Part shown: positions 1 through 64,000 of the stretch, piece by piece
Layout of the letters: every line of letters begins with the position of its first letter
Position numbering within the stretch: position 1 is the first letter of the stretch
Assembly (NCBI GenBank): GCA_039933105.1
Contig: JBDTOT010000023.1
Span: 115-64,114 of the forward strand
Reading direction: 5' to 3'
From: Gammaproteobacteria bacterium
GTDB lineage: Bacteria; Pseudomonadota; Gammaproteobacteria; Steroidobacterales; Rariloculaceae
Length of the DNA stretch: 64,000 nt
Notes under the pieces: model-generated
What the model saw: the letters and a program-made list of their open reading frames with translations, nothing else
Databases searched by the model: none
What the model was told of the DNA's origin: nothing
Position numbers and translations under genes: made by a program

Positions 1-1
1 C

Positions 2-172
2 GGGCACGGCGGCGGGGCGCCCCTCGATAAGCTTCTGGATGCGGCGGCGGCCATGCAGGTCATGGGCAGCGGCCGGAATGCCATGCCGCCGTTCGCCGGA
101 GTGCTCACGCCAGAGCAGATTCGCGATGTCGCGACCTACGTGGTGACAGCCCTTCGGGCCCCGCCGCGCTGA
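2..172 (+). CDS. c-type cytochrome, C-terminal fragment (5' end outside window)
   Basis: Frame is open from the window edge to TGA at 170-172. The tail ...GSGRNAMPPFAGVLTPEQIRDVATYVV resembles the Met-ligand and C-terminal helix region of class I cytochromes c. Confidence 0.45.
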   Translation, partial: GHGGGAPLDKLLDAAAAMQVMGSGRNAMPPFAGVLTPEQIRDVATYVVTALRAPPR

Positions 173-300
173 TGTTTCTTGCGAGTCACGCGCGAGCCGA
201 TTTTGTAAACTTGGGGCTCGTGCGGGGCTTGGCCATCCGTGCCTGCCCGGTGCCCGGGCCTAACTGCTCGGCAGTGCCGGTGGCTTACGGCTATTATTAG

Positions 301-1278
301 GTGTCCGCCGTCGCGGACGTTTTTGGGGGCGTACTGGTGTCGTCGTTGTCGCGCCGCGCAGTGCTGAAGACCGCGGGTAGTCTCGCGGCGGCATCGTTCG
401 GCGGCGCATTGCTTCGGCCGGGAGCCGTCTGGGCGCAAGTTGCCGGCGGTGCTCAACGCGCCACGCGGGACCTCGGCAACGGTGTTCACGTGCTAACGCT
501 CGGCGCAACGAACGTGCTCGCACTGACGGGCGCCGACGGCGTAGTGCTCGTCGACGGCGCACCCACGGGCCAGCACGCGCTGCTGACGGAGATGCTGGCC
601 ACGCTGCCGAAAACCGGCCGCGTACACACGCTGTTCAACTCGCACTGGCATCCCGAGCAGACGGGATCGAACGCAGCGCTGGGCAAAGCCGGCGCCACGA
701 TCATCGCGCAACAGAACACGAAGCTTTGGCTCACGACCGACGTGACATGGCCGTGGGATCCGCAGACGGTGAAGCCGCTTGCGAAGGAAGCGTTGCCGAA
801 CAAGACCTTCTACTCGCAGGCCGAGTTCGATGTCGGCGGCCGCAAGGCGCAGTGCGGCCATCTGCGCGATTGCCCGCATACCGACGGCGACATGTACGTG
901 TTTTTCCCGAACGATAACGTGCTCTGCGTCGGGGATGCTGTGTACAACGCCGGCTGGCCGTCCATCGACTGGTGGACCGGCGGCTGGATCGGCGGGCAGG
1001 TCGGCGGAATCGACATGCTCTTTTCCGTCACCAACAAGGACACGCGCATCGTGCCCGCACGAGGTCCCGTGATGACGCAGGCCGACCTGCGCGCCCAATA
1101 CGAGATGTACGGCACGATCTGGCAGCGCTTGTTGAAGACACTCTACAGCGGCGGCGGACCCGACGAGGCCGTGGCCGCGAAGCCCACCCAGGAGTTCGAG
1201 GCCAAGATGGGGCCGTCCGAGCCGTTCGTGCGCCGCGCATTCCAGAGTCTTTGGGCCTATCTGTCACCGGACGCTTGA
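301..1278 (+). CDS. MBL-fold metallo-hydrolase with twin-arginine signal
   Basis: 325-aa ORF with GTG start. N-terminus SRRAVLKTAGSLAAASFG looks like a Tat signal. The HWHPEQTGSN motif matches the HxHxD-type MBL signature, with later conserved H/D residues. Confidence 0.8.
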   Translation: MSAVADVFGGVLVSSLSRRAVLKTAGSLAAASFGGALLRPGAVWAQVAGGAQRATRDLGNGVHVLTLGATNVLALTGADGVVLVDGAPTGQHALLTEMLATLPKTGRVHTLFNSHWHPEQTGSNAALGKAGATIIAQQNTKLWLTTDVTWPWDPQTVKPLAKEALPNKTFYSQAEFDVGGRKAQCGHLRDCPHTDGDMYVFFPNDNVLCVGDAVYNAGWPSIDWWTGGWIGGQVGGIDMLFSVTNKDTRIVPARGPVMTQADLRAQYEMYGTIWQRLLKTLYSGGGPDEAVAAKPTQEFEAKMGPSEPFVRRAFQSLWAYLSPDA

Positions 1279-1291
1279 TCCAAATCGCAAG

Positions 1292-3715
1292 ATGAAATCG
1301 ATTCGACATCTGTCTTGGCTCGGAGCGCTCGTACTGGTTGCGGGCTGCGGCAAGTTCGGCGGCGAGCAGTCGGTTGCGGATGCCGGCAAAGAACAGTGGC
1401 CGATGGTGCAGAAGTACTGCAGCGACTGTCACAACGACGCTGAGCTCGCGGGCGGCATCGACTTCGCAAAGATTGGCCCGGATAACGTCGCCCAGCACGC
1501 TGAGACACTCGAGATGGCCGTGCGTAAATTGCGCAGCCACGCCATGCCGCCGCCGAAAGAGCCGCGGCCCGATGCGCAGCACCTCACGGCGTTCGTCTCG
1601 TGGCTCGAGCGCGCGCTCGACGAGGCTTCTGCGAATACGCACGGCTACCAGGCCATCGTTCCGCACCGGCTGAATCGCAAGGAATACGACAACGCGGTGC
1701 ACGATCTGCTGGCACTCGACGTCGACTCGGCAGAGTTCCTGCCGCCCGACGACGAGGTGAAGCACTTCGACAACATCGCCACCGGCTTGCAGGTGTCGCC
1801 TTCGTTCATCGAGCAGTACGTGATTGCCGCCCGCGCGGTTGCAGTACGCGCGGTGGGTCGCCCCGACGCGCGGACCGGCAGCCAGACCTACGCGGCGGGC
1901 CCCGGCAATCAGCAGACGCACGTGACCGGTTTGCCGCTTGGCACGCGCGGTGGCATGGTCGTCAATCATCTCTTCCCGTCGGACGGCGAGTACCGAGTCA
2001 ACATCGCCGACATGTTCACGCACATCTGGGGCAACGACTCGGAGTTCGAGAACGGCGTCGTCGTTACGCTAGACGGCAAGCTGGTGTACGAGACGACGGT
2101 AGGCGGCGACGAGGACTCGAAGGCCTACGACCAGGTCCAGAACGGCGTGATGGAGAAGGTCAACGGCCGTCTGAAGAACATCCGCTTCACCACGACCGCC
2201 GGGCCGCACAAAGTCGGCGTGACCTTTCGCCGCCGCACGTTCGCGGAATCGGACGATCAGCAACAGCTGTTCGTGCCGGGTGGTGGCCAGGACCGCGTGT
2301 TCCGCGTGAGCTCGTTCGAGATCAGCGGCCCGTACAAACCGACGGGCTTGAGCATGACGCCGAGCCGCGAGCGCATCTTCTCGTGCGATCCGGCGCGCGG
2401 CGACGATGAGAAGCTGTGTGCCGAGAAGATTCTCGGCGATCTCGCGAAGCGCGCGTACCGCCGGCCGCTCACGGAGACAGACGTGGCAGACCTGCTCGAG
2501 TATTACCGCGACGGCCGTGCCGCGAACGGTTTCGAGGAAGGCATTCGTGCCGGCGTCACGGGCATTCTGGCGAGCCCATATTTCCTGTATCGCGTGGAGC
2601 GCGCCCCCGAAGGGGTGCCACCCGGGCAGATCTACCGCGTCGACGACCTGGCGCTGGCGTCGAAGCTGTCGTTCTTCCTGTGGAACACGATTCCGGACGA
2701 TCAGTTGCTCGATCTCGCCGTTCGCGGCGAGCTCGGCAAAGAGAAGGTACTGCGCGAGCAGGTCACCCGCATGCTGAAGGATCCGCGTGCCGAAACGCTC
2801 GCGGCCAACTTCGTATTCCACTGGCTCGACATGCGCCGTCTCGGCGAAGTGGAGCCCGATCGCGCGATTTTCCCGTACGCGTCGGGGCGCGGCGATCCGC
2901 GCGCGGACTATTTGAAAGAGCTCGAACTGTTCGCGAAGGGCCTCTTCGACGAGGACCGCAGCGTCGCCGATTTCCTGACCGCGAAAGAAACTTATCTGAA
3001 CGAGCGCGTTGCGCTGTTGTACGGCATTACCGACGTCAAGGGCGATCAGTTCCGTCGCGTGGAGCTCAAAGACTCGGCACGCTGGGGCCTGCTGGGCAAA
3101 GGCGCGATCTTGATGGCCGCCGCCTATCCGAACCGCACGTCACCCGTATTGCGCGGATCGTTCATCTTGGAATACATCGCGGGTGCGCCGCCAGCACGGC
3201 CGCCGCTCAATGTACCGGCGTTCCCCGAGGCCGAAATCGGCACGGCAAAAGCGCGCACGGTGCGCGACATCATGGCGAAGCATCGCGAGAACCCGGTGTG
3301 CTTCTCGTGTCACGGCGTCATGGATCCGCTCGGCTTCGCGCTCGAGAACTTCGACGCTGTCGGCGCGTGGCGTGACAAGGATCGTTACGCGGGCACGCTG
3401 ATCGACTCGCGAGCCGTGTTGCCGGATGGCACTTCGGTCAAAGGCCCGAACGAGCTCCGCGAGGCCCTTGCGCGTGATCCTGAACAGTTCGTGCGCACGT
3501 TCACGGAGCGGTTCTTGACGTACGCGCTCGGCCGCGTCGTGGATTACCGCGACATGCCGGCCGTGCGCAAGATCGTGCGCGACGCCAAACATGACAACTA
3601 CAAGTTTTCTACGCTCGTCTGGGAAATCGTGACGAGTGAACCGTTCCAGATGCGGCAGGCGCCGGAAGCTTCGGCGCCGCCCGTCGTGACGGCGCAAACG
3701 GCTTCGACGAAGTAG
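1292..3715 (+). CDS. DUF1592/DUF1588/DUF1585-type haem-motif lipoprotein (planctomycete cytochrome C-like family)
   Basis: 807-aa ORF with lipobox LVAGC. It has two CxxCH motifs (CSDCH near the N-terminus, CFSCH near the C-terminus). The architecture is typical of the DUF1592 partner of DUF1552 proteins. Confidence 0.8.
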   Translation: MKSIRHLSWLGALVLVAGCGKFGGEQSVADAGKEQWPMVQKYCSDCHNDAELAGGIDFAKIGPDNVAQHAETLEMAVRKLRSHAMPPPKEPRPDAQHLTAFVSWLERALDEASANTHGYQAIVPHRLNRKEYDNAVHDLLALDVDSAEFLPPDDEVKHFDNIATGLQVSPSFIEQYVIAARAVAVRAVGRPDARTGSQTYAAGPGNQQTHVTGLPLGTRGGMVVNHLFPSDGEYRVNIADMFTHIWGNDSEFENGVVVTLDGKLVYETTVGGDEDSKAYDQVQNGVMEKVNGRLKNIRFTTTAGPHKVGVTFRRRTFAESDDQQQLFVPGGGQDRVFRVSSFEISGPYKPTGLSMTPSRERIFSCDPARGDDEKLCAEKILGDLAKRAYRRPLTETDVADLLEYYRDGRAANGFEEGIRAGVTGILASPYFLYRVERAPEGVPPGQIYRVDDLALASKLSFFLWNTIPDDQLLDLAVRGELGKEKVLREQVTRMLKDPRAETLAANFVFHWLDMRRLGEVEPDRAIFPYASGRGDPRADYLKELELFAKGLFDEDRSVADFLTAKETYLNERVALLYGITDVKGDQFRRVELKDSARWGLLGKGAILMAAAYPNRTSPVLRGSFILEYIAGAPPARPPLNVPAFPEAEIGTAKARTVRDIMAKHRENPVCFSCHGVMDPLGFALENFDAVGAWRDKDRYAGTLIDSRAVLPDGTSVKGPNELREALARDPEQFVRTFTERFLTYALGRVVDYRDMPAVRKIVRDAKHDNYKFSTLVWEIVTSEPFQMRQAPEASAPPVVTAQTASTK

Positions 3716-3752
3716 GGGCAAGGCGTAACACGCCGGGCAACAGGAGATAGCG

Positions 3753-5027
3753 ATGTTCATTACCAAGAAGCATCTTTCCCGTAGAACCGTATTGCGCGGA
3801 GCCGGCGCGGTCATCGCGCTGCCGCTGCTCGATGCGATGCTGCCTGCCATGGCCGCGAATTCGAAGCCGACGCCGCAGCGTCTGGCGTTCGTCGGCTTCC
3901 CGCACGGTGCCGTGATGCGGCACTGGTCGCCGGAGCAAACGGGCAAAGACTTCCAGATGACGAAAATTCTGGAGCCGCTCACGCCGTACCGTCAGCACCT
4001 GACGATCGTGTCCGGGCTCCGCAACAAGCCGGCGGAGAATCCCGAGCCGCACCAGTACGTCGAGAAAACCTGGCTCACGTGCGTGCCGTTCGACAAGGCT
4101 GGCGCGAACGGCAAAGACTACGGTGTCTCCGCCGACCAGCTCGCGGCGCGCCACATCGGCCAGGAGACGCGCTTGCCATCGCTCGAGATGACGACGACGC
4201 AGCAAGGCGCGCAGATGTCGTGGCGCACGCCAACGCAGTCGCTGCCGCAAGAGATCAGCCCGCGCGCGGTGTTTTACCGCCTGTTCGGTCAGGGCGACAC
4301 CGACAGCGAGCGCACGGCGATCGTCAAGGAAACCGGCAGCATCTTGGATCGCGTCACTGGCCAGGCGCAGGGTCTGCAGCAGAAGCTGGGCGCCACAGAT
4401 CGCGTGGCCGTCGACGCCTATCTCGACTCCGTGCGTGAGATCGAGCGACGTTTGCAGCTCTCCGCCGAGAAGGACAACAGCGGCCTGGAGATCCCGGAAG
4501 CGCCGATCGGCGTGCCGAACGACATCGACACGCACTTCAAGATGATGTTCGACTTGATGGCGCTCGCGTTTCAGGCGGACGTCACGCGCGTGGTCACGTT
4601 CTCGATGGACCGCGAAGCCAGCATGCGCACGTACAACAACTTGAGCATTAGCGAGGCGTTCCATCCGCTGTCGCACCACTCGAATGATCCGGCGAAGCAG
4701 GATCGGCTCGCGGTGATCCAGAACTACCATACGAAGGTGTTCGCCCGGTTCATCGAGCGCTTGGCGAAGACGCAGGATGGCGACGGCACGCTGCTCGACC
4801 ATTCGATGATCATGTTCGGTAGCAACATGAGCGACAGCAATCGCCACAACCATGATCCGCTGCCTATCGCGATCCTTGGGCGCGCGCACGGCAACATCAA
4901 AGGCGGTCAGCATCTGCGCTACCCGCAGGATTCGCGCTTTGCAGATTTGTTGCTCACCGTTCTTCAGCGCACGCAAATTCCGATCGAATCGATCGGCGAC
5001 AGCGCCGGCGTGATCTCGGAGGTGTAA
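3753..5027 (+). CDS. DUF1552 domain protein (Tat-signal)
   Basis: 424-aa ORF. The N-terminus MFITKKHLSRRTVLRGAGAVIALPLLDAMLP is the characteristic DUF1552 start. It lies immediately downstream of the DUF1592 gene. Confidence 0.8.
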   Translation: MFITKKHLSRRTVLRGAGAVIALPLLDAMLPAMAANSKPTPQRLAFVGFPHGAVMRHWSPEQTGKDFQMTKILEPLTPYRQHLTIVSGLRNKPAENPEPHQYVEKTWLTCVPFDKAGANGKDYGVSADQLAARHIGQETRLPSLEMTTTQQGAQMSWRTPTQSLPQEISPRAVFYRLFGQGDTDSERTAIVKETGSILDRVTGQAQGLQQKLGATDRVAVDAYLDSVREIERRLQLSAEKDNSGLEIPEAPIGVPNDIDTHFKMMFDLMALAFQADVTRVVTFSMDREASMRTYNNLSISEAFHPLSHHSNDPAKQDRLAVIQNYHTKVFARFIERLAKTQDGDGTLLDHSMIMFGSNMSDSNRHNHDPLPIAILGRAHGNIKGGQHLRYPQDSRFADLLLTVLQRTQIPIESIGDSAGVISEV

Positions 5028-5029
5028 CC

Positions 5030-6643
5030 ATGTACGCGCGGCTCATCGGTCTTACGTTTGCGTTCGTGGGCACTGTGGCCGGAGCTGCCGAGCAATCGCT
5101 GCTCTCGGCCGCCGAGGCCGGTGATCATGCGGCGGCGGTGGCGCTGATCAAGGGCGCCGACGTGAACGCGCGGGGTCCCGACGGCGCCACGGCGCTGCTG
5201 TGGGCCGTCTACAACCGCGATGCGGACCTCGCGACGCGGCTGATCGCCGCTGGGGCCGACGTGAACGCGAGGAACGAATTCGGTGCGTTTGCCCTGTCGG
5301 AAGCCGCGATTTCCGGCGACACGCCGCTGATCAAAGCGCTCATCGACGCTAAAGCCGACGTGAACATGGCGAACGCGGAAGGCGAAACGGCGCTGATGGT
5401 CGTCGCCCGCGCTGGCGACGTGCCCGCTGCCGAGTTGATCGTCAAAGCGGGCGCTGACGTGAACGCCGTTGAAGCGTGGGGCCTGCAGTCGCCGCTCATG
5501 TGGGCTGCGGCGCAGAAGCAGCCCGCCATGGTGAAGTTTCTCGTGGCGCATGGTGCGAACGTGAATGCGCGCGGCGCAGTTCGCGATTGGCAACGTAAAG
5601 TCATCCGCGAGCCGCGGCCGAAGGACATGAACCAGGGCGGTTTCACGCCGCTGCTGTATGCCGCGCGCGAGGGCTGCATCGAATGCGCGCGCGAGCTCGT
5701 CGCCGGTCACGTCGATTTGAATCTGCCGGACCCGCATCGCGTGACGCCGCTTGTGATGGCGCTGCTGAATTTGCACTTCGATCTCGCGGCCTACCTGATC
5801 GATATCGGCGCCGATGTCAACAAGTGGGACCTGTACGGCCGCACTCCGATCTACATGACGGCCGACACGGAAACGCTGCCCACTCAGGGCAACGGCACGA
5901 TGGTCGTGCTGCCGAGCATGGACAAGCTGACGGCCATGGACATCGCGAAGCAGCTGCTCGCGAAAGGCGCGGATCCGAACATCCAGCTGAAGCGCCGGCC
6001 GCCGTATCGCAACGTGCCGCAGGATCGTAACGGCGACACGATCCTGTCGTTCGGCGCCACGCCGCTGCTGCGTGCCGCGCGCGCTGGCGACGCCGCAATG
6101 GCGCAGCTCTTGCTCGAGCACGGGGCGCTCGTCGACTTGCCGAGCAATCAGGGCGTCACACCGCTCCTGGCGGCAGCCGGCGTCGAGTACGGCCTGCGCG
6201 TGACGCGCGGCCGCAATCGCACGGAAGAGGGAGTCCTCAAGACCCTGCAGGTGCTGCTCGACGCGGGTGCCGACATCAATGCGCGCGAGGTCATCGAGCC
6301 GAAGGGCGGCGCGCGGGCAGCGCAGCTGCCCGTAAACGATCAGAAGCTAGGCGATTTCAGTTATGACTATCGCGGCCGGCAAGTGCCGAGCGTACGCGCA
6401 ATCCCTCATCGAACGGCGTTGCAGGGCGCCGCGATGAAAGGCTTCACGCCGATCGTGAAGTTCCTGGCGGAACACGGCGCGGATCTGTACGCGAAGGACG
6501 CGAACAATCGCACGGCGCTCGATCTTGCGAATGGCGACTACAACGAGCCGTTCCTGCGCCAGGCCGCCGAGCCGCACGCCGATACCGTCGCGCTGCTCAA
6601 GCAGTTCATGGCGGAGCGTCCGCCGGCCCAGGCGCGCAACTGA
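5030..6643 (+). CDS. secreted ankyrin-repeat protein
   Basis: 537-aa ORF starting 3 nt after the DUF1552 stop. It has a signal-peptide-like N-terminus and many G-xTPL-A-GH--V-LL--GADVNA repeats. Confidence 0.85.
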   Translation: MYARLIGLTFAFVGTVAGAAEQSLLSAAEAGDHAAAVALIKGADVNARGPDGATALLWAVYNRDADLATRLIAAGADVNARNEFGAFALSEAAISGDTPLIKALIDAKADVNMANAEGETALMVVARAGDVPAAELIVKAGADVNAVEAWGLQSPLMWAAAQKQPAMVKFLVAHGANVNARGAVRDWQRKVIREPRPKDMNQGGFTPLLYAAREGCIECARELVAGHVDLNLPDPHRVTPLVMALLNLHFDLAAYLIDIGADVNKWDLYGRTPIYMTADTETLPTQGNGTMVVLPSMDKLTAMDIAKQLLAKGADPNIQLKRRPPYRNVPQDRNGDTILSFGATPLLRAARAGDAAMAQLLLEHGALVDLPSNQGVTPLLAAAGVEYGLRVTRGRNRTEEGVLKTLQVLLDAGADINAREVIEPKGGARAAQLPVNDQKLGDFSYDYRGRQVPSVRAIPHRTALQGAAMKGFTPIVKFLAEHGADLYAKDANNRTALDLANGDYNEPFLRQAAEPHADTVALLKQFMAERPPAQARN

Positions 6644-6662
6644 TCGAGCCCCTCCCGTTCAC

Positions 6663-7334
6663 TCAGAGGTGCGCGAGACGGTAGGCCACGATCGCGGGGC
6701 CGACGCCGCTCATCTGAAATGCGGCGTTGACGCCTTGGTAGAAGATCAGACCAAGCAGCGTTGCGAGATGAACGCGACGTCGCGTCCATAAGTCATGGAC
6801 GATGAACGAGGCCATGAGCCCGAGCATCGCGGCAAGTATGATCGGGACGAAGATGCCACCCCAGCTGCCGATTCTCGCGGCGGCCGGCCCCACCATTTCT
6901 AAAGTGGCGATCAGCATGAGTCGCATGTGGATATCGGGGCGCCGCCGAAAGTAGATCGCAAGCGCCACGAGCGTGGGTAAGACGACGAAGCCGGCCAGAT
7001 CGGCCGCCGTAACCGCGCTGTACAGTTGGATCTCCGCTTCCAAGAGCGGCGGGTGCGCTGCAGCGTTGCGCGGCACCATGTGTGTGCTCGTGTAAACACC
7101 GAGAGCGATGATCGCGACGCCCAAGCCCAATCCGAACCATCCGAGTTGCCGGTGCCGCGCGAAGTTGCCGTTCGCGATCAGGACTGCCTGAACGACTACG
7201 AGCACGAACCAGGCCGTGCCCGCGACTCCGTGCAGGTAGAGATAGAGCGGAATCTGCGGCACGTCGAAGAAGGGCCTTAGGAAGAACGTGGGCCCAAACC
7301 CGGCGAAGTTCACGATGAACATCGCGACGGCCAT
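6663..7334 (-). CDS. polytopic membrane protein, paralogue of 38720-39391
   Basis: This is the C-terminal 223 aa of the 439-aa track ORF. It is hydrophobic with multiple TM segments and aligns by eye with 38720-39391 (GF-PTFF, LHGVAGT-W, RH--LG). The start may lie further upstream (in-frame TTG at 7358). The long N-terminal extension to 7982 looks non-coding. Confidence 0.6.
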   Translation of the reverse strand: MAVAMFIVNFAGFGPTFFLRPFFDVPQIPLYLYLHGVAGTAWFVLVVVQAVLIANGNFARHRQLGWFGLGLGVAIIALGVYTSTHMVPRNAAAHPPLLEAEIQLYSAVTAADLAGFVVLPTLVALAIYFRRRPDIHMRLMLIATLEMVGPAAARIGSWGGIFVPIILAAMLGLMASFIVHDLWTRRRVHLATLLGLIFYQGVNAAFQMSGVGPAIVAYRLAHL

Positions 7335-7607
7335 GCTCACGGCGAAGGTTTGATTCAACGCAAGCGAGCCCCCAGGGCGCGCAGTCAGGTCCGCGGCGGC
7401 AGCCAATCTCGAATCCCCCCAAAAAGGTCGGTTGGTGCTGGACGGGTAGGCGACCGGGGGAGCATACGCCCCGATGGTTCCTTCGGACCAGAGAGGGCAG
7501 GCCACCGCCAGGCCTGCGGGCAGTTTCGTTTCTGTTTCTTGAACGGCTTCATGGTCTGTCGTGGTGCACCCGGGCAAAGTGTCCACGCTGGTTAACGGGA
7601 TTACATT

Positions 7608-7889
7608 ATGTCCAAGCTGCCGAAAAACGATTTTGCCATGGATGCCAAGGTCCAAAGCCGCACCTACCGTGGGCCGGACCGGCGCGATCCCGACGCGACC
7701 GACGACTCGCAGGTCTCGCGGCAGATCAAGTTCGACGCCAAGGGCAATCCTGTTCTCGAAGTCCGCGTGGACGTCCCCCGACGCCGCGGCGATGACAACA
7801 CGATCGATCTCCTGAAGTGCCTCGATGCCGACGGGCTGAAACTGCAACTCGAGGACGAGCCGAAGAAGCCCGCCAACAAGCGCCGCTAG
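7608..7889 (+). CDS. small charged hypothetical protein
   Basis: 93-aa ATG ORF in an otherwise empty gap. A 6-bp-stem hairpin (GCGCTC-N5-GAGCGC, 7889-7905) overlaps its stop. No family recognised. Confidence 0.4.
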   Translation: MSKLPKNDFAMDAKVQSRTYRGPDRRDPDATDDSQVSRQIKFDAKGNPVLEVRVDVPRRRGDDNTIDLLKCLDADGLKLQLEDEPKKPANKRR

Positions 7890-8002
7890 CGCTCGACTCG
7901 AGCGCGCCAAGTCCCTGACGCCCCGTCGCCGCTCGCCCGCGTGCGAGCCGTCCCCGCGGCGCGTAAGATCGCACCCGACCAAAACTCGAGAGGGCGGCTG
8001 TC

Positions 8003-8863
8003 ATGGGGCAACGATGGGGGATGATTGCGGTCGCGGTAGTGATCGCGTCGCCGGTGTCCGCCCAGCTTTCGAATCTGGCGGCACCCGTCGTCATCAGCCA
8101 CTACGAACTGAACGTCACGAACGTCGCCGAACACAAAAAATTCTGGGTGGACACGCTCGGCGGCAAAGCGACGAAGATCGGCAAGGTCGACGCGGTCGAG
8201 TTCCCAGACGCGCTCATTCTTTTGCGCGTGCACAAGCCCACGGGCCCCACCCGTGGCACTACGTTCGATCACATCGGCTTGGCCGCGCCCGACGTGGCGG
8301 CGCTGACGACGAAGGTCGTCGCGAACGGTTACAAGCTCACGGTGGGTCGCGAACCCGCGCCCGGTGAAACGGCGAGTCCGCCAACGGCCGGCAACTACGG
8401 CCGGTTCTCGTACCTCCTGGGCCCCGACGGTGTGAAGGTAGAGCTCGTCACGAACATGGACGCAGGCGCGCCGCCGATCAAAGGCCACCACGTGCACTTC
8501 GTGAACAAAGAGTTCGTTGCGATGCAGCAGTGGTTCATGAAAGCGTTCGACGCGACGCTGCGCGATGGGCAGACGGATTTCTTCATCGGCGCCGATCTGC
8601 CGAATGTGGGCTACAGCCTGAACTTTTTCAGTTGGCTGCCGAATGAGAAGCTCACCGGTACGCACGGCCGCGCGGTCGAGAGCGCCGGCTTCGACGTACA
8701 CGATTTGAAAGCGTTCTGCGCTCGATTGAAAGCGAAAGGCATTCCGCTGACGAAACCGTATTCGCTCGACAAGGCACTCGGTCTGTACACGGCGACCATC
8801 ACGGATCCGTGGGGCACCGTGATCGAATTGACGGAAGGTTTGCGGCCGAAGCCCCCGCGGTAG
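8003..8863 (+). CDS. secreted VOC (glyoxalase/bleomycin-resistance/dioxygenase) family protein, two-domain
   Basis: 286-aa ORF with a signal peptide (AVVIASPVSAQ). It has two beta-alpha-beta-beta-beta-like halves with HIGLAAPD and HHVHFVN type motifs. Confidence 0.7.
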   Translation: MGQRWGMIAVAVVIASPVSAQLSNLAAPVVISHYELNVTNVAEHKKFWVDTLGGKATKIGKVDAVEFPDALILLRVHKPTGPTRGTTFDHIGLAAPDVAALTTKVVANGYKLTVGREPAPGETASPPTAGNYGRFSYLLGPDGVKVELVTNMDAGAPPIKGHHVHFVNKEFVAMQQWFMKAFDATLRDGQTDFFIGADLPNVGYSLNFFSWLPNEKLTGTHGRAVESAGFDVHDLKAFCARLKAKGIPLTKPYSLDKALGLYTATITDPWGTVIELTEGLRPKPPR

Positions 8864-8867
8864 GCAT

Positions 8868-9689
8868 TTGGCGAGCCGCAAAGATCTCGACCGACGGCAA
8901 AGGCGCTGGGCCGACGTAGCAGGCGTCAGCTACGACGCCCGAGGCTACGTCCGCGAGCTCGGCGAAAATTTGCGCGTCCCGCTCGGCGCTGCCGCACGCG
9001 CGGAGATCGAGCGCGGCTCTGAGCTCGAGCAGACGAGCACGCGGCCCGCTCGTCTGTTGTCGCTGACGTCATCTGCTGCACTGGTCATCAACTTCTTCGA
9101 CTACTGGCGCGGTCGCGACAGCGCGCCGCTCGCTTCGGTGCTCGGGCTGCCGGCCGGTTCGCCACAACTGCGTTTCGAGGAGCCGCTGCCGACCGGACTC
9201 GAAGGCGATCCGCCGAGTGCGGACGTGACACTGCATTGGCCTTCGGGCCACGTGGCCGCCATCGAGAGCAAGCTCGGCGAATGGCTCGTGCGCCGGCCGC
9301 GCAACAAAGCCGTGTTCAAACGTAAGTACTTTCCGCTTGGCGGCGACGTGTGGTCGGCCGCGGGACTACCGCGCTGCCAGGCGCTCGCCGCGGACATCGA
9401 TTCGGGACGCGAGCGATTCCGTTGGCTGCACGCCGCGCAACTGCTGAAGCACGCGCTAGGTCTTGAGCGCCTCGGCGCGCCGGCCACGACGCTCGTGTAC
9501 CTCTACTATGACTGGCCGAGCCGTGAGGCGACCGAACACGCGGCGGAGCTCACGCGATTCGCAGCGCGCATCGAGGCCGAAGTAGACTTCCGCGTGCTCA
9601 CCTACCAGGCGCTGCAAGATGCGCTGGTTGCCGCGGACACGCTCGACCCCCAGCATCGCGCCTACCTCACGCAGCGCTACTTCCCGTAG
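8868..9689 (+). CDS. hypothetical protein with PD-(D/E)xK nuclease-like motifs
   Basis: 273-aa ORF with TTG start. It carries SSAALVINFF, then PSADVTL...AAIESKLGEW (D ... E-x-K arrangement), then QLLKHALG. This resembles restriction-endonuclease-fold proteins. No methyltransferase gene is adjacent. Confidence 0.5.
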   Translation: MASRKDLDRRQRRWADVAGVSYDARGYVRELGENLRVPLGAAARAEIERGSELEQTSTRPARLLSLTSSAALVINFFDYWRGRDSAPLASVLGLPAGSPQLRFEEPLPTGLEGDPPSADVTLHWPSGHVAAIESKLGEWLVRRPRNKAVFKRKYFPLGGDVWSAAGLPRCQALAADIDSGRERFRWLHAAQLLKHALGLERLGAPATTLVYLYYDWPSREATEHAAELTRFAARIEAEVDFRVLTYQALQDALVAADTLDPQHRAYLTQRYFP

Positions 9690-9792
9690 CGCCCCTTGCG
9701 CAGCCCGCGGACGGCGTGCGTTTGGCTAGGCAGGCGGTTACGATGGCGTGGGTCCGACCGCGACCGACAACAACAACGAACGAGGTCCCGCG

Positions 9793-11568
9793 ATGCCATT
9801 CGAATATGGCTCACAACAAGTCGATATCCCGAACCCATTCAAGTTCGAGGGCATGGCCTATACCGCACGGGCGGCGGTGCTGATTGTGCTGGGTCTGGTC
9901 TCGCTATTCACCGTGCGCGGCCTCGTCGCGGACGGGGAGCGTGTCGCCGGCATCGCCGTTGCAGTCGGGGGGCTCGCGCTGCTCGGATTTGGGGCCTACG
10001 CCGCGTACGTGGGTTTGTACAAGGTGTTCCGGTTTTACGTCGGCCGCGGCCAGCCCGCCGATCTCGCTGCGACGGTGTCGTCGGAGCAGACCGTCATGCC
10101 GGGCACGCGTACGGGCGGCACCACGGGATACCGCGGCATCTATCAGCCGAACGTCCTCGCAGACATGTTGCTCGGCCGCAAGAACCCCACGTTTCAGGAG
10201 CCCGAAGGCTGGCTGCCGCGGCTGCTCCACAGCGTTGCACCGACCCTGATTTTTCTGCCGTACGCGCTGCGCAACGATTCGGGTCTACGCTTCGCGGCCG
10301 CGGCGCACAGCTTGGTGCTGCTGATCCTGCTCGGCCTCGCGTGGTTCTCCGGGGTCACGGGCATCGTGCCGATGGCCGGCACGAGCATTATGGCGTGGCT
10401 CGTGTCCGTGGTGACGCTGCTGCTACTCGCGATTTGGTTACGGCAGGCCCTGAGACTGCAACCTTCGAATCGCATTGCGATGCTGCGTTTCTCTCCGCTA
10501 GGCCTCGCCTTTTGGGCCACGGTGGCCGTGCTGGCGCCCGTCGTGCTCGTGGGCCTGAACCGCGTCCAGCCGCTGCCGGCGCCTACCATCTCGCCGTACC
10601 CGTGGTTTGCGTTGACGTTGCTGGTGGCGATCGCGGCCACGGGCTTTAGCCTCTATTTGAGCTTGCGCCGCGCGCCGAAGACGCCACCGCCCACGGCCGT
10701 GACCGAATATCGCGAGCACTGGCAGGAGTCGGTGCACCCGATGGACATCTTCCGCGCGATCGAGATCACGCTCGCGAAGCACAGGTTTCAGGAGATTCCG
10801 AACCGCGTTTACGTGAACGATGTGCCGCAGCTCGTAGCGCAAGGCTCGCAGAACAAAGGCGAGTTCGAAGGCCGCACGTTGCAGGAAGTGCAGCCGAGGC
10901 CTATCGCCGATCGGCGCAGCGATGCGTTGCTGCGGATCGCGATCACCGTCGGCCAGGTGTTACTTGCGGCAGGCGGCATCGCCGTGTTCACGGTGCTGGT
11001 CCGGTTGCCCGACATCCCCATGACGTCCATCGTGCAGACGCTGCTCGGCGCCGCGATCCTGTGGACGCTCGGCATGTTGGTGGCGCACACGGCAAATTTG
11101 TACGTGTCCGAAATCGAGTTCGAGTCGGACCTGATCGTGTTCCAGGCCACGGGCACGTTCGCCGAGTCGCGCCTCGCGACGGGTATGAGCATTTACGACT
11201 CTACCCGCTCGGAGAACACGATCGTGCGCTCGAGCCTTACGCCGTGGCTGCTCGTCAGCAAGATCCACAGCAGCACGCTGGCCGTGAGTGGTTCCGACAA
11301 CCTCGAACAACCGCGCCTGGTGCTCGGCATGAGCCCCGACGACGATTTGTGCCGCGACCTCGTGAGCGATGCGCGGGCGTTTCTGCACGACCGGCAGATC
11401 ATGGCCACGGTGGCGTCGGAGTCGGATCTTCAGGCTGCTTCGAACATCTATCAGATGAACGAGCGCACGCGTGCCGCGCAAGCGGGCCAGCCCGGTCAGC
11501 CGCAGATCAGCCAGGATATGCGCGACGACAAGCGGCTGCCCGGCGGCGGCAATCCTCCGAGTAGCTGA
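9793..11568 (+). CDS. large polytopic membrane protein, unknown function
   Basis: ATG at 9793 preceded by GAGG (the track ORF starts at GTG 9748). About 8-10 hydrophobic segments and a soluble C-terminal region of about 130 aa. No family recognised. Confidence 0.6.
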   Translation: MPFEYGSQQVDIPNPFKFEGMAYTARAAVLIVLGLVSLFTVRGLVADGERVAGIAVAVGGLALLGFGAYAAYVGLYKVFRFYVGRGQPADLAATVSSEQTVMPGTRTGGTTGYRGIYQPNVLADMLLGRKNPTFQEPEGWLPRLLHSVAPTLIFLPYALRNDSGLRFAAAAHSLVLLILLGLAWFSGVTGIVPMAGTSIMAWLVSVVTLLLLAIWLRQALRLQPSNRIAMLRFSPLGLAFWATVAVLAPVVLVGLNRVQPLPAPTISPYPWFALTLLVAIAATGFSLYLSLRRAPKTPPPTAVTEYREHWQESVHPMDIFRAIEITLAKHRFQEIPNRVYVNDVPQLVAQGSQNKGEFEGRTLQEVQPRPIADRRSDALLRIAITVGQVLLAAGGIAVFTVLVRLPDIPMTSIVQTLLGAAILWTLGMLVAHTANLYVSEIEFESDLIVFQATGTFAESRLATGMSIYDSTRSENTIVRSSLTPWLLVSKIHSSTLAVSGSDNLEQPRLVLGMSPDDDLCRDLVSDARAFLHDRQIMATVASESDLQAASNIYQMNERTRAAQAGQPGQPQISQDMRDDKRLPGGGNPPSS

Positions 11569-11690
11569 GTCGTTCGACCGAGAGCGTTGCGCTGAGTAAC
11601 TTTCACCGTCTCTTCATTACTGCGCCGGCCGGCACCGCCGACCTCGCGGCCGCCGAGCTCACCGCATTTGGTGCGACCGAAGTCAAAGCG

Positions 11691-13850
11691 TTGCGCGCGG
11701 GCGTCGAATGCGCGGGTACGCTCGAGCATGCCTACCGCGCGTGCCTCTGGTCGCGTGTCGCGAATCGCGTGTTGCTGCCGATCGCGCAGTTCGCTGCGCC
11801 AACGCCCGAGGCGTTGTACGAAGGTGCACGCGGTGTGGACTGGAGCGCGCATCTAGCCACCGACGGCACGCTCGCGGTCGATTGCACGACCGGCCGGTCC
11901 GCAATCACGCACACGCAGTACGCGGCGCTGAAAGTCAAAGACGCCGTCGTCGATCAATTCCGCGAACGTACCGGTACGCGGCCGTCGGTCGACGTGGCCA
12001 CCCCGGACGTGCAGCTGAACCTGCACATCGATCGTGATATGGCCACGCTTGCCATCGATCTCTCTGGCGACAGCCTGCACCGCCGCGGCTATCGCGGCCC
12101 GCAGGGCGCCGCGCCGCTGAAGGAGAACCTCGCGGCGGCGATTCTGCTGCGCGCCGGTTGGGCGGAGATCTCGCGGGCGGAGCACGGCCCCGTGGGGTTG
12201 GTGGATCCGATGTGCGGCGCCGGCAGCCTCGTGATCGAGGCCGCGCTCATCGCGGGCGACGTGGCGCCGGGGTTATTGCGTAAGTACTTCGGCTTCCTGC
12301 GTTGGCGGGGCCACGATGCACCCCTATGGCAGGGGCTGATCGAGGAAGCCAACGCGCGGCGCGCCGCCGGCAGCCTCGCGCACGTCGCGCTGCGCGGGTA
12401 CGACCGCGACCCCGCGGCCGTCCGGTCGACGCTCGACAACGCAGCGCGCGCCGGTTTTGAGCGCCTCGTGCACGCCGAGCGACGAGAGCTCACCGATTTG
12501 CCGGCGGCGCCCGCGCCGCGCGGCCTCGTGGTCGTGAACCCGCCGTATGGCGAACGCATCGGCGAGGTGACCGAGCTCGCCGAGACGTATGCGCTGCTCG
12601 GCCGCAAGCTACGCGAGGGTTTTCTCGGTTGGCAGGCGGCGGTCTTCACGGGTAACCCGCCCCTCGGCCGCGAGCTCGGGTTGAAGGCCAAGCGCACGCA
12701 CACGATGTTCAACGGCCCGATCGAATGCCGGTTGCTGCGAATCGGCATCGACGCGAAGCACTTCGAGACGAAGCGCACGCCGGGCGCGCTGCCGGAGCTA
12801 AACGAAGAGGCGCGCGCGCGGCCGGGCGCCGACATGTTCGCGAATCGTCTGCGCAAGAACGCAGCAGCGCTCGGCGCGTGGGCCCGCCGCGAAGGTGTTG
12901 CCTGCTATCGCGTGTATGACGCCGACATGCCGGAGTACGCGTTCTCCATCGACGTGTATGCGGACTCCACCGATGCGGCGGCGCAGCGCTGGCTGTACGT
13001 GCAGGAGTACGCGCCGCCCGCAACCATCGACCCCGAGAAAGCGCGCGCGCGGCGCCAAGAGGCGTTCGCTGTGATCCCGGAGACGCTCGGTGTGGTGCGT
13101 GAGCGCGCGCATCTGCGCGTGCGGCGCAAACAGAAGGGTGGGGCGCAATACTCGAAGGTCAGCGAGCGCGGCGAGTTCGACCTCGTGACCGAGGGCGGCT
13201 TGTCGCTGTATGTGAATTTCACCGATTACCTCGACACCGGCTTGTTCCTCGATCACCGGCCCACGCGCGCTCGGATTCGCGAGCTCGCATCAGCGAAACG
13301 GTTTCTGAACTTGTTCGCCTATACGGGCACGGCCTCGGTGTTCGCGGCCGCCGGGGGCGCGCGCTCCACGACCACGATCGACATGTCACACACGTATCTC
13401 GACTGGGCGCGCCGCAATCTCGACCACAACGGCTTCACCGACGCACGCAAGCACGATTTGATTCAGGCCGATGTGCTGCAGTGGCTAGAGGAACGATCGC
13501 CCGATCGCTACGACCTGATCTTTCTCGATCCGCCGACTTTGTCGCGCTCGAAACGCATGGAGACGGAGTTCGATCTGCAGCGCGATCACGTGACACTGAT
13601 CCGGAACACGTTGACGCGGTTGGCCCCGGGGGGGCTGCTGATCTTCTCGAACAATTTCCGCAAGTTTCGGCTCGACGCCGAGGCGCTCGCCGAATTTGCC
13701 GTGCAGGACGTCACCGCCGCGACGATTCCGCACGACTTCGCGCGCAATCAACGCATTCACCAGTGCTTCGAGATTCGCGTGCCGGGCGGTGCCGCGAAAA
13801 CCGCCAAGCCGCTACTCTCGATTTGGGGCAAACCGCCCGCAAAAAAGTAG
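11691..13850 (+). CDS. rlmL: bifunctional 23S rRNA (guanine2069-N7)/(guanine2445-N2) methyltransferase RlmK/RlmL
   Basis: Colinear by eye with E. coli RlmL (THUMP region, DPMCGSG, NPPYGER, YRVYDADMPEY, DYLDTGLFLDHR, DPPTLSRSKRM). Similarity continues upstream of the first canonical start to about 11601 (see finding). Confidence 0.9.
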   Translation: MRAGVECAGTLEHAYRACLWSRVANRVLLPIAQFAAPTPEALYEGARGVDWSAHLATDGTLAVDCTTGRSAITHTQYAALKVKDAVVDQFRERTGTRPSVDVATPDVQLNLHIDRDMATLAIDLSGDSLHRRGYRGPQGAAPLKENLAAAILLRAGWAEISRAEHGPVGLVDPMCGAGSLVIEAALIAGDVAPGLLRKYFGFLRWRGHDAPLWQGLIEEANARRAAGSLAHVALRGYDRDPAAVRSTLDNAARAGFERLVHAERRELTDLPAAPAPRGLVVVNPPYGERIGEVTELAETYALLGRKLREGFLGWQAAVFTGNPPLGRELGLKAKRTHTMFNGPIECRLLRIGIDAKHFETKRTPGALPELNEEARARPGADMFANRLRKNAAALGAWARREGVACYRVYDADMPEYAFSIDVYADSTDAAAQRWLYVQEYAPPATIDPEKARARRQEAFAVIPETLGVVRERAHLRVRRKQKGGAQYSKVSERGEFDLVTEGGLSLYVNFTDYLDTGLFLDHRPTRARIRELASAKRFLNLFAYTGTASVFAAAGGARSTTTIDMSHTYLDWARRNLDHNGFTDARKHDLIQADVLQWLEERSPDRYDLIFLDPPTLSRSKRMETEFDLQRDHVTLIRNTLTRLAPGGLLIFSNNFRKFRLDAEALAEFAVQDVTAATIPHDFARNQRIHQCFEIRVPGGAAKTAKPLLSIWGKPPAKK

Positions 13851-14561
13851 CGCGCCTTCGAACAGCGCGTACATCGGCAGCGCGATCATCGTCTGCGACA
13901 ACACGTCGGGTGGTGTGAGCATCATGCCGACGACGAACGCGCCGAGGAATACGTACGCACGTGACTTGGCCAGCGCCTCGCGCGTGACGAGACCGGTCCA
14001 GACGCTGACGACGATCGCGACGGGCACCTGGAACGCGAAGCCGAATGCGAGCGTCATGCCGATCGTGAAGTCCAGGAACGAGTTGATGTCCGGCAGGATC
14101 TTCACGCCGTGCGGCGCCTGAGTCGCAAAGAAGCCAAACGCCATGGGTAGGACAAGAAAGTAAGAGAACGCTACACCCACATAGAACAGCGCCACGCTTG
14201 CGAACACGAACGGCAGGGCGATTTTGCGCGCGCGCGCCGGCAGCCATTGATCGATGAGCTTCCAGAGCTGATACAGCAGGGCGGGCATCGAGATGAATAC
14301 CGCGAGCCAGAAAATGGTCTTGAGCGGAGTCGTGAATGGGCCGGTGACATGCTTGCTGATCAGCGTGGAGCCGATCGGCAGGCGCGTCATGATGGGCGTG
14401 GCGATCTGGGTGAAGATCTGGTTCTGCCAGGGCGTCATGATCGCGAACACGCCGAGCAGCGACAGGATGGCCTTGAACAAGCGCGAACGTAGCTCGTAGG
14501 CGGCGGCCAGCAGGCGGGCGCCGAGTTGCTTGGTCTCGGGATCGATGAGGAGGTCGGCCAC
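13812..14561 (-). CDS. tatC: twin-arginine translocase subunit TatC
   Basis: 249 aa, colinear with E. coli TatC (ELRSRL, PFTTPLK, LYQLW, GAFVVGMMLTPPDVLSQTMIALPMY). No tatA or tatB gene is adjacent. Confidence 0.9.
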   Translation of the reverse strand: MADLLIDPETKQLGARLLAAAYELRSRLFKAILSLLGVFAIMTPWQNQIFTQIATPIMTRLPIGSTLISKHVTGPFTTPLKTIFWLAVFISMPALLYQLWKLIDQWLPARARKIALPFVFASVALFYVGVAFSYFLVLPMAFGFFATQAPHGVKILPDINSFLDFTIGMTLAFGFAFQVPVAIVVSVWTGLVTREALAKSRAYVFLGAFVVGMMLTPPDVLSQTMIALPMYALFEGALLFCGRFAPNRE

Positions 14562-14631
14562 ACGCGCATTCTAAACGAAGAGTTTCCAAGGAAACCCGCT
14601 AGACTTTGGGAATCTCGATGGAGGATGAACC

Positions 14632-15186
14632 ATGACGACGATCGTCGGAATCGCCGGCAGCCTGCGCAAAGGCTCGTTCAACGCGGCCCTGTTGCGTGCG
14701 GCCGTGGGCTCCATGCCAGCGGGCAGCACGCTCGAGCAGGCGACGATCGCCGGCATCCCCCTGTACAACGCCGACGTCGAGGCCGCGCAGGGCATTCCAC
14801 CGCCGGTCGCGAGCCTGAAAGATCGTCTGGCCGCTGCGGACGGGCTATTGCTCGTGACACCCGAATACAACAACTCGATCCCCGGCGTGTTGAAGAACGC
14901 GATCGACTGGTTGTCGCGACCCGACTCCGACATCTCGCGCGTGTTCGGCGGCAAACGCGTAGCGCTGATCGGTGCTTCGCCCGGTGGCTTTGGCACGATC
15001 CTGTCGCAAAACGCCTGGCTGCCGGTGCTGAAGACGCTGGGGATGGACCTGTGGGCCGGCAAGAAACTGCTGGTATCGCGCGCCAAGATGGTGTTCGACG
15101 AAGCGGGCAACCTCACGGATGCGAAGGTCGCCGAGCAGTTGACGGCGTTCCTGCAGGGCTTCGTGGCGTTCGCCGCACGCCGCTGA
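14632..15186 (+). CDS. NAD(P)H-dependent FMN reductase family oxidoreductase
   Basis: 184 aa with the motifs GSLRKGSFNAALLRAA and TPEYNNSIPGVLKNAIDWLSRP, typical of this family. Confidence 0.85.
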   Translation: MTTIVGIAGSLRKGSFNAALLRAAVGSMPAGSTLEQATIAGIPLYNADVEAAQGIPPPVASLKDRLAAADGLLLVTPEYNNSIPGVLKNAIDWLSRPDSDISRVFGGKRVALIGASPGGFGTILSQNAWLPVLKTLGMDLWAGKKLLVSRAKMVFDEAGNLTDAKVAEQLTAFLQGFVAFAARR

Positions 15187-15248
15187 ACTCGCTCGGGCTG
15201 TAGTACCATTCGGCATCGTGTGGGGATTCATTTGGAGGCGTGTTGGCT

Positions 15249-16103
15249 ATGAAGAAACAGTCGTGGCTCGGAGTTGTGGCGCTTGCGGTCGGTTGCTTCG
15301 CACTGCCGGCCGCCCAGGCACAGTTCGGCGACAAGCCCTCGAAGCTCTCGCTGGTCAAAGTGCAAGACGACCTGTACGTGATCCACAACGACGCCGTGCC
15401 GGGCAACACGACGGCGCTGATCACGAACCAGGGCGTAATCCTTGTCGACGATAAGTTCGAGATCGATCACGACAACATCATGGCGATGCTGAAGACCGTG
15501 ACGAATCAGCCGGTGAAGTATGTCGTCAACACGCACTTCCACGGCGACCACAGCGGCGGCAACGCCAAGATGCAGGCCGGCGGTACGTTGGCCGTGGCGT
15601 CTGCGCAGGCCCGCGCGCGCATGGTCGACGGCAAGATGAGCGGTCTGCCGGACATCACGATCGCGCCGCGCGGCACGCTGTATCTTGGCGGCAAAGTGGC
15701 AGAGATCTACTGGCTGGGGCGTTCGCACACGGACGGCGACGTCGTGGTGCTGTTCCCGCAGAACCGCGCCATCGCCATGGGCGACATGTATACGAACGGC
15801 GAAGGCACCCCGCAGCTGATCGACTACTCTGGCGGCGGCAGTGCGAAAGAGTGGACGGCCACGGTCGAGAACGCACTGAAGCTCGATTTTGACACGGTGA
15901 TCCCGGGTCACGGCAACGTTGTGAAGAAGGCCGATCTCATCGCGTTCCGCGATAGCACGAAGCGCCTCACCGAACTCATCACGCAGCAGGTCAAGCAGAA
16001 CAAGTCGAAGGCCGACGTCGAAGCGACGATGCGCAAGGAGTTCGGCTGGCAGGACTTCCACGTGCAGATGGCGCTCGACGGCCTGATCAAAGAGATGCGC
16101 TGA
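15249..16103 (+). CDS. secreted MBL-fold metallo-hydrolase
   Basis: Signal peptide MKKQSWLGVVALAVGCFALPAAQA. It has the HFHGDHSGGN motif and later H and D ligands. The track ORF starts 9 nt upstream at GTG. Confidence 0.8.
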   Translation: MKKQSWLGVVALAVGCFALPAAQAQFGDKPSKLSLVKVQDDLYVIHNDAVPGNTTALITNQGVILVDDKFEIDHDNIMAMLKTVTNQPVKYVVNTHFHGDHSGGNAKMQAGGTLAVASAQARARMVDGKMSGLPDITIAPRGTLYLGGKVAEIYWLGRSHTDGDVVVLFPQNRAIAMGDMYTNGEGTPQLIDYSGGGSAKEWTATVENALKLDFDTVIPGHGNVVKKADLIAFRDSTKRLTELITQQVKQNKSKADVEATMRKEFGWQDFHVQMALDGLIKEMR

Positions 16104-16107
16104 ACTG

Positions 16108-16131
16108 ACCCGCGGCCTTTCGGCCGCGGGT
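16108..16131 (+). terminator. GC-rich hairpin after the MBL gene (terminator-like)
   Basis: ACCCGCGGCC-TTTC-GGCCGCGGGT lies 5 nt after the stop at 16103. It is followed by only TT, so the T-tract is weak. Confidence 0.4.
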
Positions 16132-16180
16132 TGGCGTAGCGTGGCAGCCGCGCCCGTCTGGCCACGAGGGTGACTCCACG

Positions 16181-16918
16181 GTGAGACGCGATTTGCTCGT
16201 TCTCGTCATGGGGCTGACGCTGCTCGCGAGTAGTATCGCGTGCGCGCAGTTCGGCCGCAGGTTCGGGCGCCAGATCCAGGACAACGACGCGCCGCCCACC
16301 GAGTTCGTCGCGATGCGCTGGCATTTCGGCACGAACGGCGCGATCGGCCACATGGGCTGGTCGCACAACTACCCGGAATCCGAGATCAACCTGAACGGCT
16401 TCATCGGACGTACGACGCGCGTCGACGTCGAAGACAACTCATACCGGCTCATAGAGCTCGGCAGCCCTGAAATCTTCGATTACCCATTCGCCTATATTTC
16501 CGAGCCCGGCGAGATGGAGATGACGCAGACCGAGGTCGCAAACCTGCGCGAGTACATCCTTCGCGGCGGCTTCATTCTGATCGACGACTTCGACACCTGG
16601 CACATGAACAACCTGCGCGAGGAAATGCACCGCGCACTTCCCGAACGCGACTTCGAACGGCTCGACGGCGCCAACGCCATCTGGGACCTCGTATTCAAGG
16701 TCGAAGACCTCGAGAGCATGGCGCCGTATGTGCAAGGCGACGACCCCGTGTACTACGGACTCGTCAACGACGTGAGCCAGATCGCGATCATGGCGCTGCA
16801 CAACAATGACCTTGCAAACTTCTGGGAGTGGTACGGCAGCCCGCAGTATCCGTTGCGCCCGGCTACGGACGCGTTCCGCATGGGCACGAACTTCGTCGTG
16901 CACGCCATGACGCATTGA
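16181..16918 (+). CDS. DUF4159-like secreted protein
   Basis: 245 aa with a signal peptide. GWSHNYPESEINL and GGFILIDDF motifs match my recollection of DUF4159 family proteins. Confidence 0.65.
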   Translation: MRRDLLVLVMGLTLLASSIACAQFGRRFGRQIQDNDAPPTEFVAMRWHFGTNGAIGHMGWSHNYPESEINLNGFIGRTTRVDVEDNSYRLIELGSPEIFDYPFAYISEPGEMEMTQTEVANLREYILRGGFILIDDFDTWHMNNLREEMHRALPERDFERLDGANAIWDLVFKVEDLESMAPYVQGDDPVYYGLVNDVSQIAIMALHNNDLANFWEWYGSPQYPLRPATDAFRMGTNFVVHAMTH

Positions 16919-16941
16919 ACAGCGACACAAGAGGACACAGG

Positions 16942-17877
16942 ATGACACTCGACACAGAATCGACACGGCGCGAGTTCCTGCAGCGCGGCGCGTTACTGAC
17001 CGCGGCCGCAAGCGTCGCGAGCTCGCTGCCGCTCGCGGCGCTCGCACAGCGCGGCGTGCCGCAGCGGCCGATCCCGAGCACGGGCGAGATGCTGCCGGTG
17101 ATCGGCTTGGGTTCGAGCAAAGTGGTGGAGGAGATCGCGGCGAAAGGCAGCGACCCGGCGCTCGGCGTGCTGCGCGCCCTCGTGGCGAACGGCGGCAAGT
17201 TCGTCGACACGTGGCCGCGCAACGCCGACAACGATGCGGCGTTCGGCCGTTTGCTCGCGCTGCCGGAATTCAACGGCAAGCTGTTTGTGACCACGAAGGT
17301 CGATCAGGTCGGCAAGGACGTCGGCATTGCGCAGTTCAAACAGGCGCAGAAGCTGTATGGTCGGCAGACGCTCGACCTCGTGCAGATCTTCAGCCTCGTG
17401 GACGTCGATACGCACTGGCCGAGTCTGAAGCAGTGGAAGGCCGAGGGCGCGGCCCGTTACATCGGCGTCACGGTATCGCAGCCCGCAAAGTACGCGGATC
17501 TCGAACGGTTTCTGGCGCGCGAGAAACCGGATTTCGTGCAGATGAACTACTCGATCACGGAGCGCGGCGTCGAGCAACGGCTGCTCAAGGTGGCCCACGA
17601 TCGCGGGGTGGCCATCGTGATCAACCGGCCGTTCATGAACGGCGCGTACTTCGACAAGCTCAACGGCAAACCGCTGCCCGAGTGGGCGGCCGAGTTCGAG
17701 TGCGGCACGTGGGCGCAGTTCTCCTTGAAATACATACTGGCGAATCCGCTCTTGACCTGTGTGCTGACGGAGACCGCCAACCCGCAGCACATGATGGACA
17801 ACCTCGTTACGGCGCTCGGACCGCTGCCCGATGCGGCAGCGCGCCAGCGTATGCGCGAAGTCATCGATCGAGTCTGA
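16942..17877 (+). CDS. aldo/keto reductase with twin-arginine signal
   Basis: ATG at 16942 preceded by GAGGA. It has TRREFLQRGALLTAAASVA (Tat-like). The AKR core follows (IGLGS, DTWPRNADN, YIGVT, QMNYS). Confidence 0.85.
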   Translation: MTLDTESTRREFLQRGALLTAAASVASSLPLAALAQRGVPQRPIPSTGEMLPVIGLGSSKVVEEIAAKGSDPALGVLRALVANGGKFVDTWPRNADNDAAFGRLLALPEFNGKLFVTTKVDQVGKDVGIAQFKQAQKLYGRQTLDLVQIFSLVDVDTHWPSLKQWKAEGAARYIGVTVSQPAKYADLERFLAREKPDFVQMNYSITERGVEQRLLKVAHDRGVAIVINRPFMNGAYFDKLNGKPLPEWAAEFECGTWAQFSLKYILANPLLTCVLTETANPQHMMDNLVTALGPLPDAAARQRMREVIDRV

Positions 17878-17910
17878 AGCCGCGGGATCGGCCTCATCAA
17901 GGAGCCAACA

Positions 17911-18522
17911 ATGCGTTCGATTCTGCTGCTGGGCGTCGTCGTCTCGGTTGTGATCGCGTTTGCGATCGGCCGACTGTCGGCGCAGGAGTCTCCGGCGTCG
18001 TGCCGGATGTGTCCGTCCACGTACATCCCGGCCAGCGAGATCGCAGAGTTCACGGCGCTTGGGCGCGCGGACCTGTCGCTGCTCGATCAGCAGATGCGCG
18101 CGATCGACATTGGCAAGTCGCAGGTCGAGGTCGCTCTCGTGCATCGCGGCAAACTGGACAAGGTGGGTGCGCGCTCGGTGGCCGAGCACGATCTCGTGAG
18201 CGAGGTGTATTACGTACTGAGCGGCTCCGGCACCAACCGAACGGGGCCGGACCTCGTGGACCAGAAGCGGCGGCCGGCCACGGACCGCGCCGTGCGTCTG
18301 CTGAACGGCCCCGGCGGCGACGCAGCCGACATACGCAACGCCGCGGAGCACGAGCTCAAGGCCGGCGACGTGCTTGTCATTCCCGCCGGCACCGGCCACC
18401 AATTCACGAAGATCGACGATCACATTACGTATCTGGTGGTCCGCGTCGACCCGGACAAGGTGGTTCCCCTCATGGACGAAGCCGCTTCGCAAGCCTATCG
18501 TGCCGCCCATCGGCGGAAGTAG
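17911..18522 (+). CDS. membrane-anchored or secreted cupin-domain protein
   Basis: 203 aa with a hydrophobic N-terminus. HDLVSEVYYVLSGSG ... GDVLVIPAGTGHQF has a cupin-like two-motif pattern. Confidence 0.6.
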   Translation: MRSILLLGVVVSVVIAFAIGRLSAQESPASCRMCPSTYIPASEIAEFTALGRADLSLLDQQMRAIDIGKSQVEVALVHRGKLDKVGARSVAEHDLVSEVYYVLSGSGTNRTGPDLVDQKRRPATDRAVRLLNGPGGDAADIRNAAEHELKAGDVLVIPAGTGHQFTKIDDHITYLVVRVDPDKVVPLMDEAASQAYRAAHRRK

Positions 18523-18531
18523 AGTGGCGGC

Positions 18532-19173
18532 ATGAGAATCGATTTCGTTGCAGACGTGGCGTGCCCGTGGTGCGCAATCGGCTTGGCCGCGCTCGACACG
18601 GCGATCGAGCGCATTGGACCTTCCCTCGAGGTCGAGCTGCACATGCAGCCGTTCGAATTGAATCCCGGCATGCCGCCGGAAGGCGATGAGGTTGCGAACT
18701 ACCTCAAGAGCAAATACGGCATGTCGGACGAACAGCTCGTCGCCGGCCAGACGCAGCTCAAAGCGCGTGGTGCAGAGGAAGGCTTCGAATTCGGCGAACG
18801 CAAGTACGTGTGGAATACGTTCGACGCACATCGAATGGTGCGGTGGTCGGCCACGGAGGGCGCACCGGGCGCGCAACATGCACTGAAGCGCGCGATGTTC
18901 GTGGCGTATCACGGCGAAGGCCGCAACCCGTCCGATCCGGGCGTGCTGATCGATCTCGTCACTGCAGTCGGACTCGACGTCGACCGCGCGCGGGAGGTGC
19001 TTGCCTCGGACGCGTTCGCCGACGAGGTGCGTGCTGCCGAGCAGTTCTGGCAGGAGATCGGCATCCATGCCGTGCCGGCCGTCGTGATCAACCGCAAGCA
19101 CTTGATCTCGGGCGGCCAGCCGAGCGCGGTATTCGAGCGCGCGTTGCGCGAGCTCGCCGAAGAACAAGAGTAG
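18532..19173 (+). CDS. DsbA-family oxidoreductase (FrnE/2-hydroxychromene-2-carboxylate isomerase-like)
   Basis: 213 aa with a CPWC active-site motif at the N-terminus (DVACPWCAIG) and a ...HAVPAVVI... cis-Pro region. Confidence 0.85.
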   Translation: MRIDFVADVACPWCAIGLAALDTAIERIGPSLEVELHMQPFELNPGMPPEGDEVANYLKSKYGMSDEQLVAGQTQLKARGAEEGFEFGERKYVWNTFDAHRMVRWSATEGAPGAQHALKRAMFVAYHGEGRNPSDPGVLIDLVTAVGLDVDRAREVLASDAFADEVRAAEQFWQEIGIHAVPAVVINRKHLISGGQPSAVFERALRELAEEQE

Positions 19174-19186
19174 GAAGGAGCGGCAC

Positions 19187-19780
19187 ATGCTTCGAGTAAT
19201 GGCAATCGTATTGCTGGCGGCGCAGCTCACGGGCTGTGGCTACAACCGGTTTCAGACACAGGACGAGCAGACCAAAGCTGCGTGGTCCGAGGTGCTGAAC
19301 CAGTATCAGCGCCGCGCCGATTTGATCCCGAATCTCGTCGAGACCGTGCGCGGCTTCGCGCAGCAGGAACAGACCGTGCTGCTCGGCGTGACGGAAGCGC
19401 GTGCGAAGGTCGGTTCGGTGAAAGCCACGCCCGAGCTCGTCAACGACCCCAAGGCGTTTCAGCAGTTCCAGGCCGCGCAGAGCGAGCTCTCGGGCGCGCT
19501 GTCGCGCCTCATGGTCGTCGTCGAAATGTATCCGGATTTGAAGTCCGACCAGAACTTCCGCGATCTGCAGGCGCAGCTCGAAGGCACGGAAAACAGGATC
19601 ACGGTGGCTCGCAACCGTTACATCGAGTCTGTGCAGAACTACAACGTCACGGTGCGCAGCTTCCCGAGCAATATCACGGCGATGATGTTCGGCTATCAGC
19701 AGAAGGCGAACTTCACCGTGGAGAACGAGGCGCAGATCTCGAAACCGCCGCAGGTCGACTTCAGCCGTCCGAAGCAATGA
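19187..19780 (+). CDS. LemA family protein
   Basis: 197 aa. W-EVLNQYQRRADLIPNLVETVRGFAQQE and VEMYPDLKSDQNFRDLQ are hallmark LemA motifs. Confidence 0.9.
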   Translation: MLRVMAIVLLAAQLTGCGYNRFQTQDEQTKAAWSEVLNQYQRRADLIPNLVETVRGFAQQEQTVLLGVTEARAKVGSVKATPELVNDPKAFQQFQAAQSELSGALSRLMVVVEMYPDLKSDQNFRDLQAQLEGTENRITVARNRYIESVQNYNVTVRSFPSNITAMMFGYQQKANFTVENEAQISKPPQVDFSRPKQ

Positions 19781-19808
19781 GCGCAGGCGCTGCGTGCGTG
19801 GCCTGACG

Positions 19809-20681
19809 ATGCACGCCTTCCGGCGCGGCTTTGCCGCGTTCGGCCTCATGCTATTGTTCGTGGCCGCGCTGGCGTTGGCGCAACAGCCCGTGCCGCCGCG
19901 CGCGGCGCGTGTGACGGACTTGACCAATACGTTGCCCGCGGCTACGCAAGCCGCGCTCGATCGCAAGCTCGCGGCGTTCGAGGCACGCAAGGGTAGCCAG
20001 ATCGCGGTACTGCTCGTGGCGACCACCGCGCCCGAGTCGATCGAGCAATACTCGCAACGCGTTGCCGAAGCGTGGAAGCTCGGCCGTGCCGGCGTCGACG
20101 ACGGCGTGCTGCTGCTCGTCGCGGTGCAGGACCGGCGCGCGCGATTCGAGATCGGCTACGGGTTGGAAGGCGCGGTGCCCGACGCGCTCGCGCGGCGCGT
20201 CATCGCCGAGCAACTGGCGCCGAAGTTCAGGGATGGCGACTACGCCGGCGGCATCGACGCGGGTCTGGACGCGCTGATCGGCCTCGTCGAGGGCGAGCCG
20301 TTGCCCGAGCCGGCCGCCCGCGCGCCCGATGTCGAGCCGTGGGGCGCCATGCCCGTGCTGCTGATATTCGCGGCGTTCGTGGCACCGCTGTTCCGCCGCA
20401 TCTTCGGTACGCTGTTTGGCTCGTTGGCACTGGGCGCGGGCGCCGGATTCATCGTGTGGCTCGTCAGCAGCGTGCTGTTCGCTTCCGTGCTCGTGGGTGG
20501 CCTGGTGTTCGTGTTCGCGCTCGCCGGCATCGGTGGCGGTGCTGGCCGGTGGGCCTCTCGCGGCGGCCCGTTCGGCGGCATGCCGGGAGGTTTCGGCGGG
20601 GGCTTCGGCGGAGGCGGGGGCGGTGGCTTTCGCGGGGGCGGCGGGCGTTTCGGCGGCGGCGGTGCGTCGGGAGGCTGGTAG
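19809..20681 (+). CDS. TPM-domain (YgcG-like) membrane protein with Gly-rich tail
   Basis: Signal peptide, then the TPM core (VTDLTNTLP ... IAVLLV ... DDGVLLLVAVQDRRARFEIGYGLE), TM segments and a GGFGGGFGGGGGGGFRGGGGRFGGGG tail. Confidence 0.85.
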   Translation: MHAFRRGFAAFGLMLLFVAALALAQQPVPPRAARVTDLTNTLPAATQAALDRKLAAFEARKGSQIAVLLVATTAPESIEQYSQRVAEAWKLGRAGVDDGVLLLVAVQDRRARFEIGYGLEGAVPDALARRVIAEQLAPKFRDGDYAGGIDAGLDALIGLVEGEPLPEPAARAPDVEPWGAMPVLLIFAAFVAPLFRRIFGTLFGSLALGAGAGFIVWLVSSVLFASVLVGGLVFVFALAGIGGGAGRWASRGGPFGGMPGGFGGGFGGGGGGGFRGGGGRFGGGGASGGW

Positions 20682-20683
20682 CG

Positions 20684-21172
20684 ATGCGCGTCGTCCCTCA
20701 CCTGCTGCTGCCGCGCGTCGTGTTGAACCGGCGGTTCCCGGCGCCGACGCTGAAGGCCATCGAAGGCGCGATCGGCGCGTCGGAGAAGCGCCATCGAGCC
20801 GAAATCCGGTTCGCGATCGAGGTGGCGCTCGATGTGCGCGCCTTATGGCGCGTTCGCACGGTACGCGACCGCGCGCTCGAGGTGTTCGCCGAACTCGGTG
20901 TGTGGAGCACGGCAGAGCGCAACGGCGTGCTGATCTACGTGCTGCTGGCCGAGCGCCACGTCGAGATCGTGGCCGATCAGGGGTTCAAGGGCCGCGTCGG
21001 CGACGCCGAATGGCGCGAAGTCTGCGCGCTGATCGAGCGGGAATTCGCACACAGCCGCTGGTGTGACGGCGCCCTGCACGGCATCGAAGCCGCCACGGCC
21101 TTGCTCGCGCGCGAGTTCCCGACGAGCGGGCAAAACCGCAACGAGCAGCCCGACCGCCCGGTCATTCTCTAA
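20684..21172 (+). CDS. TPM-domain protein
   Basis: ATG 3 nt after the previous stop. It has IEGAIGASEKRHRAEIRFAIE ... NGVLIYVLLAERHVEIVAD. This is the usual third gene of LemA-TPM-TPM clusters. Confidence 0.8.
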   Translation: MRVVPHLLLPRVVLNRRFPAPTLKAIEGAIGASEKRHRAEIRFAIEVALDVRALWRVRTVRDRALEVFAELGVWSTAERNGVLIYVLLAERHVEIVADQGFKGRVGDAEWREVCALIEREFAHSRWCDGALHGIEAATALLAREFPTSGQNRNEQPDRPVIL

Positions 21173-21190
21173 ACCCGAATAACTTCAAGA

Positions 21191-23269
21191 TCAATTAGTT
21201 AGGCCAAGCTCCTCGAGTAACGCGTTAGCCCGGTACACCTTCGTCAGGCCTTCGCGAATAATCGCCGTATCCACGGCCACGGCGCGGTTGCGCGCCGCAT
21301 CGAAGCCATACGAACCGCTGATCGAGTGAATGTTGCCGTCGAAGATCAGGCCTACGACGCGACCATCGGCTGCGATCAGCGGGCTGCCGGAGTTGCCGCC
21401 GACGATGTCGTTGTCCGTGGCCACGTTGAACGGCGTCGTGAGGTCGAGCGTCGGGCGCACAGCCTGCCAACTTTGGGGCACTGCGAACGGCGGCCTGCCG
21501 GTCGCGCGCTCGAACAGCCGCGCGAGGCGAGTCAGCGGATCGACAGCGGTGCCGTTCTCGTCCCAGCCGCGTACGGCGCCGAACGAGAGCCGCAGCGTGA
21601 ACGTGGCGTCCGGGTAGACGGCGGTGCCGAACGCCGCAAACTTCGCGCGTGCGATCTGCTCGTGTGCCGCATCGATCACGGCCTCGACCTCATCCTCGTG
21701 CCATTTGCGGAGCTCGCGCCCCAGGGGGTCGAGCCGCTTGGCAAGCACGATCAACGGGTCGGTGCTCGCGTCGATCGCGGGCTGGCCGCCTTTCCACAGG
21801 GCGAGGCGTACGGCCGGATCGGCCAGCTTCGAGCCGTCGATCAGTCGCGCTGCGAGCGAGTCCGGCGTGTCGTCCGTCAGTAGCTGGCGTACCACCGGGT
21901 CGTCGGGACCGAGCCATTCGCGCATGCGCTCGAGCCCGAACGACAACGTCAGGCGCTCGAGCTCGGGATAGATCGGCACGGCTGCGCCGAGCTGTTGCTC
22001 GATACGCGGTAACGCCGCATCGGCGTACTCGCGCAGCCTCTCGGTGTTCGGCTTCGTGCGCTCGGCGGCCGCGCGCACGAGCAGGCGCGCGTAGCGGAAC
22101 AGGCTGCTGCTGAAGCCGCTGCCGTTCTCGACGTACACGTACGGCAGCCAGCGTCGCTGCTCGGCGGCCAGCGCCGCCTCGATTCGTGCCCAGGGGTCGC
22201 CGCTGACGGTGGCATTGAGCGCCGCGCTCTGCGAGATCTTGCGTTGCAAATCTGCTTCGGCGTCCTGTTTCGTCTGGAGCAGGCTGTCGTCCAGCAACGC
22301 GTCGAGCTGTTTGCGCTGGACCTTGATCGTGTTCTCGAGCCCAAACAGGTTGTCCTGAACGATGCGCGCCGCGGCGTCGCCCGTCTTCGCGAACTGGATG
22401 TACCGGCCGCGCAGCTCGGACGCCCGGAGCAGCGCCTGTGGCAGCCGGCGGTCGCGCAGCGCCTTGAGCTCGGCGACGGTCAGCTGTCGGTCGGTCGAGC
22501 CCGGGTGGCCCGCGACGAATACCGGGTCACCGGCCTTCGGTCCTGCGAAATTGATCGTCAGGTGGTTGGGCGTCGCGGCGGGCTGGCCGTTCACATACGC
22601 GCGCAGCAGCGACATGTCGAAGTCCCAGCGTGGGAACTGGAAGTTGTCGGGGTCGCCACCGAATGCCGCGATCGCGTCCTCGGGGGCGAACACCAGCCGC
22701 ACATCGTCATAGCGGCGGTACTTATAAAGCCAGTACTGCCCGCCGTCGTACAAAGTAACGGCCTGGCATTTCAACGAGCTACGAGACTTTCTGGAAGCAT
22801 CCTCGCAGGTCTGTTCGAGGCCTACGAGCGTCTGGCGGCGCCGTTCGTGGGCGGCCTTGTCGTCGAGGTTCTTGAGCGCAGCTGCCACCTTGGCGGTCAC
22901 GTCCTCCGTGGCCTCGAGCACCTCGGCGATCTGCACGGGGCAACGCAGCTCGTCGGCGCGTGTCGCGGCCGCGAAGCCGCTGTCGATCAGGCTTTCGTCG
23001 CGCGTCGAGTTCTGGGCGAGGCAGTTCTCGACGCAGTGGTGGTTCGTGAGCAGCAGACCCTGCGCCGACACGAACGACGCCGTGCAGTTCGACAGCCGCA
23101 CCGTGGCGAACCGCACGCGGTCGAGCCAGGCCTGATCGATGTTCGCGCCGTAACGCTGCGAGACGGTGGCGCGGGGGAAATTGTCGAAGGTCCACATACC
23201 TTCGTCGGCGAATGCCGGGGCGCTCGCACCGGCGAGCAACGCGAGGGCGGCGACAGCGGCGCGGTTCAT
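21191..23269 (-). CDS. S46 family dipeptidyl-peptidase (DPP7/DPP11-like)
   Basis: Starts MNRAAVAALALLAGASAPAFADEGMW. Catalytic-triad contexts are present (TNHHCV, GGNSGSPL). The 984-aa track ORF includes a spurious extension overlapping modA. Confidence 0.85.
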   Translation of the reverse strand: MNRAAVAALALLAGASAPAFADEGMWTFDNFPRATVSQRYGANIDQAWLDRVRFATVRLSNCTASFVSAQGLLLTNHHCVENCLAQNSTRDESLIDSGFAAATRADELRCPVQIAEVLEATEDVTAKVAAALKNLDDKAAHERRRQTLVGLEQTCEDASRKSRSSLKCQAVTLYDGGQYWLYKYRRYDDVRLVFAPEDAIAAFGGDPDNFQFPRWDFDMSLLRAYVNGQPAATPNHLTINFAGPKAGDPVFVAGHPGSTDRQLTVAELKALRDRRLPQALLRASELRGRYIQFAKTGDAAARIVQDNLFGLENTIKVQRKQLDALLDDSLLQTKQDAEADLQRKISQSAALNATVSGDPWARIEAALAAEQRRWLPYVYVENGSGFSSSLFRYARLLVRAAAERTKPNTERLREYADAALPRIEQQLGAAVPIYPELERLTLSFGLERMREWLGPDDPVVRQLLTDDTPDSLAARLIDGSKLADPAVRLALWKGGQPAIDASTDPLIVLAKRLDPLGRELRKWHEDEVEAVIDAAHEQIARAKFAAFGTAVYPDATFTLRLSFGAVRGWDENGTAVDPLTRLARLFERATGRPPFAVPQSWQAVRPTLDLTTPFNVATDNDIVGGNSGSPLIAADGRVVGLIFDGNIHSISGSYGFDAARNRAVAVDTAIIREGLTKVYRANALLEELGLTN

Positions 23270-24030
23270 GGCGCGCCGGGCCGGTAGCCGAAGTCTGAGA
23301 TCGTTCTGGCGGCAGGCGCGCTGCGCAGGAATTTCAGGAACTCGCGCGCCGCGACGTTCTCTCGGCCGTGCGCGAGCAGCACTGCGTCTTGGCGAAGCGG
23401 CGCGTGCAACTCCTCGGGCACCGGGAAGTAGGCCGTCGGATCCCCGTAGGCGATGGCCTGCGACATCGCGACGAATGCGAGATCTGCGTTGCGCGTTTCG
23501 GCTTGCGCGAAGGTCTGCGCAATGCTCTGCCCGCGCACGAGGCGCGGCTGCAGCGTGTCCCAGAGGCCGAGCGCCTGCAACGTCTGTTGCGCCGCGAGGC
23601 CATACGGAGCGAGGTCCGGATTGGCAATTGCGAGCCAACGAAAATTCTGGCTGCGCAACGCGTCGAGGTTTAGGGGCGCAAATTTTCGTGGTTCCCGCGT
23701 GAATAGCACTAGAGTGCCCACGGCGTACGTGAAGCGCATGGAGCCGTCGCCGCGGCCGTGTGCGACGAGTTTCGCAATCGTCTCCTGGTCCGCGGAGAGC
23801 ATGACGTCGAACGGCGCCCCGTTCGTGATCTGCGCATATAGCTGCCCGGTGCTGCCCGAGACGACCGAGAGCTTGTGCGTGCCGGTCTGCTCGAAGGTGC
23901 GCTGCAGCGCTTCGAGCGGAGCCAGAAAATTGGCCGCGACGGCCACGGTGGCCGAGTCGGCGCCGGCGTGCGCAGACGCACCGCCAAGCAACGCGGCCGC
24001 GACGAGCAGGGGTCTGAAGCAGGTTCTCAT
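23266..24030 (-). CDS. modA: molybdate ABC transporter substrate-binding protein
   Basis: 254 aa with a signal peptide. It has VAVAANFLAPLEAL, SGSTGQLYAQITNGAPFDV and IANPDLAPYG motifs typical of ModA. Confidence 0.8.
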   Translation of the reverse strand: MRTCFRPLLVAAALLGGASAHAGADSATVAVAANFLAPLEALQRTFEQTGTHKLSVVSGSTGQLYAQITNGAPFDVMLSADQETIAKLVAHGRGDGSMRFTYAVGTLVLFTREPRKFAPLNLDALRSQNFRWLAIANPDLAPYGLAAQQTLQALGLWDTLQPRLVRGQSIAQTFAQAETRNADLAFVAMSQAIAYGDPTAYFPVPEELHAPLRQDAVLLAHGRENVAAREFLKFLRSAPAARTISDFGYRPGAP

Positions 24031-24090
24031 TCGCGTGTTTTAGCAGAGCAAAAGGGCGCCGCCTACTGCATATTTCGTGTGACGGTGGCG

Positions 24091-25947
24091 ATGGCGGCGT
24101 GTGGCATGATCGACGCCATGTCGTCTCTGCCTCTTTCGCCCGCAACCGCCGCCGACCGGGCGCGCCACATATTGCGCGAAACGTTCGGGTATGCGGTGTT
24201 TCGCGACCAGCAGGAGCAGGTCATCGGGGCCGCGCTCGACGGGCGCGACTCGCTGGTGCTGATGCCGACCGGCGGCGGTAAGTCGCTGTGCTTTCAGATC
24301 CCCGCGCTCGTTCGCGACGGCGTCGGCATCGTCGTGTCGCCGCTCATTGCGCTGATGGAGGACCAGGTCGGTGCGCTGCGCGAGGCCGGTGTCTCGGCCG
24401 CGTTCTTGAATTCGACGCTGAAGCCCGCCGAGCAGCGCAGCGTAATCGCCGCGCTGCGTTCCGGCGAGCTCGAGCTGCTGTATCTCGCGCCGGAGCGGCT
24501 GCTGCAGCCCGAGACCCTGGACCTGCTCGCCGATGTGCCCGTGGCGCTGATCGCAATCGACGAAGCGCACTGCGTGTCGCAGTGGGGCCATGACTTCCGC
24601 ACGGAATATCTCGGCTTGAGCGCGCTAAAGAGTCGATTTCCCGGCGTACCGCGCATGGCGTTGACGGCCACGGCCACCGTCCCCACGCGGGACGAGATCG
24701 TCGCGCGGCTTGAGCTCAACTCGCCGGACGTGTTCGTGTCGAGTTTCGATCGGGCGAACATCCGCTACTCCGTCCGCAGCAAAACCGATGCGCGCCGCCA
24801 GCTGCTCGACTTCCTGCAAGGTCATCGCGAGGAAGCGGGCATCGTGTACTGCCTGTCGCGCGCCAAGGTGGAGAGCGTGGCCGAATGGTTGAATGAGCAG
24901 GGCTTCTCCGCCGTGCCGTACCACGCAGGGCTTTCGAACGACCAACGCGCCTCGAATCAGCGCCGGTTTTTGAACGAGGACGGGCTCATCGTCGTCGCGA
25001 CGATCGCGTTTGGAATGGGCATCGACAAACCGGACGTGCGTTTCGTCGCGCATCTCGATCTGCCGAAGAGCATGGAGTCGTACTACCAGGAGACCGGCCG
25101 AGCGGGGCGCGACGGCGAGCCGGCCGACGCGTGGATGGTATACGGGCTGCAGGATGTCGTGCAGCTGCGCGCGCTCGTCGAAAGTTCGGAAGCGGGGGAG
25201 GAGCACAAGCGGCGCGAGCTACGCAAGCTCGACGCGCTGCTCGGTTGGTGCGAAGTCACGGAGTGCCGACGGCGGCCGCTGCTCGCGTATTTCGACGAGC
25301 AGCTCACGGCCGACTGCGGCAACTGCGACAACTGTCTCACTCCGCCGGCGACGTTCGACGGCACCGAAGCCGCACGCAAGCTACTGTCCGCCGTGTATCG
25401 CACCGGCCAGATGTTTGGCGCGGCGCATGTGATCGATGTGTTGCTCGGCAACGCAACGGAAAAGGTCGAACGCCATCGACACGAGCGGCTGTCGGTATTC
25501 GGCCTCGGCGCCGACTGGCCAGCTCCCACCTGGCGCTCGTTGCTACGCCAGCTGATCGTACGCGGCTACGTGCAAGTCGATCACGCCCGCTACGGCGCGC
25601 TGGTGCTCACGGACGCGAGCCGCCCCTTGCTGCGTGGCGAAGCGCAGATGCGTGTGCGCGAAGATGCGCGCGCGGCTACCCCACGTAAGAAAACCCGAGC
25701 CGCTGCGCCCGTCGATCTCACGCCCGGCGACGAGCCTCTGTGGCAAGCACTACGCGACTGCCGCAGGCGTCTCGCCACCGAGCACAACGTGCCGCCCTAC
25801 GTGATCTTCCACGACGCGACGCTGCGCGAAATGTTGCGCGCCCGGCCCGACTCGCGCGAAGCCCTGTTGGCGATCTCGGGCGTCGGCCAGTCGAAACTCG
25901 AGCGCTACGGCGACGACTTCCTGGCCGTCCTCCGCTCCGCCGCGTAG
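24091..25947 (+). CDS. recQ: ATP-dependent DNA helicase RecQ
   Basis: Has FGYAVFRDQQEQVI, MPTGGGKSLCFQIPA, DEAHCVSQWGHDFR, a zinc-finger Cys cluster and a C-terminal HRDC region. Alternative ATG starts lie at 24106 and 24118. Confidence 0.9.
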   Translation: MAACGMIDAMSSLPLSPATAADRARHILRETFGYAVFRDQQEQVIGAALDGRDSLVLMPTGGGKSLCFQIPALVRDGVGIVVSPLIALMEDQVGALREAGVSAAFLNSTLKPAEQRSVIAALRSGELELLYLAPERLLQPETLDLLADVPVALIAIDEAHCVSQWGHDFRTEYLGLSALKSRFPGVPRMALTATATVPTRDEIVARLELNSPDVFVSSFDRANIRYSVRSKTDARRQLLDFLQGHREEAGIVYCLSRAKVESVAEWLNEQGFSAVPYHAGLSNDQRASNQRRFLNEDGLIVVATIAFGMGIDKPDVRFVAHLDLPKSMESYYQETGRAGRDGEPADAWMVYGLQDVVQLRALVESSEAGEEHKRRELRKLDALLGWCEVTECRRRPLLAYFDEQLTADCGNCDNCLTPPATFDGTEAARKLLSAVYRTGQMFGAAHVIDVLLGNATEKVERHRHERLSVFGLGADWPAPTWRSLLRQLIVRGYVQVDHARYGALVLTDASRPLLRGEAQMRVREDARAATPRKKTRAAAPVDLTPGDEPLWQALRDCRRRLATEHNVPPYVIFHDATLREMLRARPDSREALLAISGVGQSKLERYGDDFLAVLRSAA

Positions 25948-26017
25948 AGAATCCTGCAACTAGGCAAAACCCAGCACCGTCTTTATGCTGCGCGGTACGC
26001 GTTTCGTGGGGGAGTTC

Positions 26018-26749
26018 ATGCGTAAACCGCCAACGTCAGCCCGTATCCTCGTGGCGCTGCTCGGCCTGTCGCTGGCCGGCGTGGCGGCTGCCACGCGGCC
26101 GGATTTCACCGGCGTGTGGGGCGTGTATCGCGAGCCCGGCGCCGCGGCCCCGCAACGCGGTGCGCCGCAACCGGCGTTACCGCTCAAGCCCGAAGCCAAA
26201 GCGAAGATCGACGCATACCACGCGCTCGTCGACAAGAGCGGTGACACGCCGGGCGGCTTTTGCCTTGGCACCGGCATGCCGGGCTCGATGCTCGGCTCCG
26301 GCGGCTACCCGATGGAGGTCGTTCAGCACGACAAGATGTTCGTCGTCGTGTACGAAGCGCACACCGAAGTGCGGCACATCTACTTAGGCGAGCGCGCGAA
26401 AGAGCAGGATCTGTTCCCCGATCGCAACGGCTATTCGTTCGGCCGTTGGGACGGTGACAGCCTGATCGTCGAAACCACGCATCTGAAGGAGGCCGTCGAT
26501 CAGGCGCGCTATCCGCACAGCGACCAAGCGAAGATCGTCGAGGAGTATCGTCTCGTGACGAACGACGACGGCAGCAAGGTGCTGATCGCCAACATGACAC
26601 TGACCGACCCCACGTTCTACACGCAGCCAATCAAGGCCGAGAAGAAATGGCAGTACCAGCCGGGGATCCGCCTGTTACCGTACGAGTGCACGGAGCCCGC
26701 GTGGGAAGCGCACCTCGAAGAGCTCGCGAACAAACAGGCCGCGCACTAG
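26018..26749 (+). CDS. secreted partner protein L1 of the recurrent S/L module (unknown function)
   Basis: ATG preceded by GGGGGAG, with a signal peptide. Shared motifs: PDFTGVW, P-x3-C-x-G-x-GMP, VRHIY, GYSFGRWDGDSLIVE, YECTE. It is a paralogue of 33092-33952, 48708-49472, 55374-56333 and the C-terminal half of 32022-33077. Confidence 0.75.
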   Translation: MRKPPTSARILVALLGLSLAGVAAATRPDFTGVWGVYREPGAAAPQRGAPQPALPLKPEAKAKIDAYHALVDKSGDTPGGFCLGTGMPGSMLGSGGYPMEVVQHDKMFVVVYEAHTEVRHIYLGERAKEQDLFPDRNGYSFGRWDGDSLIVETTHLKEAVDQARYPHSDQAKIVEEYRLVTNDDGSKVLIANMTLTDPTFYTQPIKAEKKWQYQPGIRLLPYECTEPAWEAHLEELANKQAAH

Positions 26750-26766
26750 TGTGGTCGGAGACGCCA

Positions 26767-27123
26767 ATGAACAAACTGTTAGTTGCACTGCTGCTCACGG
26801 CGGCATTGACGCCACCGGCGTTTGCGCACCACTCCGCGGCGCGGTTCGATCTCACGATTCGCGACCACACGGTCGTAGGGATAGTGAAAGAGTTCAAACC
26901 TGCGAATCCGCACACGAAGATCGTGCTCGAGATTGCGGACGAGAAGGGCAAGCGCGACATCGAATTCGAGGGCCACAGTTTGAACAATTACTACCGTGGC
27001 GGTTGGCGCGAAGGATTGGTCAAGCTCGGTGACAAGATCACGCTGTATGCGGCGCCGACGAAAGACGGCACGGATGGCGGGTACGCGCTCGAAGTCGTAG
27101 CCGCCGATGGCACGAGGTTCTGA
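26767..27123 (+). CDS. small secreted HHS-motif protein S1 (DUF6152-like)
   Basis: 118 aa with GGAG 7 nt upstream of the ATG. Signal peptide ...PPAFA|HHSAARFD, then NPH. One of six paralogous S domains in the window. Confidence 0.8.
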   Translation: MNKLLVALLLTAALTPPAFAHHSAARFDLTIRDHTVVGIVKEFKPANPHTKIVLEIADEKGKRDIEFEGHSLNNYYRGGWREGLVKLGDKITLYAAPTKDGTDGGYALEVVAADGTRF

Positions 27124-27494
27124 TGGACCCCTCCGTCAACGTATTCGGCGAGGAAATCATCGGCTGCAGCGACCGGCCGATCACCGGCTTCTTTCGCGAC
27201 GGCTGCTGCAACACGAGCGATGACGATGTCGGTTCGCACACGGTGTGCGTCGAGGTCACGAAGGATTTTCTCGAGTTCTCGCGCTTCAAGGGCAACGATT
27301 TGTCGACGGCGCGTCCCGAGTTCAATTTTCCGGGCTTGAAGCCGGGCGACCGCTGGTGTTTGTGCGCCGCGCGCTGGCTCGAAGCGCAGCAGCAGGGCAT
27401 GGCGCCGCGCGTGGTGCTCCGGGGCACGCACGAGCGCGCGCTCGAGGTGGTGTCGCTCGATCTCTTGAAGAAGTTCGCCGTCGATTTGAACTAG
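27123..27494 (+). CDS. DUF2237 family protein
   Basis: 123 aa. GFFRDGCCNT ... GNDLSTARPEFNFPGLKPGDRWCLCAARW is the DUF2237 signature. Its start overlaps the S1 stop (TGATG). Confidence 0.85.
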   Translation: MDPSVNVFGEEIIGCSDRPITGFFRDGCCNTSDDDVGSHTVCVEVTKDFLEFSRFKGNDLSTARPEFNFPGLKPGDRWCLCAARWLEAQQQGMAPRVVLRGTHERALEVVSLDLLKKFAVDLN

Positions 27495-27572
27495 GAGATG
27501 GTGAAGCCGGTGTTGTGACAGATCCCGGTAGTGTCTGATAGCTTCCGTCTGGGGGAACAACAGGGGATCGTG

Positions 27573-28457
27573 ATGAAAGTGCTTGGCCGTCTTGTGAGTT
27601 CAGTGGTCGTCGTGTGGGGCCTGTCATCGTTGACGCCCATGTCAGGGCAGTCGCAGCAGCCGCCGCCGAATACCGGCACGCCGGAAGAAACCGCAAAACT
27701 TGCGGTGGCGGCCGGCAAATACGATATCGCCGGGCTGAAGCTCGGCACGCCGCTCAAGGAGTCGATGCAGGCGCTGAAGGCGCACAATCCCAAGCTGCAA
27801 ATGAAACAGGACACTGTTCGGTACGACGTGCTGGGCGCCGACCTGCTCTACGGCCTGACCTTCACGAGCCCGGAGGAAAGATTCATCTTTAGCCTCACGA
27901 TGCCTCCCAATCCGATCGTCGTATCGAGGCTGGCCCGTGTGCTGATATTCACGAAGGAGACGGCGCCGACACAGCAAGTGATCGTCGATGCCTTGATCGA
28001 GAAGTATGGCACGCCCAGTTACGACAACGGCCCCAACCAACTGAACGACGCCAATTTTCGCGTCATCAACTGGTTGGACGATGCCGACGGCAAGCGGATG
28101 AAAGACCCGACCGGCCAGATGTGCACGACGTCCAACTCGTTTACGGGCATACCGCCGCAATCGGCTGAGGCCGCGCAGATGCCGGTGCGGGGAATATCGA
28201 TGCTCCTCGAGTCGCGTTTTTCCATCGGCCAGGGGGATGTCTGTGAGACGCGTCGGATGGTTCAGGCGAGGCTCCAAAAGTGTTGCAGAGACGGCTTGGC
28301 TGCCCCGAATTTGGTCGGAGGGCTAGTGGTCCACCTGGGCGATGGCCCGCTCGACGAACAATCCATCGGCGCGACGCACGAGATGCTCGTGAACGCGACG
28401 AAGGCCAAGGACGCGAAGGAGCAGGAGAGCGCGCAGAAGAACCGGCCGAAGCTGTAG
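27573..28457 (+). CDS. secreted hypothetical protein
   Basis: ATG at 27573 (track ORF starts at 27531). Signal peptide present, no family recognised. The region looks more A/T-rich than its neighbours by eye. Confidence 0.55.
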   Translation: MKVLGRLVSSVVVVWGLSSLTPMSGQSQQPPPNTGTPEETAKLAVAAGKYDIAGLKLGTPLKESMQALKAHNPKLQMKQDTVRYDVLGADLLYGLTFTSPEERFIFSLTMPPNPIVVSRLARVLIFTKETAPTQQVIVDALIEKYGTPSYDNGPNQLNDANFRVINWLDDADGKRMKDPTGQMCTTSNSFTGIPPQSAEAAQMPVRGISMLLESRFSIGQGDVCETRRMVQARLQKCCRDGLAAPNLVGGLVVHLGDGPLDEQSIGATHEMLVNATKAKDAKEQESAQKNRPKL

Positions 28458-28458
28458 A

Positions 28459-30423
28459 TTGATTTCAATACACCGGGAGGGTCCTTCTTTGAAACGCTGC
28501 TGTGCGCACGCGTGGGTCTTGGCCACGCTCATCATCGCCGTCGGAGTCGTTGCAGTGCACGCGCCGCGCGCGAATGCGCAGGCGAAATCGCCGATGGTCG
28601 AGTGGCCCATCTACGGCGGCAACCTTGCATCGCAGTTCTACTCGCCGCTCGATCAGATCAACGCGCGCAACGTAAAGGACCTGAAGGTCGCGTGGCGTTG
28701 GTACGCAGGCAACTTCGGTCCAGATCCGGAGCTGAAGAGCGAGAACACGCCGCTCATGATCGGTGGCGTGCTGTATGCGACCGCTGGCGCCACACGTAAC
28801 GTTGCGGCGATCGACGCCGCCACGGGCGAGACGCTGTGGGTCTGGCGACCGAACGAGACCGAGCGGTTCAAGCAGGCGCCGCGCAAGATGGCCGGGCGCG
28901 GCGTGGCGTACTGGACCGACGGAACGCAAGACAAGCGCGTGTTCGTCGTGACGCCGGGCTTCTTTTTGTGGTCGCTCGACGCGACGACCGGTCTGCCGAA
29001 GCGCGAGTTCGGCGAAGCCGGAGTCGTCGATCTGCGCCGAGGCCTACGCGGGCCAGCGGACAACGTAGAGGCGGGCTCATCGTCGCCCGCGCTCGTGGTG
29101 GGCGACGTGGTGATCGTGGGGCCGGCCGGCGGCATTGGCGCACGGCCGAACTCGAAGACTCAGGTGAAGCTCGACGTGCGCGGCTTCGACGCGAAGAGCG
29201 GCAAGCTCTTGTGGACGTTCCATACGATTCCGGAGAATGCCGAGTTCGGCTACGACACGTGGCTCACGCCGGGCTCTGCCGAGTACACGGGTAACGCGGG
29301 CGTGTGGGCGCCGATGGCGGCCGATCCCACGCTCGGGCTCGTGTATCTGCCGGTCGAAGGCCCCACCAGTGATTTGTACGGCGGCGAGAGGCCCGGCAAT
29401 AATTTGTTTGGCAACACGCTGGTGGCGCTCGACGCGAAGACCGGCCAGCGTGTGTGGCACCAGCAGCTCGTACATCACGACATCTGGGATTACGACAACC
29501 CCACATCGCCGATCCTGCTCGACGTGAGGGTGGGCGGCAAACAAGTCAAAGCCGTGGTGCAGCTCACGAAGCAAGCGTTCGCGTACGCGTTCGATCGCGC
29601 GACCGGTGCGCCGCTCTGGCCGATCGAAGAGCGGCCTGTGCCGACGTCCGACGTGCCGGGCGAATGGACCTCGCCAACGCAGCCGTTTCCGACGAAGCCG
29701 AAAGCCTACGACCGCCAGGGCGTCAGCGAGGCCGATCTCGTCGACTTCACGCCCGCGATCAAGGCGGCGGCGCTCGCGGCCGTCAAAGACTTGCGCATGG
29801 GCCCGATGTATACGACGTCGTCGCTGATCGACGCGACGGACGGCACGCGCGGCGCGCTCGTGCTTCCGCATTTTGGCGGCGGCACGAACTGGGAGGGCGG
29901 CGCGGCGGATCCCGAGACTGGCATGCTGTACGTCGCGTCGCAGACCACGATGAACGTATTCGCCGTGAACCTTGCGAACGGCCGCTCCGACATTCGCTAC
30001 TTGTTCGTAAACGGCGACGCGCCGCATCCGCTCGGATTGCCGCTGATCAAGCCGCCGTATGGCCGTATCACGGCCATCGACATGAACACCGGCGAGCACC
30101 GGTTCATGATTCCGAACGGCGACACACCGGACGACGTCAAGAACAACCCGGCGCTCAAGGGCGTGAAGCTGCCGCCAACGGGTAAGCCGAGCAAGGCCCT
30201 GCTGCTCGTGACGAAGACGCTGCTGTTCGCGGCCGAAGGCTACGGCGGCGGGCCGATCCTGCGGGCGTACGACAAGGCCACCGGCGCCGTGGTGGCTGAG
30301 CTTGCGTTGCCCGGTGTGGCGAGCGGCAAACCCATGACCTACCTATTGAACGGCAAGCAGTACCTCGTGCTGGCCGTTGGCAAGGACCACCCGGCGGAGC
30401 TCGTGGCGTTCGCATTGCCTTAG
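28459..30423 (+). CDS. PQQ-dependent dehydrogenase (glucose/quinate/shikimate-type beta-propeller)
   Basis: 654 aa with a signal or anchor segment. It has WPIYGGNLASQFYSPLDQINARNVKDLKVAWRW, repeated W-docking motifs and TKQAFAYAFDRATGAPLW. The exact start is uncertain. Confidence 0.85.
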   Translation: MISIHREGPSLKRCCAHAWVLATLIIAVGVVAVHAPRANAQAKSPMVEWPIYGGNLASQFYSPLDQINARNVKDLKVAWRWYAGNFGPDPELKSENTPLMIGGVLYATAGATRNVAAIDAATGETLWVWRPNETERFKQAPRKMAGRGVAYWTDGTQDKRVFVVTPGFFLWSLDATTGLPKREFGEAGVVDLRRGLRGPADNVEAGSSSPALVVGDVVIVGPAGGIGARPNSKTQVKLDVRGFDAKSGKLLWTFHTIPENAEFGYDTWLTPGSAEYTGNAGVWAPMAADPTLGLVYLPVEGPTSDLYGGERPGNNLFGNTLVALDAKTGQRVWHQQLVHHDIWDYDNPTSPILLDVRVGGKQVKAVVQLTKQAFAYAFDRATGAPLWPIEERPVPTSDVPGEWTSPTQPFPTKPKAYDRQGVSEADLVDFTPAIKAAALAAVKDLRMGPMYTTSSLIDATDGTRGALVLPHFGGGTNWEGGAADPETGMLYVASQTTMNVFAVNLANGRSDIRYLFVNGDAPHPLGLPLIKPPYGRITAIDMNTGEHRFMIPNGDTPDDVKNNPALKGVKLPPTGKPSKALLLVTKTLLFAAEGYGGGPILRAYDKATGAVVAELALPGVASGKPMTYLLNGKQYLVLAVGKDHPAELVAFALP

Positions 30424-30447
30424 CTGTCTTTTTGGCCCGCCGCTTTC

Positions 30448-31932
30448 TCAACGAGGCGTGGTAGCCGCGCTGCGCAGATGCGCGCGCCACGACCAGCCGA
30501 CCACGATCGTCAACACGACGAGCGCTATGCCGGTGAGCACCGTCGTCGCGCGGTCGAAGCCGGCGGCGAAGGCCGTAGACACGCCGGGATCTTTCGAGAG
30601 ATCGATGGAGCTCAGCGATGCCGGGTAGCCGCTCGCGACCATCGTCAATGTCACGACCACGGTCGCGAACGTCACACCGATCACGTTGCCCGAGTTGCGG
30701 CACAGGTTCACGAAGCCCGCCGTCGCACCGTGCGCTTTGTCGTCGACAGCATTCATGATCGACGCCGAGTTCGCCGCGCCGAAGATCGACATGCCGAACG
30801 ACGTGACCATGAGCCCCACCACGATGACCCAGACCGGTGTCGCGACGTGCAGGCCAATGAATACGGAGAATCCGAGTGTCGTGAGCGCGAGCCCGATGTT
30901 GGCGAACAGGCGCACGCCCCAGCGGTCCGCGAGGCGACCGGCGAAGGGCGCTATGGTGGCGGTCACCAGCGCGGCCGGCACGATCAAGAGGCCGACCGTT
31001 GCCGCCGTGTAGCCGCGCACGCCTTGCAGGAAGAACGGCACGAGGAAGCGGATGGCGGAGATGCCCATGAAGACGACGAATGCGCCGAGCGCACCGAACG
31101 CGAAGTCGGGCTTGCGGAACAGGTTGAGGTCGAGCATCGGTGCCTGGCTGCGCCGCTCGAGCAGCACGAACCCGAGCACGAGCAGCACGGACGCAATCTC
31201 GCCCGTGACCGTGATCGGCGCGAGCCAGCCGAGGTTCGGTCCGAGCGTCAACGTCAGGAGTAGTGCGACGAGGAACGACGAGAGCAGCAGCGCGCCGACG
31301 AAGTCGAATGGCGGTTGATCCCTGCGGTGCACTTCGTTGCGCCGCGGCAGCTTGCGGTGCGCGGTCAGCGTGATCGCTAGCATCGCCGCTGCCGTGATCG
31401 CGAACAGCATTCGCCAGCCGGCCGTTCCAACGACGATGCCGCCGGTGGCCGGGCCTACGATCGAGCCCAAGCCCACGGCCCCGAGCTGGAGCCCCAGCAT
31501 TTTCGCGCGCTCGCTGGAGTGGAAGCTGCCGACGATGATGGCTGTGCTCGTGGCCTGCGTCATGGCCGAGCCGATGCCGACCACGACCCGTGCACCGATC
31601 AGCCCGTAGATCGAGCCGGCCCACGACGCCGCGAAGGCGCCGATGGCGAAAATCAGTGCGCCAATCACGTAGATCCGTTTGCGCCCGGCGACGTCGGACA
31701 GTCGTCCCATCGGCACGAGCAGCGCTGCGATCGTGAGGCCGTTGCCGGCGATGACCCACTGCGCCGTCAGGAGGTCGGTACCGAACTCGTGCGCGATCGT
31801 CGGCAAGGCGACGATCGACGAGCTCGTGTCGAACACGGTGATGAAAATACCGACCACGCAAACGAGGAAGACGACGTGGCGTTGGTCGAGTGTGGGGAGG
31901 CGCATGGTGGCCGCCATCTTAGGCAGCCGCAC
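30448..31932 (-). CDS. MFS transporter, 14-TMS drug:H+ antiporter (DHA2/EmrB-like)
   Basis: 494 aa. The GRLSDVAGRKRIY motif lies between TM2 and TM3, and about 14 hydrophobic segments are present. Confidence 0.9.
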   Translation of the reverse strand: MRLPKMAATMRLPTLDQRHVVFLVCVVGIFITVFDTSSSIVALPTIAHEFGTDLLTAQWVIAGNGLTIAALLVPMGRLSDVAGRKRIYVIGALIFAIGAFAASWAGSIYGLIGARVVVGIGSAMTQATSTAIIVGSFHSSERAKMLGLQLGAVGLGSIVGPATGGIVVGTAGWRMLFAITAAAMLAITLTAHRKLPRRNEVHRRDQPPFDFVGALLLSSFLVALLLTLTLGPNLGWLAPITVTGEIASVLLVLGFVLLERRSQAPMLDLNLFRKPDFAFGALGAFVVFMGISAIRFLVPFFLQGVRGYTAATVGLLIVPAALVTATIAPFAGRLADRWGVRLFANIGLALTTLGFSVFIGLHVATPVWVIVVGLMVTSFGMSIFGAANSASIMNAVDDKAHGATAGFVNLCRNSGNVIGVTFATVVVTLTMVASGYPASLSSIDLSKDPGVSTAFAAGFDRATTVLTGIALVVLTIVVGWSWRAHLRSAATTPR

Positions 31933-32021
31933 GGTCGCGGGCTAGTCGAAGCGCGCGGCGACAAGTATGCGAGGCGCGGGTAAACTCCGGGCGTCGTCGG
32001 TTGCGTGAACTGCTGAACGTC

Positions 32022-33077
32022 ATGATGAGAATCGAACGGGGGTGGTTGGCGGCAGCGCTGTGCGCGACGGCGCCGACGGTGTACGCGCACCATAGCGTGT
32101 CCGCGTGGTTCGACACCACGAACATGATCGAGGTCGAAGGGCGGGTGACCGAATTCCGCTGGCAGAACCCGCACGTGATCTTCACGTTGAACGTGGTCGA
32201 CGCGGTTGGCGCGACCACGCCGTGGGCCATCGAGACGCTCTCGATCAGCGGCATCAGCCGCTGGGGCATCACGGAGGATCTTTTCAAGGTCGGCGATTGG
32301 CTGCGTGTGGCAGGCAATCCTGCGCGCAAGGACGGTCACAACATCTTCGTGCGCAACATTCTGCTGCCCGGCGGGCGCGAGATCGTGCTCGGCGGCGCGG
32401 CGCGCTGGTCGAACGATACGCTGCGCGGCAGCGAGCTGCTGCAAGCGCGTGACGGCGACCCTTCGCGGCCCGAGCTCGGCATCTACCGCACGTGGAGCAG
32501 CGGCGGTGTCGGCGCCGTGCTGTTTCCGGAGGCCGTGCAGGCGAATTTCGATTTCAACAAGTATCCGTTGACGGCGGCCGGGCGTGCCGCGCTGCAGAAG
32601 TTCGACTTCGCGGCCGACGACCCCACGGCCGACTGCAAGCCGAAAGGCATGCCGACGGTCATGGAGCAGCCATACCCGATGGTGGTGACCGAGCGCGGTG
32701 CGACCATCGAGATCGCGCTCGAGGAGTACGACACGAGGCGCATCGTGCACATGGGCGCCGCTGGTGCGGCCGCCGCGGCGAAGGCGCAGCCGAGCGCGCT
32801 CGGGTACTCGGTCGGTCGCTGGGAAGATGGCACGCTCGTGGTCACGACGACGAAGTCGATCTGGGGGCACTTCGACAGCGTGGGGATTCCGCTCACGACG
32901 GCTGCCGTCATGGTCGAACGCTTCACCCCGAGCGCCGACGGCGCGCGGCTCGACTACATACTAAGCGTTACGGACGCCGCGACATTCACGATGCCGGTCG
33001 AGCTCAAGAAGGCGTGGATCTGGCGACCCGAGGTTACGATCGGCAAGTTCGAGTGCCAGCGCGTCGTGCGGAGGTAA
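32022..33077 (+). CDS. natural fusion of an S domain and an L domain (secreted, unknown function)
   Basis: The N-terminal half has ...TVYA|HHSVSAWFD ... QNPH ... VGDWLRVAGNP (S-type). The C-terminal half has DDPTADCKPKGMP, TRRIVH, GYSVGRWEDGTLVV and FECQR (L-type). There is no second signal peptide. The start could be TTG 32001 or ATG 32022/32025. Confidence 0.75.
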   Translation: MMRIERGWLAAALCATAPTVYAHHSVSAWFDTTNMIEVEGRVTEFRWQNPHVIFTLNVVDAVGATTPWAIETLSISGISRWGITEDLFKVGDWLRVAGNPARKDGHNIFVRNILLPGGREIVLGGAARWSNDTLRGSELLQARDGDPSRPELGIYRTWSSGGVGAVLFPEAVQANFDFNKYPLTAAGRAALQKFDFAADDPTADCKPKGMPTVMEQPYPMVVTERGATIEIALEEYDTRRIVHMGAAGAAAAAKAQPSALGYSVGRWEDGTLVVTTTKSIWGHFDSVGIPLTTAAVMVERFTPSADGARLDYILSVTDAATFTMPVELKKAWIWRPEVTIGKFECQRVVRR

Positions 33078-33091
33078 GCGGAGTGCTGGCG

Positions 33092-33952
33092 ATGGATACG
33101 CGGGTGCGCGGGGCATGGTTTGGATGTGCGATCACCGTGATTGCGGGGATGGCCGCGGTCGCGACAGAGCGAGGCTCGGCTGCGCAGTGGGTCGACTATC
33201 CCACTGCAAATGTGCCGCGCAATGCCGACGGCTCGCCGAACTTGAAGGCGCCTGCGCCGCGCGCCGCCGACGGCAAGCCAGACCTGTCGGGCATGTGGTT
33301 CTCGGCCGAACTACTCCCGGAGTGCGCCGACACCAAGGTTGACTGCATCCCGCAGATGAATCTCCCTGCCGACCAGATCAACATCGGGCGCACGCTGAAG
33401 GATGGATTGCCGTACACGCCTTGGGCCGCGAAGCTGGTGGCGGAGCGCACGGCAAACGGCGCAAAGGACGATCCGCACGCGTTCTGTCTGCCACCGAACT
33501 TCCCGCGCGCGTACTCTCTGCCGCAGTACATCAAGATCGCGCAGATGCCGAAGCTGACGATCGTGTTGCACGAGTTCAACGCGAGCTATCGGCAAATCTT
33601 CACGGACGGGCGGCCGCTGCCGAAGGATCCGTTGCCGGCGTGGAACGGTTACTCGGTCGGGCATTGGGAACGCGACACACTGGTGGTCGAGTCGAGCGGC
33701 TTCCGCGACGATCTGTGGCTCGATCTTTCGGGCAGCCCGATGACGAGCGCTGCGCACGTGGTGGAGCGCATCAAGCGGCCGAGCTTCGGCTCCCTAGAGA
33801 TCGAGGTCACGGTCAACGATCCCAAGGCCTACACGAAGCCGTGGACGGTGACACTGCGCCAGAACATCGTGCTCGACACCGAATTGATCGAGGAGACGTG
33901 CCTCGAGAACGAGCGCGATACGGGGTTGTTCAAGAAAGAGGGCGCCAAGTGA
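33092..33952 (+). CDS. secreted partner protein L3 of the S/L module
   Basis: 286 aa from ATG 33092 (GTG at 33083 also possible). Motifs: PDLSGMW, DDPHAFCLPPNFP, YRQIFTDGRP, GYSVGHWERDTLVVE, ETCLEN. Confidence 0.75.
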   Translation: MDTRVRGAWFGCAITVIAGMAAVATERGSAAQWVDYPTANVPRNADGSPNLKAPAPRAADGKPDLSGMWFSAELLPECADTKVDCIPQMNLPADQINIGRTLKDGLPYTPWAAKLVAERTANGAKDDPHAFCLPPNFPRAYSLPQYIKIAQMPKLTIVLHEFNASYRQIFTDGRPLPKDPLPAWNGYSVGHWERDTLVVESSGFRDDLWLDLSGSPMTSAAHVVERIKRPSFGSLEIEVTVNDPKAYTKPWTVTLRQNIVLDTELIEETCLENERDTGLFKKEGAK

Positions 33953-34332
33953 AGGCAAAGGTGTTGCTGCTGCCACTGTCTCTGCTGCTGGCGCTACCGA
34001 CGAGCGCGCATCACTCCGGCGCCGCGTACGACCGCGACAAGACGGTGACCGTGAACGGCACCGTGAATTCCGTCGAGTGGACGAGTCCCCACGCCTGGAT
34101 CAAGGTCGACGCCAAGAACGAGGCGGGTGCTGCGGTGACGTGGGAGTTCGAGCTGCCGAGTCCCGTGACACTGACGCGCCGCGGGTGGGCGCGCACGGCG
34201 CTCACGCCCGGCGACAAGATCACGGTGACCGGCGCACTGGCGCGGGAGCATCCGAACATCGCCATTGCGACCGGCGTGATCGACAAGAACGGCCGCCGCC
34301 TGTTCGGCGGCGCCGCGGATTCGAAGGAGTAG
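33949..34332 (+). CDS. small secreted HHS-motif protein S3
   Basis: GTG start overlaps the L3 stop (GTGA). Signal peptide ...LALPTSA|HHSGAAYD, then SPH and PGDKITVTG. Confidence 0.8.
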   Translation: MKAKVLLLPLSLLLALPTSAHHSGAAYDRDKTVTVNGTVNSVEWTSPHAWIKVDAKNEAGAAVTWEFELPSPVTLTRRGWARTALTPGDKITVTGALAREHPNIAIATGVIDKNGRRLFGGAADSKE

Positions 34333-34336
34333 GGCG

Positions 34337-34771
34337 CTAGGCTTTCGCGTCCGCGACGAGCCCGGCCTGTTCGATGCCGTAAGCGCATACGGCCTCGTCT
34401 TCCTCGCCCGTGCCGCCGCTGGCGCCCGCCGCACCCAGGATGTTGCCCTGCGCGTCGCGGATCAGCACGCCGCCGATCTGCGGCAGGAACTTGCCCGCGG
34501 CCGTCGCCGCAAGTGTGATGAAGAAGTTCGGGTTGTCCTTGGCGCGGGCCGCCAGTGCGCGGCTCGAAGCGCCCATGCCGACAGCGGCCCAGGCTTTGCC
34601 GGTGGCCACATCGAACCTGAACATGCTCGCGCCGTCCTCGCGTTGCATGGCCTTCAAGTGCCCCGACTGGTCGAGGACGACCACGGTCACGGGCTTGATC
34701 TTCATTTCGCGCGCCTTCTCCAGCGCCTTCGTGATGATCTGATTGGCCTTCGCGATATCCAGTGTCGACAT
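34337..34771 (-). CDS. GlcG/HbpS-like haem-binding protein (DUF336)
   Basis: 144 aa from the ATG at 34771, preceded by AGGAGG. GGVLIRDAQGNILGAAGASGGTGEEDEAVC matches the DUF336 core. The longer 307-aa track ORF is rejected. Confidence 0.8.
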   Translation of the reverse strand: MSTLDIAKANQIITKALEKAREMKIKPVTVVVLDQSGHLKAMQREDGASMFRFDVATGKAWAAVGMGASSRALAARAKDNPNFFITLAATAAGKFLPQIGGVLIRDAQGNILGAAGASGGTGEEDEAVCAYGIEQAGLVADAKA

Positions 34772-34916
34772 GCGCCTCCTCCCAAAACAGCAACGCCGGC
34801 CTGCAGCATAAAGGCTCGCGCAGACGGTGTCAGGTGTTGTCGCGCGCAGAGGCGGCGTTCGCGATGTCGTTGCAGGCGCGTAGAATGCTGCAGCCGCTGC
34901 GAGGGGAGGTTTCCGA

Positions 34917-35747
34917 ATGAGTACGCCGTGCATCATCACCGTGGCGATCACTGGCTCGGTGCCGAAGAAGGCGGACAATCCGGCGGTGCCGATCACCGTT
35001 CCCGAGCAGATCGAGTCGACGCATGCGGCGTACGAAGCCGGTGCCGCGCTCGTGCACCTCCACGTACGCAATGACGACGGTACTACGACGTCGAATGCCG
35101 AGAAGTTCGGCCAGTTCCTGGAAGGGATACGCAAGCACTGCCCCGACATCATCGTACAGTTCTCGACGGGTGGGCGAAGTGGCGTGGGCGCCGAGCGTGG
35201 CGGCATGTTGCACCACCGGCCCGACATGGCATCCCTGTCGACCGGCTCCGTGAACTTCAAGACGATGATCTACGAGAACCACCCGAAGCTCATCGTCGAC
35301 CTCGCCACGCGTATGCTCGAGCACGACGTAAAACCGGAGATCGAGATCTTCGATCTCGCGATGCTCTACAACGCGGCCAAGCTCGTCGAGGAAGGGTTGC
35401 TCAAGTCGCCGGTGCACGTGCAGTTCGTGCTGGGGGTTCCGAACGCGTTGCCGGCCGATCGGCAGGTGCTCGAATTCGAACTCACGCAGCTGAAGCGTGT
35501 GCTCCCCGATGCGACGTGGACGGCGGCCGGCGTGGGGCGCTTCCAGCTACTCGTGAACGAATGGACGCTCGAGCTTGGCGGGCACTGCCGCACGGGGCTC
35601 GAGGACAATGTCCGCTTCGACAAGAGCCGCCTCGCGACCAGCAACGCAGAACTCGTCGCCCGAGTGGCAGGGCTCTGCGGACGCTACTGCCGCAAGGTCG
35701 CGACGCCGGCGGAAGCCCGCCGACTGCTTGGATTACGTGCCGCTTAA
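34917..35747 (+). CDS. 3-keto-5-aminohexanoate cleavage enzyme family (BKACE/DUF849)
   Basis: 276 aa with IITVAITGSVP, ALVHLHVRNDDG and QFSTGGRSG, typical BKACE motifs. Confidence 0.85.
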   Translation: MSTPCIITVAITGSVPKKADNPAVPITVPEQIESTHAAYEAGAALVHLHVRNDDGTTTSNAEKFGQFLEGIRKHCPDIIVQFSTGGRSGVGAERGGMLHHRPDMASLSTGSVNFKTMIYENHPKLIVDLATRMLEHDVKPEIEIFDLAMLYNAAKLVEEGLLKSPVHVQFVLGVPNALPADRQVLEFELTQLKRVLPDATWTAAGVGRFQLLVNEWTLELGGHCRTGLEDNVRFDKSRLATSNAELVARVAGLCGRYCRKVATPAEARRLLGLRAA

Positions 35748-35765
35748 AACAAGAAGGGGAACTCG

Positions 35766-36149
35766 ATGGAACTCGTTTATCTGACGATTTTGCTGGCGCT
35801 CGTGGAGTACACGATCTTCACCGCGCTCGTGGGCCGCGCGCGCGCAAAGTACGGCATCAAGGCGCCGGCGATGACGGGGCATCCCGATTTTGAACGCGTG
35901 AATCGTGTCCACATGAACACGCTCGAGAGCCTGATCGTGTTCATCCCGGCGATCTTGATGTTCGCGCACTACATCGACGCGCGTTGGGCGGCGGGGCTTG
36001 GCCTGCTGTTCGTGATCGGGCGTGCGCTGTACGCAGTCGGCTATATAAAGGCGGCCGAGAAACGCGGACTCGGCGCAGGGATCTGCGGCCTCACGAACAT
36101 TGCGTTGCTGCTCGGCGCGCTCTTTGGCGTCGTTCGGGCGTTGATGTAA
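35766..36149 (+). CDS. MAPEG family membrane protein
   Basis: 127 aa with 3-4 TM segments. RVHMNTLESL and GRALYAVGY motifs are typical of MAPEG. Confidence 0.75.
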   Translation: MELVYLTILLALVEYTIFTALVGRARAKYGIKAPAMTGHPDFERVNRVHMNTLESLIVFIPAILMFAHYIDARWAAGLGLLFVIGRALYAVGYIKAAEKRGLGAGICGLTNIALLLGALFGVVRALM

Positions 36150-36163
36150 CGCGAGCGGAGGAC

Positions 36164-36655
36164 TCAGCCGCCGCCGGTGCCCAAGTACGGCAGCAACCGG
36201 CCAAACGCCAGCACGCCGAACCAGAACGTCAGCGACAGCACGCCGACCACCTTCGCGAGCGCCGGCGTGGCGTCGTGCGGCCCCAAGCGCAGGAGCTTCG
36301 GCTCGACCGCAAAGAAGTAGAGCAGAAAGTTCAAGCCAGCCGCCACGACCAGAATCATTTTGGCCCAGAACGACCAGTTGCCGGAGTAGTTGTACGGGTC
36401 GCCGAAAAAGAAGCACACGCCGGTAATCAAGTTGATCGAGAAGGCGGCGATCGCCCACGGCATCAGGCTGTGCACGGCCTTCAATGGAATCGTGCGCTGG
36501 AAGCCGATCAAGCGCAGGTCCATCACGAGCAACGCGCCCATCAACACGCATAGGCCGAGGAAGTGCAGCGACTCGAGCGTCGGCCAGCTCCAGGGGTAGC
36601 CCAGGACGAGCTTGTTGAGCCACGTGGTCAGCATCCAGTCATAGATGTGGTGCAT
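36164..36655 (-). CDS. 4-TM membrane protein, tandem paralogue B
   Basis: 163 aa. It shares P-T-x-x-[ST]-LH-x-[IL]-G, [VM]-DLRL-[LI]-G, IN-[LT]-x-[ST]-G and GRL with the upstream gene 36668-37162. Confidence 0.65.
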   Translation of the reverse strand: MHHIYDWMLTTWLNKLVLGYPWSWPTLESLHFLGLCVLMGALLVMDLRLIGFQRTIPLKAVHSLMPWAIAAFSINLITGVCFFFGDPYNYSGNWSFWAKMILVVAAGLNFLLYFFAVEPKLLRLGPHDATPALAKVVGVLSLTFWFGVLAFGRLLPYLGTGGG

Positions 36656-36667
36656 TTGGCTCGTCTC

Positions 36668-37162
36668 CTAAATGAAAATCATGATGTAGGCCGTGAGTCG
36701 ACCTGTCACGATCGCGCAGAGCCAAAAAACGATCCCGATCGCGGCGATGTTGCGAACGCGTGCCGGCGGCTTGCCACCGGGCCACGTGCTTGCCTTGGCA
36801 AGCTCCGGCTGCAGGATGCCGGCGGTCGCGGCGCCGGCGAACACGAGCACGATTTTCGCGATGAACATGAGGTCCGTGGCGAACATCGTAGCCTGCGCCA
36901 CGAACAGCCCCGAGCCCGACAATGTGTTGATGAGGAAGCCGACCCAGGCGACCGGCAGCAGCTTCTGCAGCGACTCGTACGGAATGCCGTCGAATCGGCC
37001 GAGTAGCCGCAGATCCACGATCACGCACAGGCCGACCATGATCGCCATGCCGATGGCGTGGAGCGTGATGACGGTCGGATAGCCTTCGCTCGACATCCGA
37101 ACCCATTCGGCGAGCTTGCTCGCCTCTAACCAAGCAAAGAATGCCACGCGAAGTTCCCCCAA
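36668..37162 (-). CDS. 4-TM membrane protein, tandem paralogue A
   Basis: 164 aa with a TTG start (start uncertain). Paralogous to 36164-36655, with a 12-nt intergenic gap. Confidence 0.65.
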   Translation of the reverse strand: MGELRVAFFAWLEASKLAEWVRMSSEGYPTVITLHAIGMAIMVGLCVIVDLRLLGRFDGIPYESLQKLLPVAWVGFLINTLSGSGLFVAQATMFATDLMFIAKIVLVFAGAATAGILQPELAKASTWPGGKPPARVRNIAAIGIVFWLCAIVTGRLTAYIMIFI

Positions 37163-37313
37163 CGATTGAATTCGTTGTTATCCGGTCAGCGTAGCTGCAA
37201 CTTGCGGCGGCTGTCCACTCAGGAAGTCCTTATGACAGGGGGTGGCCTGACCATGCCTCGGCTCGCGTGCGCGGTTGCCAATGCCGCGCGGCGTCGCCTA
37301 TAGTCGGCCGCCG

Positions 37314-38714
37314 ATGGCCTCTGAACAAAAGAACAACGATTCGGGGCTCGCACGACTCGGTCTAAAGCTCTCGGACTGGTTCGAGAAGTGGTTTCCCGAT
37401 GCGTTTGCGCTCGCGCTCGCGGCCGTTGCGATCGTGTTCGTGGCTACGCTATTCGCCGGCTCTTCGCCCTTGGACTCCGCGCAGCGGTTTGGCGCTGGGT
37501 TCTGGGACCTGATCACGTTCACGTTGCAGATGTCGATGATCGTGGTGACGGGCTATGCCGTCGCGACGGCGCCGCCCGTGTATCGCGTGATCCGCGCTCT
37601 CGCCGCGTGGCCCACGACCGGCCCCGGCGCAGCTGCCTACGTCGGTTTGTTCTCGATGCTGACGTCACTCGTCTCGTGGAGTTTCAGCCTGATCTTCAGC
37701 GCGCTGCTCGCGCGCGAAATCGCCCACCGGGTGCGCGGTGCGGACTACAGAGCGATTGGGGCCGCGGCATACCTCGGTGTCGGCAGTGTGTGGGCGCTCG
37801 GCTTGTCGTCATCGGCCGCGTTGATCATGGCGTCGCCGGCGTCGTTGCCTGAGGCGGTCAAGCGAATTAGCGGCGTGCTGCCGCTCTCGCAGACGCTCGG
37901 GCTTTGGCAGAGCCTGTTGATCGCCGCGTCGCTGATTCTCGTATCGATGGCCGTCGCCTTCTACTCGGCCCCGAGTGCGGCGCAAGCGCGCACGATGCAG
38001 GACATGGGCGTCACCTATGCGCCCGCGACGCACGACATCGGCAAGCGCGCGACGCCGGGCGAGTGGCTCGAGTACAGCCCGCTGCTGACGATCGTGCTGT
38101 GCGTGCTCGGCTTCGGTTATCTGCTGCGCGAGGTGCTGGCGAGCGGCCCGGCCGTGTTGCTTCAGCTCGATCATTATCTTTTCCTATTCCTCGTGGTCGG
38201 CCTGCTGCTGCACTGGCGACCGAAGTCGTTCGTGCAGGCCATCTCGGCGTCCGTCACACCGGTCGGCGGCGTGATGATCCAGTACCCGATGTACGCCGGT
38301 ATCGTGCGCATGCTGACCGAGTCCGGCCTTGCGAAGAGCATGTCGGATTTTTTCGTCTCCATCGCGAACCAGCACACGTATCCCGTGCTCGTCGGCATCT
38401 ATTCGGCGGTGCTGGGCATCTTCATTCCGTCGGCCGGCGGTAAGTGGCTGATCGAAGCGCCGTACCTGCTGGGTGCCGCGAAAGATTTGAACGTGCATCT
38501 CGGCTGGGTGGTGCAGACGTACAACGCCACAGAAGCCCTTGCGAATCTGATCCATCCGTTCTGGATGCTGCCGCTCGTCGGTATTCTCGGGCTCAAGGCC
38601 CGCGACATCGTCGGCTACTCGATGCTGCAGTTCGTCGTGCACGTCCCGATCGTGCTGCTGCTCGTCTGGTTGCTGAACTACACGCTGCAATACGTGGCGC
38701 CGGTGCTGCCGTAG
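37314..38714 (+). CDS. short-chain fatty acid transporter (AtoE family)
   Basis: 466 aa from ATG 37314. FEKWFPDAFALAL and the polytopic layout are colinear with E. coli AtoE by eye. Confidence 0.85.
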   Translation: MASEQKNNDSGLARLGLKLSDWFEKWFPDAFALALAAVAIVFVATLFAGSSPLDSAQRFGAGFWDLITFTLQMSMIVVTGYAVATAPPVYRVIRALAAWPTTGPGAAAYVGLFSMLTSLVSWSFSLIFSALLAREIAHRVRGADYRAIGAAAYLGVGSVWALGLSSSAALIMASPASLPEAVKRISGVLPLSQTLGLWQSLLIAASLILVSMAVAFYSAPSAAQARTMQDMGVTYAPATHDIGKRATPGEWLEYSPLLTIVLCVLGFGYLLREVLASGPAVLLQLDHYLFLFLVVGLLLHWRPKSFVQAISASVTPVGGVMIQYPMYAGIVRMLTESGLAKSMSDFFVSIANQHTYPVLVGIYSAVLGIFIPSAGGKWLIEAPYLLGAAKDLNVHLGWVVQTYNATEALANLIHPFWMLPLVGILGLKARDIVGYSMLQFVVHVPIVLLLVWLLNYTLQYVAPVLP

Positions 38715-38719
38715 CGGCC

Positions 38720-39391
38720 ATGCCGGGGTTCTCGTCGCCGCACGACCGTTGGTTCTACAGCGGTATGGCGACGTTGCTCGCCGGCGTAATTGTCGCGGGC
38801 TTCGTGCCGACGTTTTTTGCTCGCGGCGCGTACCCCGAGTTGCCGCCGCTGCCGATACCCGCGTTGCTGCACGGTGTCGCGGGCACACTGTGGCTGATGC
38901 TGTTCGTGGCGCAAGCTTGGCTCGTAACCGCCGAGAGGCGCGACTGGCATCGGCGACTCGGCGCGTGCGGTGCCGTCCTCGGCATGTTGTTCGTATCGAG
39001 CGCCGCGCGCGTTATCGCAAACGTCGAAAGCAGTCATTCCTATGACTCGCTGGGCACACTCTTTGCGCACGTGTATGCGAACGGAGCGCCGACAGCGGCG
39101 TTCGGCGTGCTGGTTGCCGCGGGTATAGCGCAGCGCCGCGTGGCGGCCCGTCACAAGCGCTTCATGCTGCTGGCGGCCATCGCATTGCTGCCGCCAGGCA
39201 CGGGCCGCTTGTTCGGCCATTTCGGCTTGTCGTTCTTGAACGTGCCCGTGTACTTGTGCGTGCTGTTCTTCAACGCACTGTACGACGCGTTCGTCCATCG
39301 GCGCGTGCATCCGGTGTCGTGGATCGGAGGCGCAGCGCTGGCGGCGATCGAGATCAGCACCGACGCGTGGCTCCACGCAGTCGGTTCGTAG
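38720..39391 (+). CDS. polytopic membrane protein, paralogue of 6663-7334
   Basis: 223 aa from an ATG 5 nt after the atoE-like stop. It shares GFVPTFF, LHGVAGTLW and RH--LG type motifs with 6663-7334. Confidence 0.65.
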   Translation: MPGFSSPHDRWFYSGMATLLAGVIVAGFVPTFFARGAYPELPPLPIPALLHGVAGTLWLMLFVAQAWLVTAERRDWHRRLGACGAVLGMLFVSSAARVIANVESSHSYDSLGTLFAHVYANGAPTAAFGVLVAAGIAQRRVAARHKRFMLLAAIALLPPGTGRLFGHFGLSFLNVPVYLCVLFFNALYDAFVHRRVHPVSWIGGAALAAIEISTDAWLHAVGS

Positions 39392-39398
39392 TCGCGCG

Positions 39399-40238
39399 TC
39401 AGCGTGCCGCCGGCTGGCAGCGCCATGTCGCGGCGCCATCGCGATCCAGTTCCTTCGCGAGCCAGGGCAACGCTACTGCAAGCTCGTCGTCGAGCTGCCA
39501 TGGCGGGTTTACGACGAACATGCTGCTGCCGAACAAGCCGCCGTCTCGCGTCTCGCCCGCTACGCAAAGCTCGTACGTCGACAGCGGCGCGAGCCCAGTG
39601 GCACGCAGCGCGCGCTCGAACTTGTCCGCCGCGCGCCGGTCGATGATCGGGTGCCAGATTGCGATCACGCCGGTCGCGAAGCGTTGATGCGCTTGCACAA
39701 TGGCGTTCACGACGTCGCGCGCCTCCTCGGTGCGTTCGTACGACGGATCGATCAACAGCAGCCCACGTCGTTCCAGCGGCGGTACCAACGCGACGCAGCC
39801 CTTGAGCCCGTCCTCGCGTAGCACTTTGACGTTGCGAACTCGAGCGAAATCGTGCGCGAGCTTCCGATGCTCCGCCGGGTGTAACTCGAACAGGTGCAGG
39901 CGATCGTCGGCGCGCAGACTCTCGTGCGCGAGCCAGGGCGATCCTGGATAGCGGCGTAGCGGTCCCTCGCCGTTGTAGCGGTAAGCGAGCTCCAGCAGCC
40001 GCGCCACGGCGGGCGGTGCGTCGGGCGCCAACCAGATGCGGCCGATGCCGCCGGCATGCTCGCGGTTGCGTTGCGCTTGCGGCGCGTTCATGTCGTAGCC
40101 GCCCGCGCCCGCATGCGTGTCGATATAGCACAGCGGTTTGTCCTTCGCGACGAGCCGCGCAACGATCGCGGTCAACACCGTGTGCTTCAGCACGTCGGCG
40201 TGATTGCCCGCGTGAAATCCGTGCAGATAACTCAGCAT
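39399..40238 (-). CDS. rlmJ: 23S rRNA (adenine2030-N6)-methyltransferase RlmJ
   Basis: The N-terminus MLSYLHGFHAGNHADVLKHTVL is nearly identical to E. coli RlmJ, and the length (279 aa) fits. Confidence 0.9.
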   Translation of the reverse strand: MLSYLHGFHAGNHADVLKHTVLTAIVARLVAKDKPLCYIDTHAGAGGYDMNAPQAQRNREHAGGIGRIWLAPDAPPAVARLLELAYRYNGEGPLRRYPGSPWLAHESLRADDRLHLFELHPAEHRKLAHDFARVRNVKVLREDGLKGCVALVPPLERRGLLLIDPSYERTEEARDVVNAIVQAHQRFATGVIAIWHPIIDRRAADKFERALRATGLAPLSTYELCVAGETRDGGLFGSSMFVVNPPWQLDDELAVALPWLAKELDRDGAATWRCQPAAR

Positions 40239-40399
40239 GCGTGGCGACGAAGAGGCGTTGATGTCGCGCGAGATACTGACATTCGCGCCGCGCGGACGCC
40301 ACGACGTAACGCCGAGAGATTGTCCGGACGCCCGGGCGGCGATGGGTGCGGGCCGATGCTATAGTGACAGCACTTCACTGCCACGTTGAGCTTTCGACA

Positions 40400-41857
40400 A
40401 TGAGCTACATCGGTGGCCGCGACGCCGAGCGGCCTGCCCCGGACCGCCTTCTTACCGACATCGCGGATTACGTCCTTCACGCTCCCACTGACAGCGCGGA
40501 AGCGCGACGCATTGCGCGTTACTGCCTTATGGATACGCTGGGCTGCGGAATGCTGGCCCTCGGTTACCCGGCCTGCACGAAGCTGCTCGGCCCTGTGGTA
40601 CCCGGTGCGGACATGAAAGGCGGCGCGCGCGTGCCGGGCACCGGGTACGAGCTCGACCCCGTGATGGCCGCGTTCAACATCGGGGCACTCGTTCGCTGGC
40701 TCGATTTCAACGACACGTGGCTCGCGGCCGAGTGGGGCCACCCCTCCGACAACTTGGGCGCAATCCTCGCCGTCGCCGACTATCTCGGCCGGAAGCGCGT
40801 CGCGGCCGGGCAGCACGCGTTGAAGATGGCCGACGTGTTGACGGCCATGATCAAGGCGCACGAGATCCAAGGCGTGCTCGCGCTCAATCACAGTTTCAAC
40901 CGCGTGGGCCTCGACCACGTGCTGCTCGTGCGTGTGGCGAGCACCGCAGTGGCAACACAAATGCTGGGCGGCAGTCGTGAGGAGGTGGTGAACGCCGTCT
41001 CGAACGCGTGGCTCGATGGCGGTGCGCTGCGCACCTATCGGCACGCGCCGAATACCGGCTCGCGCAAGAGCTGGGCCGCGGGCGATGCGACGAGCCGCGG
41101 CGTTCGGCACGCGCTGTTCGCTTTGGCGGGGGAGATGGGTTATCCGTCGGCCCTGACCGCGAAGGCGTGGGGTTTTCAGGACGTGCTGTTCAAAGGCCAG
41201 TCGATCGCGCTCGAGCGGCCGCTCACCTCATACGTCATGGAGAACGTGCTTTTCAAAATCTCCTTCCCGGCCGAATTCCACGCGCAGACTGCGGTCGAGG
41301 CGGCGCTGAAGCTGCACGAGAGCGTAGCGGGGCGGCTCGATCGCGTATCCAAAGTGCTGATCGAGACTCAGGAGGCCGGCGTGCGAATCATCGACAAGAC
41401 CGGACCGCTTGCAAACCCGGCCGATCGGGATCATTGCCTCCAATACATGGTGGCCGTGCCGCTGATCTTCGGACGGCTCACGGCGGACGACTACGAAGAC
41501 GACGTCGCGTGCGATCCGCGCATCGACGCGCTGCGCGCGAAGATGGTCGTGGTGGAAAACAAAACGTTCAGCAGCGACTACCTCGATCCCGACAAACGCG
41601 CGATCGGCAACGCCATTCAAGTGGAGTTCGCCGATGGTACGAAGACGGAGCGAATTGCGGTCGACTATCCAATCGGTCATCGCCGCCGCCGTGACGAAGG
41701 CATTCCGAAGCTGGTAGAAAAATTCGAGCTGAGTCTCGCGACGCGGTTCACGCCGGAGCGGGCCGCAGGGATTCTGCTTGCGTGCGCCGACCAGCAGCGT
41801 TTCGAGGCGTTACCGGTGTCCGATTTCATGGCGCTTTGGGTGCAAAACCACGCATGA
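40400..41857 (+). CDS. prpD: 2-methylcitrate dehydratase
   Basis: 485 aa, colinear with E. coli PrpD ([73 protein letters not shown]). Confidence 0.9.
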
Positions 41858-42756
41858 GCCAAGGTAAGAAATTTCGCGCGGCGGTTGCACGTCACGCGCC
41901 GCTCCAGATTCCGGGCGCCATCAACGCGTACTCCGCATTGCTCGCGGAGCGCGCCGGGTTCAAGGCGCTCTACCTCTCCGGCGCAGGCGTCGCAAATGCC
42001 TCGTTCGGGTTGCCGGACTTGGGCGTCACTGCGCTCGGGGATGTGATCGAGGACGCGCGCAGGATCACGGCTGCCACTGATCTGCCGCTGCTCGTGGACG
42101 TCGATACGGGTTTTGGCAGTGCGTTCAACATTGCGAGAACCGTGCGCGAGATGGAACGCGCCGGCGTCGCGGCGATCCACATCGAAGACCAGGAGCAGGC
42201 GAAGCGCTGCGGCCACCGGCCGAACAAAGCGACGGTGTCGACTGCCGAGATGTGCGATCGCCTCAAGGCCGCCGTCGATGCGCGTCGCGACGCGAAGTTC
42301 GTGATCATGGCGCGGACCGACGCGTTAGCGCGCGAAGGCCGAAAAGCCGCGCTCGAGCGCACGGCTGCTTACGTCGAGGCCGGCGCGGACATGATCTTCG
42401 CAGAAGCGCTCTACACGCTCGAGGACTATGCGGCCTTCACGCGCGCGATCCACGTACCAGTGCTCGCGAATCTCACGGAGTTCGGATTGACGCCGTACTT
42501 CAGCGTGGCCGAGCTCGCGCGGGCCGGTATCAAGATGGTGCTGTATCCGCTCACGGCGTTTCGCGCGATGAGCCGCGCAGCGGAACTTGTCTACACCGCG
42601 GTGCGCGAGCACGGAACGCAGCGCGAAGTGCTCGATATTCTGCAAACACGCGAAGAGCTCTACGCCGTGCTGAAGTACTACGACTTCGAGCGCAAGCTCG
42701 ACGAGCTATACGCGAAGACGGCCACGAAGCCGCGCCGCGCGCGCAAGAAGCGCTAA
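41854..42756 (+). CDS. prpB: methylisocitrate lyase
   Basis: ATG overlaps the prpD stop (ATGA). [41 protein letters not shown] and [11 protein letters not shown] match PrpB. Confidence 0.9.
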
Positions 42757-42775
42757 CGGATCAAGAAGGCGTTTG

Positions 42776-44740
42776 TCAGCCGCCGCGGCGGGTGGCGGAC
42801 TTGCGGCGATCGCTCGGCGGCGCACTCGAATCGTCGATCAGCTCCAGCGGCGCATCCGGACCGAGATTGAACAAGTCCATGAGGTCGTCCTCCGGCGGCG
42901 CGGCCTGCGGCGGCGTGCTGGCTTCGGGCGCGAAGGCTTCCGACTCTTCACTCTCACCGCTGGAGGAGGCGAGCGCCGCGCTCAGGAAGTCGAGATCCGC
43001 TTCACCGAACAGTGTCTCGGCCATCGAGTCGCTGACGTCGTCGATCGACTTGGCCATCGAGATCGCGCGCATCGTCTGCGTTTGATGTAGCTGATCGGAA
43101 TCCTCTTCCATGTCTGCTGCGGGTACCGGCGGCGGCGCACTCGGCAGCGGCGCCTTCGGCTCCAGCAAGCGGCGAAACGGTGGGAGCGGCGCGGTGGCTT
43201 CGGCACGTGGGGGCGGCGGCGTGGCGCGGCGCGGCGCCGGCGCCGCGGTGGCGCGGGCGGCGGCCGGGGGCGTCACGATCGTCTTGGCGACGGGCGCAGC
43301 CGGCAGCGGAGCGCGTGTGCGCGGCACGATGTCTTCGACGGCGTCCGTCAGCACGGGGAAGTCGAAGCTCGAAACGTCGGGAATGTCGGTCGCAGTTGCG
43401 TCGAAATCGGGCAAGGCCGGCCGCGGTGCAGCGGGTTTCGTGAGCGCCGCGTTCTGCGGCGGCGCGATCGCGGCCGTTGGCGTCGGAGCGGGCCGCGGAG
43501 CTGCCATCGGCGCCGTCTGCATGACCACGGGTGGCGGCACCGGTGAGGCGGCCACCACCGGCGCGGGTGCCGGCGGGGGCGTCATGGGAACGGCTACAGT
43601 TGCGGTGGGCGGAGCGGCCTGGGCGACCGGTGCAACGGGTTGTGCCACCACGGGAGCGGGCGCCATTGCCACGGGCGCGGCGGCGGTCGGGTCAGTCGCG
43701 GTGGACGGCTGCGGAGCCGGTGTTGCCAGCGGCGCTGGCGCCACAGGTAAGTCTGCAGCTCGCGGCGCGGCGGACGCGGTTTTCGGAGCGGTCACGACCG
43801 TGGCGGTTTTCACAGGCGTGATGTCGATCGCGACGGACGCGATCGTAACGGTGTTTGTCTTGGTAACCGCAACGGGCGGGACGGGGGCTTCCGCTGGCGT
43901 TGCCTGCGGTGTGGGCGGTGCCACGACTTCTTCGTCGCCGAACATGTCGACGGCGACTTGTGTGATGAGCTCGGGAGTCAGCGCGAGCGTGTTCGTAGCG
44001 GCTGCCGCGGTGAGCGCAGCTTCACACAACGTGTTAGCGAGCCGAGCGACGCCGCCCGTCACGCGATACACCGCGGCCGCCGCACCCGGTGCAAACAGTT
44101 TGTCGAAGGTGCCGCCGACCCGGGTGACGCGGTGACGCAGATACTCGGTGAGCTCCGCGGCCGAAAACGGCTCTAGGCGTTGGCGTAGTCGAATCCGCTG
44201 ACGCAGCGATTCCAGCGACGGCGAGCCGAGGAATCCGGCCAAACCTTGATGTCCGAGCAGTACGACGTTGGCGCCTGGGCTGCCGCTCGCGTCGGCGCCA
44301 GTCACCGCGTCCAGTGCGCGCAGCACTTCCGGCGCGAGCTCTTCCGTGCGCTCGGCGACGACGAATACGCGCGTGTCCGTCGCGCTCATCTCTTCCAGAT
44401 ACTGGCGCCACATCTGCACTCGCTCGATGCGCGATGCGCGATGCGCGTTGATGCCGAGTTCGACGAGCAACAGCTCGAGCATTTCATTGGCGTTGGTGGG
44501 CATCGAGCTCAGCCGGGCCAGCGCTAAGCGCGTGCTGATCGAACGGATGGCTGCGAGGGCAAGCGTGGTCTTGCCGATGCCCGGAGGGCCGGAGAATGTG
44601 GCGACCGAATCCGACGCAGCGAGCGCGAGCTTGGCCTTGTCGATGATCGTGCTCTGGCGAGTACCGCGAAAGACGTCGACCTCCTGCGCTATGCCGGTGT
44701 CGAACGGTCGTCCTCGCAAGCCGAAATGAGCTTCGTACAT
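42776..44740 (-). CDS. ExeA/GspA-like AAA ATPase with long Pro/Ala-rich tail
   Basis: Starts MYEAHFGLRGRPF (ExeA-type start) with Walker A GPPGIGKT. About 270 aa are ordered. These are followed by roughly 350 aa of P/A/T/V-rich low-complexity sequence and an acidic C-terminus. The track ORF's extension to 45043 is rejected. Confidence 0.7.
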   Translation of the reverse strand: MYEAHFGLRGRPFDTGIAQEVDVFRGTRQSTIIDKAKLALAASDSVATFSGPPGIGKTTLALAAIRSISTRLALARLSSMPTNANEMLELLLVELGINAHRASRIERVQMWRQYLEEMSATDTRVFVVAERTEELAPEVLRALDAVTGADASGSPGANVVLLGHQGLAGFLGSPSLESLRQRIRLRQRLEPFSAAELTEYLRHRVTRVGGTFDKLFAPGAAAAVYRVTGGVARLANTLCEAALTAAAATNTLALTPELITQVAVDMFGDEEVVAPPTPQATPAEAPVPPVAVTKTNTVTIASVAIDITPVKTATVVTAPKTASAAPRAADLPVAPAPLATPAPQPSTATDPTAAAPVAMAPAPVVAQPVAPVAQAAPPTATVAVPMTPPPAPAPVVAASPVPPPVVMQTAPMAAPRPAPTPTAAIAPPQNAALTKPAAPRPALPDFDATATDIPDVSSFDFPVLTDAVEDIVPRTRAPLPAAPVAKTIVTPPAAARATAAPAPRRATPPPPRAEATAPLPPFRRLLEPKAPLPSAPPPVPAADMEEDSDQLHQTQTMRAISMAKSIDDVSDSMAETLFGEADLDFLSAALASSSGESEESEAFAPEASTPPQAAPPEDDLMDLFNLGPDAPLELIDDSSAPPSDRRKSATRRGG

Positions 44741-44915
44741 CGCGACGCTAGCCCCACGAAAACCCCAAGTTGACCGGTAGTCTGCCGGGCCGAAGAGGCC
44801 ATTTCGTGAAACCAGGTCACAACTTATGCAAAACCCCGTACCCGTATTCCAGGCGCGAACGGGTCCTATATAGTGCGGGGGAGGCGGCGCGTCAGGCCGC
44901 AGGAGCGCGGGCCGC

Positions 44916-45464
44916 ATGGCCGTTAGACCGATCCTTCGCCTTGGGCACCCGACGCTGCGCGAAATCGCAGCGCCGATACAGGCGTTCGACACGCCCGAGC
45001 TGCATGCGCTGGTCGAGGACATGCTGGACACCATGCGTGCCAACGACGGCGCCGGCCTCGCCGCGATCCAGATCGGCGTGCTCCAGCGTGTCGTGATCTT
45101 CGGTCTCGACTATAGCCCCCGTTATCCGAACGCCGAGCCGGTGCCTCTGACCGTACTCGTGAACCCAGAGATCGAGCCCATCGGCACCGAGCGCACCCCC
45201 GGTTGGGAGGGCTGTCTCAGCGTGCCGGGCATGCGCGGGCTAGTGCCGCGTTACCACGAGATCCGCTACCGCGGATTCGATCAGTTCGGCCAGCCTGTCG
45301 AGCGCACGGTCACCGACTTCCACGCGCGCGTCGTGCAGCACGAGTGCGATCACCTCGACGGTATTCTCTATCCGCAACGTATCGAAGACATGCGCCAGTT
45401 CGGATTCACGGACGAGTTGCTCGCGAGCGGCACATTGCCGATAGCCGCAGCGGCCGCTGACTAG
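44916..45464 (+). CDS. def: peptide deformylase
   Basis: 182 aa with the three PDF motifs: GAGLAAIQIG, EGCLSVPG, QHECDHLDG. Confidence 0.9.
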   Translation: MAVRPILRLGHPTLREIAAPIQAFDTPELHALVEDMLDTMRANDGAGLAAIQIGVLQRVVIFGLDYSPRYPNAEPVPLTVLVNPEIEPIGTERTPGWEGCLSVPGMRGLVPRYHEIRYRGFDQFGQPVERTVTDFHARVVQHECDHLDGILYPQRIEDMRQFGFTDELLASGTLPIAAAAAD

Positions 45465-45465
45465 A

Positions 45466-45906
45466 ATGCACGTCGATCGTTCACCCACCGGTCGTGTGGC
45501 GGCCGTGGCCTTCCTGACTGCGGTGTGCGCGCTCGCCGGCATCGTTGCTCTGGCGCAAACGGAGCCGCGCACGCTGCGCGACGGCGTGTTCTCGGCCGCT
45601 CAAGCCGCGCGCGGACAGCGCATCTTCAAGTCGATCTGCGTGGATTGTCACGAGATCGAAGAGTTCACGGGGGCGGGCGCCTACTTGGAAGAACACGACG
45701 GCAAGCCGTTGTGGGACACGTTCGACTTCGTCTCGGAGAACATGCCGGACGACGATCCTGGCTCGCTCAAGCCCGCCGACTACACGGCCGTGCTCGCGTA
45801 CATTTTCAGCGTGTATGGTTTGCCGGCGGGCGACGCTGATTTGCCGGACGACCGCGCGGTGCTCGAAGCGATCACGATCACGCGCCCGGGATCTCCCGGC
45901 GGGTAA
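45466..45906 (+). CDS. membrane-anchored or secreted c-type cytochrome
   Basis: 146 aa with a hydrophobic N-terminus and a single CVDCH haem motif. It starts 2 nt after the def stop. Confidence 0.7.
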   Translation: MHVDRSPTGRVAAVAFLTAVCALAGIVALAQTEPRTLRDGVFSAAQAARGQRIFKSICVDCHEIEEFTGAGAYLEEHDGKPLWDTFDFVSENMPDDDPGSLKPADYTAVLAYIFSVYGLPAGDADLPDDRAVLEAITITRPGSPGG

Positions 45907-45946
45907 CGCCGGTCGACGTCGACAACGGCCATGTTCCGATGCGTGG

Positions 45947-48016
45947 CTACCAGATTCGAACGCGCTGGTCCGGCGGCAGATAGAGCTTCGCCATCGTTTT
46001 CACGTTGAATGCCCGATACCACTCGTCCATGTTGCGCACCGGGCCGTTCGAGCGAAACTCCGCAGGCGAGTGCGGATCGGACACGACTTGGCGGCGCAGC
46101 TGACCTTCGCGGATCAGCGAGCGCCAGATTTGTCCGAAGCCAAGGAAGAAACGCTGAACGCCCGTGAAGCCGTCGATGATCGGCGGCTCTTTACCGTTCA
46201 ACGAGATCTTGTAAGCCTCGAGCGCGACGTTGAGGCCGCCGAGGTCGCCAATGTTCTCACCGAGCGTGAAGCGACCGTCCACGAACAGCCCGGGCAGGGG
46301 TTCGAACTTCTGGTACTGATCCGCTAGCTTGCTCGTGAGCTCCTGGAAACGGTGTTCGTCGTCCGCGTTCCACCAGCTGCGCAATACGCCGTGCTCGTCC
46401 GATTTTGCGCCTTGGTCGTCGAAGCCGTGTCCCATCTCGTGCCCGATCACGGCGCCGATCGCGCCGTAGTTCACCGCCGGATCTGCGTTCAAATCGAAGA
46501 ACGGTGGTTGGAGGATCGCCGCGGGGAACACGATCTCGTTCCACGAGAAGCGGTAGTAAGCGTTCACCGTTTGGGGAGACATTCCCCATTCGCCGCGATC
46601 GGCAGGTTTGGTCAAGCGCTCGAGATCGCGCGCACGCGCGAATGCTGCTTCGCGCTTACGATTAGCGAAGGGTTCGTCGGGCGCGATCTCGAGCGCGGTG
46701 TAATCGCGCCATCGGTCCGGATAACCGATTTTGACGTTGATCGTCTCGAGCTTTCGCAACGCGGCGCTTTTCGTTGTCTTGCTCATCCACGCGAGCTGCG
46801 AGATTCGAGCTCGATAGGCCGCGCGCAGATTTTCGACGAGCGCGCGCATCGCCTCTTTCGATTGCGGCGAGAAATACCGCTTCACGTAGAGTTGGCCCGA
46901 GGCTTCGCCCATGGACGGGCCGCTCAACGCGCCCACGGCGCGCCGCCAGCGCTCGAGTTGGTCGGGCTGTCCGGAGATCGTGCGACCAAAGAATTCGAAC
47001 CGGGCCTCGTCGAACGCCTTCGGCAACACGTCCGCCATTCGATCGAGGTAGTGAAAGGTCATGTAGGCGCGCCAGGTCTCGACCGGCGTGGCGCGGAACA
47101 ATTTGGCCAATCCCTGCACGGCATCCGGCTGCGCGACCACGAAGAAGTCCTGGCTCGGTGCGCCGAAACTCGCGAGGCTCGCATCCCACGGCAGCTCGGG
47201 GGCAAAAGCTCTGAGCTCGGCCCCGGATTTCGGGTTGTAGGTCAAGTCGCGGTCGCGGGATTTGTCGCGTGTCCAGTGAAGCGCCGCGATCTTGCGCTCA
47301 ACTTCGACGATCGCGTCGGCGCTCGCGGCGGCAGCCGGGTATGCGGCGAGGGTGAGTAGCGTTTCGATGTAAGTGTGGTATTTCGTTCGCGCCTCGGCGA
47401 ACCGCGCGTCTTCCTTCAAGTAGTAGTCGCGATCGGGCATGCCGAGGCCCGATTGTGCGACGCCGATGACGTAGACGTCAGGACGTTTCTCATCCGTGTC
47501 TACGAACAGGCCAATCGGCAGATTACCGGCGGTGTCCCTTGCAGCGGCGAATGCCACGATGTCTTCGTGCGTTCGCGCCGCCGCGATTCGCGCCAAGTCC
47601 GGTCTCGCAGGCGCGAGGTTTTTAGCCTCGATCGCGGCGGCGTCGAGGTACGCGCGATAGTGATCGATGGCCTTGCGCTCGGGAGATCCGGCCGTGATGG
47701 GCCCTTTGGCAGCGTCCTCGACGGCGTCGCGCACATGGCCTTCCGACTCGGCGCGTAATGTGTCGAAGGAGCCCCAGCGTGAACGGTCCGGCGGGATCTG
47801 TGTCGTCTTCATCCACGTGCCGCCGACGTAGTGGCAGAAGTCATCGCCCGGCTCGATCGAGCGGTCCATGCCCGCAATGTCGAAACCCCACGTGCCGATG
47901 GTGGCCTTGCCGATGGCGGCGCGGGCGGTGCGCCAGAAATTGGTTACGCCGAGGCCCACGGCCACGGCCGACGCAGTACCCACGAGAACGGCGCGACGAT
48001 TCAAAAGCGGAGACAT
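45947..48016 (-). CDS. M13 family metallopeptidase (PepO/endothelin-converting enzyme-like)
   Basis: 689 aa with a Tat- or Sec-like N-terminus. HEMGHGFD and GENIGDLGG zinc-binding motifs are present. Confidence 0.9.
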   Translation of the reverse strand: MSPLLNRRAVLVGTASAVAVGLGVTNFWRTARAAIGKATIGTWGFDIAGMDRSIEPGDDFCHYVGGTWMKTTQIPPDRSRWGSFDTLRAESEGHVRDAVEDAAKGPITAGSPERKAIDHYRAYLDAAAIEAKNLAPARPDLARIAAARTHEDIVAFAAARDTAGNLPIGLFVDTDEKRPDVYVIGVAQSGLGMPDRDYYLKEDARFAEARTKYHTYIETLLTLAAYPAAAASADAIVEVERKIAALHWTRDKSRDRDLTYNPKSGAELRAFAPELPWDASLASFGAPSQDFFVVAQPDAVQGLAKLFRATPVETWRAYMTFHYLDRMADVLPKAFDEARFEFFGRTISGQPDQLERWRRAVGALSGPSMGEASGQLYVKRYFSPQSKEAMRALVENLRAAYRARISQLAWMSKTTKSAALRKLETINVKIGYPDRWRDYTALEIAPDEPFANRKREAAFARARDLERLTKPADRGEWGMSPQTVNAYYRFSWNEIVFPAAILQPPFFDLNADPAVNYGAIGAVIGHEMGHGFDDQGAKSDEHGVLRSWWNADDEHRFQELTSKLADQYQKFEPLPGLFVDGRFTLGENIGDLGGLNVALEAYKISLNGKEPPIIDGFTGVQRFFLGFGQIWRSLIREGQLRRQVVSDPHSPAEFRSNGPVRNMDEWYRAFNVKTMAKLYLPPDQRVRIW

Positions 48017-48252
48017 GGCTTCCCCCTCGTATGGCGGCGGTGAGAATCATCGCCCGCGTGGCGCGCTCGTGAAGTCGATCCACGAGGCGACACGTTGAAC
48101 GATAGTACTTTCGAAAACGCGAGGCCATCGGGGCGCGGCCGGTGTCGTCGGGGGGCTTGCTTCGTAGACGGCGGCGCACAACCATAGCGGCGAGTCAGCC
48201 GAGGTGGCCCTTATCGGGCCGGCGAACCGTGTTCTTGATCGGGAGATTCCGC

Positions 48253-48711
48253 ATGGCCACTGCCCATCGCGCCTCGCGCGTCATCGTCGCCGCGTTTGGT
48301 CTCGTCATCGCGGCAGGCGCGGCCGCTCATCACTCGTACGCCATGTTCGAGCCTGCGCGGACGGCGACCGTCACGGGCACGGTTGCGAAGCTCGAGTGGA
48401 CGAATCCGCACGTGTTCATCTGGATGTACGTGCCGAACGCGGCGCGCGACAACGGGTTCGATTTGTATGCGTTCGAGAATGGGTCGCCGAACGTGCTGCT
48501 GAAGCGGGGATGGTCCAAGGAGACATTCGCGGTCGGCGAGAAACTATCGATCGCCTATTGGCCGCTCGCCGACGGGCGCACGGGTGGGCACTTCGCAGTC
48601 GCCACGCGCGTGGACGGCAGCGTCATTCGCGGCGCGGGCGGGCCCGGTGGCGGTGTCGACGCCTCGGACGCCGTCGGTGCACCCACGGCACCGCCGGCAG
48701 GTAAGCCGTGA
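48253..48711 (+). CDS. small secreted HHS-motif protein S4 (with Gly/Pro-rich tail)
   Basis: ATG preceded by GGGAG. Signal peptide ...AAGAAA|HHSYAMFE, then NPH and VGEKLSIAYWP. It has a low-complexity C-terminal extension. Confidence 0.8.
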   Translation: MATAHRASRVIVAAFGLVIAAGAAAHHSYAMFEPARTATVTGTVAKLEWTNPHVFIWMYVPNAARDNGFDLYAFENGSPNVLLKRGWSKETFAVGEKLSIAYWPLADGRTGGHFAVATRVDGSVIRGAGGPGGGVDASDAVGAPTAPPAGKP

Positions 48712-49472
48712 GCACACGCACGAACCGATGTTGGCGTTGGGGCGGCGCGTTGCTGGGTGCGCTCGTTACCGTCACCGCCTCGGCTCAGCCGGCGAGTAAC
48801 CTGCCGGGCGCTACCTACGCCTCGCTCGCGAAGCTGCCCGACTGGAGCGGATGGTGGGGCTTCGGACAAGCAGGGCAGGACGAGCTGCGAACGCACCCGT
48901 TGCCGCTGCAGCCTGCGGCGCGCGATGCCGCCCGCGCCGCGGGACCCGATGCGGATCCGCTGCGCTACTGTCGGCCGTTGCAGTTCACGGGCTCGAGCGG
49001 AGGCTTCACGGAAGCGGTCGAGTTCTTGTTCACACCGGGCCGCGTGACCGTGACGAACGAGCGCGGCCTGGTTCGGCGCATCTACTCCGATGGCCGGGGG
49101 ATGTCCGCGGAGCCCGATCCGACGAACACCGGCGTGTCGATCGGCCGTTGGGAGGGCGAGATGCTCATCGTCGAAACGCGAGGCATCAATCCGCTCGCGT
49201 CGTATGGCGGTGTGCCGATCGGTAAGAATGTGCGGATCACCGAGCGCATATTCCTCAAGGATCCGGGCACGCTGCAGATCGATGTCGTGACCGAAGCGCC
49301 CGACGTGCTCACGCAGCCCGATCGCCGGACGCGCCTCTACCAGCGCGTCGGGAAAACCATGGCGAACGAGATCACGTGGTGCACCGAGTACGATCGCTCG
49401 ATCGAGCCGGGCTCGGGCAAACAGCGTTTCGACCTGACGCCGCCCGCCGATTTGCCGCCGCCGCCGCGCTAG
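48708..49472 (+). CDS. secreted partner protein L4 of the S/L module
   Basis: GTG start overlaps the S4 stop (GTGA). Motifs: PDWSGWW, DPLRYCRPLQF, VRRIYSDGRG, GVSIGRWEGEMLIVE, TWCTEY. Confidence 0.75.
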   Translation: MSTRTNRCWRWGGALLGALVTVTASAQPASNLPGATYASLAKLPDWSGWWGFGQAGQDELRTHPLPLQPAARDAARAAGPDADPLRYCRPLQFTGSSGGFTEAVEFLFTPGRVTVTNERGLVRRIYSDGRGMSAEPDPTNTGVSIGRWEGEMLIVETRGINPLASYGGVPIGKNVRITERIFLKDPGTLQIDVVTEAPDVLTQPDRRTRLYQRVGKTMANEITWCTEYDRSIEPGSGKQRFDLTPPADLPPPPR

Positions 49473-49480
49473 CTCGAAGA

Positions 49481-51247
49481 TCAGCGCGTCGGCAGCGCGA
49501 ACACGAACAGCTTGTTGCGGCTGTCGTTGGGCGCGACATCCGGCGTCAGCCGCGAGAGCCCGCCCGTCATGTTGGAGCGGCCGGTGCTCACCGCTACGTA
49601 CTGCTTGCCGCCGGCTTCGAACGTGATCGGGTGCCCGGTGACCTGCGAGCCTACATTCGTTTCCCACAGCACCTTGCCCGTCGTCGCGTCGAACGCACGA
49701 AAGTTGCCCGCCACGTCGCCGCCGAATACGAGGTCGCCCGCCGTTGCGACGAGCGCCGTCACGCCCGCGCGCGTGTCGAACCGCCACACGGCCTTGCCGG
49801 TCTCGGCCGAGAGCGCGCGCACCGTGCCGACCTTACCGTCCGCGTCCGGCGTGATCATTGTCTCGCCGCTGATGGCGTAGAGAAGCTCCGGTTTTCGCTC
49901 GGTCGTCGCGGCCGTGGTCACGTTCCAGCAGGTGTTCTGCAACGGCATGTACATGGCCTTCGTGCGCGGGCTGTATGCGCCGGCAGGCCAGTTCTTGCCT
50001 CCGTTCGTCGTCGGGCAGATGAACAGCGTTTGATTCGCCGCGGTGAACAAGGCTTTTTCGTTGACCGTGACCTTGCCGGTGGCGCCGTCGATACCCGCGA
50101 CCACATTCTGGAAGATGGTCGGCCGTGCCCACAGAAATTCGCCCGTGACGCGATCGAGCGTGTAGACGAGGCCGGTCTTGCCGGGTATTCCCGTCACGAC
50201 TTTGCGGTGCTCGCCGGGCTTCAGCCGAGGGTTGATCCACGGCACTTCGCTCTTGTCGGGCGCAACGGCCGTGTCGAGCAGAATTCGCTCGAACGGGTGA
50301 TCGAGATCCCAGTGGTCGACGACGTGCTGGTAGTACCACGCGGTTTCGCCGGTGGCCGGACGCAGCGCGAGCGTCGAGTTGTGGTAGAGGTACTGCTTGT
50401 CATTGCCGGCCAGCAGGAACTTCGGTGCCGGTGCCGTGACCGACGTGCCCATATAGATGAGATCGAGCTCGGGGTCGTAGCTCGGCATCATCCACGCGCC
50501 GACGTGCCAACGGCCCGAATCCGGTATGTCGCCCCAACTGTCGCCGCCGGGCTCGCCAGGTTTCGGGATCGTGCGCTTGCGCCACAGTTCCTTACCGGTG
50601 TGCGCGTCGTGCGCCGTGATCACGCACGCATCGGGCCCGCCCTGCGGCTGGCAATTGCGGCCCGAGATCAGCTTGCCCGCGACGACGAAAGGCGCCGTGC
50701 CCTGTTTCACGTGACTCACGTGATAGTCGAAGACCTTGTTCTCCCACACGAGCTTGCCGGTCGCTGCATCGAGCGCGTAGATCGTGTTGTCGGCGCCGTT
50801 GTCGATGATCAGTCGATCGTAGATCGCGAGGTTGCGATTCGTCTGCGGGAACGGCACGAACTTGCCCAGATCTTCCGGGAGTGCGCGACGGTGTTCCCAG
50901 AGTGTCTTGCCGGTCGCCGCGTCGAGCGCGACGGTGTGGTCCGACGGGTTGGGGAAATACATGACGCCGTCGTGCACGATCGGCGTGCCTTCCTGCGACG
51001 GCGCGTCGTCGAGGTCGATCGACCATGCGACCTTCAAACTACCGACGTTGCTGCGGTTGATCTGGTCGAGTGGGCTGTAGCCCCACGCATCGAATGTGCG
51101 CCGCCACATGAGCCAGTCGGCGTCGTCCGGGTGCCTAAGCATCGCGTCGGTCACGGGGCGGAACTCGTGCTCGGCGGCATTCGCGCCGATAGCGGCGGCG
51201 AAGCAGAGCGAAACAGCGAGTAGGGTGGTGCGGGTTGGCATCGGCAA
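49481..51247 (-). CDS. PQQ-dependent dehydrogenase (methanol/ethanol-family-like quinoprotein)
   Basis: 588 aa with a signal peptide. WLMWRRTFDAWGYSPLDQINRSNVGSLKVAWS and an eight-blade W-motif pattern are present. Confidence 0.85.
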   Translation of the reverse strand: MPMPTRTTLLAVSLCFAAAIGANAAEHEFRPVTDAMLRHPDDADWLMWRRTFDAWGYSPLDQINRSNVGSLKVAWSIDLDDAPSQEGTPIVHDGVMYFPNPSDHTVALDAATGKTLWEHRRALPEDLGKFVPFPQTNRNLAIYDRLIIDNGADNTIYALDAATGKLVWENKVFDYHVSHVKQGTAPFVVAGKLISGRNCQPQGGPDACVITAHDAHTGKELWRKRTIPKPGEPGGDSWGDIPDSGRWHVGAWMMPSYDPELDLIYMGTSVTAPAPKFLLAGNDKQYLYHNSTLALRPATGETAWYYQHVVDHWDLDHPFERILLDTAVAPDKSEVPWINPRLKPGEHRKVVTGIPGKTGLVYTLDRVTGEFLWARPTIFQNVVAGIDGATGKVTVNEKALFTAANQTLFICPTTNGGKNWPAGAYSPRTKAMYMPLQNTCWNVTTAATTERKPELLYAISGETMITPDADGKVGTVRALSAETGKAVWRFDTRAGVTALVATAGDLVFGGDVAGNFRAFDATTGKVLWETNVGSQVTGHPITFEAGGKQYVAVSTGRSNMTGGLSRLTPDVAPNDSRNKLFVFALPTR

Positions 51248-51407
51248 GGTCCCCCTTCGTTAGCGGCGATTCGAATTGTCGCTCAAGCGTGCGTCGCTGC
51301 GACAGTCCGGGCTAGCCCGCAGCGCGCGCTTCAAGATCGTCGCGACCGGGTTCCGCGGAATGCTGGGCGGAGTGTTCGCGGAGTTGTAGAGTACGCTGCA
51401 CTCCGCC

Positions 51408-52871
51408 ATGGCCTTCAAGCTGCACACTCACTGGTCACGTCGCGACCTGCTCGGCAGGGCCGCTCTCGTGCTCGGCGCCGGCGCGGTTCCCTCGCTGCTC
51501 GCGCGTGCGCAGCAGGTCGGCAGCGTGATGGGGGCGCTAAGTACCTACATGGTCGGCGCGCGCGCGCGTTCGGTGCCCGCACGCGTGCTCGAGCAAGCGA
51601 AGTTCCACATTCTCGACACGCTGGCCGCGATGATCTCCGGATCGCAGTTGCGGCCGGGCATCGCCGCGCTGCGATTTGCGGCGGCACAGGCGGCGGGGGG
51701 CAGCGCCACGGTCGTCGCTACCAAAACGTTGCTGAATCCACTCGAAGCCGCGTTCGTAAATGGCGTGCTCGCGCATTCGGACGAGACCGATGACTCGCAT
51801 GGGCAGTCGCAGTCGCATCCGGGCTCGGCCGTGGTGCCGGCCGCGCTCGCAATGGCCGAAGCAGTGGGTGCGAGCGGCGAGCAGTTCCTGCGCGCCGTGA
51901 CGTTGGGGTATGACGTCGGCCCGCGTATCACGATGGCACTCGGCGGCACTGCGTTTAGAACCGACTCGCGGCGTAGCACGCATGCGTTCGCGGGTACGTT
52001 CGGGGCGGCAGCTGCCGCGGGCAGCCTGGCCGCTCTCGACGAGCAGCAGATGCGCTGGTTGCTCGACTACGCGTCGCAGCAGGCCGCCGGCTACGCCGTG
52101 TGGGGACGCGATACGGAACACGTCGAGAAGGCGTTCGTGTTCGGCGGCATGCCGGCCCGCGCGGGCGTGACGGCCGCCGAAGTCGTGCGCGCAGGGTGGA
52201 CCGGCGTCGACGACGTATTCTCGGGCGAGGACAACTTCTTTCGCGTCAATGCGCCGGGCGCGAAACTCGAATTGCTCGTCGAGGCGCTCGGCGAGCGCTA
52301 CGAGATCGCCAACACGGATATCAAGAAGTGGACCGTCGGCACGCCCATCCAGGCTCCACTCGATGCGCTCGAGACTTTGTTGCGGCGGCACGGCTTCTCC
52401 GTAGCCGACGTGACCGAGGTCGTGGTGCGGCTCGCGCCTGCGGTCGGTTCGGTCGTCGACAACCGCGACATTCCCGATATCTGCCTGCAGCACATACTCG
52501 CGGTCATGCTCGTCGACGGAACGGTGTCGTTCCATGCGGCGCATGACATGGCGCGCATGCAGGATCCGATCGTGCTGCACGAGCGGCGCAAGGTTCGCTA
52601 CGTGCCGGACGCCGAGCTCACCGCGCTGCTGCCGGTTCGCGTCGCGATAGTCGAAGTCGCGTTGCGTGACGGCACGCGGCATAGCGAGCGCGTGCAAGCG
52701 GTGCGCGGCACGCCTCGCAATCCGATGGGGCGGGACGAGATCGTTGCCAAAGCGCGCGACCTGATCGGGCCGGTGCTCAGCGGCGCCACGGCGGATCGGC
52801 TGATCGACAAGCTGCTCGCGCTGGAGACGCTCGGTGACATTCGCGCGCTGCGGCCGTTGCTGCAGCGATAG
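51408..52871 (+). CDS. MmgE/PrpD family protein with twin-arginine signal
   Basis: 487 aa. SRRDLLGRAALVLGAGAVPSLLARAQQ precedes a PrpD-like fold (HILDTLAAMISG, HSDETDDSH). Confidence 0.8.
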   Translation: MAFKLHTHWSRRDLLGRAALVLGAGAVPSLLARAQQVGSVMGALSTYMVGARARSVPARVLEQAKFHILDTLAAMISGSQLRPGIAALRFAAAQAAGGSATVVATKTLLNPLEAAFVNGVLAHSDETDDSHGQSQSHPGSAVVPAALAMAEAVGASGEQFLRAVTLGYDVGPRITMALGGTAFRTDSRRSTHAFAGTFGAAAAAGSLAALDEQQMRWLLDYASQQAAGYAVWGRDTEHVEKAFVFGGMPARAGVTAAEVVRAGWTGVDDVFSGEDNFFRVNAPGAKLELLVEALGERYEIANTDIKKWTVGTPIQAPLDALETLLRRHGFSVADVTEVVVRLAPAVGSVVDNRDIPDICLQHILAVMLVDGTVSFHAAHDMARMQDPIVLHERRKVRYVPDAELTALLPVRVAIVEVALRDGTRHSERVQAVRGTPRNPMGRDEIVAKARDLIGPVLSGATADRLIDKLLALETLGDIRALRPLLQR

Positions 52872-52888
52872 CTTTTCAAGGAGGCTGC

Positions 52889-54055
52889 ATGAAACGTAGC
52901 ACTGACCGCATTCTTACGACGCACGCGGGCAGCCTGCCGCGGCCCGACTATCTGCTCGAAGGCTATCGCGAGCGGCCCGCGGAGCCGTCGACGTCGGCGC
53001 TCCTGCGCGGCGCAGTCGCCGAGGTCGTGGCGCAGCAGGTCGTGGCTGGCATTGATGTCGTCAACGATGGCGAGTATGGCAAGCCCATGACGGAAGCAGT
53101 CGACTATGGCGCGTGGGCCACGTATGTCTCCGGCAGGCTGAGCGGCTTCGAGCAGCGCGAGCTCACGAACGTCGCAGGCGTACTCAAGGAGATCATGGGG
53201 GACAGTAAGGATCGGAAGGACTTCGCCGCGTTCTACGCGGCCGGTTCCCCCATGGTCGAGCGTCGTGGGCCGCCGCGCGTCTCGATCAATGTCGGACCGA
53301 TTGCATACACCGGCCAGGCGCTCGTCCAGCGCGACATCGATAACTTCAAGGCGGCGCTCGGCGCGGCGCCGGCCGAAGATGCGTACTTGAGCGCTGTCTT
53401 CACGGGTGTGCAGTTCGGCAAGAGCGAGTACTACCGAAGCAGCGAGGAACAGGCGGTGGCCTGCGCCGAGGCCATGCGCGAGGAGTACCAGGCGATCGTG
53501 AATGCGGGCCTGAACGTGCAGATCGACGACCCGATCCTCGTCAACGTCTACGAGTTTCGCTATTCGGAAAACCGCGATGTAGCCGCTTTCCGCAAGTGGG
53601 CGGCCGAGCACGTGGCGCTCGTGAACCATGCGCTCGAGGGCATTCCGGAGGAGCGCATTCGCTATCACCTATGTTGGGGCAGCTGGCACGGGCCGCACAG
53701 CGCCGACCTGCCGATGCGGGACGTCATCGATCTGTTGCTGAAGGTCAAAGCCAGTCAGTACTCGTTCGAGGCGGCGAACCCGCAGCACGAGCACGAGTGG
53801 AAGGTGTGGAAGGACGTGAAGCTGCCTGCGGGGCGCGCGCTGATCCCCGGCGTCGTCACGCACAAGACGACGATCCTCGAGCATCCCGAGACCGTGTGCG
53901 ACCGGATCGTGCGCTACGCGAACGTGGTGGGTCGCGAGAACGTGATCGCGGGAACCGATTGCGGAATGGGCGGACGCATTCACCCTCAGGTTGCATGGGC
54001 CAAGCTGAAAGCGCTCGCAGAGGGCGCCGCGCTCGCCACCGAGCAGCTATGGTGA
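52889..54055 (+). CDS. cobalamin-independent methionine synthase II (MetE C-terminal-like) family protein
   Basis: 388 aa. ILTTHAGSLPRP, QIDDP and a H-x-C ... C zinc-ligand pattern (YHLCWG, GTDCGMG) are present. Confidence 0.75.
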   Translation: MKRSTDRILTTHAGSLPRPDYLLEGYRERPAEPSTSALLRGAVAEVVAQQVVAGIDVVNDGEYGKPMTEAVDYGAWATYVSGRLSGFEQRELTNVAGVLKEIMGDSKDRKDFAAFYAAGSPMVERRGPPRVSINVGPIAYTGQALVQRDIDNFKAALGAAPAEDAYLSAVFTGVQFGKSEYYRSSEEQAVACAEAMREEYQAIVNAGLNVQIDDPILVNVYEFRYSENRDVAAFRKWAAEHVALVNHALEGIPEERIRYHLCWGSWHGPHSADLPMRDVIDLLLKVKASQYSFEAANPQHEHEWKVWKDVKLPAGRALIPGVVTHKTTILEHPETVCDRIVRYANVVGRENVIAGTDCGMGGRIHPQVAWAKLKALAEGAALATEQLW

Positions 54056-54103
54056 CCGGGCCGTTCTGGCTAGTAATAAACATAAGAATGAGTGCGTAAC
54101 TTC

Positions 54104-54967
54104 ATGATTGAGCTACGAGTGGGTGGTGTGCCCGAGCACTTCAATTTGCCGTGGCATTTGGCCGTGGAAGCCCGCGTGCCGGAACGCCTCGGCGTGGGGC
54201 TCACATGGCGGGACTATCCCGATGGCTCGGGCGCCATGGCGGCCGCGCTGCGCTCAGGTGAGCTCGACGCGGCACTCTTGTTGACAGAGGGCGCAATGGC
54301 CGGCATCGCGAACGGCGGCGGATTCAAGATCGCAAGTCTGTACACGGAATCGTCGTTGATCTGGGGCATCCACGTGCCCGCGCGCTCGCAATTTGCGAGC
54401 GTGGGCGACATCCGCGGCGCCCGCTACGCGATCAGTCGCTTGGGTTCGGGCTCGCATCTGATGGCGGTCGTGCACGCTCGTGCGCAGGCGTGGCCGGTCG
54501 ACACGCTCGAGTGGGTGACGGTGCGCAATCTCGCCGGCGCCATCGACGCGTTCGCGAGCGGCGCGGCCGATGTGTTCTTCTGGGAGAAGTTCATGACGAA
54601 GCCGCTGGTCGATGACGGCCGGTTTCGGCGCGTCGGTGAATTCCTAGCGCCATGGCCAGCGTTCGTCGTGTGTGTCGCCGACTGCGTCGGAGCGCCACAG
54701 CGCGCAGCACTGCGCGCGCTGGTGGCCGCGGTTCTCGCCGAGGCCGCAACCATGGTGGCTCGGCAGGATGCCTCGGTGGTGATCGGCCAGCGCTACTCGC
54801 TCGCACCCGACGATGTGGCGGAGTGGTTGCGGGTAACGCGCTGGGCGAGCGATGTCGGCGTCGAAACCAGCGACCTCACGCAGGTGACGGCGGCGTTGCA
54901 GGATCTGCAGCTCGTGCCGCCGACGTTCCAACCCGAGAGCGCGCTGCTGCCGCTAAACGGGAGCTGA
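54104..54967 (+). CDS. NMT1/THI5-like (periplasmic-binding-fold) protein without obvious signal
   Basis: LRVGGVPEHFNLPWHLA and SRLGSGSHLM motifs. The start could be GTG 54092 or ATG 54104. Confidence 0.65.
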   Translation: MIELRVGGVPEHFNLPWHLAVEARVPERLGVGLTWRDYPDGSGAMAAALRSGELDAALLLTEGAMAGIANGGGFKIASLYTESSLIWGIHVPARSQFASVGDIRGARYAISRLGSGSHLMAVVHARAQAWPVDTLEWVTVRNLAGAIDAFASGAADVFFWEKFMTKPLVDDGRFRRVGEFLAPWPAFVVCVADCVGAPQRAALRALVAAVLAEAATMVARQDASVVIGQRYSLAPDDVAEWLRVTRWASDVGVETSDLTQVTAALQDLQLVPPTFQPESALLPLNGS

Positions 54968-54977
54968 GCAACAGCGA

Positions 54978-55364
54978 TTACTTGATCGCGAAGCCGGCGC
55001 CCGGGTTGAGTTCCTTGCCGTCGCCACGCGTGGCCTTCATCCACGCCGCTGCGGGGCGGCCGTCCTTCATCGGGTGGCCGGTGATCGTGACCTCGGTGCC
55101 CGGAGAGAGATCGCTCTTGCGGATACCGGCACGAGTCAGAGTGCTCGGGCCCTCGGCCTCGAAGCCCCACGTCGTGACGGTGCCATCCGTGTTCTTGACG
55201 TCGACGAGCAACCACGAGTGCGGGTTCGTGTACTGAAACTCTTTCACGGTGCCCTTGACGGTGACCTCTTTGGCGTCATCGAACATGACGGCCGAGTGGT
55301 GCGCAAAGCTGGGCGCTGCTACGAGTGCGAGCCCGCCAAATGCGATTGCCAGAATCTGTTTCAT
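54978..55364 (-). CDS. small secreted HHS-motif protein S5
   Basis: 128 aa. Signal peptide ...VAAPSFA|HHSAVMFD, then NPH and PGTEVTITGHP. Its AGGAG ribosome-binding site overlaps the TAG stop of L5. Confidence 0.8.
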   Translation of the reverse strand: MKQILAIAFGGLALVAAPSFAHHSAVMFDDAKEVTVKGTVKEFQYTNPHSWLLVDVKNTDGTVTTWGFEAEGPSTLTRAGIRKSDLSPGTEVTITGHPMKDGRPAAAWMKATRGDGKELNPGAGFAIK

Positions 55365-55373
55365 CGTCGTCTC

Positions 55374-56333
55374 CTACTTGTCGCCTTTCTTCGTGAAATT
55401 GAAGTTCGTGAAATCAGAACTGCCGGTATCGGTCTTGGTGACCGTATTGTTTTGGTTTTCCCCACAGTCCCAGTAACGGATACGCAGACTCTTGTCGTCG
55501 TTCGACAGGCGCTTGTAGGTCTGTTGAGTGTACCAAGGTTCCGCAAGAGCCGGCGGGTCGAAGGCCCAGATGTCGACGGCCATCGTATCGGCATCCGCCT
55601 TTTGCCAGATTTCGACGGTCTCGACCTGCTCTGTGTAGTACGGCTGAATGCGCTGGTATTGACCGGCCCGCATCTGCGCGGTGTGGATCACGAGCTTGTT
55701 GCCGTCCCAGAAGCCGATCGAGTCGCCTTCCCAGAGCGGATAGGCGTCTTCTGCACTCGGGTGATCGCGGCCATCTGTGTAGACGCGACGCATCTCATTC
55801 TGCATCTCGTTGACGAGATACGTTTCCTGCGGAGTCACGACCCATTCGCGCAAAAACGGCTCGACCATCCATCGCGGCATGCCGGCAGGCTCGCAGTTGC
55901 TCAGCGGATCGAACTCGATGCCCCGGTTGATCTTGTCGAGCTTGTCCATGAGGCGTTTGCTGAATTCGGGCGTCAGCTTTGCTGTCGGCAATGCCGTGGG
56001 AGACCCTTGATCCGGATCCCAGAAGAACGGGCTCGCTTCGCGCGTCCAGACACCCGTCCAATCGGGAACCGTCTCCCATAACAGCGCTTTGCCGCCCTGA
56101 GCTTGTTGCTTCAAGTGGTCGTACAGCGCCCGAGCCGTCTTGTATTCAATGCCAAGATTCGTCAGGCGCTGCTTTTCGGCGGCGCGCGCTGCGGGTATGG
56201 AGGGCGCCGCGGCCGCCGTACCCGTGGCGGCGGGGGGCTGCGGTGCAGGTTGTTGTTGACAGGCGGTCGCAGCGATTGTCGCGATCGCGACGCACAGCAT
56301 CCGGCAGCCAGCAGTGCTGATAGTGCTCATCAT
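55374..56333 (-). CDS. partner protein L5 of the S/L module, probable lipoprotein
   Basis: 319 aa with a lipobox-like IAATAC followed by a Q/P/A-rich linker. Motifs: PDWTGVW, DPLSNCEPAGMP, MRRVYTDGRD, GDSIGFWDGNKLVI, WDCGEN. Confidence 0.75.
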   Translation of the reverse strand: MMSTISTAGCRMLCVAIATIAATACQQQPAPQPPAATGTAAAAPSIPAARAAEKQRLTNLGIEYKTARALYDHLKQQAQGGKALLWETVPDWTGVWTREASPFFWDPDQGSPTALPTAKLTPEFSKRLMDKLDKINRGIEFDPLSNCEPAGMPRWMVEPFLREWVVTPQETYLVNEMQNEMRRVYTDGRDHPSAEDAYPLWEGDSIGFWDGNKLVIHTAQMRAGQYQRIQPYYTEQVETVEIWQKADADTMAVDIWAFDPPALAEPWYTQQTYKRLSNDDKSLRIRYWDCGENQNNTVTKTDTGSSDFTNFNFTKKGDK

Positions 56334-56487
56334 CTCGAAGCGTCTCCCCCAGCTCGCCCGTGCTTAAGATTCGGGGCCTATTGTAGTGCGCGTCGTGGCG
56401 CAGCGGTACAGACGGGGGCCGCTGGTCTTGGCGGAATGAACTTGCTAAGGTCGAGACGTATCGGCGGGGTCGGAAAGAGGGTAAGGA

Positions 56488-56865
56488 ATGCGTACCGGTT
56501 GGCGTTATGTCGCTGCACTCCTGTGCGCTTTGGCGGTCGTCGCAGCCTTGCCCGCGTCTGGTCACCATTCCTTCGCGGTCTACGACTTCGAACAACAGAT
56601 TCCGTTCGAGGGCGTCGTGGCTACGTTGAGCTTCAAGAACCCGCACATGTCGATGACCTTGACGCACACGCGCCCGGATGGCAGTACCGAGACGATCGAT
56701 TTCGTCGAAGGCGCGCCGGCGAACATGGCCGTGCGCGGCGGCCTCACGCCTGACATGATCAAGCCGGGTACCAAGATCACTGCGATCGGTTCGCCGCGGC
56801 GCGACAATCCGAACGTGTTCTTCCTGCGCCACGTTCGGCTCGCGGACGGCCGCGAATTCATGTAG
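56488..56865 (+). CDS. small secreted HHS-motif protein S6 (no adjacent L on its own strand)
   Basis: 125 aa with a good ribosome-binding site (AAGAGGGTAAGGA). Signal peptide ...ALPASG|HHSFAVYD, then NPH and PGTKITAIGSP. Confidence 0.8.
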   Translation: MRTGWRYVAALLCALAVVAALPASGHHSFAVYDFEQQIPFEGVVATLSFKNPHMSMTLTHTRPDGSTETIDFVEGAPANMAVRGGLTPDMIKPGTKITAIGSPRRDNPNVFFLRHVRLADGREFM

Positions 56866-56898
56866 CCGCGGCCGCGGCCGCAATCCATCGTCTGCGAT

Positions 56899-57315
56899 CT
56901 ACTTGCCGCCCGAGGCTTGGTTCCTGCGCGCCAGCACGTCGCGTAGCAACGGCAGGTCGTTCAAGGCGGGCGCGTCGACCGGGATCGTGTTCAGATACGC
57001 CCAGATGTCCGCTAGCGTTTGCGCCGATGCGTCCGGCATCGCGGGCATGTTGGGCAACGGTGAGTTCTGCACGAACGTGATGAAGCCCTCGAGCGGATAC
57101 TTCATCGGCACTAAACGGCGCTCGCCGGTCTGCGCGTCGAAGCCGTGGCAGGCGTAACAGTTGTAGGTATCCGAGAACAGCTGTTTGCCGCGTTCGGCAT
57201 TGCCAACCGGCGCGCTGCCGGCGCTTTGCTGCGCCGGCGACGGCGTGACGACGACGAATAGACCGAGCGCGATCGATGGAAGCAGTGAGGCATGTGCCAG
57301 CTTACGCAGTTTCAT
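56899..57315 (-). CDS. secreted mono-haem c-type cytochrome
   Basis: 138 aa with a signal peptide. It has a CYACH haem motif and a distal NMPAMP Met region. It lies 14 nt downstream of the TPP enzyme gene. Confidence 0.8.
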   Translation of the reverse strand: MKLRKLAHASLLPSIALGLFVVVTPSPAQQSAGSAPVGNAERGKQLFSDTYNCYACHGFDAQTGERRLVPMKYPLEGFITFVQNSPLPNMPAMPDASAQTLADIWAYLNTIPVDAPALNDLPLLRDVLARRNQASGGK

Positions 57316-57329
57316 AACCGAAATACCGC

Positions 57330-59252
57330 CTATCGGGGTTGTGAGACGACGTCGAGCAGTGCGGGCTCGCCCGCGCGAACACGCGCGAGCGCACGCTCGA
57401 GAGCCGGTGCCAACGCGTTCGGATCGCTGATCGGGCCTTCGGCGTACACGCCGTAGCCCTGTGCGATCTTGGCGTAATCTGGCGCCGGTTCGCGAATCAC
57501 GTTGCCGATATCCACTTTGTCGTTGCCGCGACCGCGCCGTGCTGCCGTGCGCTGCACGAGCATGACTTCCGCGTGATATGCGCGGTTATTGTGGATGATC
57601 AGGAGCAGCGGGATCTTGTGGTGCGCCGCCGTCCACAGTGCGCCGGCGCCGACGAAGTTGAAGTCGCCGTCGCCGACGATGCCGATGGATAGTCGGCCAT
57701 GCGCTTTGTGCGCCAGCGCGCCGCCGACCGAGGCCGGTGTGTCGTAGCCGATGCCGAAGCCACCGGAGTCGCCGTTGTAGCGATAGTGCTTGTCGTGATT
57801 CAGCAGCCGGCGTTGCCATTGGCCCGTGAACTGATGGCCCGAGACGATCGCCCAGTCGTCGTTCTGAATCTGGCGGCCGAGCTCGGTGATCATGCGCGGC
57901 ACGCTGATCGGGCTCGCGTTCCAGCCGTAACGTGCGTCGTCGATCTCACGCTCGTGCACCGCTTTGTGCGCAGCCGCGACCTGGGTACGGCGCGCCGTGC
58001 GTGCGCGCGCCGCGTCGCGCGGGCTCTGGCGGCGAATCTCTTCGATCAACGAGGGTAGCGTCGCTTCAGCGTCCGCGGCGATCGCGAGGTCGACGTCGGT
58101 GTAGCTGCCGTAGTCGTGGATGTTGTGGCCCTGCGACAGGTACTCGGCGCAGATGCTGATCGTCTTACCGCCAGTCGCGTGTGTCTGGCGCACCGATGGC
58201 ACCATGTCGTTCAGCTCGAGGCCCAAGATCACGTCCGGTTTGTAGTCGGCGCCGCCTGAGCCGTACAGCGCGTGCCACGACGGGAAGTCCTGCCACGAGC
58301 CGTACGTGCCGACGTCCACTGGCGATTGCAGCAGCTCGGCGAGTTCGAGCAACAGGTCCCAGCCGGCCGGCGTGCGTCCGAGCTTGCCTGGCCGAATCAG
58401 CGGCCGCTCGGCACTGGCGAGCCACTTGGCCGCCTCGCGAACGGCGCCGGTCTCCCCTTGCGGGACCGCAGGCAGGATCACCTTCGGGATCGGCAAGCTC
58501 ATGCCGTTTGGGATTGCGGCTTCTTGGAGCTCCGAGTCGACGACCAGCAAGGTCGGGCCCATCGGCGGCGTGCGGCCGATCGTGTACGCGCGCATCGCGA
58601 TCCCTGCGAATACGTCGAGCCGCGTGGGCTCGTCGTCCATCTTCATGAAGTCGCGCACGATCGAGCCCATGTCTTGTGCGCTATGCGGGCGATTGATGAC
58701 CGACGTGGGATTCCGCGGTTGTCCGACAACGGCGAACACCGGCACGCGGTCGCACCACGCGTGGAACAGCCCCATCGACGCGTGCAGCAGACCGACGGTG
58801 CCGTGCATCAACGTCATCATCGGTTTGCCGGCCGCTTTCGCGTAACTATGTGCGATGGCCGCGCCGGCTTCCTCATGCAGTACGGTAAGAATCTCGGGCT
58901 TGCGGTTGCCGCCGTGGTTAATGAGCGATTCGTGTATGCCCTCGAACGCCGAGCCGGGGTTCACCGCTACGTAATCGAAATCGAGTGCCTTCAGCACGTC
59001 GACCATGTGATCGGAGCCGGGGTGCTCGATGAAGGCTGCGCCGACACGTGGCTCCGGCGGAACAAAATCCTTCCGGGCGTCGGCGTCCGTCGGTCGCGCG
59101 ACCGCGGGGCGTGCGGTGGGTGGCGCTTGCTGCGCGTCGCTGGCGTTGCCGACCAACACGCTTGCGGCACCTGCGGCGCCGCCGGCAGCGCCCTTCAAGA
59201 ATCTTCTTCGATCGACGGACGGTGTCGCGTCGCTGTCGCTGCGTTTGCCCAC
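57330..59252 (-). CDS. thiamine-pyrophosphate enzyme (acetolactate-synthase fold) with twin-arginine signal
   Basis: GTG at 59252 is preceded by GGGGA (the track ATG is at 59306). DRRRFLKGAAGGAAGAASV matches the RRxFLK Tat consensus. The TPP_N domain and the GDGDF ... NN pyrophosphate motif are present. Confidence 0.85.
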   Translation of the reverse strand: MGKRSDSDATPSVDRRRFLKGAAGGAAGAASVLVGNASDAQQAPPTARPAVARPTDADARKDFVPPEPRVGAAFIEHPGSDHMVDVLKALDFDYVAVNPGSAFEGIHESLINHGGNRKPEILTVLHEEAGAAIAHSYAKAAGKPMMTLMHGTVGLLHASMGLFHAWCDRVPVFAVVGQPRNPTSVINRPHSAQDMGSIVRDFMKMDDEPTRLDVFAGIAMRAYTIGRTPPMGPTLLVVDSELQEAAIPNGMSLPIPKVILPAVPQGETGAVREAAKWLASAERPLIRPGKLGRTPAGWDLLLELAELLQSPVDVGTYGSWQDFPSWHALYGSGGADYKPDVILGLELNDMVPSVRQTHATGGKTISICAEYLSQGHNIHDYGSYTDVDLAIAADAEATLPSLIEEIRRQSPRDAARARTARRTQVAAAHKAVHEREIDDARYGWNASPISVPRMITELGRQIQNDDWAIVSGHQFTGQWQRRLLNHDKHYRYNGDSGGFGIGYDTPASVGGALAHKAHGRLSIGIVGDGDFNFVGAGALWTAAHHKIPLLLIIHNNRAYHAEVMLVQRTAARRGRGNDKVDIGNVIREPAPDYAKIAQGYGVYAEGPISDPNALAPALERALARVRAGEPALLDVVSQPR

Positions 59253-59370
59253 GGTTATCCCCCTATGCGATCCGGGCTCCGCAGTGCAAAAGGTGCGGCG
59301 GAGCAATCGCGGGGATCATACCCCAATCGTTTCGGTGGGAAAGGACGGTGCCGTTCCGCGCGTGCGGCGG

Positions 59371-60417
59371 TCAGCTTGTCATGCGGACGCGGTTGCGACC
59401 CGCCGCTTTGGACTGCATCAGTGCCTGGTCGGCGCGCTCGATCAGCGCTTCGGCGGGAGTTGGATCGTTCGCTGGACGCACCGTGAATCCGACGCTCACG
59501 CTGACCGGCATGGAGCCGTCGCGCGTCGGGATCGGCGTGTCGGTGATCGTGCGGCGGATGCGCTCCGCGACCCTGCCCGCGACGGCAGCGTCCGTGTCGG
59601 TCATCAACACCAGGAACTCGTCGCCGCCAATCCGGCAGATATTGTCTTCGCCGCGCACGACGGTCAGCAAACGGCTCGCGATCTTGCGCAGCACTTCGTC
59701 ACCGCTTTGATGGCCGAAGGTGTCGTTGACGCGCTTGAAGTTATCGAGGTCGAGCAGGGCGAGCGTGAGCGGCGAACGGTGCTCGTCTGCTTTGCGGAAG
59801 GCAGCTTTCAGGAGCACGGAGGCGCCACGTCGATTCCATAGGTGTGTGAGGGGATCCATCAGCGCTTCGCGACGCGCGAGGCTCAGCTTGGAAGTCAGTG
59901 CGGCCTGGGCGCTGCTCAACTGATCGTTGACGAGTTCGCGCTGCGCGAGTGCCGCAAGGTCGGTGATCGTCTGGCAATCGGCCGGAGAGAACTCGCGGGG
60001 CTGCAAGTCGAACACGCAGAAGGTCCCTATGACGGTCCCGTGCTCATCCGTGAGCGGGTAGCCCGCGTACGCACGGAAGCGCGGTGCTTGCGTCACGATC
60101 TTGCACGTCGCGACGCAGGGGTCTGCCAACGTGTCGGGAATCGTCAGTAGCCGGTTCTCTTCGACGGTCAATCGGCAGATCGCATCCGCGCGGGGAATTT
60201 CAGAAACTCCCCAACCTGCGGCGGACTTGAACCACTGTTTATCGTCATTCAGTAGCGAGATCGCCGCGACCGGAACGTGCAGGGCCCTCCGCGCTATTCG
60301 TGAGATTCGCTCGAATCGTTCCTCGATCGGGGTATAGAACAGGTCGAGGGTATGAATATTGGCGATCTTGAGCGTCGCTGTGCTCGCGATGGTCTTGCTG
60401 AGTGTCGTGTCGCTCAC
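59371..60417 (-). CDS. GAF-GGDEF diguanylate cyclase
   Basis: A GAF-like N-terminal domain is followed by DPLTHLWNRRG ... LLDLDNFKRVNDTFGHQSGD ... RIGGDEFLVL. The start could be GTG 60417 or ATG 60525. Confidence 0.8.
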   Translation of the reverse strand: MSDTTLSKTIASTATLKIANIHTLDLFYTPIEERFERISRIARRALHVPVAAISLLNDDKQWFKSAAGWGVSEIPRADAICRLTVEENRLLTIPDTLADPCVATCKIVTQAPRFRAYAGYPLTDEHGTVIGTFCVFDLQPREFSPADCQTITDLAALAQRELVNDQLSSAQAALTSKLSLARREALMDPLTHLWNRRGASVLLKAAFRKADEHRSPLTLALLDLDNFKRVNDTFGHQSGDEVLRKIASRLLTVVRGEDNICRIGGDEFLVLMTDTDAAVAGRVAERIRRTITDTPIPTRDGSMPVSVSVGFTVRPANDPTPAEALIERADQALMQSKAAGRNRVRMTS

Positions 60418-60653
60418 GCGTGGATCCCGGACCGTTCTTGGTGCCTGCGCGAAGGAAGTAATGTACGCCCGCGGCTCCCGGCCCACGTGTGAGGAATGTC
60501 TCGGTCCGGCCTGATTCGCGGGCACAGACCCCTCTCAATGGCCTCGCCGGAGCGAAATCAGGGTCCAGAACATGGAAATTGTGATTCAAGTCGTCAGTTA
60601 ACTGCGGCGCGGTCGTTAGCCTGTGAATTCACAAGTTTCTTTCGTTCCGGCGT

Positions 60654-62216
60654 ATGCCGGTCCCCGATGGAGGTCCTGGAAGGGCTATGCGACAGACGAA
60701 GAGTCGGCCCGACCAGTCGGACCCTGCCGCAATCGACTCGAGCCTGCTGCACGACAGCAGCGTCGTCTTGGCCATCGCGGTCATGGCGGACGGGCGCATC
60801 ATGTGGGCCAATGCGCGGTTGCGCGAGTTGTTGGGGACGCCTGTTCTCACGACCCTCGCGGGCCGCAAGCTTACGGAGTTCCTCGTCAATCCCGCGGATT
60901 GGGACGCGTGGCGCGACGCGTCCGCTTCCGGTCGCGCCCTTCAGCTGAACATCCGTACCGTAGGTGGTGCGGTGAAGACCCTGCGCGGGGATATTCGAGC
61001 GACAGACGAAGGTCAGGGTCGCGTCGTCTCCGGCCTGTTCGTAGCCGTAGACGAACAGCCGAACTTGCGCGGCTTGGCACAACGCGCCGCGCGTATGGAA
61101 GCGCTCGGCAGTTTGACGGCGGGTATCGCGCACGACTTCAACAACTTGCTGACGGTGCTCGTCGGCAATCTGTACCTTGTTGGCGAGGAGTTGCGAGCGC
61201 AGCCGAAAGTTTTCGAGAAGCTGAAAGCGGCGCGCGACGCCGCGAAGCGCGGCACCGATCTGATCAAGCAGCTATTGGCGTTCGCGCGGCGCGAAGAGAT
61301 CCACGCCGATATTATCAATCCAGCCAAAGTCATCGATGGCGTGACGCCTCTGCTGCGCCGCGCACTGGGCGTGCGAATCACCCTCGAGACGACGTATCAA
61401 GCCGACGCGGGCACGGTTCGGGCGAGTGCGGCTCAGTTCGAGAGTGTCGTCGTGAACTTGGCCGTGAATGCGCGGGATTCGATCGAGAATAGGGGACGCA
61501 TCGGGGTGGAAGTGCAACGCGTGCAGCTGACGCAGGCGGAGGCCGAGCGTCGGCGCCTCGTGCGTGCCGGCGTGTACGTGGTGATCAGCGTTGCAGATAC
61601 CGGCTGCGGCGTCCCGCCGGAATTGACCGAGCGCGTGTTCGAGCCGTTCTTCTCGACCAAGGGCGAGCGCGGCGGCACGGGCTTAGGGCTCAGTATGGTT
61701 CGCTGGTTCGCCGAGCAGGCCGGTGGCGCCGTGGAGCTGCGAAGCGTCGTCGGTCGCGGCACGACCGTCACGCTATTGCTCCCGCAACAATCCGAGCAGG
61801 CCAACGTCGGCGGTGACGGGACGATGCCTCTCTCGATACTGCCGGGCGGCGACGAGCGCGTCGTAGTGCTGGCACTGGACGAAGAGCTACGCACCACCAT
61901 TCGCCAGACGCTCGAAGTGTTGGGGTACGCAGTACACATAGCGTCCGGCGTCGAGGACATGCTCGACGCACTTCATGCGGCCGACGCACAACTGCTGCTG
62001 GTGGACGGCCTGGGCCGTGCCGATACGGACGTGCTGATTCGTGCGCGCGCGATCCGCCCCGGGCTCAAAGTCTTGGTCACCACCGATTCAACGCGCGAAG
62101 GCGAGCGAATCCTTGCGGCAGGCGTCGGTATGCTGTCGAAGCCGTTTTCGCTCGCAGATCTCGCGGGTGGAGTGCGCGCAGCGTTGGATGGCGGGGCCGG
62201 TACGCCCCGCGTTTAG
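60654..62216 (+). CDS. hybrid sensor histidine kinase/response regulator (PAS-HisKA-HATPase-REC)
   Basis: Has the H-box GIAHDFNNLL, N-box NLAVNARDS, G-boxes DTGCGV and GGTGLGLS, and a C-terminal receiver (LDEE, LLLVDG, SKPF). Confidence 0.85.
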   Translation: MPVPDGGPGRAMRQTKSRPDQSDPAAIDSSLLHDSSVVLAIAVMADGRIMWANARLRELLGTPVLTTLAGRKLTEFLVNPADWDAWRDASASGRALQLNIRTVGGAVKTLRGDIRATDEGQGRVVSGLFVAVDEQPNLRGLAQRAARMEALGSLTAGIAHDFNNLLTVLVGNLYLVGEELRAQPKVFEKLKAARDAAKRGTDLIKQLLAFARREEIHADIINPAKVIDGVTPLLRRALGVRITLETTYQADAGTVRASAAQFESVVVNLAVNARDSIENRGRIGVEVQRVQLTQAEAERRRLVRAGVYVVISVADTGCGVPPELTERVFEPFFSTKGERGGTGLGLSMVRWFAEQAGGAVELRSVVGRGTTVTLLLPQQSEQANVGGDGTMPLSILPGGDERVVVLALDEELRTTIRQTLEVLGYAVHIASGVEDMLDALHAADAQLLLVDGLGRADTDVLIRARAIRPGLKVLVTTDSTREGERILAAGVGMLSKPFSLADLAGGVRAALDGGAGTPRV

Positions 62217-62227
62217 GCCGGTCTGGC

Positions 62228-62698
62228 CTATTCTTTCGTGTCGAGCATCAAGGTGAAGCGCTCGAGCTGTGTCGTCAGACCTCGCATGGCCAGTAGTTGC
62301 TCGTCGGTCAAACGCTCCAAAGCCTCGGCGAAGTAGCGGAGCCGCTGCTCCTGAGCGCGTTGGTAGATCCGGCGGCCTTTCGGCGTCGTCGTGACGAGTA
62401 CTCCGCGGCCGTCGTCCTTGTCTCCGCCGCGTTTTACGAGGCCGTCCTCGACGAGGGCCGAGACCATCCGCGACATCGTCGCCGGACGCACCATTTCTCG
62501 ATCCGCCAGTGCGGTGACCGAGATCGGCCCGCGCCGGTCGATCACGGACAAAGCGCTCAACCGTTCCGGGGTCATTCCCTGCGGCAGTTCGAGGTTACGC
62601 ATCTCGCGGGCCAGCCGCGCGAACTGCTCATGCAACAATGCGGCGACTTCCGCTCGCGCTTCGACGGCGTCGCCCGTCGGCTTATGTAATGACATCAA
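62228..62698 (-). CDS. MarR family transcriptional regulator
   Basis: 156 aa. The winged-helix region LSALSVIDRRGPISVTALADREMVRPATMSRMVSALVEDGLV is present. The start is TTG 62698 or ATG 62695. Confidence 0.85.
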   Translation of the reverse strand: MMSLHKPTGDAVEARAEVAALLHEQFARLAREMRNLELPQGMTPERLSALSVIDRRGPISVTALADREMVRPATMSRMVSALVEDGLVKRGGDKDDGRGVLVTTTPKGRRIYQRAQEQRLRYFAEALERLTDEQLLAMRGLTTQLERFTLMLDTKE

Positions 62699-62855
62699 AC
62701 CAGTACCTTCCTATTGTTGTGTGCAGCAGCGGCCGATAAAGACACAAACTCGCGCGCTCGGTGGTTGAAACGGCCGCTTGCCGTCTGCGAATCGTAAGCT
62801 AAATCTTGCAGAGGCTGTCTAGCTGTCACAAGGTTTTGGGATTGCGTTCCCTCGC

Positions 62856-64000
62856 TCAATCGAACGATAACGTGAAACGGAACGATATCAGGCGTTCGGG
62901 AATCAGGCTCGTGTCTTCTGGATCCACATCCTGGAACCGAAAACGACGATCCATCAAATTGTCTGCGTTGAGAGACAGAAGCCCGCGGCGATTCGGCAAA
63001 CGATAGCCGACGAACGCGTCGAGTAGCCAGAAGCGATCCGCACCCGCCTCCAAGGCGCCTGGTACCGGCGTGTTCGCGACGAATGTGCCGTGTTCTTTAA
63101 TATGGGATGTCCTGAAGCCCAACGTCAGACCGGTGGGGGAAAAATAGCGTAGTTCTAGCGGCAGGCGCTCGATCGTCAGCCCCGTGTAGTTGAACAGCGG
63201 CATTCCGTTCGCCGGCACGGTACTCGTATACCGGCCATGCTCGAGTGTGGCGCTGAAACCCAGCCGGTCGTGCGGCGTCCAGTAGAAATACGCCCGTTGC
63301 GTCCGCTCCCCGAGCGTGACGCCTTGGATTTGCAGTTCCGGGGGGGCGGTGGAATCGAGGATGCTCGTATCGGTATCGCGATGAGAAGCTTCCAACCCGG
63401 CATACATCCGGTCGGATAATGCGTGATCGACCGCGAGGCCGGTGAGGGCTGAATGATCGGCCGCGCCCCCGAACAAGAGTTGACTGAACCCCGCGACTTG
63501 TATCGGCTCCAGTCGCGGTTGCGGATTCAATCGCGACGTCGTCAGAGAGCCCGACAACGAGCGAAACGTGGCTGCCCGCACAGTGGTGTGGCTCGTGGGG
63601 CGCCACGCAATACCCAGTTTTGGGTTCGTAGCGTGGTCTGTGAGCAACTCCGTGCTGATGCGTTCCCACGCCGCGCCCGCCGTGATCGTCACCGAGGGTG
63701 CAGGGTCGACGAGCACGTACGCATAGACATCGGTTTGCGATAGGCGGTCGTCCGTTGCGGATACGATCGGTGGGTTGCCCGGGAAGACGAAACGCGTTTC
63801 GGTGTCGTCCTGGCGGGTTCCTTGCGCAAGCCCCGTCAAAAGGCGGACAGCGCCCATTTGGTGAATCAGCTGGACGCCGAGCGCTGACGTTCTCGCTGGG
63901 TTCGAGTACGCAAACGCGTCGCCGGCAGTGATATCGCCGCGGCCACGTTCGTAGGTAAGCGACGCCAACAGGCTGTCATGGGCTGAGAAGTCGTGTCGTG
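62856..64000 (-). CDS. outer-membrane beta-barrel-like protein, 5' end beyond window
   Basis: Alternating amphipathic strands with Y/F/G-rich turns, and a C-terminal ...ISFRFTLSFD. The frame stays open upstream of the track start (TTG 63968) to the window edge. Confidence 0.5.
   Translation of the reverse strand, partial: RHDFSAHDSLLASLTYERGRGDITAGDAFAYSNPARTSALGVQLIHQMGAVRLLTGLAQGTRQDDTETRFVFPGNPPIVSATDDRLSQTDVYAYVLVDPAPSVTITAGAAWERISTELLTDHATNPKLGIAWRPTSHTTVRAATFRSLSGSLTTSRLNPQPRLEPIQVAGFSQLLFGGAADHSALTGLAVDHALSDRMYAGLEASHRDTDTSILDSTAPPELQIQGVTLGERTQRAYFYWTPHDRLGFSATLEHGRYTSTVPANGMPLFNYTGLTIERLPLELRYFSPTGLTLGFRTSHIKEHGTFVANTPVPGALEAGADRFWLLDAFVGYRLPNRRGLLSLNADNLMDRRFRFQDVDPEDTSLIPERLISFRFTLSFD

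Follow-up and report, generated by a model that had tools for sequence, protein, structure and literature searches.

What might be the role of two small secreted domains, here called S and L, that recur side by side six and five times, respectively, within 31 kb of a gammaproteobacterial genome? The first-pass annotation had singled out this repetition, and all ten of its open reading frames were confirmed in the window (the whole 64,000-nucleotide stretch that was analysed), where a whole-window HMM scan found no S or L copies beyond these six and five. GC-rich DNA yields many long false reading frames, and a chance resemblance of motifs among such frames was considered; this explanation is refuted for practical purposes by coding-type GC3 (0.74-0.87) in all ten frames, significant Pfam matches, thousands of homologues and synteny across phyla.

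Two families of secreted domains

All six S copies belong to Pfam family DUF6152 (PF19649), which the first-pass annotation had suspected them to resemble, with scores of 65-117 bits (E 6e-18 to 5e-34) against a gathering cut-off of 27 bits. They are S1 (26767-27123, + strand, 70 bits), the S domain of a natural S-L fusion (32022-32414, +, 67 bits), S3 (33949-34332, +, 102 bits), S4 (48253-48711, +, 83 bits), S5 (54978-55364, -, 117 bits) and S6 (56488-56865, +, 65 bits). The Pfam entry itself describes a sequence family only; it records neither a function nor a partner, and no paper mentioning DUF6152 was found in the literature searched. S spans about 100 residues, and HHS, G-x-V and P-H are invariant among the six copies. 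Its fold is predicted to be an OB-fold barrel, as the S part of the AlphaFold2 model of the fusion matches the solved OB-folds of PriB, SSB, Rim1 and LysRS-N (Foldseek probability 1.0, TM 0.54-0.69 on target). A search of S against PDB sequences gave no credible match, the single weak hit being to an unrelated enzyme (E 1.7e-4).

The L family is defined here, there being no Pfam entry for it. Its copies are L1 (26018-26749, +, 243 aa), the L domain and linker of the fusion (32415-33077, +, L HMM E ~1e-81), L3 (33092-33952, +), L4 (48708-49472, +), which converges on a PQQ dehydrogenase gene (49481-51247), and L5 (55374-56333, -, 319 aa), which has an N-terminal extension with a possible lipobox (AATAC) and orthologues of 59-96% identity in 26 MAG loci. 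An alternative start of L1 is possible at 25985. Judged by sequence, the five L copies are true homologues (pairwise BLASTP, 25-32% identity, E 3e-5 to 1e-15), and when they are aligned 17 columns do not vary, among them both cysteines, G-x-S-x-G-x-W, E, R and P. The same features persist when 168 L domains, drawn from 150 representatives that share <=50% identity, are aligned: the first cysteine is conserved at 99%, the second at 91%, R at 96%, G-S-G-W at 91-99% and D-P at 97%. The motifs originally described for S and L thus held in proper alignments, the widest of which comprised these 168 L domains and 57 S copies. The proposal that the copies are ancient paralogues is upheld as well; the S copies share 26-48% identity with one another (pairwise BLASTP, E 5e-7 to 3e-27).

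Clustering at 50% identity leaves approximately 16,349 representatives of the L superfamily; those looked up were all named "hypothetical". Profile searches of Pfam, NCBIfam, PADLOC and PDB sequences returned no match (0 of 86 L members in Pfam, L1 without an NCBIfam match, and none in the PDB with a 90-sequence L profile), and placed neither L nor S, beyond DUF6152, in a characterised family. The L1 model (pLDDT 79 overall, >90 in the barrel) is more suggestive, in that its 50 best Foldseek hits are without exception FABP, CRABP, CRBP, avidins or SAHS proteins, mostly at probability 0.93-1.0, albeit weak by E value (>=1e-3) and TM score (0.4-0.6 on target). At the sequence level L did not fall within the lipocalin, FABP or avidin families. 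We regard L, which spans about 200 residues as a barrel, as a predicted calycin-like (FABP/avidin/lipocalin) barrel whose two conserved cysteines probably form a disulfide. Its conserved polar residues are E, R, E-R and D-P, whereas neither His, nor Met, nor a free Cys is conserved in it. For S and L alike, no function, solved structure or paper was found in the literature searched, and the novelty of the pair lies in this absence of characterised relatives rather than in a demonstrated new mechanism.

Coupling of S and L across genomes

Within the window S and L meet in GTGA overlaps (L3/S3 and S4/L4) or across gaps of 17 nt (L1 to S1), 14 nt (fusion gene to L3) and 9 nt. The original description, in which S and L are always neighbours with overlaps or gaps under 20 nt, fits these junctions and fails for S6, which lacks a same-strand L and lies 155 nt from the divergently transcribed L5. 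Its orthologues in related genomes either head a TonB-dependent receptor gene or precede an L of their own.

Whether S and L co-occur elsewhere had been left as a question by the first-pass annotation, and outside the source genome the coupling proved very strong. Across the window and 38 fetched loci, S adjoins core L in 46 of 46 cases and a same-strand L lies within 400 nt of 49 of the 63 S copies, although a single lineage supplied the majority of the fetched loci and these raw counts overstate independence. Individual queries gave further counts: an L5-type query had S downstream in 26/26 genome loci, the S5 orthologues following L5-type genes; an S query in cultured Alphaproteobacteria found L in six of seven loci; and DUF6152 adjoined all four of the distant L representatives that were picked arbitrarily. 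A scan of 72,556 plasmids found S in 13 records and L in 8; each of the 8 also carries S, and in 7 of them the number of places for S matches that for L. Loci with S beside L span Gammaproteobacteria and Alphaproteobacteria of soil and one Acidobacteriota-type contig, and 4-nt start/stop overlaps like those of the window recur in four of them (L030, L035, L042 and L043). Unfused genes are ordered L then S in 38 cases and S then L in 7. In Azospirillum, S occurs with DUF6644 and with no detectable L. Culturable carriers of the pair include Novosphingobium, Sphingobium and Sinorhizobium; such genetically tractable hosts, the rule that pairs S with L and the definition of the L family are the concrete outcomes.

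The fusion gene (32022-33077), for which an alternative start is possible at 32001, has more than 115 full-length fused homologues (55-88% identity), and its model is confident (pLDDT 89.9, pTM 0.84). Every fusion seen runs S then L, with no L-then-S fusion among 150 diverse L representatives; this direction keeps the N-terminus of S free and fits a need for a free N-terminus. One or two ancestral fusions may, however, account for all fused forms.

The term "two-component system" that had been applied to S and L is apt for a system of two parts and misleading in the histidine-kinase sense, as HisKA/HATPase and receiver domains are absent from both. Anti-phage defence was likewise considered and set aside, PADLOC giving no match for S5, L5, L1, the fusion or DUF6644.

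A histidine predicted to be exposed and its possible uses

Signal peptides, assessed by visual inspection under the -3/-1 rule, end at an AxA-type site directly before His-His-Ser/Gly in 56 of 57 S copies, as had been described for the six of the window (AFA/HHS in S1, whose mature N-terminus is predicted to be HHS, TSA/HHS in S3, AAA/HHS in S4). A third histidine (N-P-H, or more loosely x-P-H) follows 25-26 residues after His1 (26 in S1), somewhat closer than the roughly 30 residues first estimated. Exposure of His1 by signal-peptide cleavage is a feature common to all known histidine-brace proteins (PMC10952591), and in the same 56 copies histidine is predicted to be residue 1 of mature S. 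Known brace families have an Ig/FnIII-like or cupredoxin-like sandwich; S has neither detectable homology to them nor, in its model, their fold, and as a predicted OB-fold with no credible PDB match it is not a member of any of them. It could still work like a histidine-brace protein, and we infer from its residues that S carries a mononuclear histidine-brace-type metal site, most likely for copper.

We hypothesize that S and L together make up a single protein unit of the periplasm, co-produced either through translational coupling of their genes or by fusion into one S-then-L chain. Cleavage before His-His-Ser would leave His1, its amino group free, at the start of mature S, and this residue, the histidine next to it and the N-P-H histidine would together form the metal site, while the polar set within the barrel of L would line a small-ligand pocket. 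In the complex that the two probably form, L would accommodate a small molecule, to which S would bring its metal centre, the diverged copies differing in ligand. Substrates might be compounds that enter via TonB-dependent receptors, and in the source lineage electrons could come from the PQQ dehydrogenases and cytochrome c that are encoded nearby and act in the periplasm. A periplasmic complex of this general kind, with a brace-like site on S and a small ligand on L, is the reading we favour, tentatively and at somewhat less than an even chance. It is tempting to go further and to see in S-L a periplasmic copper enzyme of a new class, with an OB-fold histidine-brace centre and a calycin-like substrate barrel, that oxidises small molecules or oligosaccharides imported via TonB-dependent receptors using electrons from PQQ dehydrogenases or cytochrome c, its paralogues being substrate-specific; this fuller version is decidedly doubtful.

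The gene context was first described as one of periplasmic redox enzymes, which is typical of the source lineage; elsewhere TonB-dependent receptors, hydrolases and small-molecule regulators take their place. Tightly packed after L1-S1 are genes for a DUF2237 protein, a 308-aa secreted protein and a PQQ dehydrogenase (27123-30423, +, assigned with Pfam), in the same order as in the syntenic locus L038, and the five genes are likely one operon. In another locus (L037) S heads a PQQ-dehydrogenase/GSDH cluster, and in two Sphingomonadales loci a GH39-like gene and G8/CEMIP beta-helix genes adjoin S-L. Near S and L we found regulators of MarR, TetR, LysR and AraC types, no Fur, Zur or CueR-type sites, no copper oxidase and no P-type ATPase. 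This lack of metal-related neighbours speaks against the favoured reading, as do the weak Foldseek hits of L and its want of conserved His, Met or free Cys.

Such neighbours invite other explanations. S might be a periplasmic metallochaperone, in the manner of CopC, YcnI or CusF, passing metal from a TonB-dependent receptor to inner-membrane proteins such as those of DUF6644, with L as an accessory or docking factor. The three histidines of S would suit this role, and a tandem pair of DUF6644 genes in the window (36164-36655 and 36668-37162, -; PF20349), possible associates of S/L, encodes 4-TM membrane proteins with an invariant histidine in the first hydrophobic segment. Homologues lie beside S/L in five alphaproteobacterial loci, as pairs in L030, L032, L033 and L035 and singly in L034, and in Azospirillum DUF6644 accompanies S where L is not detectable. 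Of 11 DUF6644 members, five matched DUF2214 and one CopD (E 5e-4), all weakly and below the Pfam cut-off, whereas a direct comparison with E. coli CopD (YebZ) by hhalign gave a probability of 0.1%, and most S-L loci, L038 among them, have no DUF6644 gene. Receptor genes, which bear on the favoured reading too, adjoin S/L, or lie a few kb away on the same strand, in four loci (L024, L031, L040 and L043) and occur within 6 kb in about 7 of 18 independent contexts, which may be no enrichment in bacteria rich in such receptors; none reached an NCBIfam subfamily cut-off, that of the copper receptor included. Given also that six S copies in 31 kb would be unusual for metal homeostasis, that metal regulators and Fur/Zur boxes are lacking nearby and that strict coupling to L would go unexplained, we consider metal trafficking unlikely. 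We are no more inclined to a metal-free carrier, in which L would bind an organic compound (an aromatic acid, siderophore, PQQ or tetrapyrrole) and shuttle it between a TonB-dependent receptor and an MFS transporter or periplasmic enzyme, the His-His tip of S serving as a lid or as a ligand of the cargo, for example an axial ligand of haem. Calycin-like barrels are classic binders of small ligands, many paralogues would fit many cargoes, catabolic enzymes and small-molecule regulators are among the neighbours, and both in the window and in L038 the fusion gene has a divergently oriented MFS transporter gene as its neighbour. A haem-related gene of HbpS-like (GlcG) type (34337-34792, -; PF03928, 102 bits) is a possible associate of the L3-S3 cluster, and its counterparts adjoin S in L038 and in locus L033 of Sinorhizobium mexicanum. 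To act as a lid or as an axial ligand, however, S would need neither an exact mature N-terminus nor a fixed spacing to the third histidine, and the polar core of L is kept in very distant members, which suggests shared chemistry over varied cargo.

The pair could also have no substrate of its own and act as a redox partner or reactive-oxygen scavenger for periplasmic dehydrogenases. Its operon-like packing with PQQ dehydrogenases that have no adjacent cytochrome c is consistent with this, as are the cytochrome c and Tat-type TPP enzyme genes that adjoin S6 in 10-15 related loci and the peroxiredoxin or AhpC genes near S-L in L035 and L042. Yet most loci outside the source lineage have neither PQQ enzyme nor cytochrome, and S-L lacks the kind of cysteine ligand that electron-transfer copper sites typically have, making such a role very improbable. 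To return to the preferred reading of a brace-like S with a ligand-holding L: if the His-His is a metal site, S-L would provide the first case of a histidine-brace-type centre carried by an OB-fold, and of one that needs a separate barrel subunit. It would extend what is known of periplasmic copper biochemistry and could explain a step in the handling of compounds that TonB-dependent receptors import or PQQ enzymes oxidise.

Relation to known periplasmic proteins

The barrel of L recalls ZinT/YodA and siderocalin, up-and-down barrels that bind metal or chelate in the periplasm or outside the cell, although neither was matched by the L sequence profile or in a Foldseek search with the L model. 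The N-terminus of ZinT is His-rich; in S-L the His-rich N-terminus is instead on a separate, predicted OB-fold protein, and L has no conserved histidine. CusF, a periplasmic Cu(I)/Ag(I) chaperone, shares with S its small size, location and predicted OB-fold, as well as the metal binding proposed here. CusF binds metal by Met, His and Trp inside the barrel and not at the N-terminus; S has no Met motif, and CusF is outside its top 50 Foldseek hits.

The copper-uptake pairs CopC/CopD and YcnI/YcnJ are closer in design, their small secreted members having, like S, a cleavage-exposed N-terminal histidine and further conserved histidines, and being encoded with partners that are sometimes membrane proteins with conserved histidines. 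They differ in their cupredoxin- or Ig-like sandwich, as against the predicted OB-fold of S, and S has in addition His-His-Ser, an obligate calycin-like partner and a gene context devoid of copper-related genes; nor was any similarity of DUF6644 to E. coli CopD detectable by hhalign. Lytic polysaccharide monooxygenases (LPMOs) have no sequence or fold relation to S, and S-L, as modelled, has no flat substrate-binding sandwich and needs a separate barrel subunit. Nonetheless they too expose an N-terminal histidine upon secretion and occur as many diverged paralogues per genome. LPMOs act with redox partners such as cellobiose dehydrogenase and AA12, and PQQ dehydrogenases can drive them; S-L is likewise found beside PQQ/GSDH-type dehydrogenases and cytochrome c, which could deliver electrons to it.

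Two paired families of secreted proteins

The ten open reading frames that the first-pass annotation had assigned to S (small secreted DUF6152 proteins) and L (their secreted two-cysteine partners), including the S-L fusion at 32022-33077, are all present where it had placed them. Their GC3 is of the coding type (0.74-0.87) in a window of 65% GC from a soil Gammaproteobacteria MAG, and chance resemblance or false ORFs are excluded as the source of either family. The suspected likeness of S to DUF6152 was borne out, all six copies matching Pfam PF19649 at 65-117 bits against a cut-off of 27. In pairwise BLASTP the six S copies share 26-48% identity (E 5e-7 to 3e-27) and the five L copies 25-32% (E 3e-5 to 1e-15); the L copies are homologous but old, in keeping with the earlier view of strongly diverged ancient paralogues. 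The reported motifs survive in a proper alignment, with HHS, G-x-V and P-H invariant in S and 17 invariant columns in L, including both cysteines and G-x-S-x-G-x-W; the spacing is to be corrected, P-H lying 25-26 residues after His1 (the first residue of mature S) rather than about 30. An HMM scan of all six frames detected no further S or L copies in the window. The junctions are as first described: L3/S3 and S4/L4 overlap by GTGA, and the other junctions have gaps of 9-17 nt. A second correction concerns S6, which has no same-strand L and is divergent from L5.

No characterised function had been recognised for either family, and database searches agree: S is DUF6152 alone, and for L there is no match in Pfam, NCBIfam or PADLOC and none to a PDB chain by sequence, even with a 90-sequence profile (S and L profiles run against PDB sequences gave spurious matches or none). 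A word-indexed search returned more than 2,031 L homologues, all without a Pfam domain and, where named, every one a 'hypothetical protein'; when 1.84 billion cluster representatives were searched exhaustively with an HMM, 16,349 matched at E ≤1e-3 and 9,025 at ≤1e-10. Of the best 150 representatives, 122 are a single L and 17 a tandem L-L; the other 11 carry a C-terminal extension, which wherever identifiable is DUF3471, a domain that elsewhere sits behind beta-lactamase-type hydrolases. The superfamily takes in tandem L-L proteins of 480-530 aa (P0241-P0250, P0004 and 7001-8440 of locus L040, the last with a DUF6152 gene 28 nt upstream) and L-DUF3471 fusions (P0326-P0349). The L motifs noticed in the window are kept in the consensus over 168 L domains (pd.sG.w, dp...ClP.G.p, E, R.i..Dgr, P...G.S.G.WeGdtLVv.T, ER, DP...t.Pw, C.en). 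In L5 (55374-56333 (-)) and its closest orthologues there is a possible lipoprotein signal (…IAATAC|QQQ), the Cys of which is absent in more distant orthologues, so anchoring of L5 may vary between lineages.

A genome scan queried with an L5-type alignment, which biases the loci found towards one lineage, gave 26 loci, all in Gammaproteobacteria MAGs, with an S ORF directly downstream of L in 26/26, and the pairing is repeated for other L types (P0045, the L1-like P0059 and a Vicinamibacterales-labelled contig). An S search of 72,556 plasmids led to Novosphingobium, Sphingobium, Croceibacterium, Sinorhizobium and Azospirillum; L adjoins S in six of the seven loci retrieved from cultured Alphaproteobacteria, and one of these, in Sphingobium, is an L-S-L-S array. 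An L search of the plasmids yielded eight records, all within the 13 that carry S, and in seven of these eight the number of places for S and for L agrees. A DUF6152 gene adjoins each of four distant L representatives that were picked arbitrarily (with a 4-nt overlap in two); one of the four is an L-L tandem of the Bryobacteraceae type. When the window and 38 loci are taken together, a same-strand L lies within 400 nt of 49 of the 63 S copies (L precedes S in 38 cases and follows it in 7, and the two are fused in 4), and core L occurs with S in 46/46 cases; together with the cultured Alphaproteobacteria and the cross-phylum cases, this establishes co-occurrence beyond the genome in which it was first noticed. 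These raw counts overstate independence, because many loci are of one lineage and L5 and S5 are conserved no more than their flanking genes: the medians of 72% for L5 and 79% for S5 fit the 55-81% of the flanking genes, and we reject the idea that their conservation is exceptional. The real evidence for S-L coupling is the cross-phylum cases. The sole sampled locus in which S occurs without a detectable L is on plasmid p1 of Azospirillum brasilense Sp7 (L034, 4819-6830), where LysR is followed by S, in an HHG variant, and then by a single DUF6644 gene.

Predicted folds and the N-terminal histidines of S

The model of the S-L fusion, built from a 139-sequence alignment, has a pLDDT of 89.9 and a pTM of 0.84. 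Its S part is a predicted OB-fold, the model matching PriB, SSB, Rim1 and the LysRS anticodon-binding domain in Foldseek with probability 1.0 and TM 0.54-0.69 on target. Since such OB-fold matches dominated the search with the fusion, L was modelled separately. The L1 model has a pLDDT of 79, with barrel strands above 90, and its 50 best PDB matches in Foldseek are all FABP, CRABP, CRBP, avidins or a SAHS protein, most of them with a probability of 0.93-1.0, yet with E ≥1e-3 and TM of just 0.4-0.6. These matches make a calycin-like up-and-down barrel the best description of the predicted L fold; the first cysteine of L is on an N-terminal arm and the second near the C-terminus, and a disulfide likely joins the two. 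Up to 13 loci (L004 9204-10073 (-), with 8210-9187 (-); also L001, L003, L006-L008, L012, L014, L018, L021, L024, L026 and L027) contain a distant L-like ORF, scoring E 1e-10 to 1e-17 with the L profile and lacking an adjoining S, near a gene of the metallo-beta-lactamase fold; in both loci checked (L001 and L004) the ORF is directly upstream of that gene, so L-type barrels may pair with other metalloproteins too.

In 56 of 57 S ORFs, HH[S/G] stands directly behind the predicted signal-peptidase site, with Ala or Gly at -1 and usually a small or aliphatic residue at -3 as well; the single exception is a truncated fragment. P-H comes 25 or 26 residues past His1, as NPH in 53 copies, SPH in one and MPH or APH in two. 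Histidine-brace copper proteins are characterised by an obligatory His at the start of the mature chain: removal of the signal peptide frees its amino group, which binds copper jointly with the side chain of His1 and with a second His (PMC10952591). The review of these proteins covers LPMO, X325, Bim1, CopC, PmoF1, pMMO/pAMO and YcnI, and both DUF6152 and the OB-fold are absent from it (PMC10952591). The literature searched held no mention of DUF6152 or DUF6644 and nothing combining 'histidine brace' with 'OB-fold', and DUF2214 appeared there in two survey papers alone. The brace folds known to us are beta-sandwiches, not OB-folds.

There are more than 115 full-length homologues of the S-L fusion, and L038, a locus syntenic with the window, has a fused paralogue 30% identical to that of the window. 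S comes first in every fused form although the unfused order is mostly L then S, as would be expected if the N-terminus of S has to stay free, with independent fusion events numbering perhaps as few as one or two. No L-then-S fusion was found among 150 diverse L representatives or among the homologues listed, nor any S domain within the L proteins of those 150. L proteins of 340-360 aa were considered as L-then-S fusions and rejected; they consist of L with DUF3471 or an unknown extension, and contain no S.

Gene neighbourhoods

Annotation of the window neighbours by hand with Pfam places L1-S1 on one strand, packed with DUF2237, a secreted unknown of 308 aa and a PQQ dehydrogenase. An MFS transporter gene is divergent from the fusion-L3-S3 block, a second PQQ dehydrogenase gene converges with L4, and a cytochrome c, a Tat-type TPP enzyme and a GAF-GGDEF protein adjoin L5-S5/S6; these arrangements are kept in L038. 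The DUF2237 gene (27123-27494 (+)) encodes no signal peptide, overlaps the S1 stop by one base and sits between S1 and the PQQ dehydrogenase, an arrangement also seen in L038. Both PQQ dehydrogenases (28459-30423 (+) and 49481-51247 (-)) have an Asp two residues past the catalytic Asp (WDYD, WDLD), which we take to mark them as lanthanide- rather than calcium-dependent. The cytochrome c gene and the TPP enzyme with its twin-arginine (Tat) leader (56899-59306 (-)) adjoin S6 and L5 as a pair conserved in 10-15 related loci; it is unusual for a periplasmic TPP enzyme to have a cytochrome of its own.

In L037, S is the first gene of a cluster that also encodes a PQQ dehydrogenase, a metallo-beta-lactamase-fold protein, a glyoxalase and GSDH. 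Elsewhere the neighbours are of other kinds and include a GH39-like protein, G8/CEMIP beta-helix proteins, a luciferase-like monooxygenase, TauD, peroxiredoxin and regulators of the MarR, TetR, LysR and AraC types. Scans for Fur, Zur and MerR-type boxes near S or L found none. TonB-dependent receptors share a strand with S or L at four loci (L024, L031, L040 and L043) and lie close by at three others (L028, L032 and L035); they are generic, falling below every NCBIfam subfamily cut-off. A receptor within 6 kb in about 7 of 18 independent S/L contexts is not claimable as enrichment, since these bacteria carry many TonB-dependent receptors. In related genomes the S6 orthologue heads a receptor gene, or has downstream of it first an L of its own and next a receptor (L024 2796-5784 (-), with a 29-nt gap; L004, L008 and L019; L006/L007 1292-5615 (-)); in the window the cytochrome c and TPP genes hold this position.

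Genes for DUF6644 (PF20349) adjoin S/L in the window (36164-36655 (-) and 36668-37162 (-)) and in five alphaproteobacterial loci (L030 3355-4327; L032 4854-5854; L033 7370-8411; L034 6327-6830; L035 6459-7516), as tandem pairs save for the single gene of L034. Their products are predicted to be membrane proteins of the 4-TM type, in which P, H, R, G, K, W and G-R are invariant, the His lying in the first hydrophobic segment. Pfam matches to DUF2214 and CopD are weak, and hhalign does not support homology to CopD, showing no similarity to E. coli YebZ. An HbpS-like (GlcG, PF03928) gene directly adjoins S in the window (34337-34792 (-)), in L038 (11305-11739) and in Sinorhizobium mexicanum (L033, 5261-5755), which hints at a haem or redox link.

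A candidate function and its relation to known systems

We infer, at somewhat short of an even chance, that S and L assemble in the periplasm, as a heteromer or, if fused, as one chain, in which the mature N-terminus of S would provide a histidine-brace-like metal centre and L would offer a pocket for a ligand, with the paralogues differing in ligand; metal binding, physical contact between S and L, the ligand and any catalysis are put forward in this conditional sense. Membership of the families, the coupling of the genes, the invariant residues and the direction of fusion are observations, and the folds are predictions. A role purely in metal trafficking, in the manner of CopC/CopD, seems unlikely to us: the six paralogues tell against it, as do a lack of metal regulation and the failure of DUF6644 in the test for CopD homology. 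We give a similarly small chance to a metal-free cargo shuttle, the His-His tip of which would be a lid or cargo ligand, and against which the strict N-terminal position of His-His speaks. More improbable still is a partner devoted to periplasmic dehydrogenases, in a redox or a protective role, such enzymes being missing from most S-L loci. Chaperones for lanthanides or for PQQ were considered and set aside; His ligands suit neither, and PQQ enzymes are missing from most S-L loci.

The S-L family is very large and strictly paired and bears a striking invariant motif, its function being something that we infer; the hypothesis of a periplasmic assembly with a metal centre and a ligand pocket is directly testable, because the family is present in culturable bacteria. 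Judged by homology, S belongs to DUF6152 and to no characterised family, and L to no described one. The newness of the S-L pair lies in the absence of any relative with known function, not in a demonstrated new mechanism, and going by the predicted folds the composition also appears new, no characterised system having an OB-fold with N-terminal His-His and an obligate calycin-like partner. The nearest systems by analogy are CopC/CopD, YcnI/YcnJ, LPMOs with their redox partners, CusF, and ZinT or siderocalin. In its predicted fold S matches none of the known brace families and is therefore not a member of any, and despite this may work like a histidine-brace protein.

Follow-up and report, generated by a model that had tools for sequence, protein, structure and literature searches.

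DUF6152 proteins with a predicted His-His N-terminus and OB-fold: a candidate metal site beside a calycin-like partner

Results

Six open reading frames in the 64,000-nt stretch of DNA analysed here (the window) encode divergent members of one small protein family, termed S, in which a predicted signal peptidase site is followed directly by His-His-Ser (HHS). S belongs to a family that is catalogued (Pfam PF19649, DUF6152) and uncharacterised. Its strongest gene association, missed by the initial annotation of this DNA, is with a second protein, L, for which Pfam holds no model. The conservation of the S motifs is highly non-random, and their interpretation as a metal site is a plausible and reasonable hypothesis.

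HHS follows the predicted signal peptide in all six S proteins

The six S proteins matched PF19649 with 65-117 bits against a gathering threshold of 27 bits (Table 1). The sole other Pfam match among them was DUF2291 for S3, below the cut-off, and no NCBIfam model matched S. S1 and S5 are identical to MEO8466076.1 and MEO8466104.1 at NCBI, respectively, both named 'DUF6152 family protein'. A GGAGA ribosome-binding site lies 7 nt upstream of the S1 ATG. In every copy a basic N-region precedes a hydrophobic core, which leads to a small-x-small site and, directly after it, HHS; the triplets preceding HHS are AFA, VYA, TSA, AAA, SFA and ASG. A further motif, (N/S)PH, lies ~25-26 residues past HHS (ANPH, QNPH, TSPH, TNPH, TNPH and KNPH).

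These results bear out what the initial annotation had read from the sequence. Its placement of HHS immediately after a small-x-small site holds in all six ORFs, with signal peptides predicted to be of the Sec type. The third His that it located in (N/S)PH is found in exactly the six motifs claimed, and is conserved throughout the family (see below). The five further copies that it listed besides S1 are present as well; the copy at 54978 is on the minus strand, which the claim had left unstated.

Identity of S1-S4 and S6 to S5 is merely 25-38%. The columns invariant across all six sequences are H22, H23, S24, G38, V40, P48, H49, G80, G89 and G116 (S5 precursor numbering). In the six-frame translation of the window (127,996 codons) HHS occurs 11 times, and 6 of these 11 occurrences are the S sites. 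The low overall identity, the set of invariant columns and the small number of HHS occurrences together indicate that the motif pattern of S is not due to chance.

Table 1. S and L genes in the window, with sequence features of S1 and nearby redox genes.
Feature	Coordinates	Strand	Length (aa)	HHS codons	PF19649 E-value	Remarks
L1	25985..26749	+	254			ends 18 nt before S1; paralogous to L2-L5
S1	26767..27123	+	118	26827-26835	1.8e-19	DUF6152 protein; Asn-Pro-His codons 26905-26913
S1 signal peptide	26767-26826	+				predicted
PQQ dehydrogenase	28459-30423
S2	32022..33077	+	351	32088-32096	2.1e-18	S2-L2 natural fusion; N-terminal DUF6152 domain, match to residues 14-103
L2	C-terminal two-thirds of S2 ORF (32022..33077)	+				aligns to L1 (E=5e-15)
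L3	33092..33952	+	286			identified by tblastn and ORF; TGA stop overlaps S3 GTG start (GTGA)
S3	33949..34332	+	127	34009-34017	1.5e-29	DUF6152 protein; TSPH
c-type cytochrome	45466-45906
S4	48253..48711	+	152	48328-48336	1.9e-23	DUF6152 protein
L4	48708..49472	+	254			GTG start overlaps S4 stop (GTGA)
PQQ dehydrogenase	49481-51247
S5	54978..55364	minus	128	55293-55301	4.9e-34	DUF6152 protein
L5	55374..56333	minus	319			9 nt upstream of S5
S6	56488..56865	+	125	56563-56571	6.2e-18	DUF6152 protein
c-type cytochrome	56899-57315

The N-terminal His-His and a third His are conserved across DUF6152

A profile of the six copies detected at least 16,900 DUF6152 clusters at 50% identity (16,908 with E ≤ 1e-3), distributed over Gammaproteobacteria, Alphaproteobacteria and Acidobacteriota. 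To describe conservation we used a sample of 156 sequences, consisting of the best 150 representatives, each from a different 50%-identity cluster, and the six copies of the window. In mature numbering, His1 and His2 are each conserved to 100% in this sample and Ser3 to 94%. Position 8 is Asp in 96% and Glu in 4% of the sequences. Around the second motif, Asn26 is conserved to 95%, Pro27 to 100% and His28 to 99%, and Glu48 further downstream to 95%.

The cleavage site was predicted from the -3/-1 rule and the signal-peptide architecture. Of the 155 members having HH[S/T/A], 153 carry Ala, Gly or Ser at -1, 154 carry a small or aliphatic residue at -3, and 152 have a basic N-region. The hydrophobic core (mean Kyte-Doolittle value 2.5) mostly stops 4-9 residues ahead of the site. 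S is thus predicted to be Sec-exported, with cleavage leaving His as residue 1 of the mature protein.

We also collected 80 loci from GTDB genomes of Gammaproteobacteria, Acidobacteriota and Alphaproteobacteria using S5 as the query. The strict HHS...(N/A)PH pattern was found in 111 of 125 S ORFs at these loci, which span several phyla, and most of the remaining ORFs contain both motifs. The commonest deviation is a replacement of Asp8 by Asn, which occurs in several paralogs. Sequence and profile searches of the PDB returned no significant match for either S or L, and the literature library that was searched contained no paper on DUF6152 or PF19649.

S is paired with a second protein family, L

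An L ORF lies within 300 bp of 113 of 123 S ORFs at the 80 loci, and is on the same strand in 94. Within the window, six S and five L genes are found in 64 kb. S6 is without an L gene of its own and is oriented divergently from the L5-S5 pair. The fusion of S to L seen in S2 recurs outside the window, for example in P0321 (353 aa), and in one other DUF6152 member S is fused to a SnoaL domain, likewise a small-molecule pocket. Two cultured strains also have the S-L pair, Novosphingobium humi KACC 19094, with the S protein WP_273620494.1, and Croceibacterium atlanticum 26DY36. From the gene adjacency, the overlapping stop and start codons and the natural S-L fusions, we infer that the two proteins associate with each other.

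No Pfam family matched L when L1, L3 and L4 were searched, and the named database copies of L are all annotated as 'hypothetical protein'. L5 matches a 319-aa NCBI protein (P0391, 'hypothetical protein ABI640_12245'); it contains a possible lipobox Cys, after which comes a long linker rich in Ala and Pro. AlphaFold2 modelled mature L1 with a pLDDT of 88 and a pTM of 0.84 as a mostly β-stranded protein, with helices located at the two termini and within its N-terminal third. The Foldseek matches of this model, to FABP, CRABP, avidin and lipocalin, were weak (E ~3e-3), with TM-scores of 0.35-0.41 when normalised to the query and 0.5-0.6 when normalised to the target. Two Cys are conserved in L, which also carries an N-terminal PDxTGxW motif resembling the GxW signature of lipocalins; it has no invariant His. 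Based on the model, L, a protein of about 250 residues, is predicted to adopt a calycin-like barrel of about 220 residues. Note that a GxSxG-like motif of L falls inside a predicted β-strand and probably does not form the nucleophile elbow of a hydrolase.

S is predicted to adopt an OB-fold

Mature S5 was modelled by AlphaFold2 from 143 aligned sequences with a pLDDT of 94.5 and a pTM of 0.87. The strands of the model span residues 13-23, 28-36, 42-50, 70-78 and 84-92, and β3 is connected to β4 by a helical segment, confidently predicting an OB-fold of topology β1-β2-β3-α-β4-β5. A Foldseek search of the PDB with this model returned TiaS, PriB, SSB and the N-domain of LysRS (E ~4e-3, TM-scores of 0.5-0.58). 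The top 50 matches were generic OB-folds throughout, and no LPMO, CopC, YcnI, PmoB or CusF chain was found among them.

The model is less certain at the N-terminus, where residues 1-10 average a pLDDT of 78, compared to 96 or more for the core; values below 70 are confined to 6 of the 107 modelled residues. The placement of His1-Ser3 is probably not confident. Residue covariation (MI-APC, 361 sequences) bears on the arrangement indirectly. The pairs 34-42, 32-44 and 30-46 define the β2-β3 register, and in this register His28 pairs directly opposite Glu48. Judging from the alternation of core and surface residues, the outer side of β2-β3, the canonical ligand face of OB-folds, would carry H28, W30 and E48. 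In addition, residues 6-12 co-vary with the β4-β5 hairpin (M6-M78, M6-A84, D9-A86 and E12-M88), suggesting that the N-terminal arm runs along β5, beside β3. His1 and His2 are invariant columns, for which covariation is uninformative, and the placement of the N-terminus by this approach reaches residues 6-12 only. In apo S, residues 1-3 could lie 10-15 Å from H28 and E48.

Genomic context of the S-L pairs

The window has the character of ordinary chromosome, containing the genes for RecQ, TatC, RlmKL, RlmJ and peptide deformylase, with the S/L modules scattered among them. S3 has an HbpS-like gene as its neighbour, and S4 and S6 have c-type cytochrome genes in their vicinity. Genes for copper, zinc or nickel homeostasis were not found near the six S copies in the window. 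The upstream regions of the S/L operons in the window share no Fur-, Zur- or CueR-like motif; only a GC-rich 7-mer is common to them.

The initial annotation had pointed to the proximity of PQQ dehydrogenases and cytochromes c. This proximity is real in the window (Table 1), but is not conserved across genomes. The 137 nearest neighbour proteins other than S and L at 36 diverse loci fall into 112 Pfam families, the commonest of which occurs in 6, and the 25 commonest include no family of copper, zinc or nickel homeostasis and no PQQ dehydrogenase. At 21 of the 80 loci, almost exclusively in close relatives, the cytochrome c/TPP-enzyme neighbour of S5/S6 was detected. Elsewhere, an ortholog of the L1 type adjoins a TonB-dependent receptor and a hydrolase. 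Across the compared loci, no conserved neighbour of S was found besides L.

Pairs of DUF6644 membrane proteins recur near S/L in several phyla. We considered DUF6644 as an analogue of CopD, which would mirror the CopC-CopD arrangement, and rejected it, as hhalign against YebZ, the CopD homolog of E. coli, gave a probability of 0.6%.

A candidate metal site at the N-terminus of S

The following mechanism is proposed. Signal peptidase I would cut directly before His-His-Ser, as predicted from the sequence, to release mature S, a Sec-exported OB-fold protein of ~105 residues, with a free His1 amine. His1 and His2, together with Asp8 of the N-terminal arm, would fold over the β2-β3 face to create a mononuclear metal site. 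The same face would position the invariant His28 opposite the conserved Glu48, the pairing being backed by covariation and the site itself being putative. Copper would be the most likely metal, with Zn or Ni as alternatives; we favour copper as it is the metal of all known families in which the +1 residue of a signal-peptide cleavage site is an invariant His. S and the adjacent L product would assemble into a 1:1 periplasmic complex, in which L would be a calycin-like β-barrel, a type of fold that accommodates small hydrophobic ligands. The metal centre in S would stay constant and the pocket in L would vary, with duplication giving rise to diversified ligand specificity.

The heavy duplication of S-L suggests such diversification, and fits it better than a single-copy role in metal trafficking. 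High paralog numbers are unusual among metallochaperones; the number seen for S is more in keeping with a family of enzymes or ligand-binding proteins.

Several observations count against a metal site. We know of no histidine-brace protein with an OB-fold. A literature search for a histidine brace with an OB-fold found no paper, and a broader search returned work on LPMOs and YcnI only. The lack of such a precedent, of a relation to the brace families and of metal genes nearby all weigh against the site, as do the replacement of Asp8 by Asn in several paralogs, the high paralog number, the lower model confidence at residues 1-10, the distance at which residues 1-3 could lie from H28 and E48, and the internal HHS of the tandem-domain members described below. 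Taking both sides together, we regard a metal site involving the N-terminal His of S and working with the L barrel as evenly balanced between right and wrong. The proposal of the initial annotation that S is a metal or redox domain, with Cu the likeliest metal, stands in part: the predicted His1 and the invariance of His1, His2 and His28 speak for it, whereas fold, homology and the copper gene context do not.

Alternative readings of the conserved residues

A narrower form of the proposed metal site is a genuine copper histidine brace, in which Cu would be bound in a T-shape by the amine and Nδ1 of His1 and by Nε2 of either His28 or His2. S-L would then act in the periplasm, either as a copper oxidase or oxygenase or by carrying Cu. 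This reading, which is that of the initial annotation and a subset of the mechanism given above, is possible, though we find it doubtful. In a histidine brace, Cu is held by the amine and the π-N of an N-terminal His and the τ-N of another His, and in all known brace classes the N-terminal amine is unmasked by signal-peptide cleavage (PMC10952591). The description of the brace ligand in the initial annotation, as an N-terminal His exposed by cleavage, agrees with this definition. In S, an invariant His is predicted at +1 and a second is at hand, the candidates being H2 (100% conserved) and H28 (99%). Moreover, the known classes sharing the N-terminal His signature all bind Cu (PMC10952591), and the multi-copy expansion of S resembles LPMO gene families more than chaperones. 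Agreement with the known braces, namely LPMO, PmoB, CopC, PmoF1/PCuAC, X325 and YcnI, thus extends to the predicted His1 and not to fold, homology or gene context: S differs in fold from all known brace families, matched none of the Pfam families LPMO_10, GH61, CopC, YcnI, PCuAC and Monooxygenase_B, and copper genes were not found near it. The conservation of His2, Ser3, Asp8 and Glu48 further suggests a coordination sphere that is larger than, or different from, the three nitrogens of the brace.

It is unlikely, in our view, that no metal is involved and that His1, His2, Ser3, Asp8, His28 and Glu48 act in acid-base catalysis or in binding an organic ligand or partner. For example, the N-terminal arm might plug or cap the L barrel, or act on the ligand of L. 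Evidence of this kind comes from tandem-domain members of the family. The second domain of P0242, P0247 and P0255, three divergent proteins, retains an internal HHS, with His28 replaced by Arg, and the second domain of P0241 is without HHS and keeps DPH. An internal HHS cannot have a free amine, which argues against an obligatory free-amine site, and the patterns of the four proteins indicate that the HHS and His28 sub-sites can be uncoupled. His28 and Glu48 could also form a plain hydrogen-bonded dyad. The fusion of S to domains with small-molecule pockets, L and SnoaL, and a gene context without metal-related families are consistent with such a role. However, HH is located exactly at the predicted cleavage site in essentially all single-domain members, which is difficult to account for if the free N-terminus has no role, and two adjacent invariant His with a third are more typical of metal sites.

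Binding or chaperoning of Zn, Ni, Co or Fe by S-L, instead of copper, appears rather improbable. Such a system would follow the logic of ZinT, with a His-rich N-terminus and a lipocalin-like barrel. ZinT, a 'metal-binding lipocalin', has a mature chain starting with HGHHSHG (verified against PDB 1OEE), and the calycin-like L contains a DWxGxW motif resembling DWDGVW of ZinT. S itself offers three His and carboxylates (H1, H2, H28, D8 and E48). Sets of three His with carboxylate are typical of Zn, Ni and Fe sites. However, the L profile aligned to ZinT by hhalign with a probability of 9%, at the motif only, and no His is invariant in L. The znuABC, Zur and nickel genes were not found nearby, and dozens of paralogs would be unexpected for a metal chaperone.

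Finally, S might contribute one or more axial His ligands to a haem or tetrapyrrole in the L barrel, forming a nitrobindin-like module for electron transfer or haem handling; calycin and FABP-like barrels are able to bind haem, S has three invariant His compared to none in L, and an HbpS-like gene and c-type cytochromes occur beside S3 and near S4/S6, but these neighbours are not conserved across loci and neither S nor L resembles a known haem-binding motif, making this reading very improbable.

Implications

If the proposed metal site of S is real, it would add a new scaffold, the OB-fold, and a two-subunit architecture to the proteins with a processed N-terminal His. Few such proteins are known, LPMOs and methane monooxygenase among them. 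A real site would further hint at an abundant chemistry in the periplasm of soil bacteria that has yet to be explored, and the cultured strains that carry the S-L module make the module testable. A further proposal, which we consider a long shot, is that S-L represents an unrecognised class of periplasmic copper enzymes, composed of an OB-fold subunit, whose brace-type centre would arise through signal-peptide cleavage, and a calycin-like subunit that would present a small hydrophobic substrate. If so, in soil Gammaproteobacteria, Acidobacteriota and Sphingomonadales the S-L pair would have diversified to dozens of copies in a genome, each oxidising a different substrate, and S-L would be a small-molecule counterpart of the LPMOs.

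Comparison with known systems

CopC/YobA (PF04234), a periplasmic Cu(II)-binding protein whose N-terminus forms a histidine brace, is like S a small periplasmic β-protein whose signal peptide is cut directly before His. The cleavage of E. coli YobA (...VWA|HAHL) is a close parallel to S in sequence logic. The site of CopC is completed by a further His and an Asp and needs the free N-terminal amine (PMC10952591). In contrast to the predicted OB-fold of S, CopC is a cupredoxin-like β-sandwich, and the two are unrelated in sequence. CopC is usually encoded in single copy beside CopD, whereas S is multi-copy beside L and without CopD.

The LPMOs (AA9-AA17) and the CuB site of PmoB share with S an invariant His at +1, predicted in the case of S, and a secreted or periplasmic location. 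LPMOs are also often multi-copy, as is S. They and PmoB are immunoglobulin-like or cupredoxin β-sandwiches acting on polysaccharide surfaces or methane, have no obligate calycin partner, and, unlike S, do not have an invariant His as the second residue.

YcnI (DUF1775) is, like S, an extracytoplasmic bacterial protein of the DUF type, and its N-terminal His is a copper ligand. It is a recent addition to the histidine-brace copper proteins, of the mono-histidine type (PMC8424229). Its fold differs from that of S, and it is linked to ycnKJI, a copper operon, whereas copper genes are missing from the surroundings of S.

In fold and location, S is nearest to CusF/SilF (PF11604), periplasmic OB-fold metallochaperones for Cu(I)/Ag(I). 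The metal site of these proteins is located on β2-β3, and their processed N-terminus is His-rich (ANEHHHET). The CusF ligands His36, Met47, Met49 and Trp44 are not conserved in S, and CusF is encoded in the cusCFBA operon. We considered S as a relative of CusF and rejected this: hhalign gave a probability of 31%, including the GxV of β1 and the GDKV of β4, which is not significant, and there was no Pfam match.

ZinT/YodA joins a His-rich N-terminus (HGHHSHG) and a lipocalin-like barrel (DWDGVW) in one protein; in S-L these elements are on two chains, or fused as in S2. L was rejected as a relative of ZinT, the hhalign match extending over 33 columns at the DWxGVW motif and the His triad of ZinT being absent. 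The N-terminal His of S is attached to the predicted OB-fold, that of ZinT to the barrel.

A second protein family pairs with DUF6152

Besides the DUF6152 proteins (S1-S6, predicted exported OB-fold proteins), the window encodes a second unnamed protein family, L, of ~250 residues, for which there is no Pfam model. Its members share a PDxTGxW motif and two conserved Cys residues, and the sequence G-x-S-x-G-x-W is invariant among them. DUF6152 and L were found paired in 113 of 123 cases, across several phyla. Structure prediction suggests a calycin-like barrel for the L fold.

The N-terminus of L5 may be a lipoprotein signal (…IAATAC). After it come a long linker rich in Ala, Pro and Gln and an extra helical segment that is absent from L1-L4. 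A similar length (~290-330 residues) was observed among the top-scoring L-profile matches outside the L1 type.

Domain arrangements of DUF6152 were examined in family representatives. P0241, P0242, P0247 and P0255 contain two tandem domains. In the second domain of P0242, P0247 and P0255 the internal HHS...YD is kept and the histidine of the NPH motif is replaced by Arg; the second domain of P0241 lacks HHS and retains DPH. P0254 (302 residues) is a fusion of a DUF6152 domain with a SnoaL-like (NTF2-fold) domain, in place of the L domain.

Genomic surroundings of the S/L modules

Positions of the L genes and of neighboring features
Feature	Sequence	Position	Strand
L1	window	25985-26749	
L2 (C-terminal domain of the S2 ORF)	window	32412-33077	
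L3	window	33092-33952	
L4	window	48708-49472	
L5	window	55374-56333	-
DUF2237	window	27123-27494	+
DUF2237	locus L038	3352-3717	
DUF2237	locus L040	8355-8720	
DUF6644 pair	window	36164-36655, 36668-37162	-, -
DUF6644	locus L082	4352-5327	
HbpS-like ORF	window	34337-35260	-
BKACE gene	window	34917-35747	+
ORF, 606 residues	window	9748-11568	+
ORF, 308 residues	window	27531-28457	+
c-type cytochrome, TPP-dependent enzyme	window	56899-57315, 57330-59306	-, -

Four-helix membrane proteins of the DUF6644 family recur as tandem pairs no more than a few kb away from S/L modules, both in the window and at seven loci from other genomes (L038, L040, L047, L048, L057, L063 and L082); locus L073 has one copy only. 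Such pairs occur in Gamma- and Alphaproteobacteria, in Acidobacteriota and on a Novosphingobium plasmid. His31, Arg48, Lys99, Trp145, Gly152 and Arg153 are invariant in DUF6644, and comparison with the CopD homolog YebZ revealed no similarity (hhalign probability 0.6%).

Directly downstream of S1 lies a gene for a Cys-rich DUF2237 protein (123 residues). A DUF2237 gene also occurs just past the S/L module at two marine gammaproteobacterial loci.

Elsewhere in the window, an HbpS-like ORF and a BKACE gene overlap on opposite strands. The HbpS-like domain occupies residues 167-296 of the long ORF, and the true gene start is probably much later than the longest ORF implies. Two sizeable ORFs had no Pfam match; their GC3 is coding-like.

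Next to S6 lie two genes, one for a c-type cytochrome and one for a TPP-dependent enzyme that looks secreted. Since both recur in ~20 loci of close relatives, in this clade they may belong to one unit together with the L5-S5/S6 region.

Follow-up and report, generated by a model that had tools for sequence, protein, structure and literature searches.

A single open reading frame in the window, the stretch of 64,000 nucleotides analyzed here, encodes a secreted (periplasmic) protein of two domains, in which a DUF6152 domain, hereafter S, is linked through a conserved connector to a complete mature domain of a second family, hereafter L. The initial annotation had read this gene as a Rosetta-stone fusion of two proteins that are elsewhere encoded separately and had concluded that they act as one complex in one compartment. 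Because each half has stand-alone homologues, S or L proteins, and the junction is not an artefact, this argument can legitimately be made, and it is supported by the homology of the halves and by the conservation of a genuine fusion; we infer that S and L form one physical complex. The evidence from the fusion applies to the S and L families generally, not to the particular paralogue pairs of this window. The fusion gene is laid out as follows.

32022–33077, plus strand: fusion gene, comprising signal peptide, S domain, connector and L domain; 351 aa from the ATG at 32022
32022–32087, plus strand: Sec signal peptide, aa 1–22, with predicted cleavage at V-Y-A↓H
32088–32096, plus strand: predicted mature N-terminus His23-His24-Ser25, candidate N-terminal-histidine metal ligands
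32088–32387, plus strand: S domain, DUF6152, predicted OB fold, aa 23–122 (Pfam PF19649, E = 2.1e-18)
32166–32174, plus strand: Asn49-Pro50-His51, containing the third conserved histidine, in a predicted β1–β2 turn
32388–32465, plus strand: conserved connector GGAARWSNDTLRGSELLQARDGDPS, aa 123–148 (alignment conservation; pLDDT 73–84)
32466–33065, plus strand: L domain, unnamed family, predicted antiparallel β-barrel, aa 149–348 (L-only HMM and iterated profile)
32634–32636, plus strand: Cys205, first of the conserved L cysteine pair (alignment conservation)
33054–33056, plus strand: Cys345, second of the conserved L cysteine pair (alignment conservation)

The reading frame (32001/32022..33077, plus strand) is single and continuous, without a stop codon or frameshift, and its GC content by codon position is normal for a gene (GC3 0.87). 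Its product is 100% identical to a protein named 'DUF6152 family protein' by NCBI (P0001), whose start in the same metagenome-assembled genome (MAG) is placed one codon downstream, at 32025, yielding 350 aa. The S half matched PF19649 over aa 14–103 with 66.6 bits against a cut-off of 27, and no Pfam or NCBIfam model matches the L half. Within the window, tblastn aligned the L half to the stand-alone L genes at 25985–26749 (E = 3e-15) and 33092–33952 (E = 4e-11); an HMM built from 118 stand-alone L proteins matched aa 189–328 of the fusion (E = 1.4e-21), and the iterated L profile spanned aa 140–348 (E = 1.6e-80). The fusion thus contains the full mature L domain, which begins at about aa 140–149 and extends to aa 348. 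By Pfam, tblastn, the L HMM and the iterated profile, both halves are homologous to their stand-alone counterparts, and the C-terminal half is related to the L proteins.

The S motifs that the initial annotation had named are present in the fusion (TVYA↓HHSVSAWFD at aa 19–31, RVTEFRWQNPH at aa 41–51 and VGDWLRVAGNPARKDG at aa 90–105), as are those of L (DDPTADCKPKGMP at aa 199–211, TRRIVH at aa 238–243, GYSVGRWEDGTLVV at aa 261–274 and FECQR at aa 343–347). The S hallmarks do lie in the N-terminal part, but the extent of about 150 aa that had been assigned to S was too generous: S ends near aa 122 and is followed by the connector. In an alignment of 36 homologues, this connector is conserved as strongly as the domains themselves, with R128, E138 and G145 invariant and W129, R135, L140, D146 and S148 nearly so. 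The L half also carries no signal peptide of its own, as had been stated, since the highest 15-aa Kyte–Doolittle mean downstream of the N-terminal signal peptide is 1.47 and falls in predicted β-strands.

Besides the fusion, the window contains four unfused S/L pairs and one orphan S.

25985–26749, plus strand: L1, with homology to the L half of the fusion
26767–27123, plus strand: S1, 17 nt past L1
33092–33952, plus strand: L2, 286 aa, starting 14 nt past the fusion stop codon (AlphaFold2 pLDDT 85.6)
33949–34332, plus strand: S2, 127 aa (Pfam DUF6152, E = 1.5e-29), whose GTG start overlaps the L2 TGA (GTGA)
48253–48711, plus strand: S3, upstream member of the S3/L3 pair
48708–49472, plus strand: L3, whose GTG start overlaps the S3 TGA; order S then L
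54978–55364, minus strand: S4, 9 nt past L4
55374–56330, minus strand: L4, with a possible lipoprotein signal
56488–56865, plus strand: S5, an orphan without an adjacent L on the same strand

Adjacent and coupled S and L genes, on which the Rosetta-stone argument had been built, therefore exist in the window itself: L2/S2 and S3/L3 share GTGA overlaps, and the members of L1/S1 and L4/S4 are separated by the short gaps given above. The order is L then S in three of the four unfused pairs, as opposed to S then L in the fusion. L2 is 100% identical to 'hypothetical protein ABI640_12130' (P0121).

The fusion lies in a metagenome-assembled genome, which lends some weight to the suspicion that two adjacent genes were merged by an error of sequencing or assembly or through a frameshift of recent date, and true artefacts do occur among its relatives. 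In locus L002, a 'split' S (220–256 aa) and L (157–172 aa), considered as a natural fission, turned out to be a frameshifted copy of a 433-aa fused gene, with flanks 94% and 78% identical to locus L023 and an out-of-frame Arg-rich stretch between them. A protein of 558 aa (P0078) is a read-through frameshift product. Another, of 346 aa and matching PF19649 (P0244), was considered as a fusion in the order L then S; it consists of L and the C-terminal half of S, lacks the signal peptide, the HH and the NPH, and occurs on one contig. For the gene described here, however, an artefactual origin is practically inconceivable, because the full-length fusion is conserved across independent assemblies: the collinear protein recurs in more than 120 clusters, in the genomes of 164 species and in 512 clusters at 50% identity, and the conserved connector and normal codon-position GC likewise speak against an artefact. 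The possibility of an assembly-created fusion, raised in the initial annotation, is thereby answered.

The same fusion, which the initial annotation had proposed to look for in other genomes, is widespread. A word-indexed protein search with the fusion as query returned 502 matches; among the best 120, nearly all are 340–360 aa long, with more than 90% query coverage and 55–100% identity, and they come from many independent assemblies. In a scan of one genome per species, a full-length relative was found in the 164 genomes mentioned above at 39–88% identity, and the best 80 of these are all MAGs. The taxa bearing the fusion include Gammaproteobacteria (Woeseiaceae, Rariloculaceae and Pseudohongiellaceae), Rhodospirillales, Terriglobia/Acidobacteriota and Dehalococcoidia; some of the species genomes hold at least two copies, and several loci hold 3–5 fusion paralogues. 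Searching 1.84 billion representatives exhaustively with HMMER, we obtained 15,398 clusters (50% identity) at E ≤ 1e-3, and at E ≤ 1e-30 the 512 clusters already cited. Of the best 150 clusters, nearly all are 330–375 aa long and show one collinear match to profile positions 8–348. L-type matches number at least 7,817.

To describe domain order and fusion state, we took a census of the ORFs of 84 fetched loci and the window, amounting to 81 non-redundant sources, which were sorted by S and L profiles. This census yielded 40 S-only ORFs, 45 L-only ORFs and 111 fused ORFs; S precedes L in all 111, and none has the reverse order. No intact L-S fusion was present either among the 120 best matches to a concatenated L2+S2 query. 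Unfused adjacent pairs on the same strand numbered 26 in the 81 sources, with L first in 17 of them and S first in the other 9. Fused and stand-alone domains were one another's best matches in nearly every case. On neighbor-joining trees, Fitch parsimony placed four changes between the fused and unfused state for S and three for L. The fused form is thus a large, old, much-duplicated and separately evolving subfamily that was gained or lost few times, in about three to four events in the sample. The exclusive S-then-L order is suggestive, and the count of 111 to 0 is statistically weak because it reflects only these three to four or so independent events.

These trees also bear on whether fusion is the derived state. 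The fused form could be ancestral, with the stand-alone S and L genes arising by fission, or the two domains could have been co-inherited for one pathway without touching each other. The separation of fused and unfused sequences into distinct groups in both domain trees, together with an ambiguous root state for S, is compatible with such a history, which we nonetheless judge rather improbable. The stand-alone families are far larger (15,398 profile-matching as against about 512 full-length clusters, and at least 7,817 L-type matches), and the tight translational coupling in both orders, combined with an ordered and conserved connector, points to direct association of S and L.

We modeled the fusion with AlphaFold2 from the alignment of 36 sequences, as the initial annotation had suggested. 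The single-chain model has a mean pLDDT of 78.8 and a pTM of 0.76, with the S domain at pLDDT 80–94 and an ordered connector (73–84), and is compatible with a fixed packing of the two domains. Its low-confidence parts are aa 13–24, covering the end of the signal peptide and the first mature residues (pLDDT < 50), and the loop at aa 160–173. A Foldseek search of the PDB with the S domain returned OB folds, namely SSB, PriB and the N-terminal domain of LysRS, with a probability of 1.0 and target-normalized TM scores of 0.5–0.7; these included PriB (4gs3, TM 0.63) and the SSB Rim1 (6cqk, TM 0.71, rmsd 3.3 Å over 85 columns). S is accordingly predicted to adopt an OB fold, and structure comparison with these proteins indicates its five-stranded closed barrel. 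The C-terminal domain of the fusion gave a weak match to CRABP II, and the L2 model matched CRABP, FABP, CRBP and streptavidin with a best E of 1.5e-3 and TM scores of 0.5–0.6 when normalized to the target and 0.25–0.32 when normalized to the query. L may therefore be described, weakly, as an antiparallel barrel resembling calycins, the term 'ligand-binding barrel' denoting only a resemblance. Searches of the PDB sequences with profiles of the fusion, S and L revealed no relative; a match to 3-dehydroquinase (E = 5e-4) was dismissed as a chance motif match.

In S, nine residues are conserved both in 106 fused and in 35 stand-alone S sequences (H23, H24, G40, N49, P50, H51, G63, G91 and G118), and the only polar ones among them are the three histidines and one asparagine (H23, H24, H51 and N49). 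His23-His24-Ser25 is invariant in the 36 fusion homologues and six S paralogues of the window, and the HH doublet has a frequency of 0.99 in fused and 1.00 in stand-alone S. Of 151 S-bearing ORFs, 145 have HH[S/A/G] and the remaining six are truncated; in 143 of the 145 HH-bearing ORFs [NS]PH follows 24–27 residues past the HH. Pro50 and His51 have a frequency of 1.00 in both groups, and Asn49 of 1.00 in fused and 0.89 in stand-alone S. By a sequence rule, a canonical signal-peptidase I site immediately precedes the HH in all 144 scorable ORFs: Ala, Gly or Ser occupies position −1 in all of them, a small or aliphatic residue occupies position −3 in 142, and the core is hydrophobic in 140. Histidine is thus predicted from sequence to be residue 1 of mature S after removal of the signal peptide.

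Conservation in L extends across fused and stand-alone proteins for, among others, R240 (an invariant arginine), S263, E299, D318 and the cysteines C205 and C345, the latter two being conserved in 95–100% of fused and 88–98% of stand-alone L. Given export to the periplasm, C205 and C345 probably form a disulfide. These residues and the cysteine pair would fit a disulfide-stapled barrel with a polar pocket.

Taken together, these features lead us to favor, with a confidence slightly better than even, a periplasmic S–L unit in which S bears a metal site at its N-terminal histidine and L contributes a ligand pocket. S and L would act as a 1:1 functional unit in the periplasm, and the fusion would make permanent the heterodimer that the separate pairs form. 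Cleavage by signal peptidase would expose His-His as the mature N-terminus of the OB-fold S, where the doublet and the invariant histidine of the N-P-H turn could bind a transition metal in the manner of a histidine brace, Cu(II) or Ni(II) being the likeliest. The L barrel would offer a pocket for a small ligand or substrate, furnished with the Cys-Cys staple, the invariant Arg and the conserved Glu, Asp and Ser, and the task of the S–L unit in the periplasm may be the capture or processing of a metal, or of a small molecule with metal bound. A site of this kind would need a free mature N-terminus, so that S would have to be N-terminal in any fusion, which fits the exclusive S-then-L order. 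The association of S with L is the more secure part of this proposal, and the identities of metal and ligand are much less so. Our literature searches, including one combining 'histidine brace' and 'OB-fold', found no precedent for an OB fold with an N-terminal-histidine site.

Within 5 kb of the fusion in 80 loci, other S/L genes are found in 32 and PQQ-dependent dehydrogenases in 18, and everything else in at most 11. Neighborhood clustering of the 80 loci revealed no consistent partner beyond S/L genes, PQQ dehydrogenases, DUF6644 pairs and TonB receptors, and no metal-related gene is a consistent neighbor in these loci. Each of the two PQQ dehydrogenases of the window, at 28459–30423 and 49481–51247 (minus strand), has an S/L pair no more than 1.4 kb away. 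A link to lanthanides through the 'WDYD' motif of the enzyme at 28459–30423 was considered and dropped, as its D-x-D context is found in non-lanthanide glucose dehydrogenases too. A TonB-dependent receptor directly adjoins S/L genes in about seven loci; none of these adjacent receptors reached a curated NCBIfam cut-off, and one had ZnuD as its sub-threshold best match. In the cultured Novosphingobium humi, an S of 125 aa and, after it, an L of 286 aa lie on the megaplasmid, pointing away from an adjacent TonB-dependent receptor, and a second plasmid of this species carries in succession a GH39-like gene, an L, an S and a TetR regulator gene. The window's close relatives retain the order fusion, L, S, HbpS-like, BKACE and MAPEG, which distant relatives lack.

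Another reading does without a metal. S and L could act together with the histidines serving another end, with the OB-fold S as a cap or carrier that uses its N-terminal peptide to plug or gate the L barrel, and the S–L unit could then shuttle a hydrophobic or anionic molecule, such as a substrate or product of a PQQ dehydrogenase or the cargo of a TonB receptor. The weak likeness of L to lipid- and retinoid-binding barrels, an invariant Arg as in FABPs, the recurrence of PQQ dehydrogenases and TonB receptors as neighbors, and the beta-oxidation genes and TetR regulator that adjoin the N. humi L-S pair all agree with such a role. It would, however, leave unexplained the three invariant histidines of S, one pair of which lies exactly at the cleavage site, and the neighborhoods are heterogeneous; we regard it as unlikely, if still deserving of attention. 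The metal-binding S–L unit remains the reading that we prefer.

The reach of these families makes the question worthwhile. At 50% identity the two families, S (DUF6152) and L, make up over 15,000 clusters between them, and they have multiplied to many copies in single genomes of uncultured soil and marine Gammaproteobacteria, Acidobacteriota and Sphingomonads. Both lack a paper and a solved structure, and L lacks a family model besides. The fusion provides the first firm functional link between the two families and sets a 1:1 stoichiometry and a domain order. The NCBI name 'DUF6152 family protein' hides the second domain; the annotation should record L, and a family model for it is warranted. 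Were the metal site real, it would add to the N-terminal-histidine metalloproteins a fold new to them and an architecture of two components. A bolder extension, which we put forward as a long shot, is that S–L constitutes a widespread undescribed class of periplasmic metalloproteins in which a histidine-brace-like Cu or Ni center on an OB fold faces a FABP-like pocket. Its members might be oxidative enzymes or might instead capture, with high affinity, either a metallophore or some small molecule, hydrophobic or anionic, and they could act as partners of TonB-dependent uptake and periplasmic quinoprotein dehydrogenases in soil and marine bacteria.

Among known systems, AdcA of streptococci, a natural fusion of ZnuA-like and ZinT-like domains, is a precedent: its two extracytoplasmic partners are separate in some bacteria and joined in one chain elsewhere, and one of them is a calycin-like barrel that takes part in metal handling. 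AdcA has no homology to the fusion and serves as an analogy for the Rosetta-stone logic only. The best PDB fold matches of the L2 model and of the C-terminal half of the fusion, CRABP II, FABP5 and CRBP1, belong to the calycins (FABP, CRABP, lipocalin and streptavidin), and L has an invariant Arg, as do fatty-acid binders. These matches are weak (E of 1.5e-3 and worse, rmsd 4–10 Å), and L differs from calycins in its size of about 200 aa, its long N-terminal extension and its conserved, probable disulfide; the profile search of the PDB detected no sequence relation between the two.

CusF is a periplasmic OB-fold chaperone for Cu(I)/Ag(I) whose ligands His36, Met47 and Met49 and capping Trp44 are in the barrel. 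S resembles it in being a small periplasmic OB-fold protein with a putative role in metal handling. Unlike CusF, S shows no such Met or Trp among the residues that all S domains share, and the ligands proposed for it are at the N-terminus and in the β1–β2 turn; profile searches of the PDB detected no sequence relation between CusF and S.

The proteins of DUF6152 (PF19649) are described in Pfam as single-domain secreted proteins of about 106–141 aa, and our literature search for DUF6152 or PF19649 found no paper. The S domain of the fusion is a clear member of this family and has the HH[SAG] N-terminus and NPH in common with the stand-alone copies, whereas the fusion as a whole is 351 aa long and carries a second complete domain (aa 140–348) for which there is no Pfam or NCBIfam model.

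The histidine brace is defined by a histidine that becomes residue 1 once the signal peptide is removed, and a recent experimental study relied on this feature to find new bacterial metalloproteins (PMC12537917). S invites comparison with the N-terminal-histidine metalloproteins, which include the braces of LPMO, CopC and YcnI as well as DUF4198, DUF6702 and the 'anglerases', and with which it shares a predicted mature His1 and a further invariant His. That a histidine exposed by signal-peptide cleavage marks a metal site has been shown experimentally for DUF4198 and other families, among which DUF6152 is not covered, and DUF4198 binds Ni and adjoins TonB receptors (same study), just as some S/L copies adjoin TonB-dependent receptors. 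S, whose metal site is a candidate, differs from the histidine-brace proteins in its predicted OB fold in place of a β-sandwich, its His-His doublet and its dedicated partner domain.

Tandem pairs of DUF6644 membrane proteins were found approximately 0.4–7 kb from S/L genes, which encode the DUF6152 domain (S) and the predicted β-barrel domain (L), fused or stand-alone, in 12 of the 81 sources:

36164-37162 (-), window, DUF6644 tandem pair
L002 1-905, L023 3-900 and L086 4367-5342 (loci from other genomes), DUF6644 tandem pairs; also in L047, L048, L070 and L081

This association extends to genomes not related to that of the window. On a Novosphingobium humi plasmid, S/L genes are likewise accompanied by a DUF6644 pair. 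These pairs may be a membrane partner of the S/L system. One of the window DUF6644 copies additionally gave a sub-threshold match to DUF2214.

S/L genes also neighbor PQQ-dependent dehydrogenases, of which the window contains two:

28459-30423 (+), first PQQ-dependent dehydrogenase
49481-51247 (-), second PQQ-dependent dehydrogenase

Each (2/2) has an S/L pair no more than 1.4 kb away, and PQQ dehydrogenase genes were, after S/L genes, the most frequent neighbors of the S-L fusion in other genomes (18/80 loci). The first enzyme carries a "WDYD" motif.

Certain loci from other genomes contain a second S-L fusion paralogue, overlapped by a directly upstream long L-type gene of approximately 375–394 aa:

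L001 6287-8433, long L-type gene and second S-L fusion paralogue; also in L009, L011 and L017

In L001, the paralogue comprises 339 aa and the overlap is 4 nt. These arrangements are "L plus [S-L]" operons; the window lacks such a pair, and there an MFS gene directly follows the PQQ dehydrogenase. A further fused copy, from a Microflora Danica MAG, reads as two ORFs because of frameshifts; it is a pseudogene or else the product of an indel error in the assembly, and calls for caution regarding counts of "unfused" pairs from such assemblies:

L002 8674-9959 (-), frameshifted fused S-L gene

Other window genes include:

1292-5027 (+), Planctomycete-type gene pair
27531-28457 (+), 308-aa protein
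56899-57315 (-), small c-type cytochrome
57330-59306 (-), thiamine-pyrophosphate (TPP) enzyme, 658 aa

The first protein of the Planctomycete-type pair combines a cytochrome-c motif with PSD/PSCyt domains (DUF1587, 1592, 1595, 1588, 1585), and the second is a DUF1552 protein (HXXSHH). The 308-aa protein, encoded between the DUF2237 and PQQ dehydrogenase genes, has an N-terminal hydrophobic stretch and returned zero matches against Pfam. The cytochrome gene lies directly downstream of the TPP enzyme gene, adjoined by the orphan S gene S5 and the unfused pair L4/S4. The TPP enzyme displays a twin-arginine-type N-terminus (RRRFLKGAAGG); its export, if true, would be unusual for a TPP enzyme.
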